In this document: positions 1-64,000 of the stretch, one piece after another
Layout: the number at the start of each line of letters is the position of its first letter
Numbering within the stretch: the stretch's first letter is position 1
Assembly: GCA_965242695.1 (NCBI GenBank)
Contig: CBDESU010000001.1
Location: 1,760,001 to 1,824,000 of the forward strand
DNA: 64,000 bases
From: Cenarchaeum sp.
GTDB lineage: Archaea; Thermoproteota; Nitrososphaeria; Nitrososphaerales; Nitrosopumilaceae
Direction of reading: 5' to 3'
Position numbers and translations under genes: made by a program
The notes under the pieces: model-generated
Database searches by the model: none
What the model was told of the DNA's origin: nothing
The model's input: the letters and a program-made list of their open reading frames with translations, nothing else

Positions 1-1
1 C

Positions 2-490
2 CCATTCATCGTCGTGGCGGCAACCGACGATGCGAGCCTCAACGCCAGGATTGCATCCGAGGCAAGGCAGGCAGGCTGCCTTGCGTACGCCGTCGACAGC
101 CAGGCCGTCAGCGACTTTGCCAACCTGTCGGCAATCGACATCGGCGGGGGCTCTGGGGAACGGGGCGCAGGAATCTCCGTGGCCGTCTCGACCGGCGGGG
201 CGAGCCCCGCCATGGCACGCGAGCTGCGCGCCCGCATCGAGCCGCTCGTCCGCTCCGCCATCACGCCGGCCGACACGGGCATGGTCGCCCTGCATGCGCG
301 CCTCCGCCCCCTGATCGCCGAGCGGATGGCAGGCTCCGGACAGCCGGCGCGCCGCGCGGCCCTTGCCAGGATATCGGCAGACCCCGCCCTCAAACAGTTA
401 TTAGATCACGAAGAGTCCGAGGGGGCGTGGAGGCGGGCAGCGGAGATGCTCGGCGCGATCTGCAATGAGGCAGGGCCTGGTCAACGCTAG
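2..490 (+). CDS. precorrin-2 dehydrogenase / siroheme synthase N-terminal family protein (5' truncated by window)
   Basis: IVVAATDD..LNARI, AVD...DF and ISVAVSTGGASPAMA motifs of SirC/CysG-N; lies upstream of hemA-hemB. Confidence 0.85.
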   Translation, partial: PFIVVAATDDASLNARIASEARQAGCLAYAVDSQAVSDFANLSAIDIGGGSGERGAGISVAVSTGGASPAMARELRARIEPLVRSAITPADTGMVALHARLRPLIAERMAGSGQPARRAALARISADPALKQLLDHEESEGAWRRAAEMLGAICNEAGPGQR

Positions 491-1796
491 GGTCACGTTC
501 CGCTCGTCGCCGATACACGTCCTCGAGCGGTTCACCTTTGCCGACGCCCGCTCGGCCATGTCCGAGTTTCGCTCCCGCTCGGGGCTCGACGAGTGCGTCA
601 TAGTGCAGACGTGCAACCGCGTCGAGCTGTTCGGCGCCGCGCCGTCCCCCGACGAGGGCCTCATACGGAGCACGTGGGCATCGCTGGCGGACGTGCCAGA
701 GTCCGAGTTCGGCGGCAACCTAGAGGTCGGCGGCGGGCGCGACGTGATGGAGCACCTCCTCAGGCTCACGTCGGGCCTGGACTCGATGGTCGTCGGCGAG
801 GAGCAGATACTCGGGCAGGTGCGCGACTCGATCGCCGCCGCTCGCGCGGCCGGCGCGTCCGGCAGGCGCCTCAACACGCTCTTCGACAGGGCCATCAGGG
901 CGGGCGCGCGCATACGCAGCGAGACGGGAATCAGCCGCGGAGGGGTGTCGGTCGGCTCGATGGCCGTGCGCCTTGCCGAGGAGAACATCGACGACATGCG
1001 GTCGCGCAGCGTCCTCCTGATAGGCACCGGCCAGGTCTCGACGCTCGTGGCAAAGTCGCTGCTCCGAAGGGGGTACGCGTTCGGCGTGGCCAGCCGGACC
1101 ATGGAGCGCTCGCGCACGTTCTGCGAGGCCATGGGCGGCGGCTCGCCCGTCGGGTTCGCCGACGCGCTCGCCGGGTTCGCAGGATACGACGTCATGTTCG
1201 TCGCCACCGCCGCCCCCTACTACATGGTGACGCGCGACCGCATCGCGGCGGCCATCGAGCAGAGGCGCGGCGGATGCAAAGGCGGCGGATGCGCGGACGG
1301 GGGAGGCATGATGATCCTCGACCTGTCAAACCCCCGCACCGTAGACGAGCGCGTCGCGACCCTCGGCGGCGTAAAGCTCATGAACCTCGACCAGATAGCC
1401 GAGATGGTCGACAAGAACATGCGCAGCCGCGCGGCAAAGGCCGGCGCCGCAGAGGGCATCATCGCGTCCGAGGAGATGCCGGCCATCGAGTCGGCGATGA
1501 ACCGGCTCGATGCCGAGCCCATCGTCGAGGGGGCCTTCAAGAGGGCCGACGAGGTGCGCGCGCGCGAGCTGCGCAAGGCCCTGCAGATGCTGGGCGAGGA
1601 CGACGCCGATCGCGTGAGGATCATAGACGGCCTGACAAGGGCCGTCGTGGAGGGGATAATGTCCGGCCCCATGAACAACCTGCGGAGGGCGTCCGAGGAG
1701 GGGGATGCAGAGGGCGTGATCGAGGCGGCATCGAGGCTGTTCGGGGACGGCCGCGGCAATGGCGGCGACATGGGGCCAAGGGCCGGCGCACCGTAG
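465..1796 (+). CDS. hemA: glutamyl-tRNA reductase
   Basis: QTCNRVE, SGLDSMVVGEEQILGQV, IGTG Rossmann motif, DLSNPR. Confidence 0.97.
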   Translation: MRQGLVNARVTFRSSPIHVLERFTFADARSAMSEFRSRSGLDECVIVQTCNRVELFGAAPSPDEGLIRSTWASLADVPESEFGGNLEVGGGRDVMEHLLRLTSGLDSMVVGEEQILGQVRDSIAAARAAGASGRRLNTLFDRAIRAGARIRSETGISRGGVSVGSMAVRLAEENIDDMRSRSVLLIGTGQVSTLVAKSLLRRGYAFGVASRTMERSRTFCEAMGGGSPVGFADALAGFAGYDVMFVATAAPYYMVTRDRIAAAIEQRRGGCKGGGCADGGGMMILDLSNPRTVDERVATLGGVKLMNLDQIAEMVDKNMRSRAAKAGAAEGIIASEEMPAIESAMNRLDAEPIVEGAFKRADEVRARELRKALQMLGEDDADRVRIIDGLTRAVVEGIMSGPMNNLRRASEEGDAEGVIEAASRLFGDGRGNGGDMGPRAGAP

Positions 1797-1918
1797 GCGC
1801 ATGCGCCCGCCTCCCAGCACCGGCAATCCAGGAGCAGCCGCCGGCGCGGCCGGGCAGCCGCCGGCGCGGCCATTCGGGCGGCGCGATTGTTATTATGGGC
1901 GCGCCGCCGGCGCGGCCC

Positions 1919-2911
1919 GTGTCGTTTCCGGCAAGGAGGCTCAGGCGCCTGCGCGGGTCCTCCCCCATGCGCGACCTGCTGCGCGAGACGCGCCTCTCGC
2001 CGAAGGACATGGTAAGCCCCCTGTTTGTCCAAGAGGGGCTGTCATCCAAAGCAGAGGTCGACTCGATGCCGGGCGTGTACAGGGTCCCCGTATCCGAGGC
2101 CGCCGCCGAGGCCGGCGACATGCTTGCGGCAGGCGTGCCGGCCGTCATGGTGTTCGGCATACCGGCATCAAAGGACGACGAGGGGTCCTCGGCGTACGAC
2201 GATAGCGGGGTCGTGCAGTCGGCCATATCGGCCATACGCGCGTCCCACGGCGACCGCATGGCGATCATGTCCGACGTGTGCCTCTGCCAGTACACGTCCA
2301 CGGGCCACTGCGGCGTCGTGCGCGGCGGAGTCGTCGACAACGACGAGAGCGCGGAGCTGCTGGCCCGCACGGCCGTCAGCCAGGCAAGGGCCGGCGCGGA
2401 CGTCGTATCGCCGTCGGCAATGATGGACGGGCAGGTCGCCGCCATACGCGCCGCGCTAGACAAGGAGGGGCTCGGGAACGTGGCCATCATGTCGCACTCG
2501 GCAAAGCACCGCTCGTCGATGTACGCGCCGTTTCGCGACGCGGCAGACTGCGCGCCGCAGTTTGGCGACCGCCGCACGTACCAGGTGCCGTACTCGAACG
2601 CCAGGGAGGCGCTGGCCGAGGTCGAGTCCGACGTGGCCGAGGGCGTCGACATCGTAATGATAAAGCCGGCCCTCGCGTACCTCGACCTCATAGCCGAGTC
2701 GAGGCGAAGGTTCGGAGTTCCCGTCGCGGCGTACAGCGTGTCCGGCGAGTACTCGCTCGTCTCGGCTGCCGCGAGGCTCGGCTGGGTCGACGGCGAGCAG
2801 GTCATGCTCGAGATGCTCACGTCGATGAGGCGCGCCGGCGCCGACATCATAGTCACGTACTTTGCAAGGGCGGCGGCCCGGGCCCTGGCGGCCGGAAAGG
2901 GCGGGGCCTAG
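1919..2911 (+). CDS. hemB: porphobilinogen synthase (ALA dehydratase)
   Basis: SFPARRLRRLR N-terminus (GTG 1919; ATG 1895 alternative), DVCLCQYTSTGHCG zinc motif, SPSAMMDGQV, MIKPAL, AYSVSGEY. Confidence 0.97.
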   Translation: MSFPARRLRRLRGSSPMRDLLRETRLSPKDMVSPLFVQEGLSSKAEVDSMPGVYRVPVSEAAAEAGDMLAAGVPAVMVFGIPASKDDEGSSAYDDSGVVQSAISAIRASHGDRMAIMSDVCLCQYTSTGHCGVVRGGVVDNDESAELLARTAVSQARAGADVVSPSAMMDGQVAAIRAALDKEGLGNVAIMSHSAKHRSSMYAPFRDAADCAPQFGDRRTYQVPYSNAREALAEVESDVAEGVDIVMIKPALAYLDLIAESRRRFGVPVAAYSVSGEYSLVSAAARLGWVDGEQVMLEMLTSMRRAGADIIVTYFARAAARALAAGKGGA

Positions 2912-2924
2912 GCGGCGATGCCGC

Positions 2925-3239
2925 ATGAGGGACGACGAGAGGTTCGAGATAGAGCGCGCGTTCGACCTGCTGCCGCACGTCGTCGGCGCCAGCTGGGCGA
3001 CCGCGTGGTTCCGCCTGTCGGGGATCAAGAGGCCCACGCGCGACGAGTTTCGCGCAAAGGCGGCCGAGTACTTTGGGATGCCCGGCGCGCTGTACTGCGC
3101 GTTCGACGGCTCCGGCGGCAGCCTGGGCGAGATGTCGGCGTACATCGCAAGGAGGCGCGGGGAGGAGTCGGCCCGCATCCTCGGCGGGCAGAACAGGGAG
3201 ATCGAGCGGCGGTACGACAGGTACGTCGACTACGGCTAG
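2925..3239 (+). CDS. conserved hypothetical protein
   Basis: MRDDERFEIERAFDLLPHVVG...RYDRYVDYG; coding-like codon usage directly after hemB. Confidence 0.75.
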   Translation: MRDDERFEIERAFDLLPHVVGASWATAWFRLSGIKRPTRDEFRAKAAEYFGMPGALYCAFDGSGGSLGEMSAYIARRRGEESARILGGQNREIERRYDRYVDYG

Positions 3240-3260
3240 GGCCCCTGCGCGGGCGGCCCC

Positions 3261-4142
3261 CTACGGCCCCCTCTCGTACAGGTTCACCGTGACCTTTGTC
3301 ACGGACTTGTCGAGCGCGTCGGGCAGGACGAGCAGGAGGCCGCCGCCGGGCCCCACGCCCGTGCAGGCCCCGCTGAAGCTCCTCATGTTCCTCGCCGAGC
3401 AGCCCCGCTCCCCGCTCGCCTCGAACCCGCCGTCCCCGTAGTACGCGTCGCGCTGCGACTCTGACGGGACAAAGTACGCGTCGATGCCGATCCCGGCCGC
3501 ATCGGTGCGCACGCTGTACTCGTACGTCGTCGACGTCTCGGCCGACGTGCACACGGGGATGAACTGCGCGTACCCCGAGCGCATCAGCGAGTCGTGGTCG
3601 GCCCCGCCGTACGCCTCGTTCGGCACGCTCGGGTACATCGAGACGGACGGGTCTATGTGGAGCTGCCCGCCCTGCAGGTACTCGATCTCGTGGCGCACGG
3701 CGTCGATGGCCCTGCGGTACAGTATCGGCTGCCACTCGTCGCGGCACTCGCTGAACCCGTGCCGGAGCTCGACGTACTCTTTTCCGCCCGCCGAGAGGAG
3801 CCGGTTTTCGTTGTACGTTGCGGCATCGCCCCCCGCGCCTTCGCCCTCGCCGCCGCGGCTCTTGTACCACGAGTTGGTCACCTCGAATATTATGTTGCGC
3901 GGGTGGCTGTCCCATTCGGGCTGCAGGTGGACGTACACCGAGTACCGGTTGGCCACCTGCTCCGCGTCGCCTGCGCCGAGCAGGTGCCCGAACAGCGCGT
4001 TGGACAGGACCAGTGCGAACGCCGCGGCGGGCACCGCCACGTACAGGATGCGCCGGTCCACGGGCCGCCGGCGGCGGCGGCCGGATTTACCCGTTTGCGG
4101 CAGCCCGCGGCGGCCGCGCCGGCCCCGGCCTACAGGCGCCAC
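3261..4142 (-). CDS. membrane-anchored hypothetical protein
   Basis: N-terminal hydrophobic helix (ILYVAVPAAAFALVLSNAL) followed by a soluble domain; start may be GTG near 4061. Confidence 0.7.
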   Translation of the reverse strand: MAPVGRGRRGRRGLPQTGKSGRRRRRPVDRRILYVAVPAAAFALVLSNALFGHLLGAGDAEQVANRYSVYVHLQPEWDSHPRNIIFEVTNSWYKSRGGEGEGAGGDAATYNENRLLSAGGKEYVELRHGFSECRDEWQPILYRRAIDAVRHEIEYLQGGQLHIDPSVSMYPSVPNEAYGGADHDSLMRSGYAQFIPVCTSAETSTTYEYSVRTDAAGIGIDAYFVPSESQRDAYYGDGGFEASGERGCSARNMRSFSGACTGVGPGGGLLLVLPDALDKSVTKVTVNLYERGP

Positions 4143-4756
4143 AGCCGCGGCCGCACCAGCCGCAGGCGGCGCTCGGACAGGAGGAGAGCCCAGTCTATCG
4201 AGGCGAACAGGACCACGGCGGCAACTCCGGCCGCGTCTGCCACGAGTATGCCGACGAGCCGGTCCTCGAACATGTCGAGCAGCGGCACGAGGACTGCGCC
4301 GCTCACCGAGATCATCACATAGTACGACACGGCGCGCCCCGCCCAGAACCCGGCGTACAGGCCCGCGCTGCGCGCCCCCATCAGCCCGTACGCCACGAAC
4401 AGCATGTTGCTCGGCAGGGGCGTGGCTGCGAACAGGAACGAGGCCGCCGCGTACCCGTACCTCTTGCCGTTGAGGTACGCGCCGATCGCGTCAAGGCGCG
4501 ATCGCTGCTCCCCGGCGGCGAACCTCCTGAACATGCCGCTTGCGCGCTTGAGGATCATCCGGCCGGCCGTCGCGCCGGTCGCCCCCACAAGGGCCAGCGC
4601 TAGCGGGTCGAACCCCGCGGGATCGACCGCGTACAGCGACGAGAGGACGATCCAGGTAGGCGGCATCAGCAGCGGGGATGCGTTGAGGGCCACCAGGATC
4701 GCAAGGACGCCGGCGTACGACAGGCCCGCGATCGCCTCGAGCAGGTCGGCAGCCAC
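4130..4756 (-). CDS. DedA/VTT-like membrane protein
   Basis: Multiple TM segments, LNASPLLMPPTW and FAATPLPSN motifs; GTG start at 4756 inferred. Confidence 0.7.
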   Translation of the reverse strand: MAADLLEAIAGLSYAGVLAILVALNASPLLMPPTWIVLSSLYAVDPAGFDPLALALVGATGATAGRMILKRASGMFRRFAAGEQRSRLDAIGAYLNGKRYGYAAASFLFAATPLPSNMLFVAYGLMGARSAGLYAGFWAGRAVSYYVMISVSGAVLVPLLDMFEDRLVGILVADAAGVAAVVLFASIDWALLLSERRLRLVRPRLWRL

Positions 4757-4884
4757 GGCCGGCCCTAGTGCCGTGCGTACAAAATCCTTCCCCAGGGGGC
4801 GGCGGGGCGCCCGCCGCCGGCATCCAGGGGCAAAGAAGACAAAATGTCCGGCAATCTTATAGCCAAGTGCGGGCGCTTCAATGC

Positions 4885-5007
4885 ATGTCTTGCATCCTGT
4901 GGAAGTGCTACAGGTGCGATCTGGCATTCAGGGACGAGGTGCATGCCCGCATGCACGAGGAGATATCGGGCCATGTGCCGACCAAGGTAAGGGCAGTGGC
5001 CGCCTAG
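4885..5007 (+). CDS. small C2H2-type zinc finger protein
   Basis: 40 aa, WKCYRC-x12-HEEISGH; TATA-like cttata about 25 nt upstream. Confidence 0.7.
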   Translation: MSCILWKCYRCDLAFRDEVHARMHEEISGHVPTKVRAVAA

Positions 5008-6914
5008 CCGCCCCCGCCGCCGCCCCTGGCGCCAGCGCGCCGCGCCACCGACGCGTGGGACGGGTCCAGGTCGCGCCACACCACGTCGTAGCCTACGGCG
5101 GAGAGCATGTCGCCGTGGCACGATGCAGGGATGCCGTGGCCGTCCAGGATTCCGCACACGTCCGCGAACCGGCCGCCGGCGCCGACGGCGGCGGCGACGG
5201 CGGCCGACTTTTCGGCCGATGCGTAGTACCTGCCGGCCACCAGCACATGGCCCGGCAGCCTGCTGCCGAGTATGCGGACGGCCGCCTCGACGGGCGCGCC
5301 CAGGCGCTCGGCAAGCCCATGCGCGTCGACCAGCCCGCCGGCCTGCCCGGACTCGATGGCCGCGTCGATGGCCGCGGCGGCGGCCGCATCCCCGCCGGCC
5401 GGGCCGCCGGCGGCCCCCGCCGCCGCCGCATCGACCTTTTCGGCCACGATCTCGGCGTCGACTGCGGCCAGGCGCTCGAGGACGGGCTTGAGCGGGACGT
5501 CTCCGGAAAACGCGAATATCCTGCCGGCGGCGGCCCCGCGGCCGGCGCCGCGCCCCACGTCGAGCACGCCCTGCGAGCAGGCAAGGCCCGAGTCGACGGC
5601 GACCAGCAGGTCCGCCGGCGGGGCCCCGCCGCTGCCCTCGAGCAGGGCCGCGACCTTTTCGGACTTTTTCCGCATGTAGTCGCGCGTCCAGAATCCGACT
5701 ATCTCCAGGTACACGCGCCTGCCGAAGCGCTCGAACGCAAAGTCCGGTATCATCGCCCTGCCGGCGGCGATCAGCGGGTCGGGCTCGCGCACGAGGCGCC
5801 ACCCAAGGTGGTCCGCCGCGGGCCGCCGCGCCGCATCGGCGCCCCCCGCATGCCCCGCATCCCGCGGGGCAAAGTGCGACTCGAACGCGGCCGCAAACCT
5901 CTCCTCGACCGAGCTGTCGTACGGCGCCGGATCGCCTCCCCCGCCGCCGCCCGGCATCCGGAGGAGCGCCCCGTGGGCCTTGTCGGACAGGGCGAAGCGG
6001 TAGAGGCGCGGGCCCTCGGGATCGTCCGTGTGGCGCACTATCGTGCCGGACACCTCCCAGCCCGGGGCGGCCATTACGGCGGGCAGAACTCGCGCCATGG
6101 CCGTGCCGTACCTGTCCGTCATGCGGAACAGCGACTCGGGCCCCTCTACCGTGCAGCTTGCCACCTCTGCGCGCGGCTCGCCGTCCGGTCCCCGCACGGG
6201 CTCTAGCACGTACATGAGCCGGCGCCTCTTGACCTCGCGAAGCACCCTCTTCCAGTGGGCGCCGCCGCGCAGCCGCACCTCCATCGAGGTGCACCGGAAC
6301 AGGAGCGTCTGCGCAAGCGATCTGTTGTACAGGACGGCCAGCTCGGGCGCTCCCACCGGCCTGAACCGCCGCACCAGCATGCGCTCCTCCGAGTCGTTCC
6401 ACATGGCCTCCTCCAGGTCGTCCTCGCCGATCCCCATGCCGCGCGCCACGGATGCGACTATCGAGGCGCGGCCCTCGCCGGAGAGGGCCAGGCCGCGGGC
6501 CGCCGACTCTTCGAACAGGCGGCGGCGGGCCGTCTGGGGCGCCACGGCGGACCTTGGCGCGGCAAACTCGGTGCGCCGCTCCAGCATGGCAAACAGGCCG
6601 CGCACCAGGCGGTGGTCGCCTCCGTGCTCGAGCCTTGTCGCCGCCTCCAAGAGGCTGGCGCGCGTGGCCGGCCCCGCCGGCAGGCCCCCGCCGGCCCCGC
6701 CGCCCCCGGCCCGCTCCCCCGATGCCGAGTTGGCGGCCGCGGCAGAGGCAAACGCGGCGATCAGCTCGGATGCGGCCCTTGCGTCGGCGCCGTCCGGATC
6801 GGCCGAGCAGAACATGGGGTCATCCTCCCCCGCCGGGTCGTCGTCCTGAGCAGGTCGAGCGGGAGCATCAGCGGCGCCCCCGCCGCCGCGGACGCGGCCT
6901 GCGGCGCGCGGCAT
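5004..6914 (-). CDS. bax1: DUF790 family / Bax1 endonuclease
   Basis: YNRSLAQTLLF, VEGPESLFRMTDRYG, YDSSVEERF, REPDPL, IPDF, YLEIVGFWT..Y; directly downstream of XPB. Confidence 0.9.
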   Translation of the reverse strand: MPRAAGRVRGGGGAADAPARPAQDDDPAGEDDPMFCSADPDGADARAASELIAAFASAAAANSASGERAGGGGAGGGLPAGPATRASLLEAATRLEHGGDHRLVRGLFAMLERRTEFAAPRSAVAPQTARRRLFEESAARGLALSGEGRASIVASVARGMGIGEDDLEEAMWNDSEERMLVRRFRPVGAPELAVLYNRSLAQTLLFRCTSMEVRLRGGAHWKRVLREVKRRRLMYVLEPVRGPDGEPRAEVASCTVEGPESLFRMTDRYGTAMARVLPAVMAAPGWEVSGTIVRHTDDPEGPRLYRFALSDKAHGALLRMPGGGGGGDPAPYDSSVEERFAAAFESHFAPRDAGHAGGADAARRPAADHLGWRLVREPDPLIAAGRAMIPDFAFERFGRRVYLEIVGFWTRDYMRKKSEKVAALLEGSGGAPPADLLVAVDSGLACSQGVLDVGRGAGRGAAAGRIFAFSGDVPLKPVLERLAAVDAEIVAEKVDAAAAGAAGGPAGGDAAAAAAIDAAIESGQAGGLVDAHGLAERLGAPVEAAVRILGSRLPGHVLVAGRYYASAEKSAAVAAAVGAGGRFADVCGILDGHGIPASCHGDMLSAVGYDVVWRDLDPSHASVARRAGARGGGGGG

Positions 6915-6938
6915 GGCGTGCTCCCCCGGGCGGAGCCG

Positions 6939-8486
6939 TCATTTCCCCCGCTCCCCTGCGGCCGGCGGGCCGGCCGCGGCCACCGCCCCGCCGTCCCTGC
7001 GGTTGCTGCGCGCCAGCGCCCCCATCCTCTTGGCGCTCGTCCCCGTCTCGCGCGTCTGGTCCGAGACGACCTCCACTATGCGCGCCCGCCCGCCGCCGGC
7101 CTTTGGCCGCAGCAGGCGGCCGAGCCGCTGTATGAGCTCGCGGCCGCTGCCCGTCCCGCTCAGGATGACGCCGAGCTGCGCGTCGGGCACGTCGACGCCC
7201 TCGTCGAGCACGCGGGACGTGGCGATCACGGGGTACCGCCCCGTGCGGAAGCCGCCGAGCACGTCCCGGCGCTCGTCCTTTGGCGTCCGGTGCGTTATGG
7301 ACGGGACCAGAAAGCGGGTCGAGACGGCGCGGACCATGCGGTTGTTGTGGGTGAATACGATGGTGCGCACGCCGGCGTGCTCCTCTAGTATCGAGCGCAG
7401 CTCGTCGAGCTTTGCAGAGCTGTTCATCGCAATCTCGGCGGCCCTGTTCCTGGCCAGCAGGGCCTCGCGGGCCGCCCTGTTCCGGTTGGACATCATTATG
7501 AGGCGCCGCAGCGTGTGCGCCGACGGCGTCGTCAGCCCGAGGCGCCGCATCCCAGACAGGAAGCGGCCCTGCGCCTCGTCGTACTCGGCCTGCTCGCCGT
7601 CCGCGAGCCTCACGCGCCGGCGCTCGACGTCGTACGGGGCCAGGTGCCCCTGCCCAGACAGCGCGGCCGGCCCCACCCGGAACACGACCCCGCCGGCCAG
7701 GCGCGGCACCAGCTCGTGCAGGCCGTCGTCCCTCTCGAGCGTCGCGGTCAGCCCGAGGCGGCGCGGGGCGATCAGGCACTCTGCTATCGTCCTGTACCCG
7801 CGCGCCGGCAGGTGGTGCACCTCGTCGAACACGACAAGCCCAAACCTGGATCCCACCGACTGGGCCCTGGCGTACGCCGAGTCGTACGTGGCCACCGTCA
7901 GGGCCGACAGGCTGTCGCCGCCGCCGCCGAGCCGCCCAATCTCCGGCGTCGCGCCGCGCGCCGAGCCGGCGCGCAGGTGCCTTGCCAGAACGCCGGCCCA
8001 CTGGTCCATAAGGTCGATGGTCGGCACGACGACGAGCGCCGGCACGCCAGCCTCCTGTATGGCCCGCACGGCGACGGCCGTCTTGCCGGCCCCCGTCGGC
8101 ATTACGACGCAGCCCCTCATCGAGGCGGCCTTCCAGCTGGAGAACGCGCGCTGCTGGTACGTGCGCAGCCTTAGGCCGCGCAGCGCAAGCGGCTCGGCGG
8201 GGAGGTAGTCGCGCGCGCGATCGACAAAGGGGATTCCGCTCTCCGACAGGTACGATGCAATCTCGGCGTAGTGCATCGCGCGGGCCCTGAGGGCGCCGGC
8301 GCCGGCGGCCGACGAGCCCGCCGCGCGCTCCTCCGTGCGCGTATTGGGGATGGCGACCGTGCCGGCCCCCTCGACCAGCAGCGTTCCGGCATCGAACGAC
8401 AGCACGATGCGCCCGCCCGGATCGGATCCCGCGGCCCCGCCTGCGCCGCCCTCCTGCGGCCCTGCCTGCGAGCGGGCGGCGATCAC
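6939..8486 (-). CDS. xpb: XPB/Rad25-family SF2 DNA helicase
   Basis: LRTYQ, MPTGAGKT, DEVHH, LGLTAT, VLDEGVDVP, QRLGRLLR; paired with Bax1. Confidence 0.92.
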   Translation of the reverse strand: MIAARSQAGPQEGGAGGAAGSDPGGRIVLSFDAGTLLVEGAGTVAIPNTRTEERAAGSSAAGAGALRARAMHYAEIASYLSESGIPFVDRARDYLPAEPLALRGLRLRTYQQRAFSSWKAASMRGCVVMPTGAGKTAVAVRAIQEAGVPALVVVPTIDLMDQWAGVLARHLRAGSARGATPEIGRLGGGGDSLSALTVATYDSAYARAQSVGSRFGLVVFDEVHHLPARGYRTIAECLIAPRRLGLTATLERDDGLHELVPRLAGGVVFRVGPAALSGQGHLAPYDVERRRVRLADGEQAEYDEAQGRFLSGMRRLGLTTPSAHTLRRLIMMSNRNRAAREALLARNRAAEIAMNSSAKLDELRSILEEHAGVRTIVFTHNNRMVRAVSTRFLVPSITHRTPKDERRDVLGGFRTGRYPVIATSRVLDEGVDVPDAQLGVILSGTGSGRELIQRLGRLLRPKAGGGRARIVEVVSDQTRETGTSAKRMGALARSNRRDGGAVAAAGPPAAGERGK

Positions 8487-8559
8487 GCCGCGGCCTAGCG
8501 CGGAGGGTATAACGGCATTGCGGCGCGGGGCCGGGGAGCGGCGGACGGCGGGGGCCGGA

Positions 8560-8658
8560 TGGTGCAGGGGACGGGATTCGAACCCGCGAACCCCTAGGAG
8601 AGGGGATGTCCCGGGACACTTGAGTCCCCCCCATTTGACCAGGCTTTGGTACCCCTGC
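8560..8658 (-). tRNA. tRNA-Leu(CAA) with 11-nt intron at 37/38 and encoded CCA
   Basis: Minus strand reads GCAGGGGTACCAAAGCCTGGTCAAATGG-GGGGA-CT-CAA-G[TGTCCCGGGAC]A-TCCCC-variable arm-GCGGGTTCGAATCCCGT-CCCCTGCACCA; intron at 8608-8618. Confidence 0.93.
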
Positions 8659-8751
8659 GCGCGCCCTGCGGCGCGGCCGTATTTGTCGATTGTGGACGGG
8701 CCGGCGCCTGCGGCACCGCGCCCTGCGGGCCGGCCTGCGCAGGCCTCCAGG

Positions 8752-8849
8752 GGGCGATCGGGCCGGCCGCAGGCGCCTTGCCAGGACGGGCAGGCGGTCG
8801 AGCATGGCGTCTGAACGAGGGCGATCGGGCCGGCCGCAGGCGCCTTGCC
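8752..8849. repeat. repeat-spacer-repeat unit: 31-bp perfect direct repeat around a 36-nt insert
   Basis: GGGCGATCGGGCCGGCCGCAGGCGCCTTGCC at 8752-8782 and 8819-8849. Confidence 0.9.
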
Positions 8850-8981
8850 GCCCCTCTCCCCACCCCCCCCCCCCCACCCCCGCCGCCCGGCTCAGCCGAT
8901 GCCGGCCCCGACCGCAACGCCGGCAGGGGCCGGGCGGCAAGCATGGGCGCGGCGCGGGCCGCGGATCCGCCCCTAGCAAAC

Positions 8982-8988
8982 TTTATAA
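8982..8988 (+). promoter_or_regulatory. archaeal TATA box of ssb
   Basis: TTTATAA with an upstream A-rich BRE-like sequence, about 25-30 nt before ATG 9012 (leaderless arrangement). Confidence 0.7.
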
Positions 8989-9011
8989 TCACCCCCGGTC
9001 GGCGCCGCGCC

Positions 9012-9326
9012 ATGAGCAGCAACGAGACTGTGACGACGGAGCAGGCCAAGAACATGCGCAGCGGCGTCAACATAGAGGCCGCGCTGACCAGAAAGGGAGA
9101 GTCCAGGACGGTCAACACAAAGGCGGGCAACCAGATCAACGTGTGCGATGCGTACCTAAAGGACGACGCAGGCGAGATCAAGCTCACCCTGTGGGGCGAC
9201 GACATTGAAAAGGTCAAGGATGGCGACCGCGTCAAGATCACCAACGGCTACATCAGCGAGTTCAGGGGAGAAGTGGCCCTTACAAAGGGCAAGTTCGGCA
9301 AGATGGACGTCACGCCCGGCGCCTAG
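9012..9326 (+). CDS. ssb: single-OB-fold single-stranded DNA-binding protein
   Basis: RTVNTKAG, VCDAYLKDDAGEIKLTLWGDD, VKITNGY, LTKGKFG: crenarchaeal/thaumarchaeal SSB type. Confidence 0.88.
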   Translation: MSSNETVTTEQAKNMRSGVNIEAALTRKGESRTVNTKAGNQINVCDAYLKDDAGEIKLTLWGDDIEKVKDGDRVKITNGYISEFRGEVALTKGKFGKMDVTPGA

Positions 9327-9347
9327 CCCGGCGGCCCAGTGCCAGCC

Positions 9348-10046
9348 TCACCTGCGCTCGCGCCAGTCGCCGTCGTAGGCCCCGTCGCGACCCCGCGTTT
9401 TTCGCCAGTCGACAAGCGTGACGACCGCGCCGGCGGCCATCACCGTCATCCCCGCCAGCATCGCCAGGCCCGACACGGCGAGCGGGACGAGGGCGGCGAC
9501 CAGCTTCGAGTCGGGGTCGCCAAGGATGTCCACGCTCGACGGATCGTCGACGAACATCATGACGGCGCGAAAGGGCCGGCCGCCGTCGTTGCGCACCGAG
9601 AATACGAGCTCGCCGGCGTCGGGCACCGCGATCGTGTCGAACATGACAGAGTTCTCGCTGTACCTCGGGCCGTACGCGCTCGCGCCGAGGTCGTCCGATG
9701 CGGACACGGTGAATGCATCGCCCTCTTCGTAGTCGGCGATCTCCACGGCCCAGAGCAGGGGCTGGTCCGAGTCCCCCGCGGGCGGGATGCCGCCGCCGTA
9801 CGGGACATGGCGGAACTCTGCAGTGTCGCCGGCAAAGACGAGCACCTCGTCGGTGACGTCCGTAAACACGCCGTCAAGCAGGCTGCGCACGGACGCCATT
9901 TCGCCGTTGACCGTAATTGCATCAAGGTCAGCAGTGACGGAGAGTAGCGCCAAGAACGAGCCGGCCGTGATGGCGGCACCTATGAGGCCGACGATGGGCC
10001 CGCGGCGCCTCATCGGCTGAGACACCTCCGGTGCGCCGGCGGCCAT
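9348..10046 (-). CDS. membrane protein, hypothetical
   Basis: N- and C-terminal TM helices flanking an acidic beta-rich domain; start uncertain. Confidence 0.7.
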   Translation of the reverse strand: MAAGAPEVSQPMRRRGPIVGLIGAAITAGSFLALLSVTADLDAITVNGEMASVRSLLDGVFTDVTDEVLVFAGDTAEFRHVPYGGGIPPAGDSDQPLLWAVEIADYEEGDAFTVSASDDLGASAYGPRYSENSVMFDTIAVPDAGELVFSVRNDGGRPFRAVMMFVDDPSSVDILGDPDSKLVAALVPLAVSGLAMLAGMTVMAAGAVVTLVDWRKTRGRDGAYDGDWRERR

Positions 10047-10254
10047 CCGCGGGCGGCGCGGCGCGGCATGGCAGAGGCGGGCGGCGGGCAGATGATCACC
10101 ATCGTGTGCGCCCCGCACGGCGGCCTTTATTCAAGATATGCGCGGTGGGACACAGGGCGGCGGGCGGCGGATGCGGGCATCCGTTCCATCGCAGATAACG
10201 ACACCCCGCTTCTAGACAGAGCCTGCGGGCGGCGCGCCTTGGCTTGCCGGCTGC

Positions 10255-11775
10255 CTAGCCAAGGTCCGGCTCGGTGCACGGGCTTGCTATGATATCGGCC
10301 ATGTTGCCCCCCGCGCTCTCGCTGTGATGAGACTGGAGGTTCCCGTCAGTGTCGGTGCACATGTAGATGAAGGTCGCAGTTTCAGTCTCCTTTGAATAGA
10401 ATATTTGCAGTGATTCGTCCACGCCTGGCACGGACAGCCTCAGCTCTGCCTCGAATGCCCCGAGGTCATAAAACTCGGTGTCGTCGTACTCGGGGAATTT
10501 TTCCTTGAAGACCAGCGCCTCTGGCAGGGAGCCGAGCTTTTCCTTGGTCTCGCCGCCCGACCTGTTGATCTCGTCGATCTCGCCGGCCATGCCGGCAAAG
10601 GACGAGACCGTCTCGTCGCCGCCGAACGCGTCGGCGAACGCGTCGGGATCGCCAAACACCTCGGCCGGATTCATCGAGACCATGGCGGTGATCATCTCCC
10701 GCATCTCGTCCGGCGCCGAGGCGAGCGCCTTGTCGAGCGCAGAGCCGAGTGTCGCGTCCGACGAGGCGTATCCGATCGACAGCATCTCGCTCTGGCCCGT
10801 CTCCCCCGCGTTGGTCACGTCGACCGGGGGAGCCGCCATCATCCCCGAGTTGAATGCGACCGCCCACAGCCCGACAAAGACCCCAATATCTCCGGCGCGC
10901 AGCGCCTCTATGGCCTCTATCCCAGTCGCATACCCCGTGTACTCCACTGACATCGAGTCGAGCCAGCGCGCTGCGCCGTACCCGGTCACGGCGCCGACAT
11001 CCATGCCGGACAGCGAGTCGACCTCCAAGGTCGTGCCGTCCGCGGTCGCCATGACTATCGGCAGGGTTGTATGAGTCTCGGTAAACGACATGTACTCGCG
11101 CATCTCTTCGGTCGGATCAAGCGCCATCACCACATCAGCTATTCCGTCACGGACTGCATCGCTGGGCCTAATCGGTGCACCTGGATCCGCGCCAAGCGCC
11201 GCGACGTCGACGGGCACAAAGTCGGCCGGCAGCGCTGCGTCAATCCAGCCCAAGTACGCACCGGACACTCCGCCGAGGCTGAGGGTGCTGTCGTAGAGGC
11301 CTGCATTCTGATCGTATAGTTCGACGGGCAGTCGATACGGGTCGTACGCTACGCGTATCTCGATTCCCGTCAGCCGCTCCGACTCTACATCGGTCAGGTC
11401 TATCTCGGGCACGTCTGGCATGGCGGTGCCCGACATCCCATCGCCCATGACATCGTCGCTCATCGCAGTCATGCCGTCGTCCATGCCGGCAGGCGCGTCC
11501 ATGCCGGCAGGCGCGTCCATGCCGGCAGGCGCGTCCGGCATGGCCGGCATCGGCTCCGATCCCCATCCCCTTTCAATGAGCACCGCCTTCGTGCCAGGCG
11601 AGACGCAGGCCATCGAGCCGTCGGCGTTCTTCATTATCGACTCGAGTCCCTCGCGGCACGCGGCATTCTGCTGGGCCGCCGCATCCGGCACTGCGGCCGC
11701 ACCCACGACCGCAAACGCAACTAGCAGGGCCGCCACAGAGACAGCTGCAATCGGCGACGCCCGCCTCTTGGTCAT
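10255..11775 (-). CDS. extracellular solute-binding protein (family 3-like)
   Basis: Signal peptide, IRVAYDP, DAVRDGIADVV, SFTETH, VGAVTGY, EALRAGDIGVFV, LDKALAS; 18-bp PAGMDA repeats near 11480-11535. Confidence 0.75.
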   Translation of the reverse strand: MTKRRASPIAAVSVAALLVAFAVVGAAAVPDAAAQQNAACREGLESIMKNADGSMACVSPGTKAVLIERGWGSEPMPAMPDAPAGMDAPAGMDAPAGMDDGMTAMSDDVMGDGMSGTAMPDVPEIDLTDVESERLTGIEIRVAYDPYRLPVELYDQNAGLYDSTLSLGGVSGAYLGWIDAALPADFVPVDVAALGADPGAPIRPSDAVRDGIADVVMALDPTEEMREYMSFTETHTTLPIVMATADGTTLEVDSLSGMDVGAVTGYGAARWLDSMSVEYTGYATGIEAIEALRAGDIGVFVGLWAVAFNSGMMAAPPVDVTNAGETGQSEMLSIGYASSDATLGSALDKALASAPDEMREMITAMVSMNPAEVFGDPDAFADAFGGDETVSSFAGMAGEIDEINRSGGETKEKLGSLPEALVFKEKFPEYDDTEFYDLGAFEAELRLSVPGVDESLQIFYSKETETATFIYMCTDTDGNLQSHHSESAGGNMADIIASPCTEPDLG

Positions 11776-11939
11776 GCCCACATTCAACGGCGTGGGCGCC
11801 CCGCGGTTCCTATTAAAGATGACCATCCAATGTTCAGCTTGGGCCGCATGCGGGCGCGCCGCCGCCCCTGCGCCCGCCCACGCCCACGCGACGGCCGCAC
11901 TGCAATGTTAATACCGCGCCCGGGCGGCGGCGCGCCGCC

Positions 11940-12254
11940 ATGTCGTTCCACCCCTCGCAGGTGCCCGTCGCAAAGGTGTTTGACCTGGTCGACACGGCCG
12001 GCGCCGAGAGGGCCGCAGCCGAGATGGTCGAGCTCGGCTTTGACGACAGGGACGACGGATTCAAGGTGCTCATGCCCAAGGACAAGAGGCTTGCAAAGAG
12101 GATAGGCCATACCGTGACCACATCCGTCAACTATGGGCTTGGCAGGGCCGGCAAGGATCGCAGTGTCAGGTTCTGGACGTACCACGAGGACGAGGACCAC
12201 TACGCCATCGTCCTAGTCGGCGTCGCCGCCGCCGAGAGGCTCGGCGCCGCCTGA
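11940..12254 (+). CDS. conserved hypothetical protein
   Basis: Clean 104-aa ORF with TATA-like ttaata upstream. Confidence 0.75.
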   Translation: MSFHPSQVPVAKVFDLVDTAGAERAAAEMVELGFDDRDDGFKVLMPKDKRLAKRIGHTVTTSVNYGLGRAGKDRSVRFWTYHEDEDHYAIVLVGVAAAERLGAA

Positions 12255-12938
12255 CCTGCGCGCCCGGCGCAGCCGAGGCCAGAGGCGCGACGCCGGGCGA
12301 AGCCTCGTCTTGCGGGCCATCGCGCCGGCGAGCAGCGCGCCGAGTATGCCGCTTGCGATCACGTCGGACGGATAGTGCTCCATCAGGTACACGCGGCTCA
12401 CGGCCATGAGGGCGGGGTACAGCAGGATCAGGTAGCACCCGCGCGGGAACCTCTCCGAGACGACAAGCGCCATCACGATGGCAAAGACGGCCGCGCGCGC
12501 GACGTGGCCCGACGGGTACGATGCGTTGTAGCCGCCGGCGCAGAACAGCGAGAACGTGTCGCCCGTGAGGTCCATTACGAACGGGTTGCCGGCGAACTCG
12601 TGGGGCGGCCGCTCCCTCTCGACCCCGCACTTTACGTAGCCCGTGACCAGCGTGGCAAGGACGAGCAGGATCATCAGGGTGATCCCGATGCGGCGCGTCG
12701 GCCGCAGTATGATCATGGCAACCGCAAACCCGAACATGTAGAAGACGTCGCCTGCCTCCGTCACCGACTGCATGAACAGGTCGGCCGCGGCGTTGCCGGC
12801 CGCCTCGTAAAAGTAGCCGGACGCGGCCTCGTCGGCGCCTGCCGTCGCCCCCGACATGACGATCAGCGAGGCGGCGACAAACGCGGCCGCCAGCAGGACG
12901 AACGGCCTCGATCGTATGTCGAATATCCAGGATTCCAC
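12213..12938 (-). CDS. PAP2-family membrane phosphatase
   Basis: K-x6-RP (KCGVERERP), SYPSGH, SRVYLMEHYPSDV; GTG start at 12938 inferred. Confidence 0.88.
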   Translation of the reverse strand: MESWIFDIRSRPFVLLAAAFVAASLIVMSGATAGADEAASGYFYEAAGNAAADLFMQSVTEAGDVFYMFGFAVAMIILRPTRRIGITLMILLVLATLVTGYVKCGVERERPPHEFAGNPFVMDLTGDTFSLFCAGGYNASYPSGHVARAAVFAIVMALVVSERFPRGCYLILLYPALMAVSRVYLMEHYPSDVIASGILGALLAGAMARKTRLRPASRLWPRLRRARRSGGAEPLGGGDAD

Positions 12939-13217
12939 CGCGGAGGCGCCTCGTGCGGGCGCTATTAACGTAGCAGGCGCCTCGCGCGGGCCTCCAGGCC
13001 AGCAACCCCCGTTGCGCGGCGGCGCGGATGCACGTCCGAACCTGCGCGGGGCCGCGATCCATGCAGGGATGCTGGCGCGGCGCCCGCACATGCCGCGCCT
13101 GCCCGCTACAAGCGCCCGCGTTTTGCCGACGGAGGGCATGCCGCGCAGCCCCTGCGCTCGCCCCGCCATCCGCCCGCCAACCGCGGCAGTCCGGCTCGCA
13201 CGGCCCGCGACGCGTCG

Positions 13218-13466
13218 GTGGGCAGTCGCACCGCCGCGTCCGCCGGCAAGGGCAAGGCCGCCGGGCGCAGGCCAAAGCTTGCCAGCCGCGAGATCGACGA
13301 AAAGCACATCAAGCAGGGAATGGAACCGGGCGAGTACATCATGGGCAAGCGCGACACGCTGCCCGTCCAACGGCGGATGCGCGACGGCAAGGGAGGCGTC
13401 AAGGCCTCGACCCTGCCGGGGGACAGAGGCCGCGCGGGCCGCGAATGCGCCCATGAAGGGTTTTAA
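13218..13466 (+). CDS. small basic hypothetical protein
   Basis: Lys/Glu-rich core (EIDEKHIKQGMEPGEYIMGKRD) with coding-like codon use. Confidence 0.4.
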   Translation: MGSRTAASAGKGKAAGRRPKLASREIDEKHIKQGMEPGEYIMGKRDTLPVQRRMRDGKGGVKASTLPGDRGRAGRECAHEGF

Positions 13467-13502
13467 CAAGGGCGGGCGGGGGCGCCGATCGGACGGGCCG
13501 GA

Positions 13503-14741
13503 TTGAGGATACTCACGATAGACGACTTCGACTTTGCGGGCAAGACGGTGTTCCTTAGGCTGGATATGAACTGCCCGATCGATCCCGACACGGGCCGCAT
13601 AGCCGGCGCCGGCCGCATAGAGGAGGCCGTCGAGAGCATCGAGGCGCTGCGCGGCGCAAAGCTCGTCGTCGCCTCGCACCAGGGCAGGGTCGGCAGCGAG
13701 GACTACACGGGGATGGACGGGCATGCCGAGGTGCTGCGCAGGCTGCTCGGCCGCGACATCGTCCACGTGCAGGACGTCATCGGAAGCGCCGCCCGCCAAG
13801 CCATCGCCGCGCTGGAGGGCGGCCAGACGCTGCTGCTCGACAACCTGCGGCTGTGCGCCGAGGAGAACTACGAGTTTGCGCCCGACGCGGCAGCCCGCAC
13901 GATCATGGTAAGGAGGCTGCAAGGGCTGTTCGACCTGTGCGTGCTCGACTCGTTCCCGAGCGCCCACAGGTCGCACCCGTCCATAGTCGGATTCTCGCGC
14001 GCCCTGCCCGCGTGCGCCGGCCGCATAGTAGAGAGGGAGGTGCGCGAGCTCGACGAGATCATGACGGTCGCAAAGGCGCCGCACGTCATAGTCCTGGGCG
14101 GCTCAAAGGTGCCCGACCGCCTCGAGGCCATGCGCATGCTCATCAAGACGGGCAGGGCCGACCACATACTGCTCACGGGGCTCATCGGCAACGTCTTCAT
14201 GAGGGCGCAGGGCAGGATAAAGTCGCCGCTCGGGATCGCCCGCGAGGACGAGGTCGTCGCCAAGGCCCACTCGCTGATCGGCGAGTACCCCGACGTGTTC
14301 TCGACGCCCGTCGACGTCGCAGTCGACAAGGACGGCGACAGGGTCGAGATGGACGTGCGCGACCTGGGCAGGGGAGATCGCATACTCGACCTGGGCGCAA
14401 AGACGGTGGAGCACTACAACAGGATGATCTCGGGGGCGGGAACCGTCTTCATCAGCGGCCCGCCCGGCCTCTTCGAGAACAAGAGGTTCGAGGACGGCAC
14501 GAGGGGGCTGCTCGGGGGCGTGGCCGACTCGATGGCCACGACCATCGTAAGCGGCGGGCACCTCACGACGGCCCTGCGCAGGTACGGCCTGGAGAAGAGG
14601 ATAAACCACCTGAGCACCGCCGGCGGCGCCCTGGTGAGGTACCTCACGGGAAAGAAGCTGCCCATGATGCAGTCGCTCGAAGAGGCCGCCAGGCGGCACA
14701 GGGAGGGGGGCGCCCCGCAGGGGAGCGGCCGGGCCGGCTAG
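13503..14741 (+). CDS. pgk: phosphoglycerate kinase
   Basis: VFLRLDMNCP, ASHQGR, LLDNLR, AHRSHPS, LGGSK, SGGHL, HLSTAGGA. Confidence 0.96.
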   Translation: MRILTIDDFDFAGKTVFLRLDMNCPIDPDTGRIAGAGRIEEAVESIEALRGAKLVVASHQGRVGSEDYTGMDGHAEVLRRLLGRDIVHVQDVIGSAARQAIAALEGGQTLLLDNLRLCAEENYEFAPDAAARTIMVRRLQGLFDLCVLDSFPSAHRSHPSIVGFSRALPACAGRIVEREVRELDEIMTVAKAPHVIVLGGSKVPDRLEAMRMLIKTGRADHILLTGLIGNVFMRAQGRIKSPLGIAREDEVVAKAHSLIGEYPDVFSTPVDVAVDKDGDRVEMDVRDLGRGDRILDLGAKTVEHYNRMISGAGTVFISGPPGLFENKRFEDGTRGLLGGVADSMATTIVSGGHLTTALRRYGLEKRINHLSTAGGALVRYLTGKKLPMMQSLEEAARRHREGGAPQGSGRAG

Positions 14742-15655
14742 GGCGCCGCCAGCGACAGGACCGGAACGTGGAACGCGGCGTCGACTACGACGGCGGCGAA
14801 TATGACCGTCAGGTACGGCGCCGTCACCTTGTAGGCCTTCCACGCAAAGTCCGACGTCGGCGTCCTCGTGAGGCGGTAGTGGTACGCCAGCATGAGGCCG
14901 CCCGAGGCTGCCGCGATTGCGCCGTACACGGCGCCCATGCCGAACAGGCACAGCACGAGCGAGTACGGCAGGAGTATCGCCGTGTTTGCCAGTATGTAGC
15001 GCGAGGTCCTCTGCATGCCGACGACCACTGGCAGCATCGGGACGTCGGCCTGGCGGTACTCGTCGCGTATCTTCATGGCCAGGCACCAAAAGTGCGACGG
15101 CGTCCAGACGAACACCAGAAAGCCGACTAGGAAGCCGAGCAGGTCCAGCGTTCCGGTTGCCGCGGCCCAGCCGGCCCACGATGCGGCGCTGCCCGCTATG
15201 CCGCCGATCACTATATTCGACGTGTTGAGGCGCTTGAGCCAGACCGTGTAGACCACGACGTACGAGAATATGCCGAGCGCGATGAAGGCGGCCGCCGCCG
15301 CGTTGAGCGCAAAGTACCCGTACACGACCGACGCCGCGCTGGCGGCCAGGCCGTACGCCAGGACCGTTCCCGGCGAGATGCGCCCCGACGGGATCGGGCG
15401 ATCGCTCGTCCGCGACATCTTCGGGTCGATGTCGCGATCGTAGTAGTGGTTGAGCGCGCTCGAGCCGGCCGACGCGAGGGCCCCGGCGGCGGCAAGGTGC
15501 AGGTACGATGCGAGCGCGGGGCCGAACGGGTCGGACGCGCCAGGCGGCGCGTCCGGCGACAGGCTGGCGCCGGCGTACATCGACGCGAGCGCCGTTATGA
15601 CGAGCAGGACTATGATTCGCGGCTTTGAGACCTCGGCGATCTCGCGAAGTGGCAA
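14738..15655 (-). CDS. ctaB: protoheme IX farnesyltransferase (heme o synthase)
   Basis: SKPRII, NHYYDRDID..M.RT..RPIPSG, YTVWLKR, WTPSHF, EYRQADVPMLP; TTG start at 15655 inferred. Confidence 0.95.
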   Translation of the reverse strand: MPLREIAEVSKPRIIVLLVITALASMYAGASLSPDAPPGASDPFGPALASYLHLAAAGALASAGSSALNHYYDRDIDPKMSRTSDRPIPSGRISPGTVLAYGLAASAASVVYGYFALNAAAAAFIALGIFSYVVVYTVWLKRLNTSNIVIGGIAGSAASWAGWAAATGTLDLLGFLVGFLVFVWTPSHFWCLAMKIRDEYRQADVPMLPVVVGMQRTSRYILANTAILLPYSLVLCLFGMGAVYGAIAAASGGLMLAYHYRLTRTPTSDFAWKAYKVTAPYLTVIFAAVVVDAAFHVPVLSLAAP

Positions 15656-15932
15656 CGCCCATGCGGCCGCGCGCGGGGATTTAATGGTAGTGAGCGGCGG
15701 CCGCGGAGGCGGGCCGGGGAGAGGGGCGGCAGGGGCCGGCGGGCGGTCCCGGTGCGGACGCGCGCAGGCCCGTGCCCGGGCAGCCGGGCGGCGATGCGGC
15801 TGGGGCCAGGCGAGGCCGCCCGCGCGGCGGGGGCCAGGTGGCGGTGCAGGCAGGGGTGGGGGCGGCAGGGGCGCGATCCGGGCGGCGTCCGCGCTCCAAA
15901 CGATTAAGTATTTGCGGCCGGCTTGCGCGCCC

Positions 15933-16775
15933 GTGAGCAACTGGGATCTGATGATGCCGGGCATGGGGCTTACATCAATCGGCCTGGCAGGCGTCGTCAT
16001 ATCCTACGCAGGGATAGCCCACACGTTCATCGACGGCATGCACGCCTTGACCGGCCTGACCATGTTCATCGGGCTGATCTTCCTGTCGGCCGGCATCCTA
16101 GAGGGCGGCGTCTCGACGAGCAACCGCGCAAAGGCGACCGTCCTCGTCGTCCTGGCCATCTCGCTGTCGTTCGGGGCCGCGGCCCTCGTGTACAACACGA
16201 TCAGCACCGTGCCGACGTTTGCCGCCGTCATGATGATACTCGCCACGCCTGCCATCGTCATGGCGTACCTGGCCACCAAGATGCCGCAGTACCTCAGGCC
16301 GGTCGGACTCATATTCGCACTGGCCGCCGTGGCAGGCGTCTCGTCGTTCGTCGCCTTCGGCCTGGTCGGCCCCGACACGTACCTGATCGCAGAGCCCGAG
16401 CCAGAGGCAGAGGAAGAGCCCGACGGGGCCCCGCCTGAGGGCGCCGAGTCGGTGCAGATATCGATACTGGAAGGCTCCGACCAGGTGGACGCGCCCGACT
16501 TTGACCCCGACGAGGCGTCCGTCGAGCGCGGGACGTTCGTGGTATGGGCCAACGACGATGCCGTGATGCACACGGTGACGAGCCAGGACGACGGCGGCGC
16601 GGCATTCGACTCGGGATTAGTCGAGGCCGGCGCAGAGTTCGCCGTCGACACGTCGGGCCTCGATCCCGGCGACTACCCGTACTACTGCATTGTCCACCCG
16701 TGGATGACGTCCGTGCTCACCGTGACCGAGGCGGCCGATGCGGGCGAGGAATTCTCGCCCGATGCGGAAGGGTAG
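15933..16775 (+). CDS. membrane-anchored cupredoxin (blue copper) protein
   Basis: About five TM helices followed by W.N.D...HTVTS, FDSG and YYCIVHPWM type-1 copper ligands. Confidence 0.9.
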   Translation: MSNWDLMMPGMGLTSIGLAGVVISYAGIAHTFIDGMHALTGLTMFIGLIFLSAGILEGGVSTSNRAKATVLVVLAISLSFGAAALVYNTISTVPTFAAVMMILATPAIVMAYLATKMPQYLRPVGLIFALAAVAGVSSFVAFGLVGPDTYLIAEPEPEAEEEPDGAPPEGAESVQISILEGSDQVDAPDFDPDEASVERGTFVVWANDDAVMHTVTSQDDGGAAFDSGLVEAGAEFAVDTSGLDPGDYPYYCIVHPWMTSVLTVTEAADAGEEFSPDAEG

Positions 16776-16779
16776 CGCC

Positions 16780-17226
16780 TTGGCGGCCCGCCTGCCGCCG
16801 TCCGTGTCGATGGGGCGCGGGCTGCTCGACAACCTGGCCCGGCATGCAAGGCTGGAAGAGCCGCGCGAGTCGTGCGCCCTCCTGCTCGGCAGCCCCGTCG
16901 CAGAGGGAGAGTCCGTCGCAGTCAGCGGGGCGCTGCCCGTCACCAACGCCTCGGAGACGCCCGAGACGGCATTCGACGTGCCAAGCGACGAGCTGATCGG
17001 CGCGTACAAGAGGGCAGAGGACAGCGGGCTGGCCATAGTCGGCATATTCCACTCGCATCCCACGTCCAGGGCCGCGCCGTCCGAGACGGACAGGCGCATG
17101 ATGCTGATCAACCCCGTCGTGTGGGTCATCTACTCGATCCGCGACGGCAATGCGAGGGCGTACGCGATCGACTGCGGCGCGGGCGGAGACGGGAGCGCCG
17201 CAGAGATAAGGCTGGAGACGGACTAG
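16780..17226 (+). CDS. JAMM/MPN+ (Mov34) metalloprotease
   Basis: PRESCALL, GIFHSHP...PSETD motif. Confidence 0.9.
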   Translation: MAARLPPSVSMGRGLLDNLARHARLEEPRESCALLLGSPVAEGESVAVSGALPVTNASETPETAFDVPSDELIGAYKRAEDSGLAIVGIFHSHPTSRAAPSETDRRMMLINPVVWVIYSIRDGNARAYAIDCGAGGDGSAAEIRLETD

Positions 17227-17349
17227 CCGGCGCGATCGCCCCGGCGCCCGGCGCGCGGATCGCGCGCGGGGGAGAGGGGGCGCGCGCCCCAGTCCACGCC
17301 CATGTAGCGATCGGCGTGGGTTAAATATCCCGCGCCGCGGCCCCCGCGC

Positions 17350-17610
17350 ATGGAAATCCACGTGTACGACACGTACGTCAAGGCCAAGGATGGGCACACC
17401 ATGCACTTTGACGTGATCACCAACGTAAAGGACCACGGCAAGGCCATCGAGTACGGCAAGGAGTGGCTCGCCGGCATCGGCGAGGCAGATGCCACCATGA
17501 CGCAGAACGAATGCCAGTTCTGCCACAGCCAGGGCGCGCCCGATCACGTACAAAAGGACATCAACGAAAAGGGATACTTCATCCAAAAGATGGAAGGCTG
17601 CCCCCAGTAG
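17350..17610 (+). CDS. DUF2024 family protein
   Basis: IHVYDTYV.AKDGHTMHFDV, ECQFCHSQ; TTAAATA upstream. Confidence 0.85.
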   Translation: MEIHVYDTYVKAKDGHTMHFDVITNVKDHGKAIEYGKEWLAGIGEADATMTQNECQFCHSQGAPDHVQKDINEKGYFIQKMEGCPQ

Positions 17611-17732
17611 CAGGCATCCCGATCTTTTCACTATTTTGGCGCTGGCGGCGGCGCCCGTTGCCGCCCGCGCCGGCCGCCCAGGGGCGCGGCCGGAGGCCAA
17701 CGCTTTTACAAGGCGCGCGCGCCGGCTGCCGC

Positions 17733-17978
17733 GTGGACAGGAACCGCTACTCGAGGATGACGATCGAGGGGGACAAGAAGACCGAGTGGATATGCGGCTG
17801 CTTCCTGACCGGGGACGACTACTTCAAGTTCTGCCAGAGGCACAACGAGTCGCTCAAAAAGGCCGTGCTGGCCCAGATAGACGAGCTCGACATGACAATG
17901 GTCGTGGCGGAGGGCAGGGCGCACGGCGCGCCGGCCGCCGGCGGCGGCGGGGACGGCGCTGCGGCGGCGGGCGCATAG
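17733..17978 (+). CDS. small hypothetical protein (CGC...C..H)
   Basis: DRNRYSRMTIEGDKKTEWICGCF...FCQRH; TATA-like ttttaca about 25 nt upstream. Confidence 0.65.
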   Translation: MDRNRYSRMTIEGDKKTEWICGCFLTGDDYFKFCQRHNESLKKAVLAQIDELDMTMVVAEGRAHGAPAAGGGGDGAAAAGA

Positions 17979-18162
17979 CCCGCGCATCGTTCGATCCCAG
18001 GGCGATCGCGCCGCGCGCCCGGCGGCCCGCATCGGGGCGCTCCGCGCACCCGCCGGCGCCGGATGCGCCCGGGGCAGGCCGCGCCCCCGATGGCCAGGCC
18101 GGCATCAAGTGATCGAGTCGTGCAGGGGAGCGGCTGGCATGGGCCGCCGCGGCGCCTGGCTG

Positions 18163-20202
18163 CTAGAGTACGAGCACGGCGACGAACGCAGAGACGAACA
18201 CGATCGCTATCGTGTTGAGGAGCTTTATGACCGTGTTCAGGGCGGGCCCCGCCGTGTCCTTGTACGGGTCCCCGATGATGTCTCCGACGACGGCGACCTT
18301 GTGCTCCTCGGACCCCTTTTGCCCGCGCATCTCTACGAGCTTTTTCGCGTTGTCCCACGCGCCGCCCGTGTTTGCAAGGTGGTACGCCAGGAATATCCCC
18401 GTGACGACGGATCCCATTAGGAGCCCGGCGACGGCGGTCGGGCCGAGGACGACCCCGAGTATTATCGGCGATATGATCGCGACGAGCGCCGGCTTCCACA
18501 GCTCCCTGATCGAGGCGGCCGTCGCAATGTCGACGCAGCGCGCGTAGTCGGGCTTGGACTTGCCCGTGAGTATCCCCGCATTCTCGCGGAACTGCCTGCG
18601 CACCTCGTCGACCATGCGGCCGGCCGCGCGCGAGACGCCGTCGATGAGCTGCCCCGTGATTATGAACGGGATGAGGCCGCCGACGAGCAGCCCGACGATG
18701 ACGGCGGGGTTCGTGAGGCCGTAGTCCAGGTCGAGCACGCCCGCGAATACGTGGGCCGCCTCGAACTGGAACGCCTGGATCATGGCCAGGGCCGCGAGGG
18801 CCGCGCTTGCGATCGCAAAGCCCTTTGTGACGGCCTTTGTCGTGTTGCCGACCGCGTCGATCTCGTCAGTGACGCGCCTGTTCTCCTCGCCCATGCCGGT
18901 CATCTCGACGATCCCGCCGGCGTTGTCGGCGATCGGGCCGAACGCGTCTATGCTCAGGACGATCCCCGCCAGGCTCAGCATCGCCATCGCCGTAAGCGAC
19001 GTGCCGAATATGCCGTACAGGACGGGATCGGCCCCCTCTGGGGCCGCCGCCGACGAGACGGCGTACGAGACGACGATCGCCGCGACGAGTGCGATCATGA
19101 ACGGCCCCGTGGAGTTGAGGCCCTTTATGATCCCGGTGAGCGTGAGCGAGGCGTAGCCCCACTTTGCAGACTCTGCAATCTCGTTGACCGCGCGGTACTT
19201 GTAGCTCGTGTAGCGGTCGGTGATGCGCTGTATGACTGGCACCAGCACGACGCCGATCACCGTGGATGCGAACAGGCCGATCACCACGGGGCCGTCGCCG
19301 ATGAACACGGTGGCAAAGGCGTAGTTTAGCGCGATCGCAATGGCGGCCGACACGTAGAACGACCGGTTGAGCGGCTTCATCACGTCCGTGATCCCCTTCG
19401 AGCCGACGATGACGACGCCGACGATCGAGGCGATCATGCCGGACGCGCCGACTAGTATGGGGAACAGGAAGAGGCTCGGCGAGCTGATCAGGGCCGCTAT
19501 GAGCAGCGATGCGAGTATGGTCACAATGTACGACTCGTACACGTCCGATCCCATGCCGGCCGCGTCGCCGACGTTGTCGCCGACGTTGTCGGCGATGGTC
19601 GCAGGGTTGCGGGGGTCGTCCTCGGGGATGTTGGCCTCTACCTTGCCGACGAGGTCGGCGCCCATGTCGGCGGCCTTTGTGAATATGCCGCCCCCGATCC
19701 TGATGAACAGCGCGATTAGGCTCGCCCCGATGCCGACGCCGGCTATGACGATGGGGTCCTCGTAGACCATGTAGAGGCCCGTGATGGCCAGCAGGGCCAT
19801 TGCCGGCACGGCAAGGCCCACGGTCGCGCCGCCCCTGAACGCCATGGCGAACGTCTTGCCCAGGCCGCTGCCGCTCAGGTTGGCGGCCCGCACGGCGGCC
19901 TTTACCGTGATCTTTAGCGATATGAGGCCGGCCACGGCCGAGAGGGTGGCGCCGACGGCAAACGCAATGCCGTTGGACGGCTGCAGGAAGGCGCCGATGA
20001 TGACGGCCAGGCCGACGGCGACGGGTATGATGATCTTCATCTCGCGCTTGAGGAACGCGGCGGCGCCGACGCGCACCGCGTTGGACAGCTCTAGCATCTG
20101 GGGCGTGCCCGCCGGCTGGCGCGTTATCCACGCGGCCAGTGCCGCTGCGACCAGGAATGAGGCAATGCCTGCGCCGATAGGCAGTGCCTGCGCTGCGTCC
20201 AT
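18163..20202 (-). CDS. hppA: membrane H+-translocating pyrophosphatase, K+-independent type
   Basis: GGGIFTKAADMGADLVGKVE, DNVGDNVGD, GNTTKA (Lys variant), GGAWDNAKK, GDPYKDT. Confidence 0.96.
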   Translation of the reverse strand: MDAAQALPIGAGIASFLVAAALAAWITRQPAGTPQMLELSNAVRVGAAAFLKREMKIIIPVAVGLAVIIGAFLQPSNGIAFAVGATLSAVAGLISLKITVKAAVRAANLSGSGLGKTFAMAFRGGATVGLAVPAMALLAITGLYMVYEDPIVIAGVGIGASLIALFIRIGGGIFTKAADMGADLVGKVEANIPEDDPRNPATIADNVGDNVGDAAGMGSDVYESYIVTILASLLIAALISSPSLFLFPILVGASGMIASIVGVVIVGSKGITDVMKPLNRSFYVSAAIAIALNYAFATVFIGDGPVVIGLFASTVIGVVLVPVIQRITDRYTSYKYRAVNEIAESAKWGYASLTLTGIIKGLNSTGPFMIALVAAIVVSYAVSSAAAPEGADPVLYGIFGTSLTAMAMLSLAGIVLSIDAFGPIADNAGGIVEMTGMGEENRRVTDEIDAVGNTTKAVTKGFAIASAALAALAMIQAFQFEAAHVFAGVLDLDYGLTNPAVIVGLLVGGLIPFIITGQLIDGVSRAAGRMVDEVRRQFRENAGILTGKSKPDYARCVDIATAASIRELWKPALVAIISPIILGVVLGPTAVAGLLMGSVVTGIFLAYHLANTGGAWDNAKKLVEMRGQKGSEEHKVAVVGDIIGDPYKDTAGPALNTVIKLLNTIAIVFVSAFVAVLVL

Positions 20203-20707
20203 TGACGCGCGCGCCGCCGCCGCGGGAAATATAAATCGTGGAAGGTCGGATCCGGTTGGATCGAGGATTTTGGCAGGGGCGCGGCAGGATGCGGCAGGCG
20301 TCGCCGCCCTGCCCGCGCCTCCTGCTAGGGCAGGGGGGTCGCATCCCCGTCCCGCCCGCTGCCGCCAGGCGCGCTTGCCGTCGTCCGATGGCAGTAGCAA
20401 GCATCGCACGGGGCCAGACACGATGGCCCCTGCCGCCAGGCGCGCGCGGCGCCGTCGGGCGCGGGCAGGGCAGGGCAGGGCTCCCGGCGCGGCTCGGACG
20501 GGGGCGGGCCACGCGCGGCATGCCGCTGCCGGCGGGGCGCTGCAGGCCGGGGCGCGGCAGGCAGCCGCCGCCAGAGGGCTTGCCCTGCCAGGCGGCATGG
20601 CATGCAGGGGGAGGAGAACCCAAGGGGAGAGGGCGGGCAGGGCATAATTTTCGCGCAGGCGGCTCGCCGGCGGCAGGCCTTAAATCGCAGCCTAGCGGTC
20701 GAGGCGC

Positions 20708-21061
20708 ATGGAGACCGCCCCGATCTTTGAGATCGCCACGAGGAACCTCGACGCGGACGCGCCGGCCGTCAGGGGCGTGCTGGCCGACATGGGCGCGCTG
20801 GTCCACCGCGCCGACGGCTTTGTCCTGGACGAAGAGGCCCAGATGGCAATGGGGTGGTGGTTCTTCAAGGTGAGCGCCGATCCCGGCTTTGTCAGGCAGC
20901 TGGTGGATCACCTCGGGGCGGCCGACCCGCGGGCGCGCGGCTCTAGGGGCCTCCTCGATGCGCTTGAGCGAAGGCTCGAAGAGTCCGGGTGCGGGGCGAG
21001 GGCAAGGCTGCACGGGGACAGGTCGATCATGCAGAGGTACTGGTCGTGGCTGATGAGATAG
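20708..21061 (+). CDS. conserved hypothetical protein
   Basis: Clean 117-aa ORF with cttaaat about 25 nt upstream. Confidence 0.7.
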   Translation: METAPIFEIATRNLDADAPAVRGVLADMGALVHRADGFVLDEEAQMAMGWWFFKVSADPGFVRQLVDHLGAADPRARGSRGLLDALERRLEESGCGARARLHGDRSIMQRYWSWLMR

Positions 21062-21184
21062 GCGCGCGCGGCGGGGGCGCCGCGCCTCGGCTGAGGGGCG
21101 CATTGGAGCGTCCTAGGCGCGCATCGCCGCGCGTGGCGGGCGGCCCGGCCTCGCCCAGCCGCGCCTAGGGGCCCGCCGGCTCCG

Positions 21185-21592
21185 CTACCGGCCGCGCCCG
21201 CGGCGCCGCCGGCGCCGCCTGCCCCGCTGCGGGCCGCGCCTCTTGTACGGCGCAAACCGCTTTCCGGCAACCACGTCGGCCACCAGCCGGTCGAACCGCC
21301 TGCCGTGGCTCATGTACGGGAACCTGACATGGACCATCTCGTGGGCGATCGTATCGACCAGTATCCGCTCGCTGGGAATCTTGCGGACGTTGATGAAGAC
21401 GATGTTGCTCTCTAGGTAGGACACGCCGTAGTACTTGTACGCGGACGTCCGCCTGCCGGCCGTCAGCTCGCGCGGCATGTCGAGCACCTCGCGCGTCGTG
21501 AGCAGCACCCTCGGCTCGGCAACGGAGAGCCGGGCGGCGTACACGCCGACCGCCTCGAGTATGCGCAGGCGCGTGTCGTCGTCGAGCTTCAC
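21185..21592 (-). CDS. HExxH (SprT/minigluzincin-like) metalloprotein
   Basis: TIAHEMVH..F....HGRRF motif. Confidence 0.75.
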   Translation of the reverse strand: MKLDDDTRLRILEAVGVYAARLSVAEPRVLLTTREVLDMPRELTAGRRTSAYKYYGVSYLESNIVFINVRKIPSERILVDTIAHEMVHVRFPYMSHGRRFDRLVADVVAGKRFAPYKRRGPQRGRRRRRRRGRGR

Positions 21593-21696
21593 GGCCAGCG
21601 TCGCCCCGCCGCCGTAAAAGGCCCCGTGTCAAACTTTGCAGATAACTTGTCAAGTCGCGTTGATTTGGGGTCAGAGGTGTGCGTCGCAATCATCCG

Positions 21697-22248
21697 TCAT
21701 CCAGCCACCGTCTCATCATGCCCCGCCGCCATGCGCTCCAGCACCGATTTAGCCCTATGCCTCGCGTCCGGGCCGGCGCGCACGACCACGATGCCCTCGC
21801 CCGGCTGGCCGTACATGACGGCGGCCCCGTCGGGGGCGTGGATGCAGGCGGGGACGACGAGCAGGTCCTCCTCGCCGTCGACCTCGATGCGCGACGGGCG
21901 CAGGGGCGGGGCGAGGAGCCGGCGCACCAGGTCGGCGCATTCGGTGCAGATGCCGCCGGCCCTGTTCTCGCACCTGGCAAGGCGGCGGGCCCCTGACGCG
22001 GCCGGCGGGCGCCCGCGCCCTGCGCGCCGCAGCCGCCCCTCGATCCCGTCGACTACCTCCAGGACGGGCGCGATCCCAAGTGCCGAGGCCCGCTCGGACG
22101 TCGCATCGCCGACGGTTACGACGGGCGGCGCGGCGCCGGGCAGTCCGCGCAGCAGCTCGGCCCGCGTGACCGACGCGTCCGGCACGAGGCGGCCCATGGG
22201 GCGCTTCAGCTCGGCCCGCATGCGCACGGGCAGCGGCAGGAACGCCAA
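21697..22248 (-). CDS. GTP-dependent dephospho-CoA kinase (DUF359)
   Basis: LKRPMG, TVGDAT, VDG, N..G.I, VDGEEDL, YGQPGEG. Confidence 0.88.
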   Translation of the reverse strand: MAFLPLPVRMRAELKRPMGRLVPDASVTRAELLRGLPGAAPPVVTVGDATSERASALGIAPVLEVVDGIEGRLRRAGRGRPPAASGARRLARCENRAGGICTECADLVRRLLAPPLRPSRIEVDGEEDLLVVPACIHAPDGAAVMYGQPGEGIVVVRAGPDARHRAKSVLERMAAGHDETVAG

Positions 22249-22256
22249 GGTGCGGC

Positions 22257-23471
22257 TCAGCTTCCGCCCGCAGGCGGCGGCGCTGCCGTGGGAGGCGGCG
22301 GGGGAGGCTGCTGCGGCCGGGCCTCCGCTGCCGCCGTGCCGGGGGAGGCTGGCGGCTCGCCGGCGGCCGAGGCGGCAGAGGCGGCGCCGTCGCCGTCCCC
22401 AGAGGCGTCCGACTCTTCGCGCAGCTTGGCCGCCGCAATGCTGCACTGCGCGGCAATGTTCCGCGCCGCAGACCTGAACGCATCGGCGCTGGCCGACGAC
22501 GGATCGCTGGCCATGACCGGCCTGCCCGAGTCGGATCCCGACATTATGCCCGCGTTGAGCGGCACCTCGCCGACGAACGGCACGCCGAACTCTTCGCTGA
22601 TCCTCTTGGCCCCGCCCTGCCCGAACACGTAGTGGAGCTCGTCGCACTTTGGGCACGTAAACGAGCTCATGTTCTCGACGACGCCCAGGATGGGCACGTT
22701 CAGGGTGCTGAACATCCCGATGGCCTTTACGGCCACGTTGCTTGCAACGTCCTGCGGCGTCGTCACGACCAGTATGCCCGTGATGGGTATGGTCTGTGCG
22801 AGCGTCAGCGGTATGTCGCCCGTTCCCGGCGGGAGGTCTACGATGAGGTAGTCCAGGTCCTCCCAGGCCGTGTCGACGAGAAACTGCCGCAGAATGCCCG
22901 ATATTATGGGGCCGCGGTAGATTGCCGCCTTTGCGGCCTGGTCGGCAAAGAACCCGAACGAGATCACCTTTATGCCGGCGTGGTCCGCCGGCTGGAGCTT
23001 GTTGTCCTCGACCTGGAGCGCGCCGTCCTTGATTCCCAGCATGAGCGGTATGCTCGGCCCGTAGATGTCCGCGTCGAGCAGGCCCACCTTTGCCCCCTCC
23101 TGCGAGAGCGCCAATGCGAGGTTGAGCGACACGGTCGACTTGCCGACGCCGCCCTTGCCGCTGGCCACCGCGATTATGTTGCGCACCGTCGACAGGCTCG
23201 TGTCGTCGTCGAGCGAGCGGCCCTCCATCACCTTGGCCGTCACGTTCATGTCAAGGTTGTCGATGCCGTCGAGCTCGCCGACGGCCCTGCGCACGTCCGC
23301 CTCGATCTCGTCGTTGAACGGGCATGCGGGCGTCGTGAGCTCGAGCGTGAACTTTAGGTCGCCGCCGTCCAGCTCTAGGTCCTTTATCATCCCCATCGAG
23401 ACGATGTCCTTTTTCAGGTCCGGGTCGATCACGGTGCTGAGCTTGTCTAGGACCTGGTCGATTGCGGGCAC
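22257..23471 (-). CDS. mrp: Mrp/ApbC (NBP35) Fe-S cluster carrier ATPase
   Basis: N-terminal DUF59-like domain (V.DPDL, LTTPACP), GKGGVGKST, DLPPGTGD, ENMS..CPKC. Confidence 0.93.
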   Translation of the reverse strand: MPAIDQVLDKLSTVIDPDLKKDIVSMGMIKDLELDGGDLKFTLELTTPACPFNDEIEADVRRAVGELDGIDNLDMNVTAKVMEGRSLDDDTSLSTVRNIIAVASGKGGVGKSTVSLNLALALSQEGAKVGLLDADIYGPSIPLMLGIKDGALQVEDNKLQPADHAGIKVISFGFFADQAAKAAIYRGPIISGILRQFLVDTAWEDLDYLIVDLPPGTGDIPLTLAQTIPITGILVVTTPQDVASNVAVKAIGMFSTLNVPILGVVENMSSFTCPKCDELHYVFGQGGAKRISEEFGVPFVGEVPLNAGIMSGSDSGRPVMASDPSSASADAFRSAARNIAAQCSIAAAKLREESDASGDGDGAASAASAAGEPPASPGTAAAEARPQQPPPPPPTAAPPPAGGS

Positions 23472-23665
23472 GCGGCGGCGCCTTGATCTCGGTATTTAAA
23501 ACATGGTCGGAGTGCCCCTGCATGGCGGGGATCCATGCCGCGCCGCGCGTGCAGGACCGCCCCCGCATGCAGGCCAAATGGCGGCCCGGTCCACGCATGC
23601 CGGCGGCGCAGGCGGGGCGCAGGGCCACCTCCCCCCCTCCTGCCGCCCGCCGGCCCGCCAGACAG

Positions 23666-23870
23666 CAGGGCCGTTTGCATCGCCGGACAGCCCTGCCCGG
23701 GGCCGGCCCTATGCCCTGCGCGGGCGCCCCTGACATCAGGGTCGTTCGCATCGTCGGACAGCCCTGCAGCCGGCGCGGGCGGGGCGCAGAGCCCCCTCTC
23801 CCAGATCGACCCGTCCAGACCAAAGAGCCTGGACGAGGCAGCCGGCGCGGGCGGGGCGCAGGGCCCCCTC
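23666..23870. repeat. two adjacent repeat-spacer-repeat units (periods 71 and 72 bp)
   Basis: 31-bp pair at 23666-23696/23737-23767 (3 mismatches); 33-bp pair at 23766-23798/23838-23870 (1 mismatch); more diverged copy near 23604. Confidence 0.8.
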
Positions 23871-23998
23871 CCCTGCCGGCCCAGTGCGCCCGGCCGGCCC
23901 CCCCCCCCCCCTAGGCGCGGTCAGGCGCGGGCCGGCGACGGCGGCCCCCTCCGGCCCACGCCAAAGGTTCATAAAATCGGGCAGGGGCGCCCGGCCGG

Positions 23999-24646
23999 TT
24001 GTTTTCAATATCCAGCCTGGCAGACGTGGTGAGGATCCCCCCCAAGATGTTCGGCACGACCCTCAGGAAGGCGGCCATCGACATACTCAAGGAAAAGTAC
24101 GAGAGCATGATCAACGCCGAGCTCGGCTACATCATCATGATCCTTGACGCGAGGGTCGAGGAGATGGGCAAGATGGTCGCCGGCGACGGCAGCACGTTCC
24201 ACAGGGTAGAGTTCGACGCGCTCACGTTCTACCCAAAGCTGCAAGAGATCGTCAACGGCGAGATCGTCGACATTACCGACTTTGGGGCGTTCGTCAGGAT
24301 AGGCCCCACCGACGCCCTGCTGCACCTCTCGCAGGTCATGGACGACTACCTCAAGAGCGACGTAAAGTCGGGCATCATAATCGCCAGCCAGAGCGGCCGC
24401 ACCCTAAAGGTCGGCTCTACGCTGCGCTCTAGGATCACGGCCGTCTCGCTCGGCAAGGGCGCCTCGATGGGCAAGATCGGCATCACCTGCCGGCAGCCGC
24501 ACCTGGGCACCGACGACTGGATCGCAGAGGGCCTCAAGGCCGCCGCCGGGGGCGGCAAGGGCGGCTCGGCGGACGGGGCCGACGCCGCAGGCGGAGGCAA
24601 GGGCAAGGCCAAGAAGCCCTCTGGCGGCAAGGGGAAGGAGGGGTAG
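23999..24646 (+). CDS. rpo7: DNA-directed RNA polymerase subunit Rpo7 (E')
   Basis: DVVRIPP, GDG, S1 domain FGAFVRIGPTDALLHLSQ, GITCRQP.LG. Confidence 0.95.
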   Translation: MFSISSLADVVRIPPKMFGTTLRKAAIDILKEKYESMINAELGYIIMILDARVEEMGKMVAGDGSTFHRVEFDALTFYPKLQEIVNGEIVDITDFGAFVRIGPTDALLHLSQVMDDYLKSDVKSGIIIASQSGRTLKVGSTLRSRITAVSLGKGASMGKIGITCRQPHLGTDDWIAEGLKAAAGGGKGGSADGADAAGGGKGKAKKPSGGKGKEG

Positions 24647-24652
24647 CGCAGC

Positions 24653-24841
24653 GTGGCCCGCGAGATGGCATGCCGCAAGTGCAAGTATGTGACGACCGGC
24701 AAGGTGTGCCCCGCGTGCAAGTCGTCCGACCTGACGCCGGACTGGACTGGAATAGTGCTGATCGTCGAGCCGAACGGCTCGCAGATCGCCTCGACCCTCG
24801 GCATTACATCCAAGGGCAAGTACGCCATCAAGGTGACGTGA
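24653..24841 (+). CDS. spt4: transcription elongation factor Spt4 (RpoE'')
   Basis: ACRKC...CPAC, W.G...I..P..SQIA..LGI...GKYAIKV; follows rpo7. Confidence 0.95.
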   Translation: MAREMACRKCKYVTTGKVCPACKSSDLTPDWTGIVLIVEPNGSQIASTLGITSKGKYAIKVT

Positions 24842-24845
24842 CGCG

Positions 24846-25796
24846 TTGGCGACTGCCGGGGCAGGCGCGGCGGCGGCAAAGCGGGCCGCGGCGGGGCGCG
24901 ACAGGGACTTGGCGCGGTTCCTTGCAGAGGACTCGGCCGGCCGCGACATTACCGGGTCGCTTGTGCCGAACCTCGCCGCCGAGGCGCGCATCGTATGCGC
25001 CGACGCGGGGCGCATCGTGGTGGCAGGCGCCGCGCATGCCGGCAGGGTGTTTGCCATGCGCGGCTGCCGCGCTAGCGCCGCCGCGCGGGACGGCAGCCGC
25101 GCTAGCGCCGCCGCGCGGGACGGCAGCCGCGCGGGGCCCGGCGCGGCGATCCTCTCGGTGCGCGGCCCCGCAAGGGCCATCCTCGCCTGCGAGAGGACCG
25201 CGCTCAACCTCATGTCCCGCATGAGCGGAATAGCGACGGCGACGGCCGGGATCGTCGAGTCGCTCGAGGGGACCGGCGTCGAGGTGCTCGCCACCCGCAA
25301 GACGGCCCCAGGCCTGAGGCGGTTCGACAAGGAGGCCGTCGAGATCGGCGGCGGCAGGAGGCACCGCATGTCGCTCGGCGATGCCGTCATCATAAAGGAC
25401 AACCACATAGCGGCCGCGGGGCCCGTCGGGGACCTGGTCAGGGCGGCCCGGAAGAGGAGGGCGGCCCGGCGCGGGCGGTGGGAGATCGAGGCAGAGGCCG
25501 AGACCGTGCGCGAGGCCGTAGAGGCGGCCGAGGCCGGCGCCGACGCCGTAATGCTAGACAACTTTGCGCCGCGCAGGGCCGCGGCCGCCGTCGCCGCCCT
25601 GGAAAAGGCCGGCCTCAGGGGGCGCGTCAGGGTCGAGGCGTCCGGCGGGATAACCGCGGCGACTGCCGCGCGCTACGCGGCCGCCGGCGTCGACTCTGTC
25701 TCCGTCGGCACCCTGACGCACTCGGCGCCGGCCGTAGACTACACGCTAGAGATCGCGCAGCGGGCCGGCTCCGCCCCGCCCGGCGGGTCAGCCTAG
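24846..25796 (+). CDS. nadC: nicotinate-nucleotide diphosphorylase (quinolinate phosphoribosyltransferase)
   Basis: ERTALN, SGIAT, ATRKTAPG, HRMSL.D, KDNH, MLDN, EASGGI. Confidence 0.95.
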   Translation: MATAGAGAAAAKRAAAGRDRDLARFLAEDSAGRDITGSLVPNLAAEARIVCADAGRIVVAGAAHAGRVFAMRGCRASAAARDGSRASAAARDGSRAGPGAAILSVRGPARAILACERTALNLMSRMSGIATATAGIVESLEGTGVEVLATRKTAPGLRRFDKEAVEIGGGRRHRMSLGDAVIIKDNHIAAAGPVGDLVRAARKRRAARRGRWEIEAEAETVREAVEAAEAGADAVMLDNFAPRRAAAAVAALEKAGLRGRVRVEASGGITAATAARYAAAGVDSVSVGTLTHSAPAVDYTLEIAQRAGSAPPGGSA

Positions 25797-26747
25797 CGCC
25801 AGCATCCGCTCGATCGCCTGGCGGGCCCTGCCGGCAGTCTCGGCGGGGACCGCGACCTCGTACCTGTCGTGCAGCAGCGAGTCGCGCACCTTTTCGGGCG
25901 TGATCATCTTCATGTAGCGGCACTCGGCGCCGTCCGAGGCGGCGACAAACTCCTTTTCAGGGTTGGCCTTGCGCATGCGGTAGAGTATGCCCGTCTCGGT
26001 GGCCACGACGAACCTGCGCGCGTCCGACTCGGCGGCGCGCTTCATCATGCCCTCGGTCGACAGTATGCGGACGGGGCGGTCGCCGTACTCGCCGGCGGCC
26101 GCATCGCGCAGGAACGGCGTGGTGCAGCTGCACTCGGGGTGCACCACGAACTCGGCGCCGGGCATCGAGTCGAGCTTTGAGAGGACGTCGTCGGGCGATA
26201 TGCCGGCGTGCACGTGGCACTCGCCGGCCCACACGCGCATGTTGCTGCGCCCCGTCTCCTTTGCGACGTACGAGCCGAGGAACATGTCGGGGAGGAACAG
26301 CACCTCGCGGTCGCCCGGTATGGCGTTGACGACGGCGACGGCGTTCGAGGACGTGCAGCAGTAGTCGAGCTCGGCCTTTACCTCGGCCGTCGTGTTGACG
26401 TACCCGACCGCGACGGCCCCGGGGTGGCGGGCCTTCCAGTCCCGCAGCTGATCGGCCGTTATCGTGTCGGACAGCGAGCAGCCCGCCTCCAGGTCGGGTA
26501 TGAGGACGCGCCGGTCGGGGCTTATGATGGCCGCCGTCTCTGCCATGAAGTGCACGCCGCAGAACAGTATGCGGGCGCTGTCGGTCCTTGCAGCCTGCCG
26601 GGCGAGGCCGAGCGAGTCGCCGATGTAGTCTGCCACGTCCTGGACCGCCGGCACCTGGTAGTTGTGCGCGAGTATGACGGCGTCGCGCTCCTCCTTGAGC
26701 GCGAGTATCTGCTCGCGCAGCCCCTCGGCCTGCTCCTGCACCTGCAT
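25788..26747 (-). CDS. nadA: quinolinate synthase
   Basis: ILAHNYQ, GDSL, FCGVHFMAET, AGCSL, YVNT, CHVH, HPEC, C.YMK; TTTAAA upstream. Confidence 0.96.
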   Translation of the reverse strand: MQVQEQAEGLREQILALKEERDAVILAHNYQVPAVQDVADYIGDSLGLARQAARTDSARILFCGVHFMAETAAIISPDRRVLIPDLEAGCSLSDTITADQLRDWKARHPGAVAVGYVNTTAEVKAELDYCCTSSNAVAVVNAIPGDREVLFLPDMFLGSYVAKETGRSNMRVWAGECHVHAGISPDDVLSKLDSMPGAEFVVHPECSCTTPFLRDAAAGEYGDRPVRILSTEGMMKRAAESDARRFVVATETGILYRMRKANPEKEFVAASDGAECRYMKMITPEKVRDSLLHDRYEVAVPAETAGRARQAIERMLALG

Positions 26748-26865
26748 GTCGACGGGGGCGGCGGGCCGTATTGATTTAAAGACCCGGCATGGTGCAAGAT
26801 GGGGCCCTCTCCGGCGCGGAAGCGGCAAGGATTGCCGCATCAGGGGGAGCCGGCGCGGGGCGGCC

Positions 26866-27711
26866 CTACGTGCCCCTCTTCACGCCGCCCGGCTCGCACG
26901 CGGCCCTGAGGGCCTCGATGGCAGAGAGGACGGCGAGCCGGCTCGTCCGCGGGTTGGACGGGTCTGGCACGTTGCGGACCGTGACGGCAAGATCGCCGAA
27001 CGCTCCGGACGCGGCGATCTCGTGCCGGTTGCGCGTGGCGGCCGGGTCGGCCACGACCCTGACGCGCGTCGAGCCGGCGCCGAGGCCGGCGAGGGCCAGC
27101 GCGGCGGCGACGTTGACGTTGGCGGGGAACAGGGCGACGGCCTCGGCCGCCGTGCCGTCGAATATCGTCGTCGCCTCCGAGATCGACGACGGGTCGGCGC
27201 CCGACTCTTCAAAGAACGGCGCCCCCCTGAGCGAGTCGGGGTGCTTTGTCGTCGTGAGCACGACCGAGTCGAGCTCGCCCTGGACGGCCTTTAGGCAGTC
27301 GATCCCCGCGACGGCCCCCGACGGCAGGATGAGGGTCCGGCCGTACTGCCTGCACGCGCCGGCGAGTACGTCGAACACGGCGGGGTCGAGCAACGCGCCG
27401 ACGCTCATGACCAGCAGGTCCTTGCGGTTCTGCAGGACGCTCAGGGCCGAGGCCCGCACGGCATCCTGCGAGGCCGCCTCTACGACGATGTCGACGCCGG
27501 GCCCCGACGAGAGGAGGTGCGCGTTCGGCACGACCTCGGGCCTTGACGACAGGGACGATGCGAGCGACTCGGCGCGGGCCGCGTCCACGTCGTGCACGCG
27601 GACTAGGCGGGCCCCGATGCGCCCCGAGTCGATCGCGGCGGCGATCTGGGATCCCATGGCGCCGCAGCCTAGCAGCGCCACCCTCTTGCGCGGGGCGGCA
27701 GCCTCTGCCAT
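26866..27711 (-). CDS. nadX: L-aspartate dehydrogenase
   Basis: GCGAMG, VEAAS, MSVGAL, PSGAVAGID, FPANVNVAA, NPRTS; clustered with nadA/nadC. Confidence 0.92.
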   Translation of the reverse strand: MAEAAAPRKRVALLGCGAMGSQIAAAIDSGRIGARLVRVHDVDAARAESLASSLSSRPEVVPNAHLLSSGPGVDIVVEAASQDAVRASALSVLQNRKDLLVMSVGALLDPAVFDVLAGACRQYGRTLILPSGAVAGIDCLKAVQGELDSVVLTTTKHPDSLRGAPFFEESGADPSSISEATTIFDGTAAEAVALFPANVNVAAALALAGLGAGSTRVRVVADPAATRNRHEIAASGAFGDLAVTVRNVPDPSNPRTSRLAVLSAIEALRAACEPGGVKRGT

Positions 27712-27794
27712 GCGGCCGCCCCATGCGGCGCCCTCTAAAGCGTTGCGACCGGCGGGCGCGGCCGAGGCGGCCGGCGGGCGCGAGGCCGGCATCC

Positions 27795-28510
27795 CTATAC
27801 GGCCCTCGCCGACGACGAGCCGCCCGCCTTTGCGACATGGAACGCGTGGTCGGCGTGCGCCCCTAGATCCCTGTCGTGCGAGACGAGTATGATCTGCTCG
27901 TACTCTGGCGCCCTGAGGATCGAGCGGACCTTGTCCAGCTGCGGCCTTGGGAACCCGTCGGTCGGCTCGTCGAGTACGAGCAGGTCGGACCGCAGCGACC
28001 GCGTCTCCCTCCTCAGCGGCGTGTTCAGCGCGAGCCGGTAGGCGAGCGAGACGCCCGTCCGCTCGCTGCCGGACAGGTGTGCCAGGCCGACATCGTACCC
28101 GTCCTAGTCGACTATCGGCATGAACGTGTCGTCTGTGCGGGATGTCTGGGTCCCGTCGTCGACGAGCGTGGCAAGCCACCCACTGTACGCCTCGTCGAGA
28201 CCCGCCTGCAGTGAGACGGGCACCCGCCTCTCGATGCGCTCCACGGACGGCACAAGGTACGACTCGATCCGGCGGGAGTATTGGACGAGCCGGCCGTGCT
28301 CGTACCTCGACTTTTTCGCCCTTTCCAGGTCCACGAGCTCTGCGCCCAGGCGGTCCCTCCACCCGCTTGCCGACTCTGCGTGTGCCGCGGCATCGGCCTC
28401 TGCGCGGCGGCGCCTCGGCGCGGCTGCCAGGCGCAGCTCCGCATCCGATACCTTGGCATCTAGGCCATCGAACGCGCCGAGGTCTGCCTCGGCCTCGGCA
28501 GTGGGGGGGC
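27795..28510 (-). pseudogene. Rad50/SMC-like ATPase C-terminal fragment with in-frame TAG
   Basis: Coiled-coil region, then FMPIVD*DGYDVGLAHLSGSERTGVSLAYRLAL...DLLVLDEPTDGF...QIILVSHD; stop at 28104-28106; no Walker A half found. Confidence 0.8.
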
Positions 28511-28711
28511 GCCTGCATGCAACATGAGCCGTGCGCCGGCGAGGCCGGCGGACATCGTGCGGACAGGCTGCCGCCGGGCGCGCGGCCCTGCACCAGCAGG
28601 GACGCCGGCGCGCCGCGCCCCTGCCAATCCCGCCGCGGCGCCGTCCGGCCGGCGGCTGGAATGCGGGCTGATCGGCAGGCATGCGGCGCCGCCCGGCTCC
28701 CTCTCGCGCCG

Positions 28712-28990
28712 TCAGGTTCCCGAAACCGTCCGGATGCGGCCGGGCGAACCGGCGGCGATCGCATCGGCCAGATCCTTGATCTCCGCGCTGAGGCGCATCG
28801 TCTCGGCCGCCTCTGCCATCTGCCGGCGCAGGGTCAGCACCAGTTCCTCCTCGAAGTATTCGTCCATGATCGCCCTGGCGGGAGCATCGCAGGGGGCGCC
28901 CGTCCCGCCCCCCGCGGGCGTCTGCCTGGACGGGCACGGCCGAAGCACGCCGCCGGCGTACTCGAAATCGACAGAGTCGGAATCCCGCAT
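28712..28990 (-). CDS. small acidic hypothetical protein
   Basis: ATG at 28990, 1 nt after the stop of the ClpP-like gene; IMDEYFEEELVLTLRRQMAEAA helix. Confidence 0.5.
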   Translation of the reverse strand: MRDSDSVDFEYAGGVLRPCPSRQTPAGGGTGAPCDAPARAIMDEYFEEELVLTLRRQMAEAAETMRLSAEIKDLADAIAAGSPGRIRTVSGT

Positions 28991-28991
28991 G

Positions 28992-30152
28992 CTAAACGAC
29001 CGCCCTCTTCCCCGCGGTGGCCTCGAGCCGCAAAAGCATCTTTTCCAGCGGATTTTGCGCCTCGCATGCGGGACAGCGCACCACATCCGAATAGGGGACG
29101 GCGTCATGATCCACAGGCACGTGTTCTTCCCAGTTCACTTGCACGACATAGCTCGCTTGGCATTCGGGGCATGCCACTTTGACCCTAGACCTGCTCGCTG
29201 TAGGAAGAGATCGCGCCTGTATCGTCCCTTCCTGTGACGAGAACCGGTATATTTGAGACTCGGGAGTCTCGAACAGCTTGTAAGCGGCGGACGCTTCAAA
29301 GCTCATTCGGAGAAGTGTGTGATAGCGAGTTATAGCATCGCAGAGCTCGGCGTCACGGTCGTAGTTTGTTATTTTTACGCGAAGTTTCACCAAGTCGTCG
29401 ATCTTGATCGATCTGTTGTGCGTAAGCCATTTGGACCGGGAGCACAGCGAGGCGGCAACTTCCGCCGCCCTGTTGCGCCTATCCTCGCAGGTGACCGGCC
29501 GGCCGTCGCTGTGCTTGTCCCAAAACTTGAACTTGTAATCTGCAAGCCATCCGGTTACGAGATGCCGCGAGAAGGCCCGTGCGTTTTCACACCTTTGTAT
29601 TTCGCCTGGCGATATGTTTTGAAGGATTGGTATGTACGCAGGGGTCAGGTGCTTCCGGTTTTCCGCCTCCTCCTTGATTTTGGCGAACCCCTCAAGGAAC
29701 GCATCTGCCGAGAACCTCTTGCCGCTGGCAAGTTGGATCTGTCCATCGATCGGGCCCAAGGACGACGAGCGGCCCATGAGGATCTCGTCGCCGGCCATTG
29801 CAAAGATCGTCCCTGCGCTTTTCGCGTACCCAGGAACAATCATGCCAACGCTTTGATACTTGGCGTGTACGAGCTTGATGATGTCTTCGACCACCTCGCC
29901 TAGCCCGCCCGGCGTTTCCAAGACAATGTCGATGCCGTCACCGGACATGTTCTCGAGCTGATCTTGAACGGCAAGAATGTCCGTGTAGTCTATCGCGATT
30001 GGCGTTGCAGGGGGGGCAGAAAGATCGGCGGCAAACACCAGGATATCCCTCCCTCCCCTTAGCTCCGATATGCGAGCCAGCACACGCTTCCGCTCCGCGG
30101 TAAGATCGCGAAAAGTCTTGAACTTGGTCAGGCATTCTGCATAGACTCCCAT
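28992..30152 (-). CDS. ClpP/SDH-family serine protease with C-terminal zinc ribbon
   Basis: LETPGG, AKSAGT, LGPIDGQ, WLTHNRSI, terminal CPEC...CPAC; lower GC than flanks; TTATATA upstream. Confidence 0.82.
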   Translation of the reverse strand: MGVYAECLTKFKTFRDLTAERKRVLARISELRGGRDILVFAADLSAPPATPIAIDYTDILAVQDQLENMSGDGIDIVLETPGGLGEVVEDIIKLVHAKYQSVGMIVPGYAKSAGTIFAMAGDEILMGRSSSLGPIDGQIQLASGKRFSADAFLEGFAKIKEEAENRKHLTPAYIPILQNISPGEIQRCENARAFSRHLVTGWLADYKFKFWDKHSDGRPVTCEDRRNRAAEVAASLCSRSKWLTHNRSIKIDDLVKLRVKITNYDRDAELCDAITRYHTLLRMSFEASAAYKLFETPESQIYRFSSQEGTIQARSLPTASRSRVKVACPECQASYVVQVNWEEHVPVDHDAVPYSDVVRCPACEAQNPLEKMLLRLEATAGKRAVV

Positions 30153-30556
30153 GGCCCCCGTGATCTAGGGCCATATATAAGCCTACGCTTTAGGCGCGGC
30201 GGAGCCGCCCGCCTGCGGGCGAACCCGGCGCGCCCTGTTCTGCTGTCATGCCCTGTGTCGCATCGACAACCGTCTGCTGTACACAGAGCCATTTTGCCTC
30301 AAAGTTGCAAGTCCGTTGTCCGACATATTGCTTGACAGGGGCCGCAAGCAAGGCCGTGGCCCGGCGCAGGCATGGGGCAGGCTGCGCGGTGGGCGCAGGG
30401 GCGCCCAGGCGGCAGGCCCGGGACCGCACCCGTCCCGCGGCCAGCCGCCAGCGCCCGCCCCCGGGCGCAACCCGAGGGAGGGGCGCGCCGCGGCGCAGAA
30501 CGCCCCGCATCCCGCCCGGCCGCCAAATTAATACGCGCCCGCATGCGCGCGCCGGC

Positions 30557-31120
30557 GTGGACAGGTTCGACGTGCACGACATGAGGCTCCTCGACGAGCT
30601 CGTGAGGGACGGGTCCGCCCCGATATCCGGCATGGCAAAGAGGCTCGGCGCCAACGAGTCGTTCGTGTACAGCAGGATGCGGCGCCTCAAGCGGAGGGGC
30701 ATACTCAAGCGGCACACCGTGACCGTAAACGACGAGGTCCTCGGGATCGGCGTGAGGGCGCTAGTCGGCATCAGCCGCAGGCCCGAGCTCAAGGAGGACA
30801 TACACGCCAGCCTCATGGCCATGCCCGAGGTCCAATTCGTCTCAGAGGTGATGGGCCGCTTCGACATAATGGTCGGCATCGTCGCAAGGGACCACGAGGC
30901 GCTCCACCCCGTCCTCATCGACAAGATCGGCAGGATAGAGGGGATCGAGGGCACCGAGACGTTCGTAGAGCTGCAGCGGGTCGAAAAGGACGCGTCGTTC
31001 GCCGACATGTTCAACGCCGGCATGCTCAGGCCCGAGCCCCCCGCGGCCCCGAAGAGGAAGCGCTCGAGGGCCGGCAAGGCCGGGGCGGGCAGCGGCGGCA
31101 GCGGCAACAAGGCATCATAG
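30557..31120 (+). CDS. Lrp/AsnC family transcriptional regulator
   Basis: D..D..LL..L..DG...IS.MA..LG HTH, followed by RAM domain (EV.GRFD, IG.IEGI..TET). Confidence 0.9.
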   Translation: MDRFDVHDMRLLDELVRDGSAPISGMAKRLGANESFVYSRMRRLKRRGILKRHTVTVNDEVLGIGVRALVGISRRPELKEDIHASLMAMPEVQFVSEVMGRFDIMVGIVARDHEALHPVLIDKIGRIEGIEGTETFVELQRVEKDASFADMFNAGMLRPEPPAAPKRKRSRAGKAGAGSGGSGNKAS

Positions 31121-31145
31121 GCCCTGCCAGGGCGGCGGAGGCGGG

Positions 31146-31525
31146 CCGCGGCTAGGCGAACCCTTCATTCCAGGGCCAGGCCCGGCCTGTGGCCGAGGGC
31201 TGAGGGTGGCCGCGGCCATAGCGACGGACTTTGCTGTGTTCAGGTTGCGGTTTCTCTGGGCATACGGGCGGCAGCGTTTGTGGAGTCGCCGAGGGCCGCG
31301 TGCGCCTCTTGACAATCAATGTCGACCAGAGCTTGTCCTGACCAACTGAAGCCGCCTAGAGCCGCCGCTATAGGCGAGCCCTTCATTCTAGGGCCAGGCC
31401 CGGCCTGTGGCCGAGGGCTGAGGGTGGCCGCGGCTAGGCGAACCCTTCGTTCCAAGGCCCTGCCCGGCGGCTGAGGGCGGGTTAAGGCCCCGCGGCTAGG
31501 CAAAGCTTTCGTCCCAGCGGCCCTC
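31146..31525. repeat. degenerate 62-64 bp tandem array containing copies of the rpl11 3' end
   Basis: TAGGCGAACCCTTCATTCCAGGGCC-like copies at 31153, 31371 and 31435 versus the rpl11 end TAGGCAAAGCTTTCGTCCCAGCGGCC at 31497. Confidence 0.8.
31219..31370. mobile_element. putative MITE-like insertion (about 152 bp)
   Basis: Interrupts the array exactly between two units; ends TAGCGACGG / CCGCCGCTA (imperfect inverted repeat), flanked by CA and TA; lower-GC interior. Confidence 0.4.
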
Positions 31526-31978
31526 GTTGATCTCGGCCGTGATCTCCTTTGGCGTCTTCCCCTCGATCTTCAGGCCTAGCGGCAGGCACGTGCCGACGAT
31601 CATCTTGGTGGCGGACTTTAGCGAGCTCGTGTACGAAGACTCCAGCTTTGCTCGTGCGACCCTCACGACCGCATCCATGCCGACCTCGCCGGCCCACACG
31701 GTCCCCGACGCGCCCGACCCCTTTTGGATGCCGGCCTCCTTGAGGAGCAGGGCCGCGACCGACGGGACGCCGATCGCCACCTCCCACTTTTTCGTGCCGG
31801 TGTCGACCGTGACCGTCACGGGCACCTTCATGCCCTCAAAGTCGGACGTCTTTTCGTTGATTGCGTTGATGACCTCCATGATGTTGACGCCAAGAGGCCC
31901 CATTGCGGGGCCGAGCGGAGGGCCCGCCGAGGCCTTGCCCCCCGTGACAAGGGCCGACACCGTCTGGACGTCTGCCAT
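31496..31978 (-). CDS. rpl11: 50S ribosomal protein L11
   Basis: GGKASAGPPLGP..GPLGVN, IN..T.DF.GMKVPV, GTC..LG..IEGK.P. Confidence 0.97.
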   Translation of the reverse strand: MADVQTVSALVTGGKASAGPPLGPAMGPLGVNIMEVINAINEKTSDFEGMKVPVTVTVDTGTKKWEVAIGVPSVAALLLKEAGIQKGSGASGTVWAGEVGMDAVVRVARAKLESSYTSSLKSATKMIVGTCLPLGLKIEGKTPKEITAEINEGRWDESFA

Positions 31979-32188
31979 GGGCGGCCGGCCGGGGCGGAAA
32001 ATTTAACCCTTTGGCGGGGCGGCCGCGGGGAGGCGCGGGCGGGGGACGTATACGGCCCTGCCGCCACCGGCCGCGCTGGAGCGGCCTGCCACTGCGCCGG
32101 GCCGCATGGGACGCCCCGCCGTCCCGGGCAGCGCAGGGGGGAAGAGGGCATGCGGCGGCTCGGGCCGGCCCTTCAAATCGGCCGCAGG

Positions 32189-32366
32189 GTGCGCGCATGC
32201 GATCGGGCGTAGGAGCGTGTGATCACGGCACGACAGGCGCATGGATGGCAGACGGCCCCGTGCGCGCATGCGATCGGGCGTAGGAGCGTGTGATCACGGC
32301 ACGACAGGCGCATGGATGGCAGACGGCCCCGTGCGCGCATGCGATCGGGCGTAGGAGCGTGTGATC
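32189..32366. repeat. 36-bp repeat x3 separated by two identical 35-nt spacers (71-bp period)
   Basis: GTGCGCGCATGCGATCGGGCGTAGGAGCGTGTGATC at 32189, 32260 and 32331. Confidence 0.92.
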
Positions 32367-33045
32367 CGCGGGCCGGCCCTGGCATGCACGGCAGGCGCCT
32401 GGTGCCAGGACGGCGCCGCGGGACGGAGCAGGTGCGGACAGTGTGGGGCGCCGAGGGCCGGCGCACCGAGAACGCCGGTCGAGGGCGCCGAGGGCCGGCG
32501 CGCCCGGGCCGGCTCGAGTCGATCTAGGCAGTAGGAGCAGGCCCAAGGCGACAGGAAGCGAGGATGTATAACCGCCCTAGCGGCAGGCCGGGCCGCGGCA
32601 AAACCCGGCGTTTGCAAAAGGCGAGAAATCCATTCCCCGTGCACGGTAGATCCCGCCGGCGGCGCCGTGGGCTGCTCGCTGGGAATCCAGCTCGAGTAGG
32701 CACTCCGGCGGTGCGGGGGCGGGCGCCGTGAAGCGCAGGGAATTGCGCGCCGGGAATCCATCCCACCGGCGCGCCGCGGATGCTGGCGGGGCGCGGGCGC
32801 GACGCCCTTCCCCTTGCAGGCCGCGCACCAGGCGGCAGACAGTAGAAGGAGTGCGGAATTGCGGGTCCGGCGGGGCGCGGGCGCGGGCATTACAGCACCT
32901 GCGACCGCTGGGCGCCCGGCGCGCCCCTAGGCGCCCATTCCGCGGAGGCCGGACCTGGCTGGGCGCGGCCGCAATGCGCCCCATCTCGCCACAGTGCGAG
33001 CATATCGGGCGCAGGCTGGGCGCGGCACGCGCCGCATCGCCGCTA

Positions 33046-33687
33046 CTACACGACAGGTGCTATCTTTAGGTAGTTTGCGTCGACCGTGACTGGCATCTGG
33101 TACGCCGCCTCGAGCAGGACAACGGTGGCCTCTTCCTTTTCGTGCTCGATGCGCGTAATGGTCGCCCGCATGCCCTTGAAGGGGCCTCCGGTGATCTCGA
33201 CGACCTGGTCCTTTGCAAGCGACGTGACGGTCGACTTTTTGATCAGGTACCCCTCTATGTCCTTGAACTCTAGCTCGCCGCGCAGCTGGCCGCGTATGTG
33301 GCGGACGCCGTCGACGGCCTGGAAGGCGGCGCTCGGGTCGCCCGCCTCGATGACGACGTACCCGCGCAGGTTGTCGACGAGCAGGATCGACTTTACGTTG
33401 AGCTGGCTCGCCTTGGCCTTGGCCTCTAGCGACTTCATGACGATCTTTTCCTGGCCGCCGGTGGTGCGGACCGCGAACAGGTGCGACTCTTCCGAGGGGG
33501 GCGCGGCGTCGGCGGGGCCGACCTTTAGCACCTCGAACGACTGGTTGCACGCGGGGCACTTGCCCTTCTCGCGGCCGACCCTGCCGGTGATGTACAGCCT
33601 GCCTATGGTCTTGCACAGGGGGCACTGCCCCTCGGTCGCGTTCCTAGGCGTGGTGCGGATGATCTTCTGCGTCTTGCGCCTGCCCAC
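33046..33687 (-). CDS. spt5: transcription elongation factor Spt5 with N-terminal Elf1-like zinc ribbon
   Basis: NGN (LFAVRTTGGQE, GYVVIEA) and KOW (VEITGGPFKG) domains, preceded in frame by MGRRK...CPLC-x18-CPAC; CTTATA 24-29 nt upstream of GTG 33687. Confidence 0.93.
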   Translation of the reverse strand: MGRRKTQKIIRTTPRNATEGQCPLCKTIGRLYITGRVGREKGKCPACNQSFEVLKVGPADAAPPSEESHLFAVRTTGGQEKIVMKSLEAKAKASQLNVKSILLVDNLRGYVVIEAGDPSAAFQAVDGVRHIRGQLRGELEFKDIEGYLIKKSTVTSLAKDQVVEITGGPFKGMRATITRIEHEKEEATVVLLEAAYQMPVTVDANYLKIAPVV

Positions 33688-34267
33688 GGGCAATCCAAAT
33701 ACGGGGCGCCTATAAGTCTAAGGGCGGCGCGGCGGGCCCTTACGGGGGCGCCCGTAGCCGCGCCCGGCCCGCCTCCCGCCCAGGCGCAGGGCGGCGGCGG
33801 CGGCTGGCTGGCGGGGAACAGGGCGCCCGTCCGGTGGCCGGCAGGTCACGGCCAGGCCCCATCCAGCCATCGCACAGAGGCGGCGCCCCCTCCACGGCCT
33901 CTGGCATGCCGAGGACGGCATCGATAGGGTCGCGCCAGCCATCGGAGGCGGCGCCCCTTACCTCCCGCCCCCCACGGCATGACGGCAACGGGCATCCTGA
34001 TCGTGCGATCGGGTGCAGTGCATCCTGGCACGGCGCGCGCGGGTGCGGGCATTCCCTCGGCAGGCGTGAGATGCCCGCCCCCGCTCCAGCCGGCCGTGCC
34101 TGCGGCAGATTTCACGCCAAGCCTCGAGTCCAAGGCACTTGCTGAAACGACATCAGCGAGGCAGCCAGCCCGCATGCCCCTCAAGCGCGCTTGCACTGCA
34201 AAAGCCCGGTATGCCACCCTGCTACAGTATCCGGCAACCCGGCATAGATTGATGTCGTCTTCTCGGC

Positions 34268-37200
34268 TCAAGCTACAGTCCGGCGCACTCGACGGCGCCT
34301 GCGGACGGCCCACGCGACGGCGACCGCGCCGGCAGCCGGAGCGCCGGCGTACACCACCGACACGAGCAGCATTGCGGCAATGCCGTACGCGAGCACAGAG
34401 TCCTCAGAGGCCGGATCGGCGTGCGTTGCGACCTGGAGCGTGTAGAGCATCGGCATCATCAGCGCTGCGACGGCCTGGCGGAACGCCGGATGCTCGCGCT
34501 CCAGGTCCGCCACCTGCGGCGAGAATGCATAGTAGGCCGACGAGAATGCAGACATGAAGGCCGAGCCCGATCCCGTCGCAAGGAGCGTCCCGTCCCTGTA
34601 CTCGCGCAGGGCCTGCACCTGCGGGGCAAGCTCGGTCCCGTACGCGGCCGTCGCGATCAGGCAACCCGAGTCGTCATCGTCCGGCGCGGCCGTGCCCGTG
34701 GTCGGCTCGCGGTCCGCATCCTGTGCATCACCCATGCCGTCCTTGGGCTCGGCAACCTTGCCGGCCAAGTGGGCCTCTACGCAGCCGGACGCGACTCCGA
34801 CGGCCTCGCAAATGTCGGCGTACTGGGGGTACGAAGAGTCGAACCACTCGCGATACGCCGGCTGCTCGGCATACCGCTTGACATAGTACGACGCATCGCG
34901 GCCCTCTTCAATCTCAAAGGCGGGGCGCACGAGCTCTGGCTCGGCATCCTCGCCGGCCATTTCGTCCGATGGCTGCGACACTGCGGGGGCATCTGGCTGG
35001 CGCGGCTGATCATCCGTCGGCTCCCTAGCCGGCGCGGGCTCACCGCCGGTTATGTCCTCGACCGACATGCCGGCCGGCTGAGCCGTGCCGTCGCCTGGCG
35101 CGTACTGCCTAAAGACCGTCTCGCCCGTGCAGGCGCCGCCCGTGCGTATTGACTCGGACACCGACGAGACCGCCCTGCCGTCGACCGCGGTTGCCCTGAT
35201 CGAGAATATGCCGTCCGTTGGCAGCGGCGCCTCGTAGATCGTCCGCCCCGACATGTCCTGCACGTCGGCCAGCGTCGCCGGCACCGTACCGGTCGACGAG
35301 ACGACCACGATGTCTGGCGAGCGCATGCCGTCATTTACCGCCATTCGGACGGTGCCGTCGTCGCAGTCCCAAGAGGCAGAGTATAGGACGGGGCCGCCCG
35401 ATCCAGTCGGTATGATCGAGCCGCCGCCGCCGCCTCCGCCGCCACCACGTCCGCCGCCGCTACCTCCGCCGAGGAACGCCGGGCCGGCCTGACCCGCGGG
35501 TCCTGTCGCATCCGGCGGCGGGACGACAACAACCGGCGGTTTCGTGCCGCCGTCACCACCGGTCTCCTTTGGCATGACGGTGACGACCATCGTGTGCATC
35601 TCCATGTCCACGAGCGTCACCGTGCCAAACCTCGTGAGGTGGTACGTGTGGATGACCTTGTCGTCGCCCGAGTCGAGCTGGCACTCGCCAGTCCCATTCA
35701 GCTGATCGTGCACCTCTGACGTGCTGTCGGCCCTGCACATGGTGTTGATCGGCATGACGGCATCGTCGCTGTTGTTCATGTAGAATGCCCTTCCGCCAGC
35801 CTGTCCCTCTAGGAGTATGCGGATGGGGATGGTGAACGTAATGTGTGTCTCGCTATCGCCGATCTCTACGATCTTCCCTATCCGCACGCTGTTATTGCCA
35901 AGGTCTAGCGCCGCGATCACGTCGTCCGCCTCGGGGCGCTCGTTGCCAGAGACGACGTACAGCTCCAGATTGCCGTCTGCCGGAACAGACATGGCCGTCG
36001 CGTTCGGCGGGATCACAACCTGGGCAAACGTGGTCGTCACGGTAATGTTCCTAGAGTCTGGGAACCTCACCGTGTTGTTGGCGGGGTCGGACACGAGAGG
36101 AGTGTCGCTCAGGCCCGTAATATCGATCCCTATGCGCGCAGTGTCGTTGCCGCGCGTAGTGACCTCGCTGACAATGCTGTCGCGTGCGATCTGCACGGTT
36201 CCGCTATCCTGCAGGGTTATTGTCCTGCTAAGAGCCCGTACAGGGATCGTGTCGTTGGTGAATGTGTATGTGATATTGCCTCTAATTCCTTCCAGGTCCT
36301 TGTTCAGCGCAATTTCTCCCGCCTGCATCTCGGCCACGCTACCGTTAAACGTGACCGTATGTGCTTCGGTCCCCAAGCCGGTTACATCTATCGTGGGCGC
36401 ATCCAAGCCCGCCTCGCTGGTTACACGGCCGTACGCATCGCGGGGCCCATCAAGCGGCCCTGTGTAGCTGATCACCGCCTTGTTGCTCGATATGAACTGC
36501 GCATCGGCCAATACTTCGACTTCGGTGCGGGTGGGCGGAGTGACCACCGTTGGCGGCGGTGCAATAGTGGCATTGATATCCACAGTGACAGGCTCGTTTA
36601 CAATGCCCTCGAACCACGCCCCTCCCGCTTCGGTGCTGTGTGCCCTGACAGACACCAGCATCTTCGTGCCGTTCGGCAACGGCGCATGGCCTATCACGTG
36701 CGTCGTGGCGGCATTCGCGCTGACACCGGCGATTGGTATTACCGTGCCGTTCTCATACGTGATGGCATAGTGGTATGCCGCAGGCGGGATCGTGCCGTTG
36801 ACCCCCTGCGAGGCATCGTGCGTGTCAATGGGGTGCGTGTAGTCCGCCTCCAACGCGATTCCGTTCGAGGTGATCCGGGTAAGGGTCGCGGGCGTTGTAC
36901 TCCGCCCGTCCGAGGTGGCAAGCACGGCCAAGGGCTGCGACGTTCCCTCGTACGTGTAGCCAGACCCCTCGTCGTCAAGCGCAGATATGGTCACCAGTAC
37001 CCACGTGCCGTTGCTTAGCACCTCGTGCTCAACCATGTGGGTTTTGCTACCGCTTCCGGTGATGTTTGTGATCGCGACCGTCTGGTCGTTTTCCTGTATG
37101 CGGATCGTGTAGTCGTCGATCGCCGCATCGACGGGGCTCGTGTACGTGGCCGTTAGCATGCCTTGGGCGGACTTGATCGATTCTAGGCCCGCCCTCATCG

Positions 37201-40200
37201 ATGTTTCTGCGATCGAGCCATCGCCGCCTATCTTCTGGTTGACGGCACCGGCAAACGCAACGTATCCATCGGGGTTGTCGAGCTGCCCAATGTCGATCGT
37301 GCCCGTCGCGCCGGCCGCAGCTGCAGTTCCATTGAATACTAGAACGTGCTCGGCAGTGCCGCTTCCGCTCACGCTCATGACTGCACGCGATCCGCCCGGC
37401 GCAAGATCTAGTCCCGTGTAGTCCGAGGTGTCGGCGTCGACGGCCCCCGTGTAGTTGATCGTGATGTTGTTGCCCGACGTGATAGAGGCGGACCGCAGAC
37501 GAACCATGTCGGGCGCAGGGAACGGATCCATCCCGACAGCTGCGGGATAGTTTCCAAAGCCGATCGTGTCGCCGTTTGCGTTTGCGGCAAATCCCTGCTG
37601 GATATTAACACGAAGACCCTGGTATCCCCCGCTCACAGTGTGGTTCAGCAATGCTTCGCGGAGCACTGTGGAATAATCGATTGTGGTGTTTGACGGGAGC
37701 ATTGTAATGATGTTCGCATTTTTGTTCCCATCTAGATCAATGTCCTCATTATAGCCCGTATAGTTGCCCCACTGTAGTGCAAGAACCGGCACTGGTATGT
37801 AAGACGTCATACCTGCGATCTTTATTCCAATGCGCTCGCTCCCGTTAATGGTAATCACTTCCGTGTTTTTATCAGGCCGATAGTCGTACGATGTACCATT
37901 CCATCTCATCGGTATGGACACCTTTGAGAGGTCGATGCTGGACACGTCGACTGCCTCGTTGAGGTAGAGCTGAAGCACCATGTGATCCGAGAGGATGTGT
38001 AGGTACGGATTGGTCGTCGGAGTGTAGGAACCCGCACTCAGGCTGGAGATGTCCACAAGCGCCGAGCCCGACAGAACCACGCTTGCGGTACTCGCATTGT
38101 TGATGTACTGCTGATCGTAGAGATACGCGTCTGCCCCCCTGTACGCAACGCCGATATTTGCTATCGGGTCGCCGTTTGTTCCCAATGTGCCGTCCGAGCC
38201 GGTCACGCTTGCGGTGATCACCAAGCTGGTGCGGGCGTCATCTGGAATGTCTTCGGCAAGCGTTATCATGTGATGCGTGCCCGGCATCTGCATCATGCGG
38301 CAAAGAGATTCAAAGTTTGAAGATGCGTTAGTGACCCCTCCCCTAGCTACGCGCCCTGTCTCCTCATCAAGCACAATTCCGAACGGCGTGGAATAGAACT
38401 CGCATTCCGTGGCCGTCTCGCCGGAATGGACATTCAGATGCTCGACGCCCACCAAGGTACTGACCTCGTCGGACATTACAAGCCACTGGTTCTTGTATAC
38501 GACTACATCGTGATCAGATGCTGAATTATTCCACCCGGCGGCATACCACTTGGCGCCGCCAGCCCATGCGCCCGTATAGTTTACGCCCGTGTAGTTTCCG
38601 ACCCAGTCCTCCAGTCCCCAACTGCTTTTCTCCAAGTCGACAACCTGCACGAATATCTCCGCGCCGTTCGAGAGGAGGAGCCGGCCGACATAACTTCCAT
38701 CTCCATCGCCCCTAACTTGACCAATATTATTAGGCGGCGTCACATCCGGGTTGCGCCAGTCGCCATGGAATCCCACAATGTCCGCCCTGTCCAGTACGAC
38801 GGGCTGGCTGAAACTACGACCGAGCGTCGACATGGTCCCTGTACGCACCATCGATACGTCCACTTCTGTCGGCTGCCCGTCGTTGTCGTACACTACTACT
38901 TTTTGGTACCCCGACAGCGGACCGACCGTGGGCTGGTCGTACTCTACAACGACGGTGCGATCCCCAGTGATCCTCGCAGACACTACTCTTGGCAGCTGCT
39001 CGTCGTAGACAAACTCGTTCGTATAGTCGCGGCCCACCGGCGTGTTGTCGAGCTGGGCAAGGCCCGTCACGTTGATCAGGCCATATGCAGACCTTCCGAC
39101 GCCGCTGCTGCCGTTTATCGTCAGCTTGTGCAGGGCGGTGCCGTTGCCCTCGACGCCCACAATGTCGAGACTTACGAACGTGCCGTTGTAGTTTGTGCTG
39201 TTGTATGTCCACGAGTAGTCGAATTTTTCAGAGGCGTTGGCATACGGCATGCTAGCCGCGCTTGCAAGCACGGAATATCCGCCATCCGGTACCCACGCGC
39301 TCGCGTTGTACGAGACCGTCACCTCGTTGTAGCCGGTAAACCTGGCCGCGATCATCCACGGCGCGCCGTCCATATTGCGCGCATCTGTGATTGGAATATC
39401 CTCGACGGCCAGCATAGTGTTGCCATTCAGGTCGGTCACGCCGACAATGCCGATGACACCCGCTGCTACAGAACCTCTTGCCACCAATGGAATTGGCCTA
39501 TCTGGCATGTCGAGCATGAGGGTGTGCATAGCGGTCCCGTTGCCAGCAACGACGGCGGTCACGGTGCGGTTTCTGGCATCGAATTGAAGATAGTCCGAGG
39601 CAATGGTGATAGCCTCGTAGTTGGCGGGCGACGAGTGGACGGGCTCGCTGAATGTGACGTTGATTGACAGGGGGCCCACGATCTCTGCGCGGATCGGCCT
39701 AGGCGCCATCCCGTCATCTACCACGACCGGGTTGTCCAAAAGGGCATTCCCTATTACATATGTTCCATTAACAAGGTACTGCGAGGCATCCTTGACGTTG
39801 CTTCCATTGATGTTCAACATGCTTATTTCGTCCAAGGACACAGACGATTCCAAGCCCAGCACATGCTGTACGGCAGTCTCCAGCGGGGCAATGGCAAGGC
39901 CGTCGCCATCGCCGCTCACAACAGATGTGACAGCTACAGTGCCGCCGCCAGCAAGTGTGATGGAATAGTCGGCATAGCTTGCGTATGAGACGGGCTCGTC
40001 GTAAGCGACAGCCAAGGTTCTGTCCGAGGTGAGCTTTGCAGAGACCACTGCTGGGCGCTGGGCGTCGTAAACTGGTTCGTAAACAAACGTCGTGGGATCA
40101 TCCCAATCGGAAGCCCAGCCAGACCACAGTACGTTGCTAGCGTTGGTTATCCTGCCGACATATATGCCCGCATCGGCGGCATTTTTTGCAACCGGCGGGC

Positions 40201-40702
40201 CGTCAAAGGTCAGCGTATGCACCGTTGTCCCGTCTCCGGTGATGCGTGTGACGTTACGCAGATCATAGTCGACAGAATCGTAATCTTCAGGATCCATGCC
40301 CACCACGTAACTCATCGAAAGATTGGCGTCTACAGTAGCACTTTTGGTGTACGTGATGGTAAGCTGGTTAGGAGAGACGAACACAGCGGCGTTGTCAATA
40401 TTGTCGATCGATAGATCAGAATCAGTCGCCTGCGCATACGCCTGGACGGCCAGCCACGCACCGCCAGCGCCCTGGCCGTGCAACCAAGAGGTATAGTCGA
40501 CCTCTCCGATGCTGCCATCGTGGTACGGCACGGCAAGCGCGGCCGGCAGTGCAAGAACGGCGCACAAGGCCAAGACTGCCAGTCGGCCAGCCTGTGCGCC
40601 AGAGCGTCTGGAAGCCGCTACAGGCGCCGCCCGATCGGGCGCGCGGCAAGGCGTACCCTCGGCCCTGCCGGCGCGGGCTGCAAGCCGCTGGCCAATGCCC
40701 AT
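34268..40702 (-). CDS. giant cell-surface protein (about 2144 aa) with Ig-like repeats and CFI-box-CTERM
   Basis: ATG 40702 with TTATATA upstream; hydrophobic signal, beta-rich D.Q.P...SA...Y..P repeats, many NxS/T sequons, C-terminal GCLIATAAYGTELAPQVQALRE plus TM and Arg tail. Confidence 0.88.
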   Translation of the reverse strand: MGIGQRLAARAGRAEGTPCRAPDRAAPVAASRRSGAQAGRLAVLALCAVLALPAALAVPYHDGSIGEVDYTSWLHGQGAGGAWLAVQAYAQATDSDLSIDNIDNAAVFVSPNQLTITYTKSATVDANLSMSYVVGMDPEDYDSVDYDLRNVTRITGDGTTVHTLTFDGPPVAKNAADAGIYVGRITNASNVLWSGWASDWDDPTTFVYEPVYDAQRPAVVSAKLTSDRTLAVAYDEPVSYASYADYSITLAGGGTVAVTSVVSGDGDGLAIAPLETAVQHVLGLESSVSLDEISMLNINGSNVKDASQYLVNGTYVIGNALLDNPVVVDDGMAPRPIRAEIVGPLSINVTFSEPVHSSPANYEAITIASDYLQFDARNRTVTAVVAGNGTAMHTLMLDMPDRPIPLVARGSVAAGVIGIVGVTDLNGNTMLAVEDIPITDARNMDGAPWMIAARFTGYNEVTVSYNASAWVPDGGYSVLASAASMPYANASEKFDYSWTYNSTNYNGTFVSLDIVGVEGNGTALHKLTINGSSGVGRSAYGLINVTGLAQLDNTPVGRDYTNEFVYDEQLPRVVSARITGDRTVVVEYDQPTVGPLSGYQKVVVYDNDGQPTEVDVSMVRTGTMSTLGRSFSQPVVLDRADIVGFHGDWRNPDVTPPNNIGQVRGDGDGSYVGRLLLSNGAEIFVQVVDLEKSSWGLEDWVGNYTGVNYTGAWAGGAKWYAAGWNNSASDHDVVVYKNQWLVMSDEVSTLVGVEHLNVHSGETATECEFYSTPFGIVLDEETGRVARGGVTNASSNFESLCRMMQMPGTHHMITLAEDIPDDARTSLVITASVTGSDGTLGTNGDPIANIGVAYRGADAYLYDQQYINNASTASVVLSGSALVDISSLSAGSYTPTTNPYLHILSDHMVLQLYLNEAVDVSSIDLSKVSIPMRWNGTSYDYRPDKNTEVITINGSERIGIKIAGMTSYIPVPVLALQWGNYTGYNEDIDLDGNKNANIITMLPSNTTIDYSTVLREALLNHTVSGGYQGLRVNIQQGFAANANGDTIGFGNYPAAVGMDPFPAPDMVRLRSASITSGNNITINYTGAVDADTSDYTGLDLAPGGSRAVMSVSGSGTAEHVLVFNGTAAAAGATGTIDIGQLDNPDGYVAFAGAVNQKIGGDGSIAETSMRAGLESIKSAQGMLTATYTSPVDAAIDDYTIRIQENDQTVAITNITGSGSKTHMVEHEVLSNGTWVLVTISALDDEGSGYTYEGTSQPLAVLATSDGRSTTPATLTRITSNGIALEADYTHPIDTHDASQGVNGTIPPAAYHYAITYENGTVIPIAGVSANAATTHVIGHAPLPNGTKMLVSVRAHSTEAGGAWFEGIVNEPVTVDINATIAPPPTVVTPPTRTEVEVLADAQFISSNKAVISYTGPLDGPRDAYGRVTSEAGLDAPTIDVTGLGTEAHTVTFNGSVAEMQAGEIALNKDLEGIRGNITYTFTNDTIPVRALSRTITLQDSGTVQIARDSIVSEVTTRGNDTARIGIDITGLSDTPLVSDPANNTVRFPDSRNITVTTTFAQVVIPPNATAMSVPADGNLELYVVSGNERPEADDVIAALDLGNNSVRIGKIVEIGDSETHITFTIPIRILLEGQAGGRAFYMNNSDDAVMPINTMCRADSTSEVHDQLNGTGECQLDSGDDKVIHTYHLTRFGTVTLVDMEMHTMVVTVMPKETGGDGGTKPPVVVVPPPDATGPAGQAGPAFLGGGSGGGRGGGGGGGGGSIIPTGSGGPVLYSASWDCDDGTVRMAVNDGMRSPDIVVVSSTGTVPATLADVQDMSGRTIYEAPLPTDGIFSIRATAVDGRAVSSVSESIRTGGACTGETVFRQYAPGDGTAQPAGMSVEDITGGEPAPAREPTDDQPRQPDAPAVSQPSDEMAGEDAEPELVRPAFEIEEGRDASYYVKRYAEQPAYREWFDSSYPQYADICEAVGVASGCVEAHLAGKVAEPKDGMGDAQDADREPTTGTAAPDDDDSGCLIATAAYGTELAPQVQALREYRDGTLLATGSGSAFMSAFSSAYYAFSPQVADLEREHPAFRQAVAALMMPMLYTLQVATHADPASEDSVLAYGIAAMLLVSVVYAGAPAAGAVAVAWAVRRRRRVRRTVA

Positions 40703-41169
40703 GTCCGGCGGCGCCCAAAGAGGGCTATATAACAATTCTGTAGGGGGGTGGGGGCACGATCCCCACTCCACGCGCCAAATTTCCGGCCAAAAAGCCGCCA
40801 TTGTGTGCAATTCCAGACGTCCCTGGGCGCCAGAACCGCAAGGCCTTGCAGGGCGGCGCGCGGGGACTCCAAAGGCGTCGCACGCAGGCCTAGGCGCAGG
40901 GGCAGGGCAGGTGCGGCAGACAGGATGCGCAGAGGCGCGAATAGCCGATCGGGGCGGCGGGGGCAGGAATGCCGCCAAGCCGTACAGCAGCAGGCGCGGC
41001 GCGCGACGGGAGAACTGGGGCCGTGTGGTCGGCGGCCCCTCGACATGGCGCCACGGCGCGGCCGCGGCCGATCGGGGCAGTCGGCGCCGTGGCGCGGCAG
41101 GGCCGGCACGGCTGCGGCGGGCGGGCAGAACAGGACAGTGATGGCGAGGGCCAAGGCGTCCAGGCATGG

Positions 41170-41275
41170 GAGGCAGGTCCGCGCAGGGCCGCGCCCCGCA
41201 TCGGCCGCAGAGTCTGCGGCTGTCGGCAGGGGGGATGTCAAGAGGCAGGTCCGCGCAGGGCCGCGCCCCGCATCG
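41170..41275. repeat. repeat-spacer-repeat unit: 34-bp perfect repeat, 38-nt insert
   Basis: GAGGCAGGTCCGCGCAGGGCCGCGCCCCGCATCG at 41170 and 41242. Confidence 0.9.
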
Positions 41276-41361
41276 CTGCCGGCTGCGGACCGCCGCCAGC
41301 CCCACGTCGCGCCCGCGCCGGATGCGCTGCAGTGGATTGGAGGATGCGCCCGATCTCCGAG

Positions 41362-41461
41362 GGCGGATGCATGCCTCGCGGCCCTCGCGCCGAGCCGCCT
41401 GGCCCGCCAGGGATCGGCCGCCGCGGCGGATGCATGCCTCGCGGCCCTCGCGCCGAGCCGC
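41362..41461. repeat. repeat-spacer-repeat unit: 37-bp perfect repeat, 26-nt insert
   Basis: GGCGGATGCATGCCTCGCGGCCCTCGCGCCGAGCCGC at 41362 and 41425. Confidence 0.9.
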
Positions 41462-41636
41462 AGGACAGAGGCGCGCGCGAGCCGCCATGTCGGCGGGCAG
41501 GGCGGCATTCCTCCCCCCGACGGCCCGCGCAGCCCGCAAGTCGGTCCGTGCGCCTGCCGCCCGAATGCGAGATGCGGCCGCAACAGCGGCGGCACAATAT
41601 ACAACGGCATAAATACGGCAGACGCATCCCGCAACC

Positions 41637-42803
41637 ATGGCGGGGCAGGCGGCAAAACTCGTGGCCAAGCAGATGGGGCGGCGCGGAGCGGCGTACTGGC
41701 TGTACGAGCACGAGTACGAAGGTGGGATCGCGGAGCTCTTGGAGAAGCTCGACGCGATGCTGCGCGAGGACCGGCGGCTGCAGGTCACTGCGATGATCCT
41801 CGTCTGCAAGGAGGACATGCTCGGCAGCCTAGACGGGGGGCGGTCCAGGCCCCCGTTCGCCGCAGAGGTGGTGCGGCTGGACAGGGAGACTGGCATGGCA
41901 AGCATCTCGGTCGGCGGAGAGGGCTCCGGCGGGCCTGGGATGGTGCGGATTGCAAAGATGCAGGATCCGTTCGTATACCTTGCCATCACCGGCGGGAGCG
42001 CCGCGTTCGTGGACCGCGCGCTCGTGCCGTTCGTCCAGTCGCTCTATCCCGGCGTGTCCGAGGCGGCCCTGAGCTCGGCCGAGATGCGCGGGGCGCTCGA
42101 CATCCTCGAGCGCAGGTCGGGCGGGGAGGTCAGGATCGCCGGCGTGGAGGCATGCCCCAAGGAGGACGGGGCGGGCGGCAGGCGCGGCGGGCCCGATGTG
42201 GGGGAGAGATGGGACGGGGTGCATGGATCGTTCGCGGCAGGCGCGGATGCCCCGTACCGCGACGCCCTTGACGAGGCCGCCGAGGGTGGCCGGCGGATAG
42301 GCAGGGTGCAGATGCGTCTGGTCCGGGACGGCACCCCCTCGATGGAGTGCCAGATCTCGAGGCGCTGCCTGCTCCGGTTCCGGCTGTCGATGCGGCCGTT
42401 CTGCACGAGCGCGCTGCCCTACATGGCGGGCCTGGCAAGCGGCAAGACCAGGCTCTACTCGGGGCGCTCCAAGATGGAGAACGGCGGCCGCATCAGGGCT
42501 CTCGATATCGTGCTGGACGACGATGTGTTCAGCAATGTCCACGAAAACGAAAGGCTTGTGCGCATCATCCGCGCCATGCCGCACAGTGCTGGAAGCGCGT
42601 ACAGCATCTTCCCGTACGTGCACAGGTCACTGGTCGACTACATGGACGGCTCGTCGTTCGACATACTGGTGACCACCGCAGACAGGATAACCATCGTGCT
42701 GCAGCCAAGTGCCACGCATGCATCCATTGCGCGCCTGGTAAACCACATATTCGAGCGGTTCGCCGAGGGGCGCGTAGAGGAGCATCATGAAGCGCGGCAG
42801 TGA
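41637..42803 (+). CDS. uncharacterised protein, copy 1 (partner of downstream nuclease)
   Basis: 388-aa ORF with CATAAATA upstream; C-terminal DY.DGSSFD...I.IV.Q...A..ARL.NHIF..F.EG; paralog at 44501. Confidence 0.8.
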   Translation: MAGQAAKLVAKQMGRRGAAYWLYEHEYEGGIAELLEKLDAMLREDRRLQVTAMILVCKEDMLGSLDGGRSRPPFAAEVVRLDRETGMASISVGGEGSGGPGMVRIAKMQDPFVYLAITGGSAAFVDRALVPFVQSLYPGVSEAALSSAEMRGALDILERRSGGEVRIAGVEACPKEDGAGGRRGGPDVGERWDGVHGSFAAGADAPYRDALDEAAEGGRRIGRVQMRLVRDGTPSMECQISRRCLLRFRLSMRPFCTSALPYMAGLASGKTRLYSGRSKMENGGRIRALDIVLDDDVFSNVHENERLVRIIRAMPHSAGSAYSIFPYVHRSLVDYMDGSSFDILVTTADRITIVLQPSATHASIARLVNHIFERFAEGRVEEHHEARQ

Positions 42804-43743
42804 CGACGCGCACAGGGCGCTGGCCGATTGCAGATTGTACAAGCTGACTACAGTGATGCTCATGGCGATCGGCTCCATGTTCAGAAGCCACTTCGGCGCA
42901 TCCGTCGGCATGGGCAGGGCAGTGAGGAGGATTTCCGCCGACGGCGCGGCCATGCCCGACCCCGTGACGCCGGACATGATGGCGCAGGGGCGCGGCCTGA
43001 ACGTAGTGGTAGAGATCAAGGCAAGCTTTCCCTCGGGCGCCCGTGCGCGCCAGAAGATCCTCGACCAGCTGAAAAAATACGACTGCAGGCTGGTCGGCTG
43101 GCCAGAAAAAGATGTGTTCGAGCACGACATCATGGCGGTGACCCGATCGGAGGATGCCTCAGAGATGTCGGTATATTTGCAAAAAAAGACCGGTATCGGG
43201 AAAGATATGTTTTCAAACCCGCTGTGCGTGATCGAGTTTGCCCAACCAGGAGGAGGCAAGAAGTCGTTTTTTGTCAGGACGGCATCAGGAAATCCCACAA
43301 ACAAAGAGCTGCGATCATATATGGAGAACGGCGCGGAGATCAACGTCGGCTCCGTCTCACTCGCATTCAGCACGCTCTGGTTCTACGACAGTGAGCCCAT
43401 GCCCCCGTATACAATGACCGTAATCTGGGAAAAAATATTCTCGGAGGTTTATAGAAGGAAGGCCAGCGGCCTGGCACATGGACGGGAAACCGTCCTGCTG
43501 CGTATGACAGTCGATGAGGTTATGGACAGGTTCCGTGCGCTCGCAGTCTCCACGCCAAGGGCCCCGCGCCGCAGGTGGATTGTCAAGGGAATGGACGGGC
43601 TGGTCAAGATCGGGATGGCGAGGAAGGACGAAGACGGGGCCTACATCGTCGTCTATCCCGCGATTGAAGGTGAAGACCTGCTGGAGGTTTTTGCCAGGAA
43701 GTGGGCCGTCGCGCAAAGCGGCGATCCCCGGGGGCATGCCTAG
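42787..43743 (+). CDS. PD-(D/E)xK restriction-endonuclease-fold protein with possible C-terminal winged helix
   Basis: TPDMMA...VVVEIKAS...DQLKKY; overlaps the upstream gene by 17 nt; lower GC. Confidence 0.7.
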   Translation: MKRGSDDAHRALADCRLYKLTTVMLMAIGSMFRSHFGASVGMGRAVRRISADGAAMPDPVTPDMMAQGRGLNVVVEIKASFPSGARARQKILDQLKKYDCRLVGWPEKDVFEHDIMAVTRSEDASEMSVYLQKKTGIGKDMFSNPLCVIEFAQPGGGKKSFFVRTASGNPTNKELRSYMENGAEINVGSVSLAFSTLWFYDSEPMPPYTMTVIWEKIFSEVYRRKASGLAHGRETVLLRMTVDEVMDRFRALAVSTPRAPRRRWIVKGMDGLVKIGMARKDEDGAYIVVYPAIEGEDLLEVFARKWAVAQSGDPRGHA

Positions 43744-44232
43744 GCCGCGGAGAACCTGCCCGGCCAGGGCTGCCTGCGCCGAAGGAGCAGGATGCGCCGC
43801 ATGCGCACATCCAGGCCGCGGTGCAGGCCGCTGCGCCGGTACTCTCGCATGCAGGGCTCGGGCCCCTGCGGCGCCGGCCTCCAGGCAGCATGCCGTGAGG
43901 GCCGCATACCCTGCCGGCCGCCTAGCGCACCCTCGCCGCCTCGCCCTCGGGGCCTGCACATCCGCTGCCCGCGCGCGCGGCCGCGCCGGCCCTGCATCTC
44001 CGCTCTCCCCGCCCGGCGCAGATTCGCAGGCGCAGCCCCGTCCGGCCGCCGCCTGGCGGCGGCCCCCCGCATTCCGTATCGGACAAGCGAACGCGCGGCG
44101 GGCGCCATCATCCATGCGATCCGCGGCCATGTGGCCCCCGCACTTCAGGGGCGCCCGCCGGCACCTGGGGCGATCTTTGCCGTCCGCATGCACCCGGCGC
44201 AGCGGCCCGCAGTCCGTCCGGCCGCCTGCCCG

Positions 44233-44341
44233 ACCCCATCATGTACATGATCAGCGGCCTCCTGCCACAGCAATATGTGGCGGACTCGAACAAGCCGGGC
44301 GGCACCCCGTCATGTACATGATCAGCGGCCTCCTGCCACAG
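44233..44341. repeat. repeat-spacer-repeat unit: 38-bp repeat (1 mismatch), 33-nt insert
   Basis: ACCCC(A/G)TCATGTACATGATCAGCGGCCTCCTGCCACAG at 44233 and 44304. Confidence 0.9.
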
Positions 44342-44500
44342 AGCGAAGCCATGGCAGCCGCGGCTGGGCGGAGACTGCAGGAGAATGCGTGGCCCTGTCC
44401 GCTTGGGGCCAGACTACCCCCCCCCCCCCTGAACCGGCGCGAAGCGGGCGCGGCGACACGCCACGCAACGGCATAAATGCGACGGGCATTCCCCGCAACC

Positions 44501-45679
44501 ATGGCGGGGCAGGCGGCAAAACTCGTGGCCAGGCAGAGCGGGCGGCGCGGCGCGGCGTACTGGTTGTACGAGCACGTGTACGAAGGGGGGATCGCGGAGC
44601 TCTTGGAGAAGCTCGACGCGATGCTGCGCGAGGACCGGCGGCTGCAGGTCACTGCGATGATCCTCATCTGCAAGGAGGATATGCTCGGCAGCCTGGACGG
44701 GGGGCGGTCAGGATCCCCGCTCTCCGCAGAGGTGGTGCGGCTGGACAGGGATACAGGCATGGCAAGCGTCTCGGTCAGCGGCGAGGGATCCGGCGGACCT
44801 GGGATGGTGCGGATTGCAAAGATGCAGGATCCGTTCGTGTACCTTGCAGTCACCGACGGGAGCGCCGCGTTCGTGGACCGCGCGCTCGTGCCGTTCGTCC
44901 AGTCGCTCTATCCCGGCGTGTCCGAGGCGGCCCTGAGCTCGGCCGAGATGCGCGGGGCGCTCGACATCCTCGAGCGCAGGTCGGGCGGTACGGTCAGGAT
45001 CGCCGGCGTGGAGGCATGCCCGGAACAGGACGGGGCGGGCGGCGGCCGCGGCGGGCCCGATGCGGGGGAGGTATGGGACGGAGCGCATGGATCGTCCGCG
45101 GCATGCGCGGATGCCCCGTACCGCGACGCCCTTGACGAGGCCGCCGAGGGCGGCCGGCGGATAGGCAGGGTGCAGATGCGCCTGGTTCGGGACGGCGTCC
45201 CCTCGATGGAGTGCCAGATCTCGAGGCGCTGCCTGCTCCGGTTCCGTCTGTCGATGCAGCCGTTCTGCACGAGCGCGCTGCCGTACATGGCGGGCCTGGC
45301 AAGCGGCAAGACCAGGCTCTACTCGGGGCGCTCCAGGATGGAGAACGGCGGCCGCATCAGGGCCCTTGTGATCATACTAGACCGCGATGCGTTCGGGGAC
45401 GGGCGTGAAAACGAAAGGCTTGTGCGCACCATCCGCGCCATGCCGCGTACGATGGGCAGTACATACCACCTGTTCCCGTTTGTGCACAGGTCACTGGTCG
45501 ACTACATAGACGGCTCGACGTTCGATGTCTGGGCCACGTCCACAAACAGGATAACCATCGTGCCGCAGCTTAGGGCCACGCATGCCGCCGTTGCGCGCCT
45601 GGTAAACCACATATTCGAGCGGTTCGCGGAGGGGCGCGTAGAGGAGTATCAAGAGGCGCAGCAGTGGCGGAGCGCGTAG
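44501..45679 (+). CDS. uncharacterised protein, copy 2 (paralog of 41637-42803)
   Basis: Near-identical DNA over the first ~290 codons including the promoter region; more diverged C-terminus. Confidence 0.8.
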   Translation: MAGQAAKLVARQSGRRGAAYWLYEHVYEGGIAELLEKLDAMLREDRRLQVTAMILICKEDMLGSLDGGRSGSPLSAEVVRLDRDTGMASVSVSGEGSGGPGMVRIAKMQDPFVYLAVTDGSAAFVDRALVPFVQSLYPGVSEAALSSAEMRGALDILERRSGGTVRIAGVEACPEQDGAGGGRGGPDAGEVWDGAHGSSAACADAPYRDALDEAAEGGRRIGRVQMRLVRDGVPSMECQISRRCLLRFRLSMQPFCTSALPYMAGLASGKTRLYSGRSRMENGGRIRALVIILDRDAFGDGRENERLVRTIRAMPRTMGSTYHLFPFVHRSLVDYIDGSTFDVWATSTNRITIVPQLRATHAAVARLVNHIFERFAEGRVEEYQEAQQWRSA

Positions 45680-45712
45680 GTTCCTGGCCAAGTCCAAATC
45701 GTACAAGCTGAC
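45648..45712 (+). pseudogene. remnant 5' end of a second nuclease gene copy
   Basis: IKRRSSGGARRFLAKSKSYKLT aligns with MKRGSDDAHRALADCRLYKLT; start codon reads ATC and homology is lost afterwards. Confidence 0.55.
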
Positions 45713-45958
45713 TCGGCAAAGTGCAGGCATCTGCACAGGATGCCACAGGGGGCCTCTTGACGCCAAGGCCCCCAGTTCGCCTGGCCCTAGACACGGCACA
45801 CTTCGCTCTGCAGGGCCCACATGGCAAATCAGATCATGCAATGACGCATGCGCTGCCAGATATCGGACAGGCTGTGCAGAAAAGTACGGCGCCGGCGGCT
45901 GCACGGAGTAGCGGCGCGACAGGGGGTTCCCCAGAGCCCCGCCTCGGCCCTCCTCCGG

Positions 45959-46462
45959 CTACCCGCCCGTCAGCCTTGCAAACTTTTCGTTCCTGCTCAG
46001 CTTTTCCATGAACTCTATGTTGGACAGGGCCACCACTGCCGACTCGACGACCGGCGCATCGGGGTCGGACAGGGCCTTTTCCAGGGCCTCGCGGGCCCTC
46101 CCGCTGCCGACGACCCCGAGCGCGATCGCCGCCTCGTGGCGGACGAACATGCTCGGATCGCCGAGCGTGGCCCGCTCCAGGTGCGGCACGCATGCAGAGT
46201 ACCCCATCTGGCCGAGCGAAAAGGCCGCCTCGTGGCGGACCAGCTCGTTCGGGTCGTCCCTGAGCACCCCCGCAATATGCTCGATCTTGTCCTCGCCGCC
46301 AAGGTCGACCAGGATGCATGTGGCCCTCGTGCGCACGACATAGTCGCCGTGCGAGAGCAGGCCGACAAAGTACCCCTCGTTCCTTTTTTCGTACTCGGAC
46401 TCCATCTCGGAGAAGAGCTGCAGGCGCTCGTCGGTTACGGCTTCCCTCACTGTGGTGGCCAC
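45959..46462 (-). CDS. HEAT-repeat (PBS lyase/DOHH-like) protein
   Basis: Repeated D....VRHEAA..LG motifs. Confidence 0.85.
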   Translation of the reverse strand: MATTVREAVTDERLQLFSEMESEYEKRNEGYFVGLLSHGDYVVRTRATCILVDLGGEDKIEHIAGVLRDDPNELVRHEAAFSLGQMGYSACVPHLERATLGDPSMFVRHEAAIALGVVGSGRAREALEKALSDPDAPVVESAVVALSNIEFMEKLSRNEKFARLTGG

Positions 46463-46561
46463 GGCCGGCTCCGCCGGCCGTGCAATATTACTCTACCATG
46501 CGCCGCCTCTTGGCAGCCGGCCGGAGCCACGCTTGAATAGCGGCGCACATGCGCGGGCCGC

Positions 46562-47275
46562 ATGGCCCCGCATCCGCACCCCCCGAGCCGGGCAGGGCGG
46601 CAGCGGCAGCGCCCGGCCGCCGCCGGCCGCCGCCGGCCGCCCATCCTCGCCATCATGGAGACGAGCGCCGTGGTGGGCGTGCTCTCGGCGCGGTATGCCG
46701 GCCGCCCGGCGCCGCGCTGGTTCGAGGACGGCATGCGCGGGGGCCGCATCGCCGTTCCCCGCACCGTAGAGGTCGAGCTCAAGAGGCTGCGCAAGTCGAA
46801 CCGGCGCGGCGCCGGGCGCAGGGCCGACCTGTCGTGGCTTGCGCGGCTCAGGGGGAGCGACCTAGAGTGGGTGTACGGCCTGTACCGCAGCCCGCCAATC
46901 GACGCCGGCGTGCAGTCCCGCATAGCCGCCATGCACGGGGCGGCCGTGCGCGACCCCGGCGGACAGGCCGCCGCCGCATGGCTGCGCTCAAAGCGCACGT
47001 TCGTCCGCGGAAGGCTCGGCCTGGACCCCTCGTCCCTGTCTGGCCACAGGGCCGGCAGGGCCCTTTCGCTCCTGTCCAGGGCCGCCGGCAACGACCGCGA
47101 CATAATGGCCCAAGCCGTCGCGATCGCCTCGGCAGCCGCCTCCAGGGCGCCGCCCGGCGCCGCATCCGGCCCGCCCGTCCTGGTCTCGAGGGACGGCGAC
47201 TTTACGGCCTTTGCCGGCCCCCTTGAGGATATCGCCGGCGGCTCCATGCGGGTCGTCCACTACGCAAGAATGTGA
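46562..47275 (+). CDS. PIN-domain-like protein
   Basis: AIMETSAVV, VPRTVEVEL, NDRDIMAQA, VLVSRDGDF: PIN motif layout with Glu at the first acidic position; start uncertain. Confidence 0.6.
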   Translation: MAPHPHPPSRAGRQRQRPAAAGRRRPPILAIMETSAVVGVLSARYAGRPAPRWFEDGMRGGRIAVPRTVEVELKRLRKSNRRGAGRRADLSWLARLRGSDLEWVYGLYRSPPIDAGVQSRIAAMHGAAVRDPGGQAAAAWLRSKRTFVRGRLGLDPSSLSGHRAGRALSLLSRAAGNDRDIMAQAVAIASAAASRAPPGAASGPPVLVSRDGDFTAFAGPLEDIAGGSMRVVHYARM

Positions 47276-47314
47276 CGGCCGGGCGCCTGTCTTTTTATAC
47301 GGCCGGCCGGGCGC

Positions 47315-47992
47315 ATGGCCGTGCCCGCCCCCGAGATCGGCAAGCCCGCCCCGAACCTGAGCGTCTCGCGCTGGGTGCAGGGGCTGCCGACCAACCTGGA
47401 CCAGGAAAGGGACCGCATCGTCGTCGTCGAGGTCTTCCAGGTAAACTGCCCGGGCTGCTTCATGTACGCCATGCCAGAGGCCATCGACGTGTACAAGAGG
47501 CATGCCGAGGATGACGGCGTCAGGGTCCTCGGCGTGGCCACCGCGTTCGAGGACTTTGACAAGAACACCCTTGCCAACCTAGAGATGCTCGCCGAGACGG
47601 GCGAGGTCGTCGGCGACACGCTGGAGTCGCTCGGCAGGTACGGGCGCCTCAGGGACGGCAACCGCCTGCCCTACAAGATACCGTTCCCGCTCGCAATGGA
47701 CGAGCTCGTCCCGGCGGACGGCGAGCCTAGCATGGACGCCATACGCGCCATAATCGACCCGCAGGTGCCGGACTTTGACTCGATGCCCGGCGAGCACCGC
47801 GCGGATATCGTCGAGAGGGTCCGCGGCCACCTCCTCTCGAAGGAGTACTCGGCGCGCACGTTCGAGAGGTACGCCCTGCGTGGCACGCCGTCGACGATCA
47901 TAGTCGACCGCAGGGGCGTGCTGCGCAGCGTCACGTTCGGCAGCACGGGCGGGTCGATCGAGAGCATGGTAAGGGCGCTGCTCGACGAGTAG
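47315..47992 (+). CDS. TlpA/redoxin-like thioredoxin-fold protein
   Basis: IG.PAP, VEVFQVNCPGC, GTPSTIIVDRRG; TTTTATA upstream. Confidence 0.85.
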   Translation: MAVPAPEIGKPAPNLSVSRWVQGLPTNLDQERDRIVVVEVFQVNCPGCFMYAMPEAIDVYKRHAEDDGVRVLGVATAFEDFDKNTLANLEMLAETGEVVGDTLESLGRYGRLRDGNRLPYKIPFPLAMDELVPADGEPSMDAIRAIIDPQVPDFDSMPGEHRADIVERVRGHLLSKEYSARTFERYALRGTPSTIIVDRRGVLRSVTFGSTGGSIESMVRALLDE

Positions 47993-48004
47993 CCTCCGCG
48001 GCCC

Positions 48005-48568
48005 CTAGCCGGGCGCCCGGCGGATTCCGGATCCCGGGAGCCCGGGCCGCCGCGCCGCGAGCGCGGCCGCCGCTACCGAGGCGGCGAGCACCGCGGCCGA
48101 GGCGGCGAACTCGGGCAGGTACGTCGTGCCCACGATGTCGAGCGTGTGGTCGCCGCCGCCGGAAAACTCGATTGTGGCGAACGCGATGCCGCTGCCGTTG
48201 CGCACGCGCGCCTGTATGGGCTCGCCGTCCAGGTGGAACGTCAGGTTTCCCCCTATGAGGTCCGACGGAATTGTAATCTCGGCGAGGTTCTCCGAGACGG
48301 CCCCCTCGATGTGCAGCGTGAGCCTCTTTTCCTCGGCGCTGAACTCGTGGCCAGTTACCGCAAACGTCGACGTCGCGACCACCTCGAACTCGTACCCGCC
48401 CGTGTGCACCGCAACGACCTGCCGCAGGCCCGGGTCGTCAAGCGCGTGCACCGCTGCCGGCGCATGGGCGGCCAGAGCCGCGGCGGCCGCGGCCAGCAGC
48501 GCGGGCAGGAAAATTCGCCGCACGCTGCGGTTCCCTGCCAGGCGGCATCCCGCGCCCGCGCCGGACAT
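48005..48568 (-). CDS. secreted protein with PEF(G)-CTERM-like sorting signal
   Basis: Signal peptide, EITIP..L..G, terminal IVGTTYLPEF plus TM and RR. Confidence 0.75.
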   Translation of the reverse strand: MSGAGAGCRLAGNRSVRRIFLPALLAAAAAALAAHAPAAVHALDDPGLRQVVAVHTGGYEFEVVATSTFAVTGHEFSAEEKRLTLHIEGAVSENLAEITIPSDLIGGNLTFHLDGEPIQARVRNGSGIAFATIEFSGGGDHTLDIVGTTYLPEFAASAAVLAASVAAAALAARRPGLPGSGIRRAPG

Positions 48569-48573
48569 GTCGC

Positions 48574-49032
48574 TCAGGCCGAGCGCGTGACGACGCGCCT
48601 GCGCATCTCGGGATCCTTTGCGACGCGCGGGTGCTCGGGGTCGGCCATGATCACCTCGAACCAGTAGTGCGCCCCGTCCTTGTAGATGTAGTACGATCCG
48701 AGCAGCCTCATGTTCGGGTGCCGCTCCATGGCGCGCCGCTCGGCGACCTGCCTCATGCTCACGTCGGCCTTTATCCGCGTGACGCCGAGGTGCTTTGGCC
48801 TGCGGCCGCCGCGCGGCCGCTTTCGCCTCATGCCGCCCGTGCCGACCCGCATGCGCACGACGATCACTCCCTGCTTTGCCTTGTACCCGAGCCGATGGGC
48901 CCTCTGCGGGCGGGTCGGCCTGTCTAGCCGCACGAGGGCGGGCTGCCGGCGCCACTCGACTACACGGTCGCGCAGGTGCTGCGGGTTGTCCCGCCACAGG
49001 CCTGCCCATATGCGATCCTGCCGCGCCGCCAT
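48574..49032 (-). CDS. rpl15e: 50S ribosomal protein L15e
   Basis: RPTR..RA.RLGYKAKQG, GRRPK..G, AERRA...HPNM.LL.SY, WFEVIM.DP.HP. Confidence 0.96.
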   Translation of the reverse strand: MAARQDRIWAGLWRDNPQHLRDRVVEWRRQPALVRLDRPTRPQRAHRLGYKAKQGVIVVRMRVGTGGMRRKRPRGGRRPKHLGVTRIKADVSMRQVAERRAMERHPNMRLLGSYYIYKDGAHYWFEVIMADPEHPRVAKDPEMRRRVVTRSA

Positions 49033-49324
49033 GGACGGCCGGCCCGCCGGCCCTTAATATCTAAAACGAAGGGGGGCGTTCCGGGCCGCCGGCGCCGCCG
49101 GGTGCGGCGCGGCGCGGGAGGGCGTCCTGCAGCGCCGGGGCTAGGCCGCGCCCGCGGCGGCCCTGACGCCCGGGCGCGCCGCACGCGGCCGGCGGGCGGC
49201 GCCAATATGCCTGAACGTAGGCGTGCCGTCCTTAACCAAAGTACCCTTTATTTATATAGGGCATTTTGGCGCCCCCGCCCGTTGGCCCGCAAAAGGGGGA
49301 TGGCTCGACCGCGTCTCGCTGCGG

Positions 49325-51295
49325 ATGCTCGGCAGCCAGTGGGCCTTTGTGTTCAGCCTGTTCTACGACCTTGAAGAGGCCGGCGCCCGCCTGGACCCGC
49401 TCATCCGAAGGTACCTCCCGATCGCCATCGCAACGTGCCTAGAGCTGTTCTACCGCCAGGTCGGGCAGCGCCTGTTCGATGCGCGCGCCCACATGCACAC
49501 CCCCGTCAACATCAGCATCACGCTCGCCGGCATGGACGAGTTCCGGCGCGTCTTGGGCCTCTTCAAGCATGCTGACCTGTTCTGGCACAACCGCAGGGTC
49601 CAGGGCGTCGACGACATAAAGTCGATCCAGGCCGAGCTCGGCATGGACAGCGTGTTCAAGGGCGACCCAAAGCTGCTCGACGTGTCGCACCAGATGTACG
49701 GCGTGCGCAACGACAACGCGCACGGGGCCGGCGCCAGGTGGTACGACGTGCGCCTGTTCCTGTGGGCGCTGCGCATGCACTTTGAAAAGGTCTTGGCGCA
49801 GCTGCCTCCCCTGCTCGCCGTCTTTTGGCTGATCGGAGCAGGCAGGGCCGACCGGCGCGGCGATCGTGATGCCGCCGTCGGGCTCTACCGCAGGGCGGCC
49901 GAGGAGGCAGACGCCGCGGCCGCGGCCGGCGCCGACCCGTCGGCGTGCCACGTGATCGCCGGCAAGGCGGCAGAGTGGTCGGGCGATCCGGAAGAGGCCG
50001 AATCGCGGTACGGGAAGGCGATTGCGGCAAATTCCGGCAACGCAAACGCGCACGCCGCCATGGGGTGCATGCTAGCGCAGTCCGGCCGCGCGGACGGCGC
50101 GCTCGCCGAGTACGACAGGGCCGTCGAGATCGAGCCCGGCTACGCTAGTGCGCACATGGGCAGGGGTCACGTCCTTGCGCGCCTTGGCCGGGCGGCCGAG
50201 GCGCTTGAAAGCTACCAGAAGGCGGCCGAGGCCGACCCTCTGGATGCAGAGGCGCATATCGCGGCAGGTGCCGTTCACGAGTCGCAGGGGCGGGCGGCGG
50301 AGGCGCTTGAAAGCTACCGGCGGGAGGCGGAGGCGGACCCGGCCGAACCAGAGGCGCACATTGCGGCCGGCCGAGTGCACGAGTCGCAGGGGCGGGCGGC
50401 GGAGGCGCTTGAAAGCTACCGGCGGGCGGCGGAGGCGTATCCAAAGGATGCCGAGGCGCACATTGCGGCAGGGGCCGTTTACGAGTCGCAGGGGCGAGTC
50501 GCCGAGGCGCTCGAGTTCTACCGGAAGGCGGCGGAGGCGTATCCAAAGGATGCCGAGGCGCACATTGCGGCAGGGGCCGTTTACGAGTCGCAGGGGCGAG
50601 TCGCCGAGGCGCTCGAGTTCTACCGGAAGGCGGCGGAGGCGTATCCAAAGGATGCCGAGGCGCACATTGCGGCAGGGGCCGTTTACGAGTCGCAGGGGCG
50701 AGTTGCCGAGGCGCACATTGCGGCAGGGGCCGTTTACGAGTCGCAGGGGCGAGTTGCCGAGGCGCTCGAGTTCTACCGGAAGGCGGCGGAGGCGGATCCA
50801 AAGGATGCCGAGGCGCACATTGCGGCAGGGGCCGTTTACGAGTCGCAGGGGCGAGTTGCCGAGGCGCTCGAGTGCTACCGGAAGGCGACGGAGGCGGATC
50901 CAAAGGATGCCGAGGCGCACATTGCGGCAGGGGCCGTTTACGAGTCGCAGGGGCGAGTTGCCGAGGCGCTCGAGTGCTACCGGAAGGCGACGGAGGCGGA
51001 TCCAAAGGATGCCGAGGCGCACATTGCGGCAGGGGCCGTTTACGAGTCGCAGGGGCGAGTTGCCGAGGCGCTCGAGTGCTACCGGAAGGCGGCGGATGCT
51101 CTCGACAAGAGGCAGGGCGGCGCGGCTGAACCCACGCAAGGCCGAAGAGCCGCGTTTGATCCGGCCGGCGCAAGGGATGCGGCCGGCCTCGCACTGGACC
51201 GGCTGCGCAAAAGGCAGGGCCGGCTCCGCGATGCGGGCGACATGGCAAGGCATATTAGGCACACGCGGAGGGGCCGTAACGATGGAAGGAAATGA
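49325..51295 (+). CDS. HEPN-domain protein fused to a C-terminal TPR array
   Basis: N-terminal IAIATCLELFYR helix and Rx4H motif RNDNAH, followed by about 12 TPRs; start uncertain; AT-rich tttatttatata near 49247. Confidence 0.75.
   Translation: MLGSQWAFVFSLFYDLEEAGARLDPLIRRYLPIAIATCLELFYRQVGQRLFDARAHMHTPVNISITLAGMDEFRRVLGLFKHADLFWHNRRVQGVDDIKSIQAELGMDSVFKGDPKLLDVSHQMYGVRNDNAHGAGARWYDVRLFLWALRMHFEKVLAQLPPLLAVFWLIGAGRADRRGDRDAAVGLYRRAAEEADAAAAAGADPSACHVIAGKAAEWSGDPEEAESRYGKAIAANSGNANAHAAMGCMLAQSGRADGALAEYDRAVEIEPGYASAHMGRGHVLARLGRAAEALESYQKAAEADPLDAEAHIAAGAVHESQGRAAEALESYRREAEADPAEPEAHIAAGRVHESQGRAAEALESYRRAAEAYPKDAEAHIAAGAVYESQGRVAEALEFYRKAAEAYPKDAEAHIAAGAVYESQGRVAEALEFYRKAAEAYPKDAEAHIAAGAVYESQGRVAEAHIAAGAVYESQGRVAEALEFYRKAAEADPKDAEAHIAAGAVYESQGRVAEALECYRKATEADPKDAEAHIAAGAVYESQGRVAEALECYRKATEADPKDAEAHIAAGAVYESQGRVAEALECYRKAADALDKRQGGAAEPTQGRRAAFDPAGARDAAGLALDRLRKRQGRLRDAGDMARHIRHTRRGRNDGRK
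50195..51095 (+). repeat. 102-bp near-identical tandem repeats (TPR units), including one 51-bp half unit
   Basis: AEALE.YRKA.EA.PKDAEAHIAAGAVYESQGRV repeated about eight times; half unit near 50705-50755. Confidence 0.95.
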
Positions 51296-51479
51296 CGACG
51301 CGGCACAGATGGCGCCGATGACCGCAGAGGAAAAGGCCGAGTTCGACAAGGAGCGGGAGGATCAGCACCGCCGACTCCGCGAGCGGTTCAAGAGGAGGCT
51401 TGACGAAAGCATCAAGCAGAGGATCGACCAGAGGATCGACCAGAGGATCAACGACCGCATATACTCCGTCTGGGACTAG
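51282..51479 (+). CDS. small charged helical protein
   Basis: 65 aa, overlaps the HEPN-TPR stop; 12-bp repeats encoding QRID-QRID-QRIN; followed by a T11 tract. Confidence 0.55.
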   Translation: MEGNDDAAQMAPMTAEEKAEFDKEREDQHRRLRERFKRRLDESIKQRIDQRIDQRINDRIYSVWD

Positions 51480-51540
51480 ACGCCGAGGGGCGGCTCTCCC
51501 CCTGTCGTCCGCAGCAGGTGCGCAGGGGGCGGGCGGTCGG

Positions 51541-51551
51541 TTTTTTTTTTT
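51541..51551 (+). terminator. oligo-T archaeal terminator candidate
   Basis: Run of 11 T about 60 nt after the small ORF, in a GC-rich context. Confidence 0.5.
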
Positions 51552-51609
51552 GCGGGCGGCCCCGCACCGGACGTGCCCAGCGGCCAACAGGCTGCCGCCG
51601 CCAGGCAAC

Positions 51610-51905
51610 CAATTGCAGATCGGCCGCGCATTTCCGAGGATGCTCGGCGGCGGGGCGCGATCTGCATGCGGTGCGGCGGCCGAGGACCCGTCGCACAGCA
51701 AGGCGCATATTGCCGCAGGCAGGGTGCACGAGGCGCAGGGGCGGGCGGCGGAGGCGCTTGAAAGCTACCGGAAGGCGGCCGAGGCGGATCCGTCGTACGG
51801 CAAGGCGTACATTGCCGCCGGGGCCGTGCACGAGTCGCAGGGTCGGGCGGCGGAGGCGCTCAGCAGGGGGCAGGGCTGCGCGGCCGAATCCGTGCAGAGC
51901 TGCGG
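51610..51905 (+). pseudogene. internally deleted paralog of the HEPN-TPR gene
   Basis: GRAFPRMLG resembles DRVSLRMLG at the gene start, then jumps to ~1.7 TPRs (DPSHSKAHIAAGRVHEAQ, DPSYGKAYIAAG) and a tail QGCAAES resembling QGGAAEP. Confidence 0.65.
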
Positions 51906-51955
51906 CCGTTCCTCCTGCCTCGCCATTGCGGCGCGGCGCCCCACGCCGGCGAGCA

Positions 51956-54900
51956 TCACCGAGAGGCTTGAATGCGCCGCCCCGACCGCCGGCGGCGGCG
52001 CGCGGCCATCGCCGCTCCCGCCCCCACCGCAGCCAGCCCGGCGCCTGCGGCGGCCGGAACGCCGGCGTACAGCCCCGCCGCAAGCAGGGCGGCGGCCGCG
52101 CCGTGCGCCAGCACGGACGCGTCCGAGCCGTGGTCGGCCAGGGCTGCGGCCTGGAGCGCGTACAGCAGCGGCGCGATCAGGGCCGCAACCGCCTGCCGGA
52201 CCGCCGGATGCTCGCGCTCCATGTCCGCCACGTGCGGCGAAAAGGAATAGTATGCGGCCGAGAATGCCGGCATGATCGCCCGGCCGTGCCCCGTCGACAT
52301 GAGCGTCTCGTCCCTGTACTCGCGCAGCGCCTGCACCTGCGGTGCAAGCTCGGTCCCGTGCGCCGCGGTGGCGATCAGGCAGCCGCCGCCGGCGGCGCCG
52401 CCTGCGCCCGGCGCGGCAGGCTCGGGCTCGGCATTCCCGTCCCGTACCTGCGCTCCCTGCCCGCCGGCGCCGTCCGGCACGCAGCGCCCGTCGCGCAGGG
52501 CCATGCCGTCCCTGCATACGATGCCGTCCCCGGCGTCGGCCCCGTCCACGGCGGACGCTGCCGCCTCTAGGTGGGCCTCGACGCAGCCCTGGGCCGCGCC
52601 GACGGCCTCGCATATGTCGGCGTACTGAGGGTGCGCCGTCCCGAACCACTCGCGGTAGTCTGCCTGCTCTGCGTACCGCTTGACGTAGTATACGGCGCCG
52701 CGGCCCTCTTCCATCTCGAACGCCGGGCGCCCGTCCGCAGAGGATTTCGGCGCCGGATCCTGGCGTGCCGGAGTGGCATCGCTGCCGGGTGCCGCCCCGC
52801 CCGGCGCAGTGGCCGCGGGTTCGGCCTCTGGCACAGCCCCGGGCGAATCAAGCGGGCCGGCGGCGCCCGCATCGCCGTCTGGTCGGGGTCCCGTCCCCGC
52901 GCCGCCGCCTGACCCGGCCCCTGCCCCGAGCTGCTCAAACACGGCCTCGCCCGCGCAGGCGCCGCCCGTGCGCACCACCTCGGATGCCGTCGAGACGACC
53001 CTGCCGTCGGCCGAGACGGCCCTGATGGACAGTATGGAATCGTCTGGCAGGGGCGCCTCGTAGACTGCCAGGCCCGGCGCGCCCTGCAGCGCGGCCCGCT
53101 CGGCTACCGCCGACCCGCCGGACGAGAGGACGGTGACGGCAGGCTCGGACTCGCCGGCGCCGACGACTATGCGCATCGTCCCGTCGCTGCAGTCCCATGC
53201 GGCAGAGTGGAGTACGACGGCCGAGGGGCCCGCAGGGAGCGGCGATCCGCCTCCGCCTCCGCCCCTGCCGCCTCCTATTCCTACGCCCCCGCCGGAGGAT
53301 CCGCCGCCCGGTGCGCCGCCTCCCCCGCCGAGGAACGGCGCGGCCGGCGGCGCCGGGGCCGCACCCGACGGCCCGGCGGCCGGCGGCACGACCACGACGG
53401 CCGGCGGCTGGACCGCGGGCGGGCGGGCGGGCGGCGAGTCGACGGGCGCATCGGCCGCGCGCGCGGTGCCGAACAGGGTCAGGTGGTACGTGTATACGAC
53501 CTTGTCGCCGGCTTCGTCCAGGTCGATCTGGCACTCGCCGGCGCCGCCGAGCTGCGCATGCACAGGCGCAGTGCCGTCGGCGGCGCACATGGTGCCGATC
53601 GGCACGACCGCCCCGCTCGTGGCATTCACGTAGAACGCGCTGCCGCCGGCCTGGCCCGTCAGCCGTATCCGCACGGGCAGGTCGAATACGATGTGGGCGT
53701 CCGGATCGCCGACCTCGACCAGCAGTCCGAGCTCGAGCCTTGCGGGATCTAGGCCGAGCGCCTCGGCCACCCTCCCGCGCGGGAGCCCCTCGCCTGACAC
53801 GTACAGCTCGATCCTGCCGTCGGCCGGGACGTACGAGGCCGTCGCGTTCGGCGGGAACGAGACCTCGGCAAACGATGTGATGATCCTGACCTCGGCATCG
53901 CCTGGGAACACGGCGGTACCGTTGCCGCTGCCGGCGCCGGCGCCGGCCCCGGGGGCGCCGCCCCCCGGCGGGGCCGCCGGCGGCCGTACCTGCACCAGGC
54001 CCGTCACGTTGATCGCCGGGCGCGCCGCGTCGCCGGCGCCCGTCGCGTTGACCGTCCTTGCAAAGGTGTCGACGCCGACCTCGACGATCCTTTCGGGATC
54101 GGACGGCGGCACGACGACCGTGCTGAACCGCTCGCCGGGGCCGACCGGCAGGGTGCCGTTCGGGAACCATACCTGCGTGCCGTCTGCCGCGATCGCCGCC
54201 TCCAGGTCGAAGGACACCTCGATCGAGCCTCCCTGCCCGGCGCCGACGGGGGCGCCGCCGAACCGGACCGTGTGCACTGCGGTCCCGATCCCCTCCTCTG
54301 AGACCACATCCCGTACGGACGGCCTGGAGGCGCCCTCCGATGCGACCGCGACGGCCCCGTACGCTGGGCGGGCGCCTGCGGACGGCGGCAGTCCGAGTGC
54401 CGCCGAGTACTCTACTACGACCGTGCTCGGGGAGGCAAACGCCGCGCTCGCCGTTGCCCGCACGCGCGCCGGCGGCCCCTGGCCGTCCGCAAGCCCCTGC
54501 TCGAGTACCCCGGCACCGGCTGCGTTTCCGGCCCCGTCGCCCACCAGGGACAGGTCGATCGCAACCGAGCCGGCGGTGCGCAGCGGGGCCGGCGCGCCGC
54601 CGAACCCGATGCCGTGCTCCCGCGCAAGGCCCTCCGTGAACGACTCTATCGTGCGGGGGCCGCCCGGCTCTAGTTCGAGGCTCGAGTACGCCGGCGGGTC
54701 GGCGCTGGCAAGAACCGGCTCCGTATACCATACGGTCGCGCTGCTGCCGCCCGTGATCGCCGCGCGCTCCACCTCTGGCGCGATCCCGTCGGCGATGTCC
54801 CGCACGGTGGCGGGGCCAAGCTCGTTGCCGGATGCGTCCCGGACGGCGCCGCCGGCGTACGACAGGACCACCTCGTCGGGGAGCGTGTCGGCCAGGCTGC

Positions 54901-57900
54901 CATCGAGCACGAGCGCCAGCGCCGCCTCCGACACGGCCGACATGGACGCGACCGCGCTTGCGGCTGCCGCATCGGCGCCGCCCACGTGCCAGCCGCCGGC
55001 CCCGCCGGCCCCGCCGCCGTCCACGACGGCCTCGCTGAAGTTCACCCGCAGCTCTGTGCGCGAGACGGCCGCGGCACTGTCGATCATGGGCGGCTGGCCG
55101 TCGGCCAGCGCCCTGGATACGGCCCCCGGCGCAAGCTGCCTGCCGTCCTGGTCGGCGACGGACGGCCCGTCGACGGAGATGGTGCCGGTCGCGTCGGTCG
55201 CATTGGTTTCGGGGGCAAATGCGAGCTCGTGCGTCCTCGCATCGCTCCACCCAGACTCCTGCAGTACGGTGCGCGGCGCCCCGTCGACGACGAGCGAGTG
55301 GTACGCCGACGGCGGCGCCGATGCGGGGCGGCTGTACTCTATCTCGACCGTGCCGGGCCCCGCGACCCTGGCCGAGACGATCGTGGGCGACCTGCCGTCG
55401 AACAGTGCCCTGACGCTCGTCGCGTTCTCGCCAAGCGCGTTCCGCCCGCCGGCCAGGTCGAGCACGGCAGTCTCGTCCACGACGATCGTACCGCTCGCGT
55501 GCACGGGTATGGCCGAGTCCAGCCCGACGACGTGCAGCGCCGTGTTGTTGCCCTCGAACCTCGTGATCACGGGCGGCGCATCGACCGTGTCGACGGCCAG
55601 CCCCGAGTAGGCAGACGGCCCGGCCGCCACGGGCTCGCTGTAGCGCACCTCGACGGTGTCGTTCCACATGAACGCGGACAGCACGATCTCGGGGCGCTGG
55701 CCGTCGGCCAGGGCCAGTTCGGCATCCCCCGTTCCCAGCGCGATGCCGGCCCTGTCGAGCAGCCTTTCCCGGTCGACGGCAAGCATGCCCGTCGCGTTTG
55801 CCGCGGCGGCCGGTTCGCCGAACGTGAGCGAGTGGACTGCCGAAAAGCCGCCGCCTTCGGGGCCCGACGGCGCGCGGGGGCCGCCGGCTGCGAGGTCCAG
55901 CATCCCGTACGCGTCAGGATCCCTGGCGACGGGCTCGCTGTACACGATCGTCAGCACGCTGCCGCCGGTGATGCGCGCCGACTCGACGGCCGGCCTCTGG
56001 CCGTCGGCGACGGCCACCCGCCGGGGCGCCCCCATCGCATTGCCGGCCTCGTCGGCAATCCGGCTCCCGTCCACTGCAAGCGTCCCGTTCTCGCCCGTCG
56101 ATGCAGCCGGACTGCCGAACCCGACGGTATGGGTGTCCGAGGCGCCGGATTCCACGGGATCGCCCGGCTCGGGCGAGCCGCCCGCCGAAAGATCCAGCGA
56201 GGTGTACGCGCCCGACTCCCAGACGACAGGCTCGCTGTACGCGACGGTCAGGCTGTTGCCTGCCACGAGGGAGGCCGACACCGGCTCGGGCGGTATGCCG
56301 TCGGCGATCGTCCGGGCCGAGACGCGGCCCAGGGCGTTGCCTGCCGCATCCTCGATCAAGCCGTCCCCGTACGAGAGGTCTGCGCTAGGGAGCGTGCCGT
56401 TCAGGCCCCCGTCGAGCGTCAGTACGAGCGCCGGCAGGGGCGACGAGAGATCGGACCTGGACGCGACGGTGCTGCCGCCCGCATCCCGGCCGTCCACGCG
56501 CCAGCCGCCGGACCCGCCGGCGTCCGACGCGTCGCGGACGGGCTCGTCAAACGCAACCCGTATCTGCGTGCGAGACAGGGCGGTGGCGCCGATCACGCCA
56601 GGCTCTTGGCCGTCGGCCAGCGTGCGGTTTACGGGAGCCAGTCCGAACGGCCGGTCGTCCGCGTCTACGACGGCCGGCCCGTCGATGAGTATCGAGCCGG
56701 TCGCGTTCGGCGCCGCCCCCGCGGGGTCGAGGGACAGCGTGTGGAACCTCGTGCCGTTCCAGTCGTCCGGCGGGGCCGATGGCGCCCGGCCAATTCCGTC
56801 GACGACGATCGCCTGGTAGGCCGACAGCGGGGCGAACGCGGGCCTGCTGTACTCGATCACGGCCTCGCCGGATCCCGTGACCCTGGCAGAGACGATCGTC
56901 GGGGCCCTGTCGTCGTAGATGTCCTGCCGCAGCGGGTCGTCTCTGGCCAGGCTGTTTTGCCCGCCGGCCAGGTCGAGAACGGCGGTTGCGTTTATTGTCA
57001 GGGTGCCCGCCACGTTGTTCGGCGCCGCCGTGTCGAACCCGATTACGTGGACGTGCGTCGAGTTGCCCGTAAAGTTCCTGATCGCGTGGGCGGAGCTGAG
57101 GGACGTTTCATGGGACGTCAGCGTCAGCGACCGGTACGCCGATAGAGGCGCCGCTACGGGCTCGCTGTACTGGACGGTGATGTTGTTCGATCCCGTGACG
57201 GCCGACGACTTGATCTCGGGCCGCTGGCCGTCGGCCACCATCTCCCGGGACGACGCGTTGCCGCCTAGCGCGTTGCCGGACACGTCCTCCAGCCCAGTCT
57301 GGTTCACGATGAGCGTTCCGGTCGCGTTGTCGGCCGCCGCCTCGTCGCCGCCGAACGTGACCGTGTGGAGGCTCGAAGCGCCGATGCCCGCCACGCCGAT
57401 CGGCGCGCGGGGGCCGTCGGGGCCCAGATCGAGCGTCCCGTACGCGGCAACGTTCCTGCCTACGGGCTCGCTGTACAGGATCTCAATCTTGAATTCGTCC
57501 ACGACCTCGGCGGACAGTATTCTGGGGGCGATGCCGTCGCCCACGGCCCTTTGCGGCACGTCGGGCAGTGCGATGCCGGCCGCATCCCTGACGGTGGCGG
57601 TGCCGTCGTCTCCGTATGACAGCTTGATTCCGGACGGGTTGTCGGAGGATAGGTTTCCGCTCAGCCCGAGCTCGAGGACGTGCGAGCCGGCTCCCGAAAT
57701 GTCCGACCTGGACGACACCTGCGGGCCGCCGGTTCCCGTCGCGGTCCAGCCGCCGGCGTCCGACGCGGACCATGCGGCGCTGACGGTCTCGGTGAATGTG
57801 ACCTCTATCCGGTCGCGCGACACGGCCGCGGCCGCGGCTATCGCGGGGGGCTGGCCGTCCTTGACCTGCTGCCCGAGCGACTCGGTCCCGCCCGCCGCGT

Positions 57901-60900
57901 TGCCGGACTCGTCGACGAGCCGCTTCTGGTTTACCGTGAGCGTGCCGGTGACGTTGGTTGCGTCGGCGGGGTTGGCAAAAGTGAGCGTGTGCGTGCTGTG
58001 CGGTCCCGTCCCCTGGAGGACGGGCGCCCTATGGCCGTAAGAGTCGAGCGCCAGCGCCGTGTACGCGTTCTGGTCCAGGGCGACCGGCTCGCTGTAGTAG
58101 ACGTCGAGGCTGTTGCCGCCCGTCATGTTGGCGCCGAGCAGGCGGGGGGCGATGGCGTCGGCGACGGTCATAGAGGCGGCAGCCAGCCGGTTGCCCGCCT
58201 CGTCCGGGATGCCGCCCATGGGCGGAGGGGCGTACGCCAGCGTTATGCCCTGCGGGCTGTCGTCGAGCAGGCCGCCGTCGAGCGCAAGGACGAGCTCGGT
58301 CGAGGCAGCCGAGATGCCTGACCTGGAGGACACCGCGCGCGAGTTGGAGTCGCCCCCCGATATCGTCCAGCCGCCGGGGCCGCTAGCATCGGGCTCGACG
58401 ACGGGCTCGCTGAACGTTACCCGTATCTCGCTGAGGGATGTGGCCCGGGCGCCGACGATCGTGGGCTTTTGCCCGTCGGTCAGCGGCCGGTCGATCTGGT
58501 GGGGCGTGCCCGGGTTGACGACGATCAAACCCGTTGCGTTGGGCAGCACATCCGCAATGGAGTGCGTGATCGTGTGCGTGGCCGTGTGGTTGCCCGCGAC
58601 TGTGAACGAGCCGGTGCTCGTGCCGCCGATCGTGAGAGTCCCGTAAGAGGTCGAGGCGGCCGTGGCGTACGTGATCCTTACCTGGGTGGGCGATATGATC
58701 TCGGCCGATAAGACGGAGAGCGTACGAACCTCGGCGAGCGCCTCGGATCGCGCCGTGGCGCCGCCGAGCGGGTTGGGGCTCGAGGCGACATCGCGCACTT
58801 TGTTCTCGTCAATGACGGCCGAGGCCGGCGCGCCGTGGGGTATCGCGGTTCCGGGGAACATGACCGTGTGCGCGCTCGTTCCGTTGCCGGCCAGGCTGTC
58901 GGCGTCGCGCTCCGACCCGCCGTCCAGCCGGATCTTGTACGCCGCTGTCGGCGCCGTCACATTCTCGCTGTAGTAGACGGTAAAGTTGTTGCCGCCCGTC
59001 ATGTTGGCCTCGAGCAGGCGGGGGACGATGGCGTCGGCGACGGTCATAGAGGCGGCAGCCAGCCTGTTGCCCGCCTCGTCCGGGATGCCGCCCATGGGCG
59101 GAGGGGCGTACGCCAGCGTTATGCCCTGCGGGCTGTCGTCGAGCAGGCCGCCGTCGAGCGCAAGGACCAGCTCGGCAGAGGCCGCAGAGATGCCTGACCT
59201 GGAGGACACCGCGCGCGAGTTGGAGTCGCCCCCCGATATCGTCCAGCCGCCGGGGCCGCTAGCATCGGGCTCGACGACGGGCTCGTCGAACGTTACCCGT
59301 ATCTCGTTGAGAGAGGTAGCCCGGGCGCCGACGATCGTGGGCTTTTGCCCGTCGGTCAGCGGCCGGTCGATCTGGTGGGGCGTGCCCGGGTTGACGACGA
59401 TCAAACCCGTTGCGTTGGGCAGCACATCCGCAATGGAGTGCGTGATCGTGTGCGTGGCCGTGTGGTTGCCCGCGACTGTGAACGAGCCGGTGCTCGTGCC
59501 GCCGATCGTGAGAGTCCCGTAAGAGGTCGAGGCGGCCGTGGCGTACGTGATCCTTACCTGGGTGGGCGATATGATCTCGGCCGATAAGACGGAGAGCGTA
59601 CGAACCTCGGCGAGCGCCTCGGATCGCGCCGTGGCGCCGCCGAGCGGGTTGGGGCTCGAGGCGACATCGCGCACTTTGTTCTCGTCAATGACGGCCGAGG
59701 CCGGCGCGCCGTGGGGTATCGCGGTTCCGGGGAACATGACCGTGTGCGCGCTCGTTCCGTTGCCGGCCAGGCTGTCGGCGTCGCGCTCCGACCCGCCGTC
59801 CAGCCGGATCTTGTACGCCGCTGTCGGCGCCGTCACATTCTCGCTGTAGTAGACGGTAAAGTTGTTGCCGCCCGTCATGTTGGCCTCGAGCAGGCGGGGG
59901 ACGATGGCGTCGGCGACGGTCATAGAGGCGGCAGCCAGCCTGTTGCCCGCCTCGTCCGGGATGCCGCCCATGGGCGGAGGGGCGTACGCCAGCGTTATGC
60001 CCTGCGGGCTGTCGTCGAGCAGGCCGCCGTCGAGCGCAAGGACCAGCTCGGCAGAGGCCGCAGAGATGCCTGACCTGGAGGACACCGCGCGCGAGTTGGA
60101 GTCGCCCCCCGATATCGTCCAGCCGCCGGGGCCGCTAGCATCGGGCTCGACGACGGGCTCGTCGAACGTTACCCGTATCTCGTTGAGAGAGGTAGCCCGG
60201 GCGCCGACGATCGTGGGCTTTTGCCCGTCGGTCAGCGGCCGGTCGATCTGGTGGGGCGTGCCCGGGTTGATGACGATGGAGCCATCCGCACTGGGCAGCA
60301 CATCCGCAATGGAGTGCGTGATCGTGTGCGTGGCCGTGTGGTTGCCCGCGACTGTGAACGAGCCGGTGCTCGTGCCGCCGATCGTGAGAGTCCCGTAAGA
60401 GGTCGAGGCGGCCGTGGCGTACGTGATCCTCACCTGGGTGGGCGATATGATCTCGGCCGAGGGTGCGGAGAGGGAGCGGGCCTCTACGAGCGCCTCGGAT
60501 CGCGCCGTGGCGACGCCGAGCGGGTTGGGGCTCGAGGCGACATCGCGCACTTTGTTCTCGTCAATGACGGCCGAGGCCGGCGCGCCGTGGGGTATCGCGG
60601 TTCCGGGGAACATGACCGTGTGCGCGCTCGTTCCGTTGCCCTCGATCCGGTCTGCATTGCGCGCAGTCTCTCCAGCCGGCAGGATGTCGTATGCGTCGAG
60701 CGGCGCCGTCACATTCTCGCTGTAGTAGACGGTAAAGTTGTTGCCGCCCGTCATGTTGGCCTCGAGCAGGCGGGGGACGATGGCGTCGGCGACGGTCATA
60801 GAGGCGGCAGCCAGCCTGTTGCCCGCCTCGTCCGGGATGCCGCCCATGGGCGGAGGGGCGTACGCCAGCGTTATGCCCTGCGGGCTGTCGTCGAGCAGGC

Positions 60901-63900
60901 CGCCGTCGAGCGCAAGGACCAGCTCGGCAGAGGCCGCAGAGATGCCTGACCTGGAGGACACCGCGCGCGAGTTGGAGTCGCCCCCCGATATCGTCCAGCC
61001 GCCGGGGCCGCTAGCATCGGGCTCGACGACGGGCTCGTCGAACGTTACCCGTATCTCGTTGAGAGAGGTAGCCCGGGCGCCGACGATCGTGGGCTTTTGC
61101 CCGTCGGTCAGCGGCCGGTCGATCTGGTGGGGCGTGCCCGGGTTGATGACGATGGAGCCATCCGCACTGGGCAGCACATCCGCAATGGAGTGCGTGATCG
61201 TGTGCGTGGCCGTGTGGTTGCCCGCGACTGTGAACGAGCCGGTGCTCGTGCCGCCGATCGTGAGAGTCCCGTAAGAGGTCGAGGCGGCCGTGGCGTACGT
61301 GATCCTTACCTGGGTGGGCGATATGATCTCGGCCGAGGGTGCGGAGAGGGAGCGGGCCTCTACGAGCGCCTCGGATCGCGCCGTGGCGCCGCCGAGCGGG
61401 TTGGGGCTCGAGGCGACATCGCGCACTTTGTTCTCGTCAATGACGGCCGAGGCCGGCGCGCCGTGGGGTATCGCGGTTCCGGGGAACACGACCGTGTGCG
61501 CGCTCGTTCCGTTGCCGGCCAGGCTGTCGGCGTCGCGCTCCGACCCGCCGTCCAGCCGGATCTTGTACGCCGCTGTCGGCGCCGTCACATTCTCGCTGTA
61601 GTAGACGGTAAAGTTGTTGCCGCCCGTCATGTTGGCCTCGAGCAGGCGGGGGACGATGGCGTCGGCGACGGTCATAGAGGCGGCAGCCAGCCTGTTGCCC
61701 GCCTCGTCCGGGATGCCGCCCATGGGCGGAGGGGCGTACGCCAGCGTTATGCCCTGCGGGCTGTCGTCGAGCAGGCCGCCGTCGAGCGCAAGGACCAGCT
61801 CGGCAGAGGCCGCAGAGATGCCTGACCTGGAGGACACCGCGCGCGAGTTGGAGTCGCCCCCCGATATCGTCCAGCCGCCGGGGCCGCTAGCATCGGGCTC
61901 GACGACGGGCTCGTCGAACGTTACCCGTATCTCGTTGAGAGAGGTAGCCCGGGCGCCGACGATCGTGGGCTTTTGCCCGTCGGTCAGCGGCCGGTCGATC
62001 TGGTGGGGCGTGCCCGGGTTGATGACGATGGAGCCATCCGCACTGGGCAGCACATCCGCAATGGAGTGCGTGATCGTGTGCGTGGCCGTGTGGTTGCCCG
62101 TTACGCTGAACGAGCCGGTGCTCGTGCCGCCGATCGTGAGAGTCCCGTAAGAGGTCGAGGCGGCCGTGGCGTACGTGATCCTCACCTGGGTGGGCGATAT
62201 GATCTCGGCCGAGGGTGCGGAGAGGGAGCGGGCCTCTACGAGCGCCTCGGATCGCGCCGTGGCGACGCCGAGCGGGTTGGGGCTCGAGGCGACATCGCGC
62301 ACTTTGTTCTCGTCAATGACGGCCGAGGCCGGCGCGCCGTGGGGTATCGCGGTTCCGGGGAACACGACCGTGTGCGCGCTCGTTCCGTTGCCCTCGATCC
62401 GGTCTGCATTGCGCGCAGTCTCTCCAGCCGGCAGGATGTCGTATGCGTCGAGCGGCGCCGTCACATTCTCGCTGTAGTAGACGGTAAAGTTGTTGCCGCC
62501 CGTCATGTTGGCATCCAGGAGGCGGGGGACGATGGCGTCGGCGACGGCAGTGGAGACGTCCAGCATTGGGTTGCCCGCCGTCGCGTCCGCTATGCTGTCC
62601 AGGTTTCGATCGTACGCCAGCGTTATGCCCTGCGGGCTGTCGTCAAGCAGGCCGCCGTCGAGCGTGAGGACCAGCTCGGTCGAGGCCGTCGAGATGTCCG
62701 ACCTCCTGTCGACCGCGCGCGAGTTGTAGTCGCCGCCCAATATCGTCCAGCCGCCGGGGCCGGATATTCCGGATCCGGTGACGGGCTCGTCGAACGCTAC
62801 CCGTATCTCGTTGAGAGAGGTGGCCCTGGCGCCTGCGACGGAGGGGTTCTGCCCGTCGCCAAGCGTCAGGTTCATCGGGCCGACGAATATCCCCCTCGGG
62901 TCGATCGTAAACCAGCCCGTTGCCGACGGGGTGGCAACGGGATCGTCGAACCGGACCACATGCTCGCTCGTGCCGCCCCCAGTGTACCCGCCGGGCCCGA
63001 TCGCCCTGTCTATTCCCTCTACGTGGAGCGTGGCGTACTCTAGCTGGACCGCGGAGGCGTTGAATTGCACGGTCACGCTGCGGGGCCCCGTCACCTTGGA
63101 CGAGATAATGGAGACGGACCTGTCGTCTAGGACGGTGCCGGTCAGGTATCCGTCGCCCAGACGGTTGGGCGGGACGGCGTGGTCGAGCACGGCCGACGCG
63201 TTTATCGTTACGTTTCCCCGCGAGCCGCGCGGGACGGCCGCCTCCCCGGCAAGCGCCAGCACGTGCACCGCCGTGTCGTTGTCGGCTACACTGGATACGA
63301 GGTGGGTCGTGCCGCCGGCCAGCGTAACGTTGGCGTACGCCTCCCTCGGGGCGTCGACGGGCTCGCTGTACGTCACTGTCACTTCCCTGTCGTCCGTGAG
63401 GCTGGCCGAGAGCATGCGCGGGGCGATCCCGTCGGACACGCCGAGCGACCGGACGGGGGCCAGTGCGTTGCCTGACGCATCGGCGACGGGGTGATCGCCG
63501 GCGGCCTCGTACGACAGCAGTATGCCCGACGGGCTGTCGTCGGGCAGGCTTCCGTTGAGCCTGAGCGTGACCACGTTCGATCCCTCGCCTATGGCCCGCC
63601 GCGTATCCACGACAAGGTCCCCCGCCTCGCCGCCGGACACAGACCAGCCGTCGCCCCTGATGCCCAGCCCCGCGTCCGCATCCATTACGGGCTCGCTGAG
63701 CACGACGCGTATCGTGTCGCGCAACCCCTCGGACCGCACGGCCGCGGCCCCCACGACAGAGGGATACTGCCCGTCGGCGACCTGCAGGGTGAAACTGGTC
63801 CTGTTGTCCATCCGGTTGCTGCTCGCATCCGTGATCAGTGTGCCGTCGATCGTGAGCGTGCCGGTGGCGTTTGCCGCATCCCCTCCGCCAAAGAGGATCG

Positions 63901-64000
63901 CGTGCCGGGCCGTCCCGTTGCCCTCAAGTCCCGTCACGGCGCCGCTGCCGCCAGGCGACAGAACTATGCCTCCCCTGAACGCCGCAAGGGATGCGTTTAC
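51956..64000 (-). CDS. giant repetitive cell-surface protein (>4000 aa, 5' end beyond window) with Ig-like repeats and CFI-box-CTERM
   Basis: Frame open to 64000; dozens of DG(Q/I).P...A.....V.(Y/F).EPV ~100-aa repeats (SwmB/Big-like); C-terminal GCLIATAAHGTELAPQVQALRE plus TM and Arg tail. Confidence 0.92.
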   Translation of the reverse strand, partial: VNASLAAFRGGIVLSPGGSGAVTGLEGNGTARHAILFGGGDAANATGTLTIDGTLITDASSNRMDNRTSFTLQVADGQYPSVVGAAAVRSEGLRDTIRVVLSEPVMDADAGLGIRGDGWSVSGGEAGDLVVDTRRAIGEGSNVVTLRLNGSLPDDSPSGILLSYEAAGDHPVADASGNALAPVRSLGVSDGIAPRMLSASLTDDREVTVTYSEPVDAPREAYANVTLAGGTTHLVSSVADNDTAVHVLALAGEAAVPRGSRGNVTINASAVLDHAVPPNRLGDGYLTGTVLDDRSVSIISSKVTGPRSVTVQFNASAVQLEYATLHVEGIDRAIGPGGYTGGGTSEHVVRFDDPVATPSATGWFTIDPRGIFVGPMNLTLGDGQNPSVAGARATSLNEIRVAFDEPVTGSGISGPGGWTILGGDYNSRAVDRRSDISTASTELVLTLDGGLLDDSPQGITLAYDRNLDSIADATAGNPMLDVSTAVADAIVPRLLDANMTGGNNFTVYYSENVTAPLDAYDILPAGETARNADRIEGNGTSAHTVVFPGTAIPHGAPASAVIDENKVRDVASSPNPLGVATARSEALVEARSLSAPSAEIISPTQVRITYATAASTSYGTLTIGGTSTGSFSVTGNHTATHTITHSIADVLPSADGSIVINPGTPHQIDRPLTDGQKPTIVGARATSLNEIRVTFDEPVVEPDASGPGGWTISGGDSNSRAVSSRSGISAASAELVLALDGGLLDDSPQGITLAYAPPPMGGIPDEAGNRLAAASMTVADAIVPRLLEANMTGGNNFTVYYSENVTAPTAAYKIRLDGGSERDADSLAGNGTSAHTVVFPGTAIPHGAPASAVIDENKVRDVASSPNPLGGATARSEALVEARSLSAPSAEIISPTQVRITYATAASTSYGTLTIGGTSTGSFTVAGNHTATHTITHSIADVLPSADGSIVINPGTPHQIDRPLTDGQKPTIVGARATSLNEIRVTFDEPVVEPDASGPGGWTISGGDSNSRAVSSRSGISAASAELVLALDGGLLDDSPQGITLAYAPPPMGGIPDEAGNRLAAASMTVADAIVPRLLEANMTGGNNFTVYYSENVTAPLDAYDILPAGETARNADRIEGNGTSAHTVMFPGTAIPHGAPASAVIDENKVRDVASSPNPLGVATARSEALVEARSLSAPSAEIISPTQVRITYATAASTSYGTLTIGGTSTGSFTVAGNHTATHTITHSIADVLPSADGSIVINPGTPHQIDRPLTDGQKPTIVGARATSLNEIRVTFDEPVVEPDASGPGGWTISGGDSNSRAVSSRSGISAASAELVLALDGGLLDDSPQGITLAYAPPPMGGIPDEAGNRLAAASMTVADAIVPRLLEANMTGGNNFTVYYSENVTAPTAAYKIRLDGGSERDADSLAGNGTSAHTVMFPGTAIPHGAPASAVIDENKVRDVASSPNPLGGATARSEALAEVRTLSVLSAEIISPTQVRITYATAASTSYGTLTIGGTSTGSFTVAGNHTATHTITHSIADVLPNATGLIVVNPGTPHQIDRPLTDGQKPTIVGARATSLNEIRVTFDEPVVEPDASGPGGWTISGGDSNSRAVSSRSGISAASAELVLALDGGLLDDSPQGITLAYAPPPMGGIPDEAGNRLAAASMTVADAIVPRLLEANMTGGNNFTVYYSENVTAPTAAYKIRLDGGSERDADSLAGNGTSAHTVMFPGTAIPHGAPASAVIDENKVRDVASSPNPLGGATARSEALAEVRTLSVLSAEIISPTQVRITYATAASTSYGTLTIGGTSTGSFTVAGNHTATHTITHSIADVLPNATGLIVVNPGTPHQIDRPLTDGQKPTIVGARATSLSEIRVTFSEPVVEPDASGPGGWTISGGDSNSRAVSSRSGISAASTELVLALDGGLLDDSPQGITLAYAPPPMGGIPDEAGNRLAAASMTVADAIAPRLLGANMTGGNSLDVYYSEPVALDQNAYTALALDSYGHRAPVLQGTGPHSTHTLTFANPADATNVTGTLTVNQKRLVDESGNAAGGTESLGQQVKDGQPPAIAAAAAVSRDRIEVTFTETVSAAWSASDAGGWTATGTGGPQVSSRSDISGAGSHVLELGLSGNLSSDNPSGIKLSYGDDGTATVRDAAGIALPDVPQRAVGDGIAPRILSAEVVDEFKIEILYSEPVGRNVAAYGTLDLGPDGPRAPIGVAGIGASSLHTVTFGGDEAAADNATGTLIVNQTGLEDVSGNALGGNASSREMVADGQRPEIKSSAVTGSNNITVQYSEPVAAPLSAYRSLTLTSHETSLSSAHAIRNFTGNSTHVHVIGFDTAAPNNVAGTLTINATAVLDLAGGQNSLARDDPLRQDIYDDRAPTIVSARVTGSGEAVIEYSRPAFAPLSAYQAIVVDGIGRAPSAPPDDWNGTRFHTLSLDPAGAAPNATGSILIDGPAVVDADDRPFGLAPVNRTLADGQEPGVIGATALSRTQIRVAFDEPVRDASDAGGSGGWRVDGRDAGGSTVASRSDLSSPLPALVLTLDGGLNGTLPSADLSYGDGLIEDAAGNALGRVSARTIADGIPPEPVSASLVAGNSLTVAYSEPVVWESGAYTSLDLSAGGSPEPGDPVESGASDTHTVGFGSPAASTGENGTLAVDGSRIADEAGNAMGAPRRVAVADGQRPAVESARITGGSVLTIVYSEPVARDPDAYGMLDLAAGGPRAPSGPEGGGFSAVHSLTFGEPAAAANATGMLAVDRERLLDRAGIALGTGDAELALADGQRPEIVLSAFMWNDTVEVRYSEPVAAGPSAYSGLAVDTVDAPPVITRFEGNNTALHVVGLDSAIPVHASGTIVVDETAVLDLAGGRNALGENATSVRALFDGRSPTIVSARVAGPGTVEIEYSRPASAPPSAYHSLVVDGAPRTVLQESGWSDARTHELAFAPETNATDATGTISVDGPSVADQDGRQLAPGAVSRALADGQPPMIDSAAAVSRTELRVNFSEAVVDGGGAGGAGGWHVGGADAAAASAVASMSAVSEAALALVLDGSLADTLPDEVVLSYAGGAVRDASGNELGPATVRDIADGIAPEVERAAITGGSSATVWYTEPVLASADPPAYSSLELEPGGPRTIESFTEGLAREHGIGFGGAPAPLRTAGSVAIDLSLVGDGAGNAAGAGVLEQGLADGQGPPARVRATASAAFASPSTVVVEYSAALGLPPSAGARPAYGAVAVASEGASRPSVRDVVSEEGIGTAVHTVRFGGAPVGAGQGGSIEVSFDLEAAIAADGTQVWFPNGTLPVGPGERFSTVVVPPSDPERIVEVGVDTFARTVNATGAGDAARPAINVTGLVQVRPPAAPPGGGAPGAGAGAGSGNGTAVFPGDAEVRIITSFAEVSFPPNATASYVPADGRIELYVSGEGLPRGRVAEALGLDPARLELGLLVEVGDPDAHIVFDLPVRIRLTGQAGGSAFYVNATSGAVVPIGTMCAADGTAPVHAQLGGAGECQIDLDEAGDKVVYTYHLTLFGTARAADAPVDSPPARPPAVQPPAVVVVPPAAGPSGAAPAPPAAPFLGGGGGAPGGGSSGGGVGIGGGRGGGGGGSPLPAGPSAVVLHSAAWDCSDGTMRIVVGAGESEPAVTVLSSGGSAVAERAALQGAPGLAVYEAPLPDDSILSIRAVSADGRVVSTASEVVRTGGACAGEAVFEQLGAGAGSGGGAGTGPRPDGDAGAAGPLDSPGAVPEAEPAATAPGGAAPGSDATPARQDPAPKSSADGRPAFEMEEGRGAVYYVKRYAEQADYREWFGTAHPQYADICEAVGAAQGCVEAHLEAAASAVDGADAGDGIVCRDGMALRDGRCVPDGAGGQGAQVRDGNAEPEPAAPGAGGAAGGGCLIATAAHGTELAPQVQALREYRDETLMSTGHGRAIMPAFSAAYYSFSPHVADMEREHPAVRQAVAALIAPLLYALQAAALADHGSDASVLAHGAAAALLAAGLYAGVPAAAGAGLAAVGAGAAMAARRRRRSGRRIQASR
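58110..62830 (-). repeat. about five near-identical 876-bp tandem repeats (292 aa each)
   Basis: Same sequence recurs at 58662, 59538, 60414, 61290 and 62166. Confidence 0.95.

Follow-up and report, generated by a model that had tools for sequence, protein, structure and literature searches.

Scattered outside the CRISPR array of a Cenarchaeum sp. genome, we identified 108 isolated repeat-insert-repeat units with a period of 67–74 bp, which are very probably traces left when the resident type I-G Cas4/Cas1 fusion and Cas2 integrated spacers off target. A preliminary description of the window, that is, the whole stretch of 64,000 nucleotides analysed here (GCA_965242695.1 CBDESU010000001.1:1760001-1824000), had reported eight such sites and attributed them to a Cas1-family integrase of relaxed specificity that inserts spacer-sized DNA genome-wide while duplicating a repeat-length target. 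Our results support this attribution, through a genome-wide period peak, its match with the resident array, the presence of an adaptation module, empty sites in paralogs and distant sources for some of the inserts.

Hereafter, T denotes the repeated target and S the insert enclosed between its copies. Self-comparison of the window recovered all eight sites at the positions previously reported, and the window families bore out the claim that their repeats share no sequence with one another. For the pair described at 23666 as a 31-nt repeat around a 40-nt insert, the repeat proved genuine and its size had to be corrected to 56 nt at 80% identity. The units of the window are as follows:

8752–8849: T-S-T unit; T1 8752–8782 and T2 8819–8849 (31 nt, 100% identical), insert 8783–8818 (36 nt), period 67.
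20356–20456: decayed pair; copies 20356–20385 and 20427–20456 (30 nt, 83% identity), period 71.
23641–23767: older complex unit; copies 23641–23696 and 23712–23767 (56 nt repeated), period 71.
23766–23873: T-S-T unit; T copies 23766–23801 and 23838–23873 (36 nt, 94% identity, 2 mismatches), insert 36 nt, period 72.
32189–32401: T-S-T-S-T unit; T of 36 nt and a 35-nt insert present twice, forming a perfect 71-nt unit repeated 2.5 times.
41170–41275: T-S-T unit; T copies 41170–41203 and 41242–41275 (34 nt, 100% identical), insert 38 nt, period 72.
41362–41461: T-S-T unit; T copies 41362–41398 and 41425–41461 (37 nt, 100% identical), insert 26 nt, period 63 (a short outlier).
44233–44341: T-S-T unit; T copies 44233–44270 and 44304–44341 (38 nt, 97% identity, 1 mismatch), insert 33 nt, period 71.

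The unit at 8752 occupies the 5' extremity of a minus-strand stop-to-stop frame encoding an XPB-type helicase and, since its period of 67 is not a multiple of 3, most likely lies upstream of the true start codon of this gene. The decayed pair at 20356 can be read as an older unit. The complex unit at 23641, which abuts the unit at 23766, occupies the divergent spacer between the genes of an Mrp/NBP35-type ATPase and of RNA polymerase subunit E (Rpo7), and the part of this spacer that contains it has no counterpart in the congeneric genome G004. The unit at 32189, located within a spt5/nusG-rpl11 spacer of 1068 bp that measures 5–70 bp in genomes G001, G003 and G017, is read as the product of an expansion, through slippage between its T copies or their unequal recombination. 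The window itself is not significantly enriched (4 curated units for 1.75 expected, Poisson p = 0.10), and three of its inserts, searched as exact patterns in viral_contigs, returned 0 matches each.

Assemblers can create or collapse short direct repeats, and an assembly or polishing artefact could yield such structures, with a probability that we regard as negligible. Contigs from independent runs of other studies cover positions 23641–23873 and reach into the T sequences at 32189 and 41170, and the pattern occurs in three separately assembled genomes. The unit at 23766 is spanned by contigs of runs X10 (23600–27130) and X6 (23600–25095), and is therefore no artefact of this assembly. At 41170, the X10 contig joins position 41169 to 41242 and omits precisely 72 nt, the 34 letters at the junction being compatible with either side. 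Since T (34 nt) exceeds the assembler word length, which we take to be 31, all words along the ‘empty’ path occur in the filled allele as well, and the junction is indistinguishable from a graph artefact.

Over the genome outside the array, isolated gapped repeats at periods 67 to 74 numbered, in order, 5, 7, 11, 11, 27, 35, 10 and 2, for 0–3 at any other period not divisible by 3. The genome-wide peak at 71–72 bp, proposed earlier as a check, is present, and when the whole genome was simulated with a first-order Markov model, 0 repeats of at least 24 nt appeared at lags 40–110. A curated set of 106 dispersed units served as the basis for statistics on T, inserts, insert sources and empty sites. 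In this set, the period has its mode at 72 (36 units), followed by 71 (24 units), with a tail at 63–69, and T and insert lengths both have their mode at 36, ranging from 28 to 45 nt for T and from 26 to 46 nt for S. The T+S sum is held more tightly than its parts (standard deviation of 2.1 versus 5.1 and 5.3); with T and S each fluctuating by some 5 nt in both directions around a sum that stays close to 72 nt, a single ruler for the sum may be at work, and not two independent ones. Most units carry two repeats only. Three repeats enclosing two different inserts were found at C2:173431, C2:223805 and C1:2047122, and whole T+S units occur in tandem at 32189 in the window and at C1:1603098.

The modes of these dimensions are those of the resident CRISPR system, although T and S are much more variable in length than the repeats and spacers of its array. 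The sole CRISPR array of the genome contains 330 repeats of 36 nt separated by spacers of 34–38 nt (mode 36), and therefore has a period of 70–74 (mode 72), which the period of the dispersed units equals. This array belongs to the following locus:

G000:C1:1065868–1098883 (G000 being the genome under study): type I-G CRISPR-Cas locus, from csb2 to cas4/1, defined by profile matches and the array.

The search for adaptation genes revealed a Cas4/Cas1-Cas2 module: across the whole genome, the Cas1 family was matched once, by a Cas4g/Cas1g fusion of 653 aa (688 bits, cut-off 560), adjoined by Cas2 (62.8 bits, cut-off 23.8). On the opposite side of the array lie Cas3g (602.7 bits, cut-off 400), Cas7g (Csb1; 142 bits, cut-off 38) and Csb2 (219.6 bits, cut-off 45), and Cas8g2 scored 111.2 bits, under its cut-off of 125. 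The locus thereby qualifies as a type I-G CRISPR-Cas system. A lesion in the integrase as the cause of the units was ruled out, as residues invariant across nine Cas4/1 proteins are all kept. Casposons, whose presence in this phylum had been evoked in the preliminary description, carry kilobases of cargo including a polymerase, are bounded by terminal inverted repeats and duplicate about 14–15 bp of target. The units resemble them in that a Cas1-family integrase would leave a target-site duplication, and differ by a cargo of about 36 nt (26–46 nt), a duplication of about 36 bp and the lack of a second Cas1. With a single Cas1 match that is fused to Cas4 and placed beside Cas2 and an array, the stand-alone Cas1, cargo and short target duplication of a casposon were not found, and casposon involvement was set aside.

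Part of the units preserve evidence of insertion itself. For 10 of the 106, once T+S is taken out, the site can be aligned through T with a paralogous site elsewhere in the genome that has a single T, which gives the polarity of the event; the earlier proposal had looked to related strains or reads for empty sites, and those found here are paralogs within the genome. One such alignment displays a 72-nt gap in the paralog between flanks about 98% identical, and for another unit the paralogs are empty in 4 of 4 cases. Two units of the window are among those with aligned empty paralogs: 44233, with two paralogs (G000:C1:1573011–1573203 and 1571192–1571384) that possess one T without the 71–73 nt, and 41362, whose paralogous copy (G000:C1:1575754–1575933) has a single T and no insert. 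A search for orthologous empty sites in G004 yielded none, intergenic DNA not being alignable between the two species.

Some of the inserts also point to remote origins. For 13 of the 106, the same genome contains a distant match of 26 nt or more, and in 12 of these the match stops at the insert edges, compared with 8 edge-confined matches among 424 flank control segments (Fisher p = 7e-5); for about 90% of the inserts, no source was found. As judged from these alignments, the paralogous empty sites and the distant insert sources together prove insertion in a subset of the units. The earlier suggestion to trace the inserts and to look for a shared PAM was therefore rewarded for the former, with same-genome sources for some, and not for the latter, since TT stood beside 0 of about 10 self-derived protospacers. 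Self-derived sequences make up 12/106 ectopic inserts versus 2/329 array spacers, and the two spacers with a full self-match both have TAA at one flank. Extra insert bases supplied by prespacer 5' flaps were ruled out, as the protospacer flanks do not match. In the congeneric genome G002, the first 17 nt of one insert are CRISPR repeat sequence of G002 itself, and no source for this insert was found at up to 3 mismatches in 20 kb of the G002 array.

The same data bear on replication slippage, under which the units would have arisen by local tandem duplication of a sequence of roughly 71 bp and decayed since, with no foreign insert. Whole-unit tandem copies, such as those at 32189 and C1:1603098, and the length and 80% identity of the pair at 23641 are in line with this origin, which is nonetheless highly improbable. 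Inserts are unrelated to either flank (mean identity of 0.29 and 0.28, for 0.28 in random sequence), with only 1 of 106 reaching 0.5, and insert sequence did not recur past the second repeat as in a local tandem duplication. Furthermore, 51 units have perfectly identical T copies, twelve inserts copy distant loci, and slippage offers no reason for a 72-bp period equal to the CRISPR period in three genomes.

Mismatches between T copies fall off steeply, from the 51 perfectly identical pairs to 26, 16, 8 and then 5 units, a distribution indicating that the units are young and turning over. Together the 106 units total about 7.6 kb of a 3.89-Mb genome. After they were masked, 9-mer recurrences showed no excess at lags 71 and 73 (35 and 36, for a background of about 30) and a slight one at lag 70 (50, same background). 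The claim that such insertions inflate intergenic regions did not withstand these figures; attractive as it is, this explanation for the large expansion of intergenic DNA in these genomes is wrong.

Target choice appears to follow few rules. T is GC-rich and begins with G in 57% of the units; it ends with C in 59/106 units of G000, a preference not repeated in G002 plus G004 (12/32). No positional motif was detected in the targets. Their resemblance to the CRISPR repeat, in register, is marginal (13.05 of 36 positions identical, 12.07 in controls), and their folding energy of −0.304 versus −0.266 kcal per nt may merely reflect GC content. Almost all surviving units lie outside genes, many of them directly upstream of reading frames, and their scarcity within genes is the outcome expected from purifying selection. 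The coding case at C2:1064841 is ambiguous, as the 23 residues are missing from one G004 paralog but a second one has a similar doubled motif.

This placement, together with the three repeats of some units, could suggest maintained functional elements, acting as guide-RNA mini-CRISPRs or as regulatory repeats upstream of genes, and not neutral scars. We consider such a role very doubtful. The common processed repeat and leader of a bona fide CRISPR array were not found: the repeats are all different, and unlike the one that the Cas6-like Csb2 should recognise. In addition, the youth and turnover of the units argue against maintenance, the orientation of neighbouring genes reveals no clear bias (29, 16, 20 and 21 units, for background shares of 0.26, 0.26, 0.21 and 0.27), a comparison of two spacers showed no unit shared by G000 and G004, and purifying selection would equally leave genes devoid of units.

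Across the genus, compared from samples of 360–400 kb per genome, the units accompany the integrase. In G004, which shares the same CRISPR repeat and a Cas4/1 79% identical, 16/28 isolated pairs had a period of 69–73, as did 22/47 in G002, whose Cas4/1 is 53% identical; G001 and G003, in which no Cas1 was found with this query, gave 2 doubtful pairs of 4 and 0/4, respectively. Units are thus found in 3/3 same-genus genomes with Cas4/1 and in 0/2 without. By contrast, G017, G031 and G033, which likewise possess a type I-G array and the Cas4/1 fusion, lack the units (0/3 pairs in 360 kb of G017, 0/2 in 380 kb of G031, and 1 doubtful of 2 in 380 kb of G033), and the integrase alone is therefore not sufficient. 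Loss of histones was ruled out as the cause, one histone-fold gene being present in each of the six genomes compared.

These three type I-G genomes without units are among the observations that would fit some other integrase, as yet unrecognised, or repair by templated insertion, in either case unrelated to CRISPR, the period match being then a coincidence or the product of a shared host ruler. The PAM-less self-derived sources, the targets that do not resemble the CRISPR repeat, and a period tighter than either of its parts, which the textbook picture of two rulers does not predict, are of the same kind. We nevertheless hold this origin to be unlikely, because the units follow Cas4/1 within the genus and their periods track each genome's own array in G000, G002 and G004; moreover, we know of no enzyme outside the Cas1-Cas2 family that duplicates a repeat-length target around a spacer-length insert.

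Off-target integration by the resident Cas4/Cas1-Cas2 module would proceed as established for Cas1-Cas2. A fragment of spacer size would, through its two 3' ends, attack ordinary non-CRISPR DNA on both strands, at positions some 36 bp from each other, and fill-in of the two single-stranded gaps would duplicate the 36-bp T on either side of a ~36-nt S, giving a T-S-T product with a period of about 72, the geometry of the array. Target choice would be loose, captured fragments would include pieces of the cell's own chromosome without a TTN-like flank, and some sites would be hit again or expanded, generating three-repeat mini-arrays with repeats unrelated to the true CRISPR repeat. The features expected of an off-target unit were found in the genome, namely target and insert lengths, an encoded integrase, empty sites and copied inserts; catalysis by this particular enzyme and repair of the intermediates are inferred from geometry and co-occurrence. 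More tentatively, it is conceivable that the type I-G module of this genus has naturally inserted PAM-less, often self DNA at 100–200 ordinary sites per genome, with one ruler for the sum of target and insert, the scars forming an unselected record of capture and the re-used sites being arrays with entirely new repeats in the course of their birth.

Non-canonical spacer integration has been described for the type I-E Cas1-Cas2 of E. coli, where the over-produced integrase formed ‘neo-CRISPR’ loci and where re-use of off-target sites was proposed as a route of array birth (Nivala, Shipman and Church, Nat Microbiol 2018). The units presented here resemble those loci by a spacer-sized insert at a non-CRISPR site and the duplication of a repeat-length target. 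They differ in being natural, fixed, about 100 or more per genome, distributed over three species of an archaeal genus, and associated with a Cas4/Cas1 fusion. The Cas1-Cas2 of Pyrococcus furiosus, likewise an archaeal integrase placing spacers into non-CRISPR DNA, is reported to integrate off-target in vitro (PMC6698737), with histones reducing such events and raising fidelity (PMC13748974); its off-target sites are described as having repeat-like sequence features, a likeness that is marginal here. For the type I-G Cas4/1-Cas2, the published account has the Cas4 domain select the PAM and integration occur at the leader-repeat junction in canonical adaptation, and mentions that the Cas1 domain trims PAM-less ends sequence-independently and that non-specific integration products were observed (PMC10504553). 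That system and this genome have in common the protein family and a repeat ending in ATTGAAGC; unlike canonical adaptation, the self-derived inserts found here lack the TT flank and are spread over the chromosome.

Off-target Cas1-Cas2 integration is thus known experimentally in E. coli, and is not known to occur at the natural scale seen here. Its role in nature has so far been left open, the sole statement that we found in the sources cited being that two further species offer circumstantial evidence (bioRxiv 10.1101/148544). Each of the three wild genomes with units carries roughly a hundred such events or more, from which the intrinsic target preferences of a Cas4/1 integrase can be studied in nature, as can spacer capture prior to any selection against self-targeting. 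Because close relatives and other type I-G genomes are without units, this also offers a clade-level contrast in which to seek a fidelity factor. Finally, the units would constitute a record of misfires in CRISPR memory-making, and are candidates, found in nature, for the earliest stages of array birth.

The genome under study (G000, Cenarchaeum sp.) comprises 3.89 Mb at 68% GC in two contigs, C1 and C2, whose ends share sequence (C1:2203127-2203579 with C2:5296-5748, and C1:18841 with C2:1665278) and may overlap into one circular chromosome, or both end in a common repeat. An archaeal small-subunit rRNA model matches this genome at 1450 bits and full length; since the same model also matches all 14 control genomes, bacteria included, the rRNA match alone is insufficient to fix the domain. 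The window is C1:1760001-1824000. Sequencing runs containing its sequence bear either the label of a sponge metagenome or a coded organism name.

All eight repeat pairs that the preliminary description had placed in the window (at 8752, 20359/20430, 23666, 23766, 32189, 41170, 41362 and 44233) were recovered. The pair at 23666 is real, but its extent had been misjudged as 31+40, as it spans 56 nt at 80% identity (23641-23696 / 23712-23767). A genome-wide scan then looked for direct repeats at lags between 40 and 110, extending 12-nt seeds with tolerance for mismatches. With the CRISPR array set aside, isolated gapped pairs with periods from 67 to 74 numbered 5, 7, 11, 11, 27, 35, 10 and 2, respectively; this sum of 108 forms the genome-wide period peak that had been anticipated, and a first-order Markov genome of equal size yielded zero repeats of at least 24 nt at the same lags. 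In the same scan, other periods that are not multiples of 3 held 0-3 pairs each, while multiples of 3 hold coding repeats, for instance 28 pairs of period 102 that stem from TPR genes. TPR-repeat genes are numerous, four to five of them lying directly beside cas4/1 (locus L002), and the window itself contains one (49223-51295) with 102-nt tandem repeats at 50143-51111. Hereafter a unit consists of two copies of a duplicated target (T1 on the left, T2 on the right) separated by an insert (S), the period being T+S. The curated set, defined by a period of 66-75, a T of 28-45, a gap of 26-46 and at most one neighbouring pair, holds 106 units, in which the T copies are identical in 51 cases and differ by one mismatch in 26, two in 16, three in 8 and more in 5.

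These dimensions were compared with those of the genome's own CRISPR system. G000 carries a single large array (C1:1072688-1096404) of 330 repeats of 36 nt, with spacers of 31 (1), 33 (1), 34 (30), 35 (77), 36 (121), 37 (66), 38 (28), 39 (4) and 40 nt (1), resulting in an array period of 70-74 whose mode, 72, is also that of the dispersed units. The Cas1 family search returned one match only in the whole genome, a 653-residue Cas4g/Cas1g fusion (NF049935, 688 bits vs a cut-off of 560), followed in gene order by Cas2 and the array, with Cas3g, Cas8g2 (111 bits, under the cut-off of 125), Cas7g and Csb2 on the far side. The locus is a type I-G system, and the integrase genes suspected in the preliminary description are indeed present, as a Cas4/1 fusion and Cas2 beside the array. 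The fusion retains all residues invariant among nine Cas4/1 proteins, which we take to include the Cas4 cysteines and nuclease motif and the Cas1 acidic and histidine residues. Transposase genes of the ISH3 and IS66 families adjoin the effector genes (locus L003, 3253-6517 and 11765-13120; G000:C1:1055950-1065820). Far from the cas genes, a second CRISPR-type repeat variant ending in CCCATTGAAG occurs in two copies 68 nt apart (C2:312248-312355), and resembles either an orphan mini-array or what is left of a further type I-G array.

A decayed two-copy tandem duplication was considered as an origin of the units and is ruled out for the curated set, because S is no closer to its flanks than to distant sequence: mean identities were 0.29 to the sequence after T2, 0.28 to that before T1 and 0.28 to sequence 300 nt off, and an S-flank identity of at least 0.5 was reached in only 1 of the 106 units. 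Matches elsewhere in the genome (at least 26 nt, at least 90% identity) were found for 13 of the 106 inserts, and 12 of these were confined to the insert, meaning that at most 8 of 15 flank bases were identical on both sides. Control segments of equal lengths, drawn on both sides at distances of 150 and 400 nt, matched equally often because the genome is repeat-rich (44 matches in 424), but only 8 of these were confined (12/106 vs 8/424, Fisher p = 7e-5). Most insert matches are 32-37 nt long and begin exactly where the insert does. For roughly 90% of the inserts, the analysis revealed no source.

Empty sites were sought by rebuilding each site without T+S and comparing it with the genome, requiring at least 30 nt on both sides of T and at most 7 gap columns. 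The rebuilt site aligned across T to a paralog for 10 of the 106 curated units, and a wider list of 182 candidates added window 41362, C1:1377966, C2:777136 and C1:740426. At C1:2062135, comparison with a paralog of near-identical flanks reveals a clean 72-nt gap equal to T+S, while C1:398407 is filled and all four of its paralogs bear a single T. Within the window, the unit at 44233 is filled and two paralogs are empty, and that at 41362 is filled and its paralogous copy (C1:1575754-1575933) is empty. As sequence identity between the T copies of one unit far exceeds that between paralogs, the filled state is derived. Three window units sit immediately upstream of two neighbouring genes without Pfam match (41637-42803 and 44477-45679), which are mutual paralogs and have further paralogous copies near C1:1.57 Mb (G000:C1:1571000-1576000).

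The period varies less than either of its components. Among near-perfect units (n = 84), T and the gap had standard deviations of 5.1 and 5.3, respectively, and their sum one of 2.1, the selection of periods 64-76 contributing to this small value, and T and gap were strongly anticorrelated (r = -0.92). Still, every T class, from 28-31 up to 41-48, peaks at period 70-73; likewise, in the same-genus relatives G002 and G004, all eight units with a T of 24-31 have periods of 69-73. Long T arise because the fragment end and the target have 2-4 nt in common. As for short T, two older units with empty paralogs contain surplus insert bases beside T2 that match the ancestral flank, the original T of one being 36 and that of the other at least 28, which accounts for short T only partly. 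In perfect short-T units, no likeness to the flank was found, and T still begins with G in 16 of 25. The enzyme may trade stagger against insert length, or repair may scramble one end of T.

Some sites contain more than two repeats. At window 32189, a perfect 71-nt unit is present 2.5 times in the order T, S, T, same S, T; such doubling of one insert, also seen at C1:1603098, fits unequal recombination between T copies. By contrast, C2:173431, C2:223805 and C1:2047122 carry three copies of one T with two different inserts. These sites appear to have been hit a second time in the same register, and are the natural counterpart of the array birth proposed from work on E. coli. Elsewhere in the window, a 30-nt tandem repeat of 2.4 copies (25061-25132) differs in copy number between samples, the contigs of two independent sequencing runs (X1 and X10) being devoid of 30 nt at 25066.

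The first base of T is G in 60 and the last is C in 59 of the 106 G000 units, where about 37% would be expected (p = 3e-5 and 3e-4, respectively); the G start recurs in G002 and G004 (20/32), the C end does not (12/32). GC content reaches 75% in T, 71% in flanks and 68.5% in inserts, and the likeness of T to the CRISPR repeat, in register, is marginal. Only 20 of the 106 units lie mostly within candidate reading frames, which cover 57% of bases (p = 1e-15), and most of these 20 fall in the first tenth of the stop-to-stop frame, hence probably upstream of the start codon. Selection against gene insertions would leave such a scarcity within genes, and an intrinsic target preference for non-genic DNA may produce the same pattern.

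Regarding the fragments, none of the approximately ten sources of self-derived inserts has an adjacent TT; the published PAM of type I-G is TTN. Full matches to the own chromosome concern 2 of the 329 array spacers, namely spacers 246 (C1:1090347) and 320 (C1:1095675), which perfectly match C2:698844-698878 and C1:975632-975669, respectively. Both protospacers have TAA at the 3' flank in the crRNA sense, i.e. TTA on the other strand, which is only a hint (n = 2) that these spacers are flipped and so harmless. Self-derived inserts are far commoner ectopically (12/106 vs 2/329 in the array, p = 2e-6), as expected if self-targeting purges array spacers alone.

We searched 30 relatives for the Cas4/1 protein of G000. 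Close fusions were identified in two genomes of the same genus, G004 (79% identical) and G002 (53%), and in G017 of another genus (52%); this query detected none in G001 and G003, which also belong to the genus. These and further genomes were then scanned by the same method.

Isolated gapped pairs of period 69-73 over all such pairs, in a sample of 360-400 kb per genome.
G004: Cas4/1, CRISPR repeat identical to that of G000; 16/28
G002: Cas4/1, related repeat, array period mostly 71-72; 22/47
G001: no Cas1 found, 56% GC; 2/4, both doubtful
G003: no Cas1 found, 52% GC; 0/4
G000: three samples of similar size; 4/13, 7/15 and 8/23
G017: type I-G with array, 39% GC; 0/3
G031: type I-G with array, unrelated lineage, 58% GC; 0/2
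G033: type I-G with array, unrelated lineage, 70.5% GC; 1/2, that one with six mismatches

Within the genus, units co-occur with the integrase; neither type I-G systems nor GC-rich genomes carry them as a rule. One G002 insert starts with 17 nt that form the end of the CRISPR repeat of G002 itself, and two further G002 inserts have confined matches elsewhere within the sampled 360 kb.

The preliminary description had also claimed that the insertions inflate intergenic DNA. Spacers between conserved genes are indeed hugely expanded in the large genomes of the genus: the spt5-rpl11 spacer (window 31979-33045) extends over 1068 bp in G000 and roughly 900 bp in G002, vs 5-70 bp in G001, G003 and G017, and the mrp-rpo7 spacer (window 23472-23998) ranges from about 157 bp in G003 through 528 bp in G000 to about 1370 bp in G004. 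Spacer DNA of G000 and G004 is unalignable, while flanking genes are 88% identical. However, units total only about 7.6 kb and a search of G000 for a reservoir of decayed units revealed none, so this claim is not supported. Two giant frames also occupy the minus strand of the window, one (34268-41989) of 2573 codons without Pfam match in a region of only 57-58% GC, the other (51956-64000) of more than 4014 codons, running past the window and containing 876-bp tandem repeats at 58562-62092.

For the E. coli type I-E system, Nivala and colleagues (2018) are cited as having reported off-target integration and 'neo-CRISPR' loci, and a passage citing that work describes the natural evidence as circumstantial and drawn from two other species. 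Other studies report in vitro off-target integration in P. furiosus (PMC6698737), its lowering by histones (PMC13748974), and non-specific products and PAM-independent trimming by type I-G Cas4/1 (PMC10504553). Searches of the main texts of papers other than that of Nivala and colleagues, on ectopic or off-target spacers and on CRISPR of sponge archaea, yielded no mention of dispersed units in these archaea or of natural events at such a scale. Seen as an instance of off-target integration, the units stand out for their unusual scale, for a clear contrast between clades and for one mechanistic peculiarity.

Follow-up and report, generated by a model that had tools for sequence, protein, structure and literature searches.

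A zinc ribbon with Elf1-like architecture is fused in frame to Spt5 in a Cenarchaeum species

We describe a gene of Cenarchaeum sp. in which a small zinc-ribbon domain, here called ZR1, a linker and a complete Spt5 form one open frame. Judging from the genomes searched, other ammonia-oxidising archaea encode ZR1 in a gene of its own. The original prediction, made from the DNA letters, had proposed a natural fusion of Elf1 with Spt5. The joining of the domains was confirmed, and the term "Elf1-like" holds for ZR1 at the level of architecture, while its membership in the Elf1 family is partly supported rather than shown. A full-text literature search found no published description of a ZR1-Spt5 fusion.

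Elf1 and Spt4/5 are elongation factors common to archaea and eukaryotes. Elf1 acts beside Spt4/5 on the elongating polymerase (PMC6150629, PMC8448881, PMC7289017), and its role in archaea is still called enigmatic (PMC7289017). One study reported that Elf1 was not found in either Cenarchaeum or Nitrosopumilus (PMC2732611), and a 2018 review lists it for Cren-, Kor-, Aig- and Bathyarchaeota and for Asgard archaea, a list in which the Thaumarchaeota do not appear.

ZR1 is Joined to a Complete Spt5

The features of the fused gene are collected in Table 1, with positions counted in the window, that is, the whole 64,000-nt stretch of DNA analysed. In the ORF listing, the open frame covers 33046..33693, starts from a TTG and encodes 215 aa. 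All of the 20 homologues examined begin with MGRR or VGRR, and the homologous start is therefore the GTG at 33687, which yields 213 aa and exactly the extent that had been predicted. The order of the protein is MGRRKTQKIIRTTPRNATEGQ-CPLC-x18-CPAC-NQSFEV-LKVGPADAAPPSEES-HLFAVRTT..., and reading of the frame revealed no stop codon between ribbon and Spt5. In the alignment, PPSEESHLF stands in the fusion where the stand-alone Spt5 relatives carry MSEE(V/I)KSHLF. The usual Spt5 start thus lacks an ATG, again as predicted.

Table 1. Features of the ZR1-Spt5 gene (positions in the window)
Feature	Position	Strand	Remarks
ZR1-Spt5 fusion CDS	33046..33687	minus	213 codons, GTG start 33687, stop 33046-33048
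ZR1 domain, residues 1-53	33529..33687	minus	basic tail MGRRKTQKIIR, then C4 zinc ribbon C22-P-L-C25, x18, C44-P-A-C47
Linker, residues 54-67 (LKVGPADAAPPSEE)	33487..33528	minus	variable, in-frame length changes (alignment)
Spt5 NGN domain, residues about 70-148	33244..33480	minus	Pfam PF03439, E 7.4e-19
Spt5 KOW domain, residues about 159-189	33121..33213	minus	Pfam PF00467, E 2.9e-6
TATA-like box TTAGACTTATAG	33710..33721	minus	ends 22 nt upstream of GTG; presumed promoter

The fusion protein belongs to Spt5, with NGN followed by KOW, both above the curated cut-offs (PF03439, 67.9 bits vs 22.4; PF00467, 27.3 bits vs 22.3). The archaeal Spt5 model TIGR00405 spans NGN through KOW with 123.7 bits (cut-off 69.95), and the fusion is its sole match in the genome, hence the only Spt5 found there. 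An AF2 model places ribbon strands at residues 17-52 with a pLDDT of about 70-80, and in the full-length model the linker residues 55-65 fall below 50. The spt5 gene lies in a neighbourhood of ribosomal-protein genes, with L11 at 31496-31978.

A TATA-like box had been noted ahead of the extension. The element TTAGACTTATAG is the sole AT-rich one between 33690 and 33800, in an upstream stretch that is GC-rich, and a matching box ends 21-23 nt ahead of the start codon in 16 of the 20 ZR1 loci, among them those of both fused genes. It probably acts as a promoter that was carried along with ZR1.

The Fused Frame is Real and Under Selection

Of the contigs that span the coding sequence, which come from four runs in four studies, two are identical and two have 19 and 28 differing letters over the 1-kb stretch compared. 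Across these contigs there is no insertion or deletion within 33046-33687, and each of the 12 substitutions that fall in the coding part is synonymous. A stop or frameshift between the domains, which would have undone the predicted fusion, was thus looked for in them and not found. The same fusion occurs in the genome of a sister species and in seven further metagenome protein clusters, and the fused sequence variants are all in frame (9/9), linker length changes notwithstanding. Compared with the sister species, dN/dS is lowest in Spt5 (0.05), intermediate in ZR1 (0.29) and highest in the linker (1.09); the value for ZR1 indicates that this domain is under purifying selection. Ten longer proteins containing ZR1 were retrieved, eight of them being the Spt5 fusion. 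P0139 and P0140 were rejected as other ZR1 fusions: they stand on contigs of <1 kb and have the appearance of read-through or chimeric calls.

Very GC-rich DNA such as this often contains long spurious frames, and assembly or gene calling could in principle have joined two neighbouring genes. However, the presence of the same frame in independent contigs of four studies, its recurrence in the sister species and in the metagenome clusters, and the purifying-selection pattern make such an artefact extremely improbable. Another explanation would be that one transcript gives rise to two proteins, Spt5 being made mostly from an internal start (e.g. the GTG of ...FEVLK...) and the fusion being minor or incidental. 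An in-frame GTG does exist between ribbon and NGN, and the linker evolves neutrally. By contrast, a stop codon follows ZR1 in 0/9 variants, and therefore any ribosome that initiates at the ZR1 start necessarily produces the fusion. The putative internal start position carries V in 7/9 variants, M in 1/9 and L in 1/9, the ancestral Spt5 Met has been lost, and no AT-rich promoter-like box was seen in the ribbon or linker coding part ahead of NGN. We consider the two-protein explanation improbable.

ZR1 is Usually a Separate Gene

The ZR1 family was represented by the consensus MGRRKTQKIIKTGPKNVTTGMCPLCKTIGRIFITGQVGKERGKCPACNQxFDL. The fused domain is a full-length member, 60-75% identical to 13 stand-alone members, and the ZR1 profile matches the fused gene at E 3.1e-31. 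A stand-alone gene of 53 aa, ending 6 residues past the last Cys, is present in 34 of the 36 same-family genomes searched, and among the genomes searched the fusion is restricted to the source species and one sister species. ZR1 was found directly 3' of tRNA-Ser(GCT) in 8/9 loci scanned, the ninth (L005) being the fused gene of the sister species; no ZR1 lies behind the tRNA-Ser(GCT) of the source genome. Only two of 20 loci have ZR1 within 1.5 kb of spt5, both of them fused, and in the three other genomes of the genus Spt5 is read from a start of its own, the open frames being 157-164 aa long.

These distributions show that, in the common ancestor of the source and sister species, ZR1 with its own presumed promoter moved ahead of spt5 and its stop codon was lost, so that the only Spt5 came to be encoded as ZR1, a flexible 14-residue linker, NGN and KOW. 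The origin of the linker was sought in the ZR1 3' flank and the spt5 5' flank of relatives, where nothing recognisable was found past the coding ends.

Resemblance of ZR1 to Elf1

Elf1 proteins have a basic N-terminal tail, MG(K/R)(K/R), and, at a constant distance from the N-terminus, a C4 ribbon in which CPxC and CxxC are about 17-18 residues apart. ZR1 has both, the tail being MGRRKTQKIIR. The MG(R/K)R start is found in 12/12 order-level archaeal Elf1 and in most of 37 phylum-level ones, and the positions of M1-G2-R3-R4, C22-P-x-C25, x18 and C44-x2-C47 are identical in ZR1 and order-level archaeal Elf1 (e.g. L058/L059). A widened ZR1 HMM was searched against the 59,312 ORFs of the genome together with 37 archaeal Elf1 and 14 sequences of a second conserved ribbon, ZR2, discussed below. 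After self, its best six matches were all Elf1, the best of them at E 0.0013, with alignments that run the full length of positions 1-48, although these "6 of 6" are not six independent events because the 37 Elf1 sequences are kin. With a narrow ZR1 HMM the best non-self match was also an Elf1 (E 1.6e-4). The ZR1 HMMs ranked archaeal Elf1 above all genome ORFs except a ZR1 paralogue, and ZR2 sequences came at E>30. Canonical Elf1 above the Pfam cut-off was found in 0/21 own-family genomes vs 126/151 genomes of the phylum sample. In one source a cluster of ZR1 proteins bears the name "transcription elongation factor Elf1". Of the stand-alone elf1 that the original prediction had suggested seeking, the canonical form is thus missing above this cut-off from the own-family genomes, while ZR1 itself is stand-alone in relatives. 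We infer that ZR1 may be related to Elf1 but diverged from it and shortened at the C-terminus, with the basic tail and the ribbon kept and the acidic polymerase-binding helix lost.

Other results do not single out Elf1. The C-terminal acidic helix of Elf1 (DxYxxFxD), described as a "Pol II-binding helix" that binds the polymerase lobe (PMC6150629), is absent from ZR1; what comes after the ribbon in the fusion is the variable linker. ZR1 also stays below the curated cut-offs of PF05129 and NF011482. PF05129 was not among the 14 Pfam families matching the fused protein at E<=10; it matched 6/14 ZR1 members, with a best E of 0.018, and many other ribbon families scored just as well. Over the stand-alone ZR1 of relatives the weak Pfam Elf1 matches reached 17.5 bits vs a cut-off of 29.8, and NF011482 gave no match to ZR1 at E<=1. 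In the reverse direction, HMMs of archaeal Elf1, made from 37 or from 12 sequences, missed the fused ORF when the 59,312 ORFs were searched at E<=10. ZR1 profiles searched against the PDB gave no Elf1 or ELOF1 chain at E<=10, C2H2 finger arrays, which are unrelated, being on top (E 2.9e-6 for a ZR1-type profile). Their 39 matches in 1.84 billion representatives included no canonical Elf1, and none of 32 canonical Elf1 loci was among the ZR1 profile matches listed. The Pfam Elf1 match in the source genome (E 0.013) was set aside as the C-terminal ribbon of a 206-aa ORF, which we take to be the translation factor aIF2-beta; two other genomes have long frames with weak Pfam Elf1 matches, and these, too, are unrelated ribbons.

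Comparisons of profiles and folds, by which the Elf1 identity of the N-terminus was to be checked, did not set Elf1 apart from other ribbons. Aligning ZR1 to Elf1 with hhalign gave probabilities of 92-95%, which are not specific because unrelated ribbons of the same genome match them: in a control over 489 ribbon-like genome segments, the fused N-terminus scored third, behind two other ribbons. The AF2 model of residues 1-64 has a pLDDT of 67.4. With the ZR1 model as query, Foldseek matched no PDB entry at E<=0.001, and Elf1 was missing from the top 50, the matches being generic ribbons (eL43, Rpb9/TFS, NrdR), all at E>0.3. The wide VIA-align search did not discriminate: the Elf1 chain 6ir9_M (Z 2.6; rmsd 2.9 for 45 residues) came 17th, in a tie with the top row (Z 3.5). 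ESM Atlas yielded clusters of generic zinc ribbons (0.89-0.91), none of them Elf1.

ZR2, a Second Candidate

ZR2 is a protein of about 69-75 aa, in which the ribbon precedes a helix-like segment, YSDILGDY, and an acidic tail. By its sequence it resembles Elf1 as well as ZR1 does and is an equally good candidate. It could be the true Elf1 counterpart, in which case ZR1 would be a lineage-specific ribbon not descended from Elf1, with its MGRR tail and Cys spacing convergent; the product would still be one fused protein, with ZR1 adding some other nucleic-acid or partner contact, for example to RNA or the ribosome. Such a reading accommodates the position of ZR1 below every curated Elf1 threshold and the ribosomal-protein genes around spt5. 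ZR2 is, moreover, the best genome-wide match of the NCBIfam Elf1 model (E 0.0078, 17.9 bits), and hhalign against 37 Elf1 gave a probability of 95.0% across ribbon and helix. Its distribution across families is a near mirror of that of canonical Elf1: it was present in f1 (9/9), f4 (7/7), f9 (9/9), f15 (8/8) and f18 (1/1), and was not found in f2, f5, f6, f7, f10, f12, f13, f14 and f19. This distribution does not cleanly separate ZR1 and ZR2, because f4 also has a 53-aa ZR1-type gene. Against the reading stands the ranking obtained with the ZR1 HMMs, in which archaeal Elf1 came ahead and ZR2 far behind. ZR2 also lacks the basic N-terminal tail of Elf1, has a spacer of 14 residues instead of 17-18 and is under the cut-offs too (17.9-19 bits vs 109), and the top PDB match of its profile is ribosomal protein eS27 (E 0.047), with no Elf1 or ELOF1 at E<=10. 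We regard a convergent ZR1 as a possibility to be taken seriously, if not the one we would choose.

It is tempting to speculate that ammonia oxidisers carry two diverged Elf1 derivatives that share out the ancestral parts, ZR1 with the DNA-facing basic tail and ribbon, ZR2 with the ribbon and the acidic polymerase-binding helix, and that ZR1, without an anchor of its own, rides on Spt5. This proposal is tentative and rather doubtful. If true, the elongation complex of ammonia-oxidising archaea would be a rewired form of the Spt4/5-Elf1 complex that is shared with eukaryotes.

A Model for the Fusion and its Implications

As a whole, the findings are best explained by an Elf1-derived ZR1 that moved before spt5 and is tethered beside NGN on the polymerase, to which we assign about an even chance (roughly 0.5). 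In this model, NGN would dock on the RNA polymerase clamp, as it does in every Spt5, and the tether would keep ZR1 next to NGN, over the DNA cleft, where its basic tail may contact DNA as proposed for Elf1. ZR1 and Spt5 would be in a fixed 1:1 stoichiometry with no separate recruitment step, and the covalent tether would substitute for the absent polymerase-binding helix. Such a geometry is plausible, Elf1, the NGN domain and Spt4 having been modelled side by side, sealing the archaeal polymerase cleft (PMC6150629). A complex prediction of ZR1 (1-56) with Spt5 (66-213) in trans scored 0.00 (mark 0.32), which speaks neither for nor against it.

The biological reach of the fusion is modest, because it is confined to a narrow clade. 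As a natural covalent fusion it nevertheless serves as a "Rosetta stone", tying an unannotated 53-aa protein to Spt5 and, through it, to the polymerase during transcription. ZR1 is conserved across abundant nitrifiers, and the family itself is unstudied; with ZR2, it provides two concrete candidates for the missing Elf1. The fusion may also serve structural studies of DNA cleft closure by Elf1-like ribbons and NGN, as a tethered construct already at hand.

Comparison with Known Systems

Spt4 (PF06093) is a small C4 zinc-ribbon partner of the Spt5 NGN domain, and ZR1 is likewise a small C4 ribbon that would work with Spt5. ZR1 is not Spt4, because the same genome has a separate, ordinary Spt4 at 24653-24841 of the window, behind Rpo7 (47.2 bits vs a cut-off of 25). 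Lineage-specific N-terminal extensions of Spt5 occur in the same order, in other Nitrosopumilales whose Spt5 has acidic Pro/Glu-rich repeats, but these are of low complexity (PVEEPPAEE), have no cysteines and show no likeness to ZR1. One source calls this repeat-bearing Spt5 a "modular protein".

With respect to archaeal Spt5 (TIGR00405; NGN and one KOW), residues 68-213 of the fusion are complete and 70-77% identical to the stand-alone Spt5 of relatives (151-156 aa), and the gene keeps its usual place upstream of L11. The fusion differs in adding an N-terminal 67-residue zinc-ribbon module and in having lost the start codon and promoter proper to Spt5, a form seen only in this clade. Like Elf1/ELOF1 (PF05129), ZR1 is small, with a basic MG(R/K)R tail, its first Cys at 22 and the pattern CPxC-x18-CxxC, but it ends right after the ribbon, without an acidic C-terminal helix or tail. 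The Elf1 matches over the cut-off that were listed are not fused to Spt5, because they lie in open frames of <=182 aa in one search and <=131 aa in the other. In Sulfolobus, Elf1 is a separate protein that joins the complex after Spt4/5 (PMC8448881), whereas ZR1 is here covalently joined to Spt5.

A zinc ribbon and Spt5 are encoded as one protein

A basic-tailed C4 zinc ribbon (ZR1) and Spt5 are encoded as one fusion protein at the DNA level, a reading that we hold with very high confidence. The translation reads MGRRKTQKIIRTTPRNATEGQ-CPLC-18 residues-CPAC-NQSFEV, followed by LKVGPADAAPPSEE and then by SHLFAVRTTGGQEK... A complete archaeal Spt5 occupies residues 70-209, with NGN (Pfam E 7.4e-19) and KOW (Pfam E 2.9e-6) domains, and the NCBIfam Spt5 model TIGR00405 (cut-off 69.95 bits) matches with 123.7 bits; the fused gene is its sole match in the 3.89-Mb genome. 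The named proteins related to the Spt5 part are 152-aa sequences from Nitrosopumilaceae/Nitrosopumilus, with ~75-81% identity over that part, which points to an ammonia-oxidising archaeon of this family as the source organism. The full-length AlphaFold2 model (pTM 0.32) shows three folded modules with low-confidence linkers between them, pLDDT being below 50 at residues 55-65 and 140-152. Because homologues start with M/V-G-R-R two codons after the TTG (20 of 20 examined), with constant spacing to a conserved box, we place the start at the GTG at 33687, in agreement with the original prediction.

Coordinates of the features discussed (window positions unless a contig or locus is named)
Feature	Location	Strand	Description
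ZR1-Spt5 fusion frame, from TTG	33046..33693	-	single open frame, 215 aa
ZR1-Spt5 fusion, start GTG 33687	33046..33687	-	213 aa
Rpo7 and Spt4	23999-24841	+	Rpo7 of 215 aa with Gly/Lys-rich tail, then ordinary 62-aa Spt4
Spt4	24653-24841		behind Rpo7
Ribosomal protein L11	31496-31978		downstream of fused gene; named from translation alone
Tandem repeat	32189-32366		perfect, 71 nt, 2.5 copies
Giant open frame	34268-41989	-	2573 aa, immediately upstream of fused gene
ZR1b	contig 1, 564835-564993; locus L076:1501-1665	+	VGRRG..., CLHC-x18-CPKC
ZR2	contig 2, 1461781-1462005; locus L075:1519-1746	+	small zinc ribbon, 69-75 aa
Family f4 gene	locus L101:288-449 (genome G039)		53 aa, MARRRR...TTGKCPKC-x18-CSNCGHNW
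tRNA-Ser(GCT)	contig 2, 1328429-1328515		no ZR1 behind
Subunit P ribbon, match 1	contig 1, 3031-3132		16.6 bits
Subunit P ribbon, match 2	contig 2, 1649458-1649559		16.6 bits

The ribbon stands alone in related genomes

The first 66 residues have no other significant match in their own genome (next E 0.083). Of 36 same-family genomes, 34 have a short open frame that they match (E 1e-13 to 1e-26), the two genomes lacking a match being 72% and 73% complete. This stand-alone ZR1 has 53 residues, MGRRKTQKIIKTGPKNVTTGMCPLCKTIGRIFITGQVGKERGKCPACNQxFDL, followed by a stop. It lies directly 3' of tRNA-Ser(GCT) in eight of nine loci scanned, the ninth being the fused gene of the sister species G004. 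Across 20 loci, ZR1 and Spt5 come within 1.5 kb of each other only where they are fused (two loci). In the remaining three genomes of the genus ZR1 is a separate gene, and Spt5, in an open frame of 157-164 aa, has its own start. The fusion is confined to a narrow clade. Separately, this genome has a diverged ZR1 paralogue, ZR1b, which three of its four congeneric genomes share (55-69% identity); no TATA-like box was seen upstream of ZR1b.

Could the fused frame be an artefact, or could Spt5 be made separately, from an internal start? Contigs from four public runs, belonging to four studies, were compared over 32900-33900. Two are identical to the window across the junction and the start, while the other two, labelled sponge metagenome, differ at 19 and 28 letters; all insertions and deletions listed fall outside 33046-33687, and the substitutions within the fused coding sequence are synonymous in 12 of 12 cases. 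Relatives, where the original prediction had proposed to look for the fusion, carry it as well: a genome search found it in G004, and a protein search in eight clusters (P0002-P0007, P0009 and P0010; 87-98% identity). In an alignment of nine distinct fused sequences the ribbon and Spt5 are kept, and the linker of 13-16 residues varies in sequence and length and is in frame in all nine. With one frame, kept in the contigs of four studies and in all nine fused variants, the predicted in-frame fusion is borne out and an artefact is very improbable. Selection acts on both the ribbon and the Spt5 part (dN/dS between this genome and G004 of 0.29 and 0.05, and of 1.09 for the linker). A box, TTAGACTTA(A)TAG, ends upstream of the start codon at a distance of 21-23 nt in 16 of 20 ZR1 loci; in both fused genes the distance is 22 nt, and the TATA-like box noted ahead of the extension is present with the spacing of most stand-alone loci. 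It is the sole AT-rich element upstream of the fused gene, in GC-rich DNA, and the ribbon and linker coding parts contain none. Separate production of Spt5, which does have its own start in the three genomes mentioned, appears quite unlikely for the fused gene.

The simplest history, we infer, would be a single event in the common ancestor of this genome and G004, which set the ZR1 gene with its promoter before spt5, ZR1 losing its stop and spt5 its start codon.

Surroundings of spt5

Since an ordinary Spt4 (47.2 bits against a cut-off of 25) directly follows Rpo7, the Spt5 partner Spt4 is encoded 8 kb away, unfused. Between spt5 and the L11 gene lies an unusually long (~1.07 kb) and very GC-rich spacer, which contains the tandem repeat; that of the sister genome G002 is likewise long and repeat-filled. 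The giant frame stands where smaller genomes of the genus have the upstream neighbours of spt5; its product, rich in repeats and hydrophobic at its C-terminal end, resembles a surface protein. Many other Nitrosopumilales Spt5 proteins (P0033, P0037, P0047, P0084 and others) have another kind of N-terminal extension, of 30-70 residues, made of acidic Pro/Glu-rich repeats such as PVEEPPAEE, annotated by one source as 'modular protein'. The RNA polymerase subunit P ribbon gave two identical weak matches, each near an end of its contig, which suggests that the ends of contigs 1 and 2 overlap or are duplicated.

Is the ribbon an Elf1?

In the sections consulted, Daniels et al. (2009; PMC2732611) report finding no Elf1 in Cenarchaeum symbiosum or Nitrosopumilus maritimus and allow for very divergent homologues, and a 2018 review, likewise consulted in part, places Elf1 in Cren-, Kor-, Aig- and Bathyarchaeota and in Asgard. 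We found no description of a zinc ribbon on Spt5, or of an Elf1-like gene in ammonia oxidisers, in literature available as full text (few subscription journals, without supplements), and within that scope the fusion was, as supposed, not previously described. In a phylum sample of 151 genomes, 126 have a canonical Elf1 over the cut-off. In none of the 21 own-family genomes does a canonical elf1, which had also been sought as a stand-alone gene, pass it; ZR1 stands alone in most relatives. In a sample of the order, canonical Elf1 does not exceed the cut-off in families f1 (0/9) and f15 (0/8), the two families with a significant ZR1 profile (9/9 and 8/8).

ZR1 resembles same-order Elf1 (26 protein letters, not shown, then x16-VCGNCG... 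and PIDIYNEFVD) in M1-G2-R3-R4, C22-P-x-C25, the 18-residue spacer and C44-x2-C47, at equal positions. A widened ZR1 HMM (32 sequences, distant members included) was run with all filters off against 59,312 stop-to-stop ORFs of this genome, 37 archaeal Elf1 proteins over the Pfam cut-off and 14 ZR2 proteins. Its best six matches after itself were Elf1 (E 0.0013, 0.0083, 0.028, 0.031, 0.1 and 0.12), with end-to-end alignments spanning HMM positions 1-48, and Elf1 made up 10 of the 12 top non-self matches; with a narrow HMM, the best non-self match was Elf1 (E 1.6e-4), as were 11 of the 14 matches after self. The Elf1 sequences being kin, their joint rise counts as one event. One source labels a cluster of ZR1 proteins 'transcription elongation factor Elf1'. 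The f4 gene of the table shares the ZR1 architecture exactly; its second knuckle (CxxCG) looks closer to that of canonical Elf1, and the gene may represent an intermediate.

Against this, ZR1 stops six residues after its last cysteine and therefore lacks the acidic C-terminal helix by which Elf1 binds the polymerase lobe, as described in the part consulted of PMC6150629. At E<=0.001, the ZR1 profile finds just 39 proteins in a set of 1.84 billion representatives, and the helix is absent in all 20 of these inspected. The Pfam Elf1 model PF05129 does not match the fused protein at E<=10; among 14 ZR1 members it matches six, at a best E of 0.018 and ranked below several unrelated ribbon families. 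The NCBIfam Elf1 model NF011482 has no ZR1 match at E<=1, and HMMs of the 37, or of the 12 order-level, Elf1 proteins miss the fused ORF at E<=10, other ribbons scoring best. The ZR1-profile matches listed include none of the order sample's 32 canonical Elf1 loci; that search scores loose-first-look candidates only, which may explain the contrast with the exhaustive HMM search. The hhalign probabilities for ZR1 and Elf1 (92.8% and 95.1%) are not specific, because the fused N-terminus ranks third among the 489 CxxC-x10-30-CxxC segments of the genome, behind ZR2 and a ribbon resembling the carrier protein LysW. Ribbon-type profiles may also match unrelated cysteine knuckles at low E (a C2H2 array, 2.9e-6). 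Searched against the PDB at E<=10, the ZR1 profiles did not bring up a chain of Elf1 or ELOF1. Foldseek, by which the extension was to be compared with Elf1, gave nothing at E<=0.001 for the ZR1 model (pLDDT 67.4), and VIA-align placed the Elf1 chain 6ir9_M at rank 17 (Z 2.6; top Z 3.5); the fold evidence from this model is neutral.

The label 'Elf1-like' stands for the MGRR tail, the cysteine positions and the HMM rank, and not for the C-terminal helix, the Pfam and NCBIfam cut-offs or the reverse HMMs. That ZR1 is not related to Elf1 and adds another contact to Spt5 strikes us as rather doubtful. A rival for the 'missing' Elf1 turned up in the controls: ZR2 (consensus MKIKCPKCK..AEL..DFS.VKC..C.LDMSYGEYV.YVAH.D.TYSDILGDY.GSTEG..GTLDEWD, with an acidic C-terminus), which all 36 same-family genomes carry. 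Its distribution in the order sample is roughly the mirror image of canonical Elf1, with f1 9/9, f4 7/7, f9 9/9, f15 8/8, f18 1/1 and f11 1/1 (a partial match), and none found in f2, f5, f6, f7, f8, f10, f12, f13, f14 and f19; every sampled ammonia-oxidiser family without canonical Elf1 has it, and, the partial f11 match apart, it was found in no family with canonical Elf1. It aligns with the 37 Elf1 proteins by hhalign at 95.0% probability over the ribbon and helix region, is the NCBIfam Elf1 model's best genome-wide match (17.9 bits, cut-off 109), and with its own HMM picks up an Elf1 at E 0.0016. ZR2 lacks the Elf1 basic tail, its spacer is shorter and its best PDB match is eS27 (E 0.047). 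ZR1 and ZR2 are each like Elf1 on a different flank, and sequence alone does not choose between these candidates. We rate ZR1-Spt5 as a new Spt5 architecture and ZR1 as a probable new and divergent Elf1-like family.

A possible role for the tethered ribbon

The NGN domain of the Spt5 family binds the polymerase clamp, and that of the fused protein would dock there as in other Spt5 proteins. The flexible 14-residue linker would then hold ZR1 beside NGN, above the DNA cleft, from where its basic tail could touch DNA; archaeal Elf1, NGN and Spt4 have been modelled in such an arrangement, according to the part consulted of PMC6150629. We give a probability of about 0.5 to ZR1 being held on the polymerase via the Spt5 tether in an Elf1-like role. 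The tether could supply affinity to a ribbon without a polymerase-binding helix of its own. In Saccharolobus, as the consulted part of PMC8448881 describes, Elf1 joins as a separate step after Spt4/5; covalent fusion would remove this step and set a 1:1 ratio.
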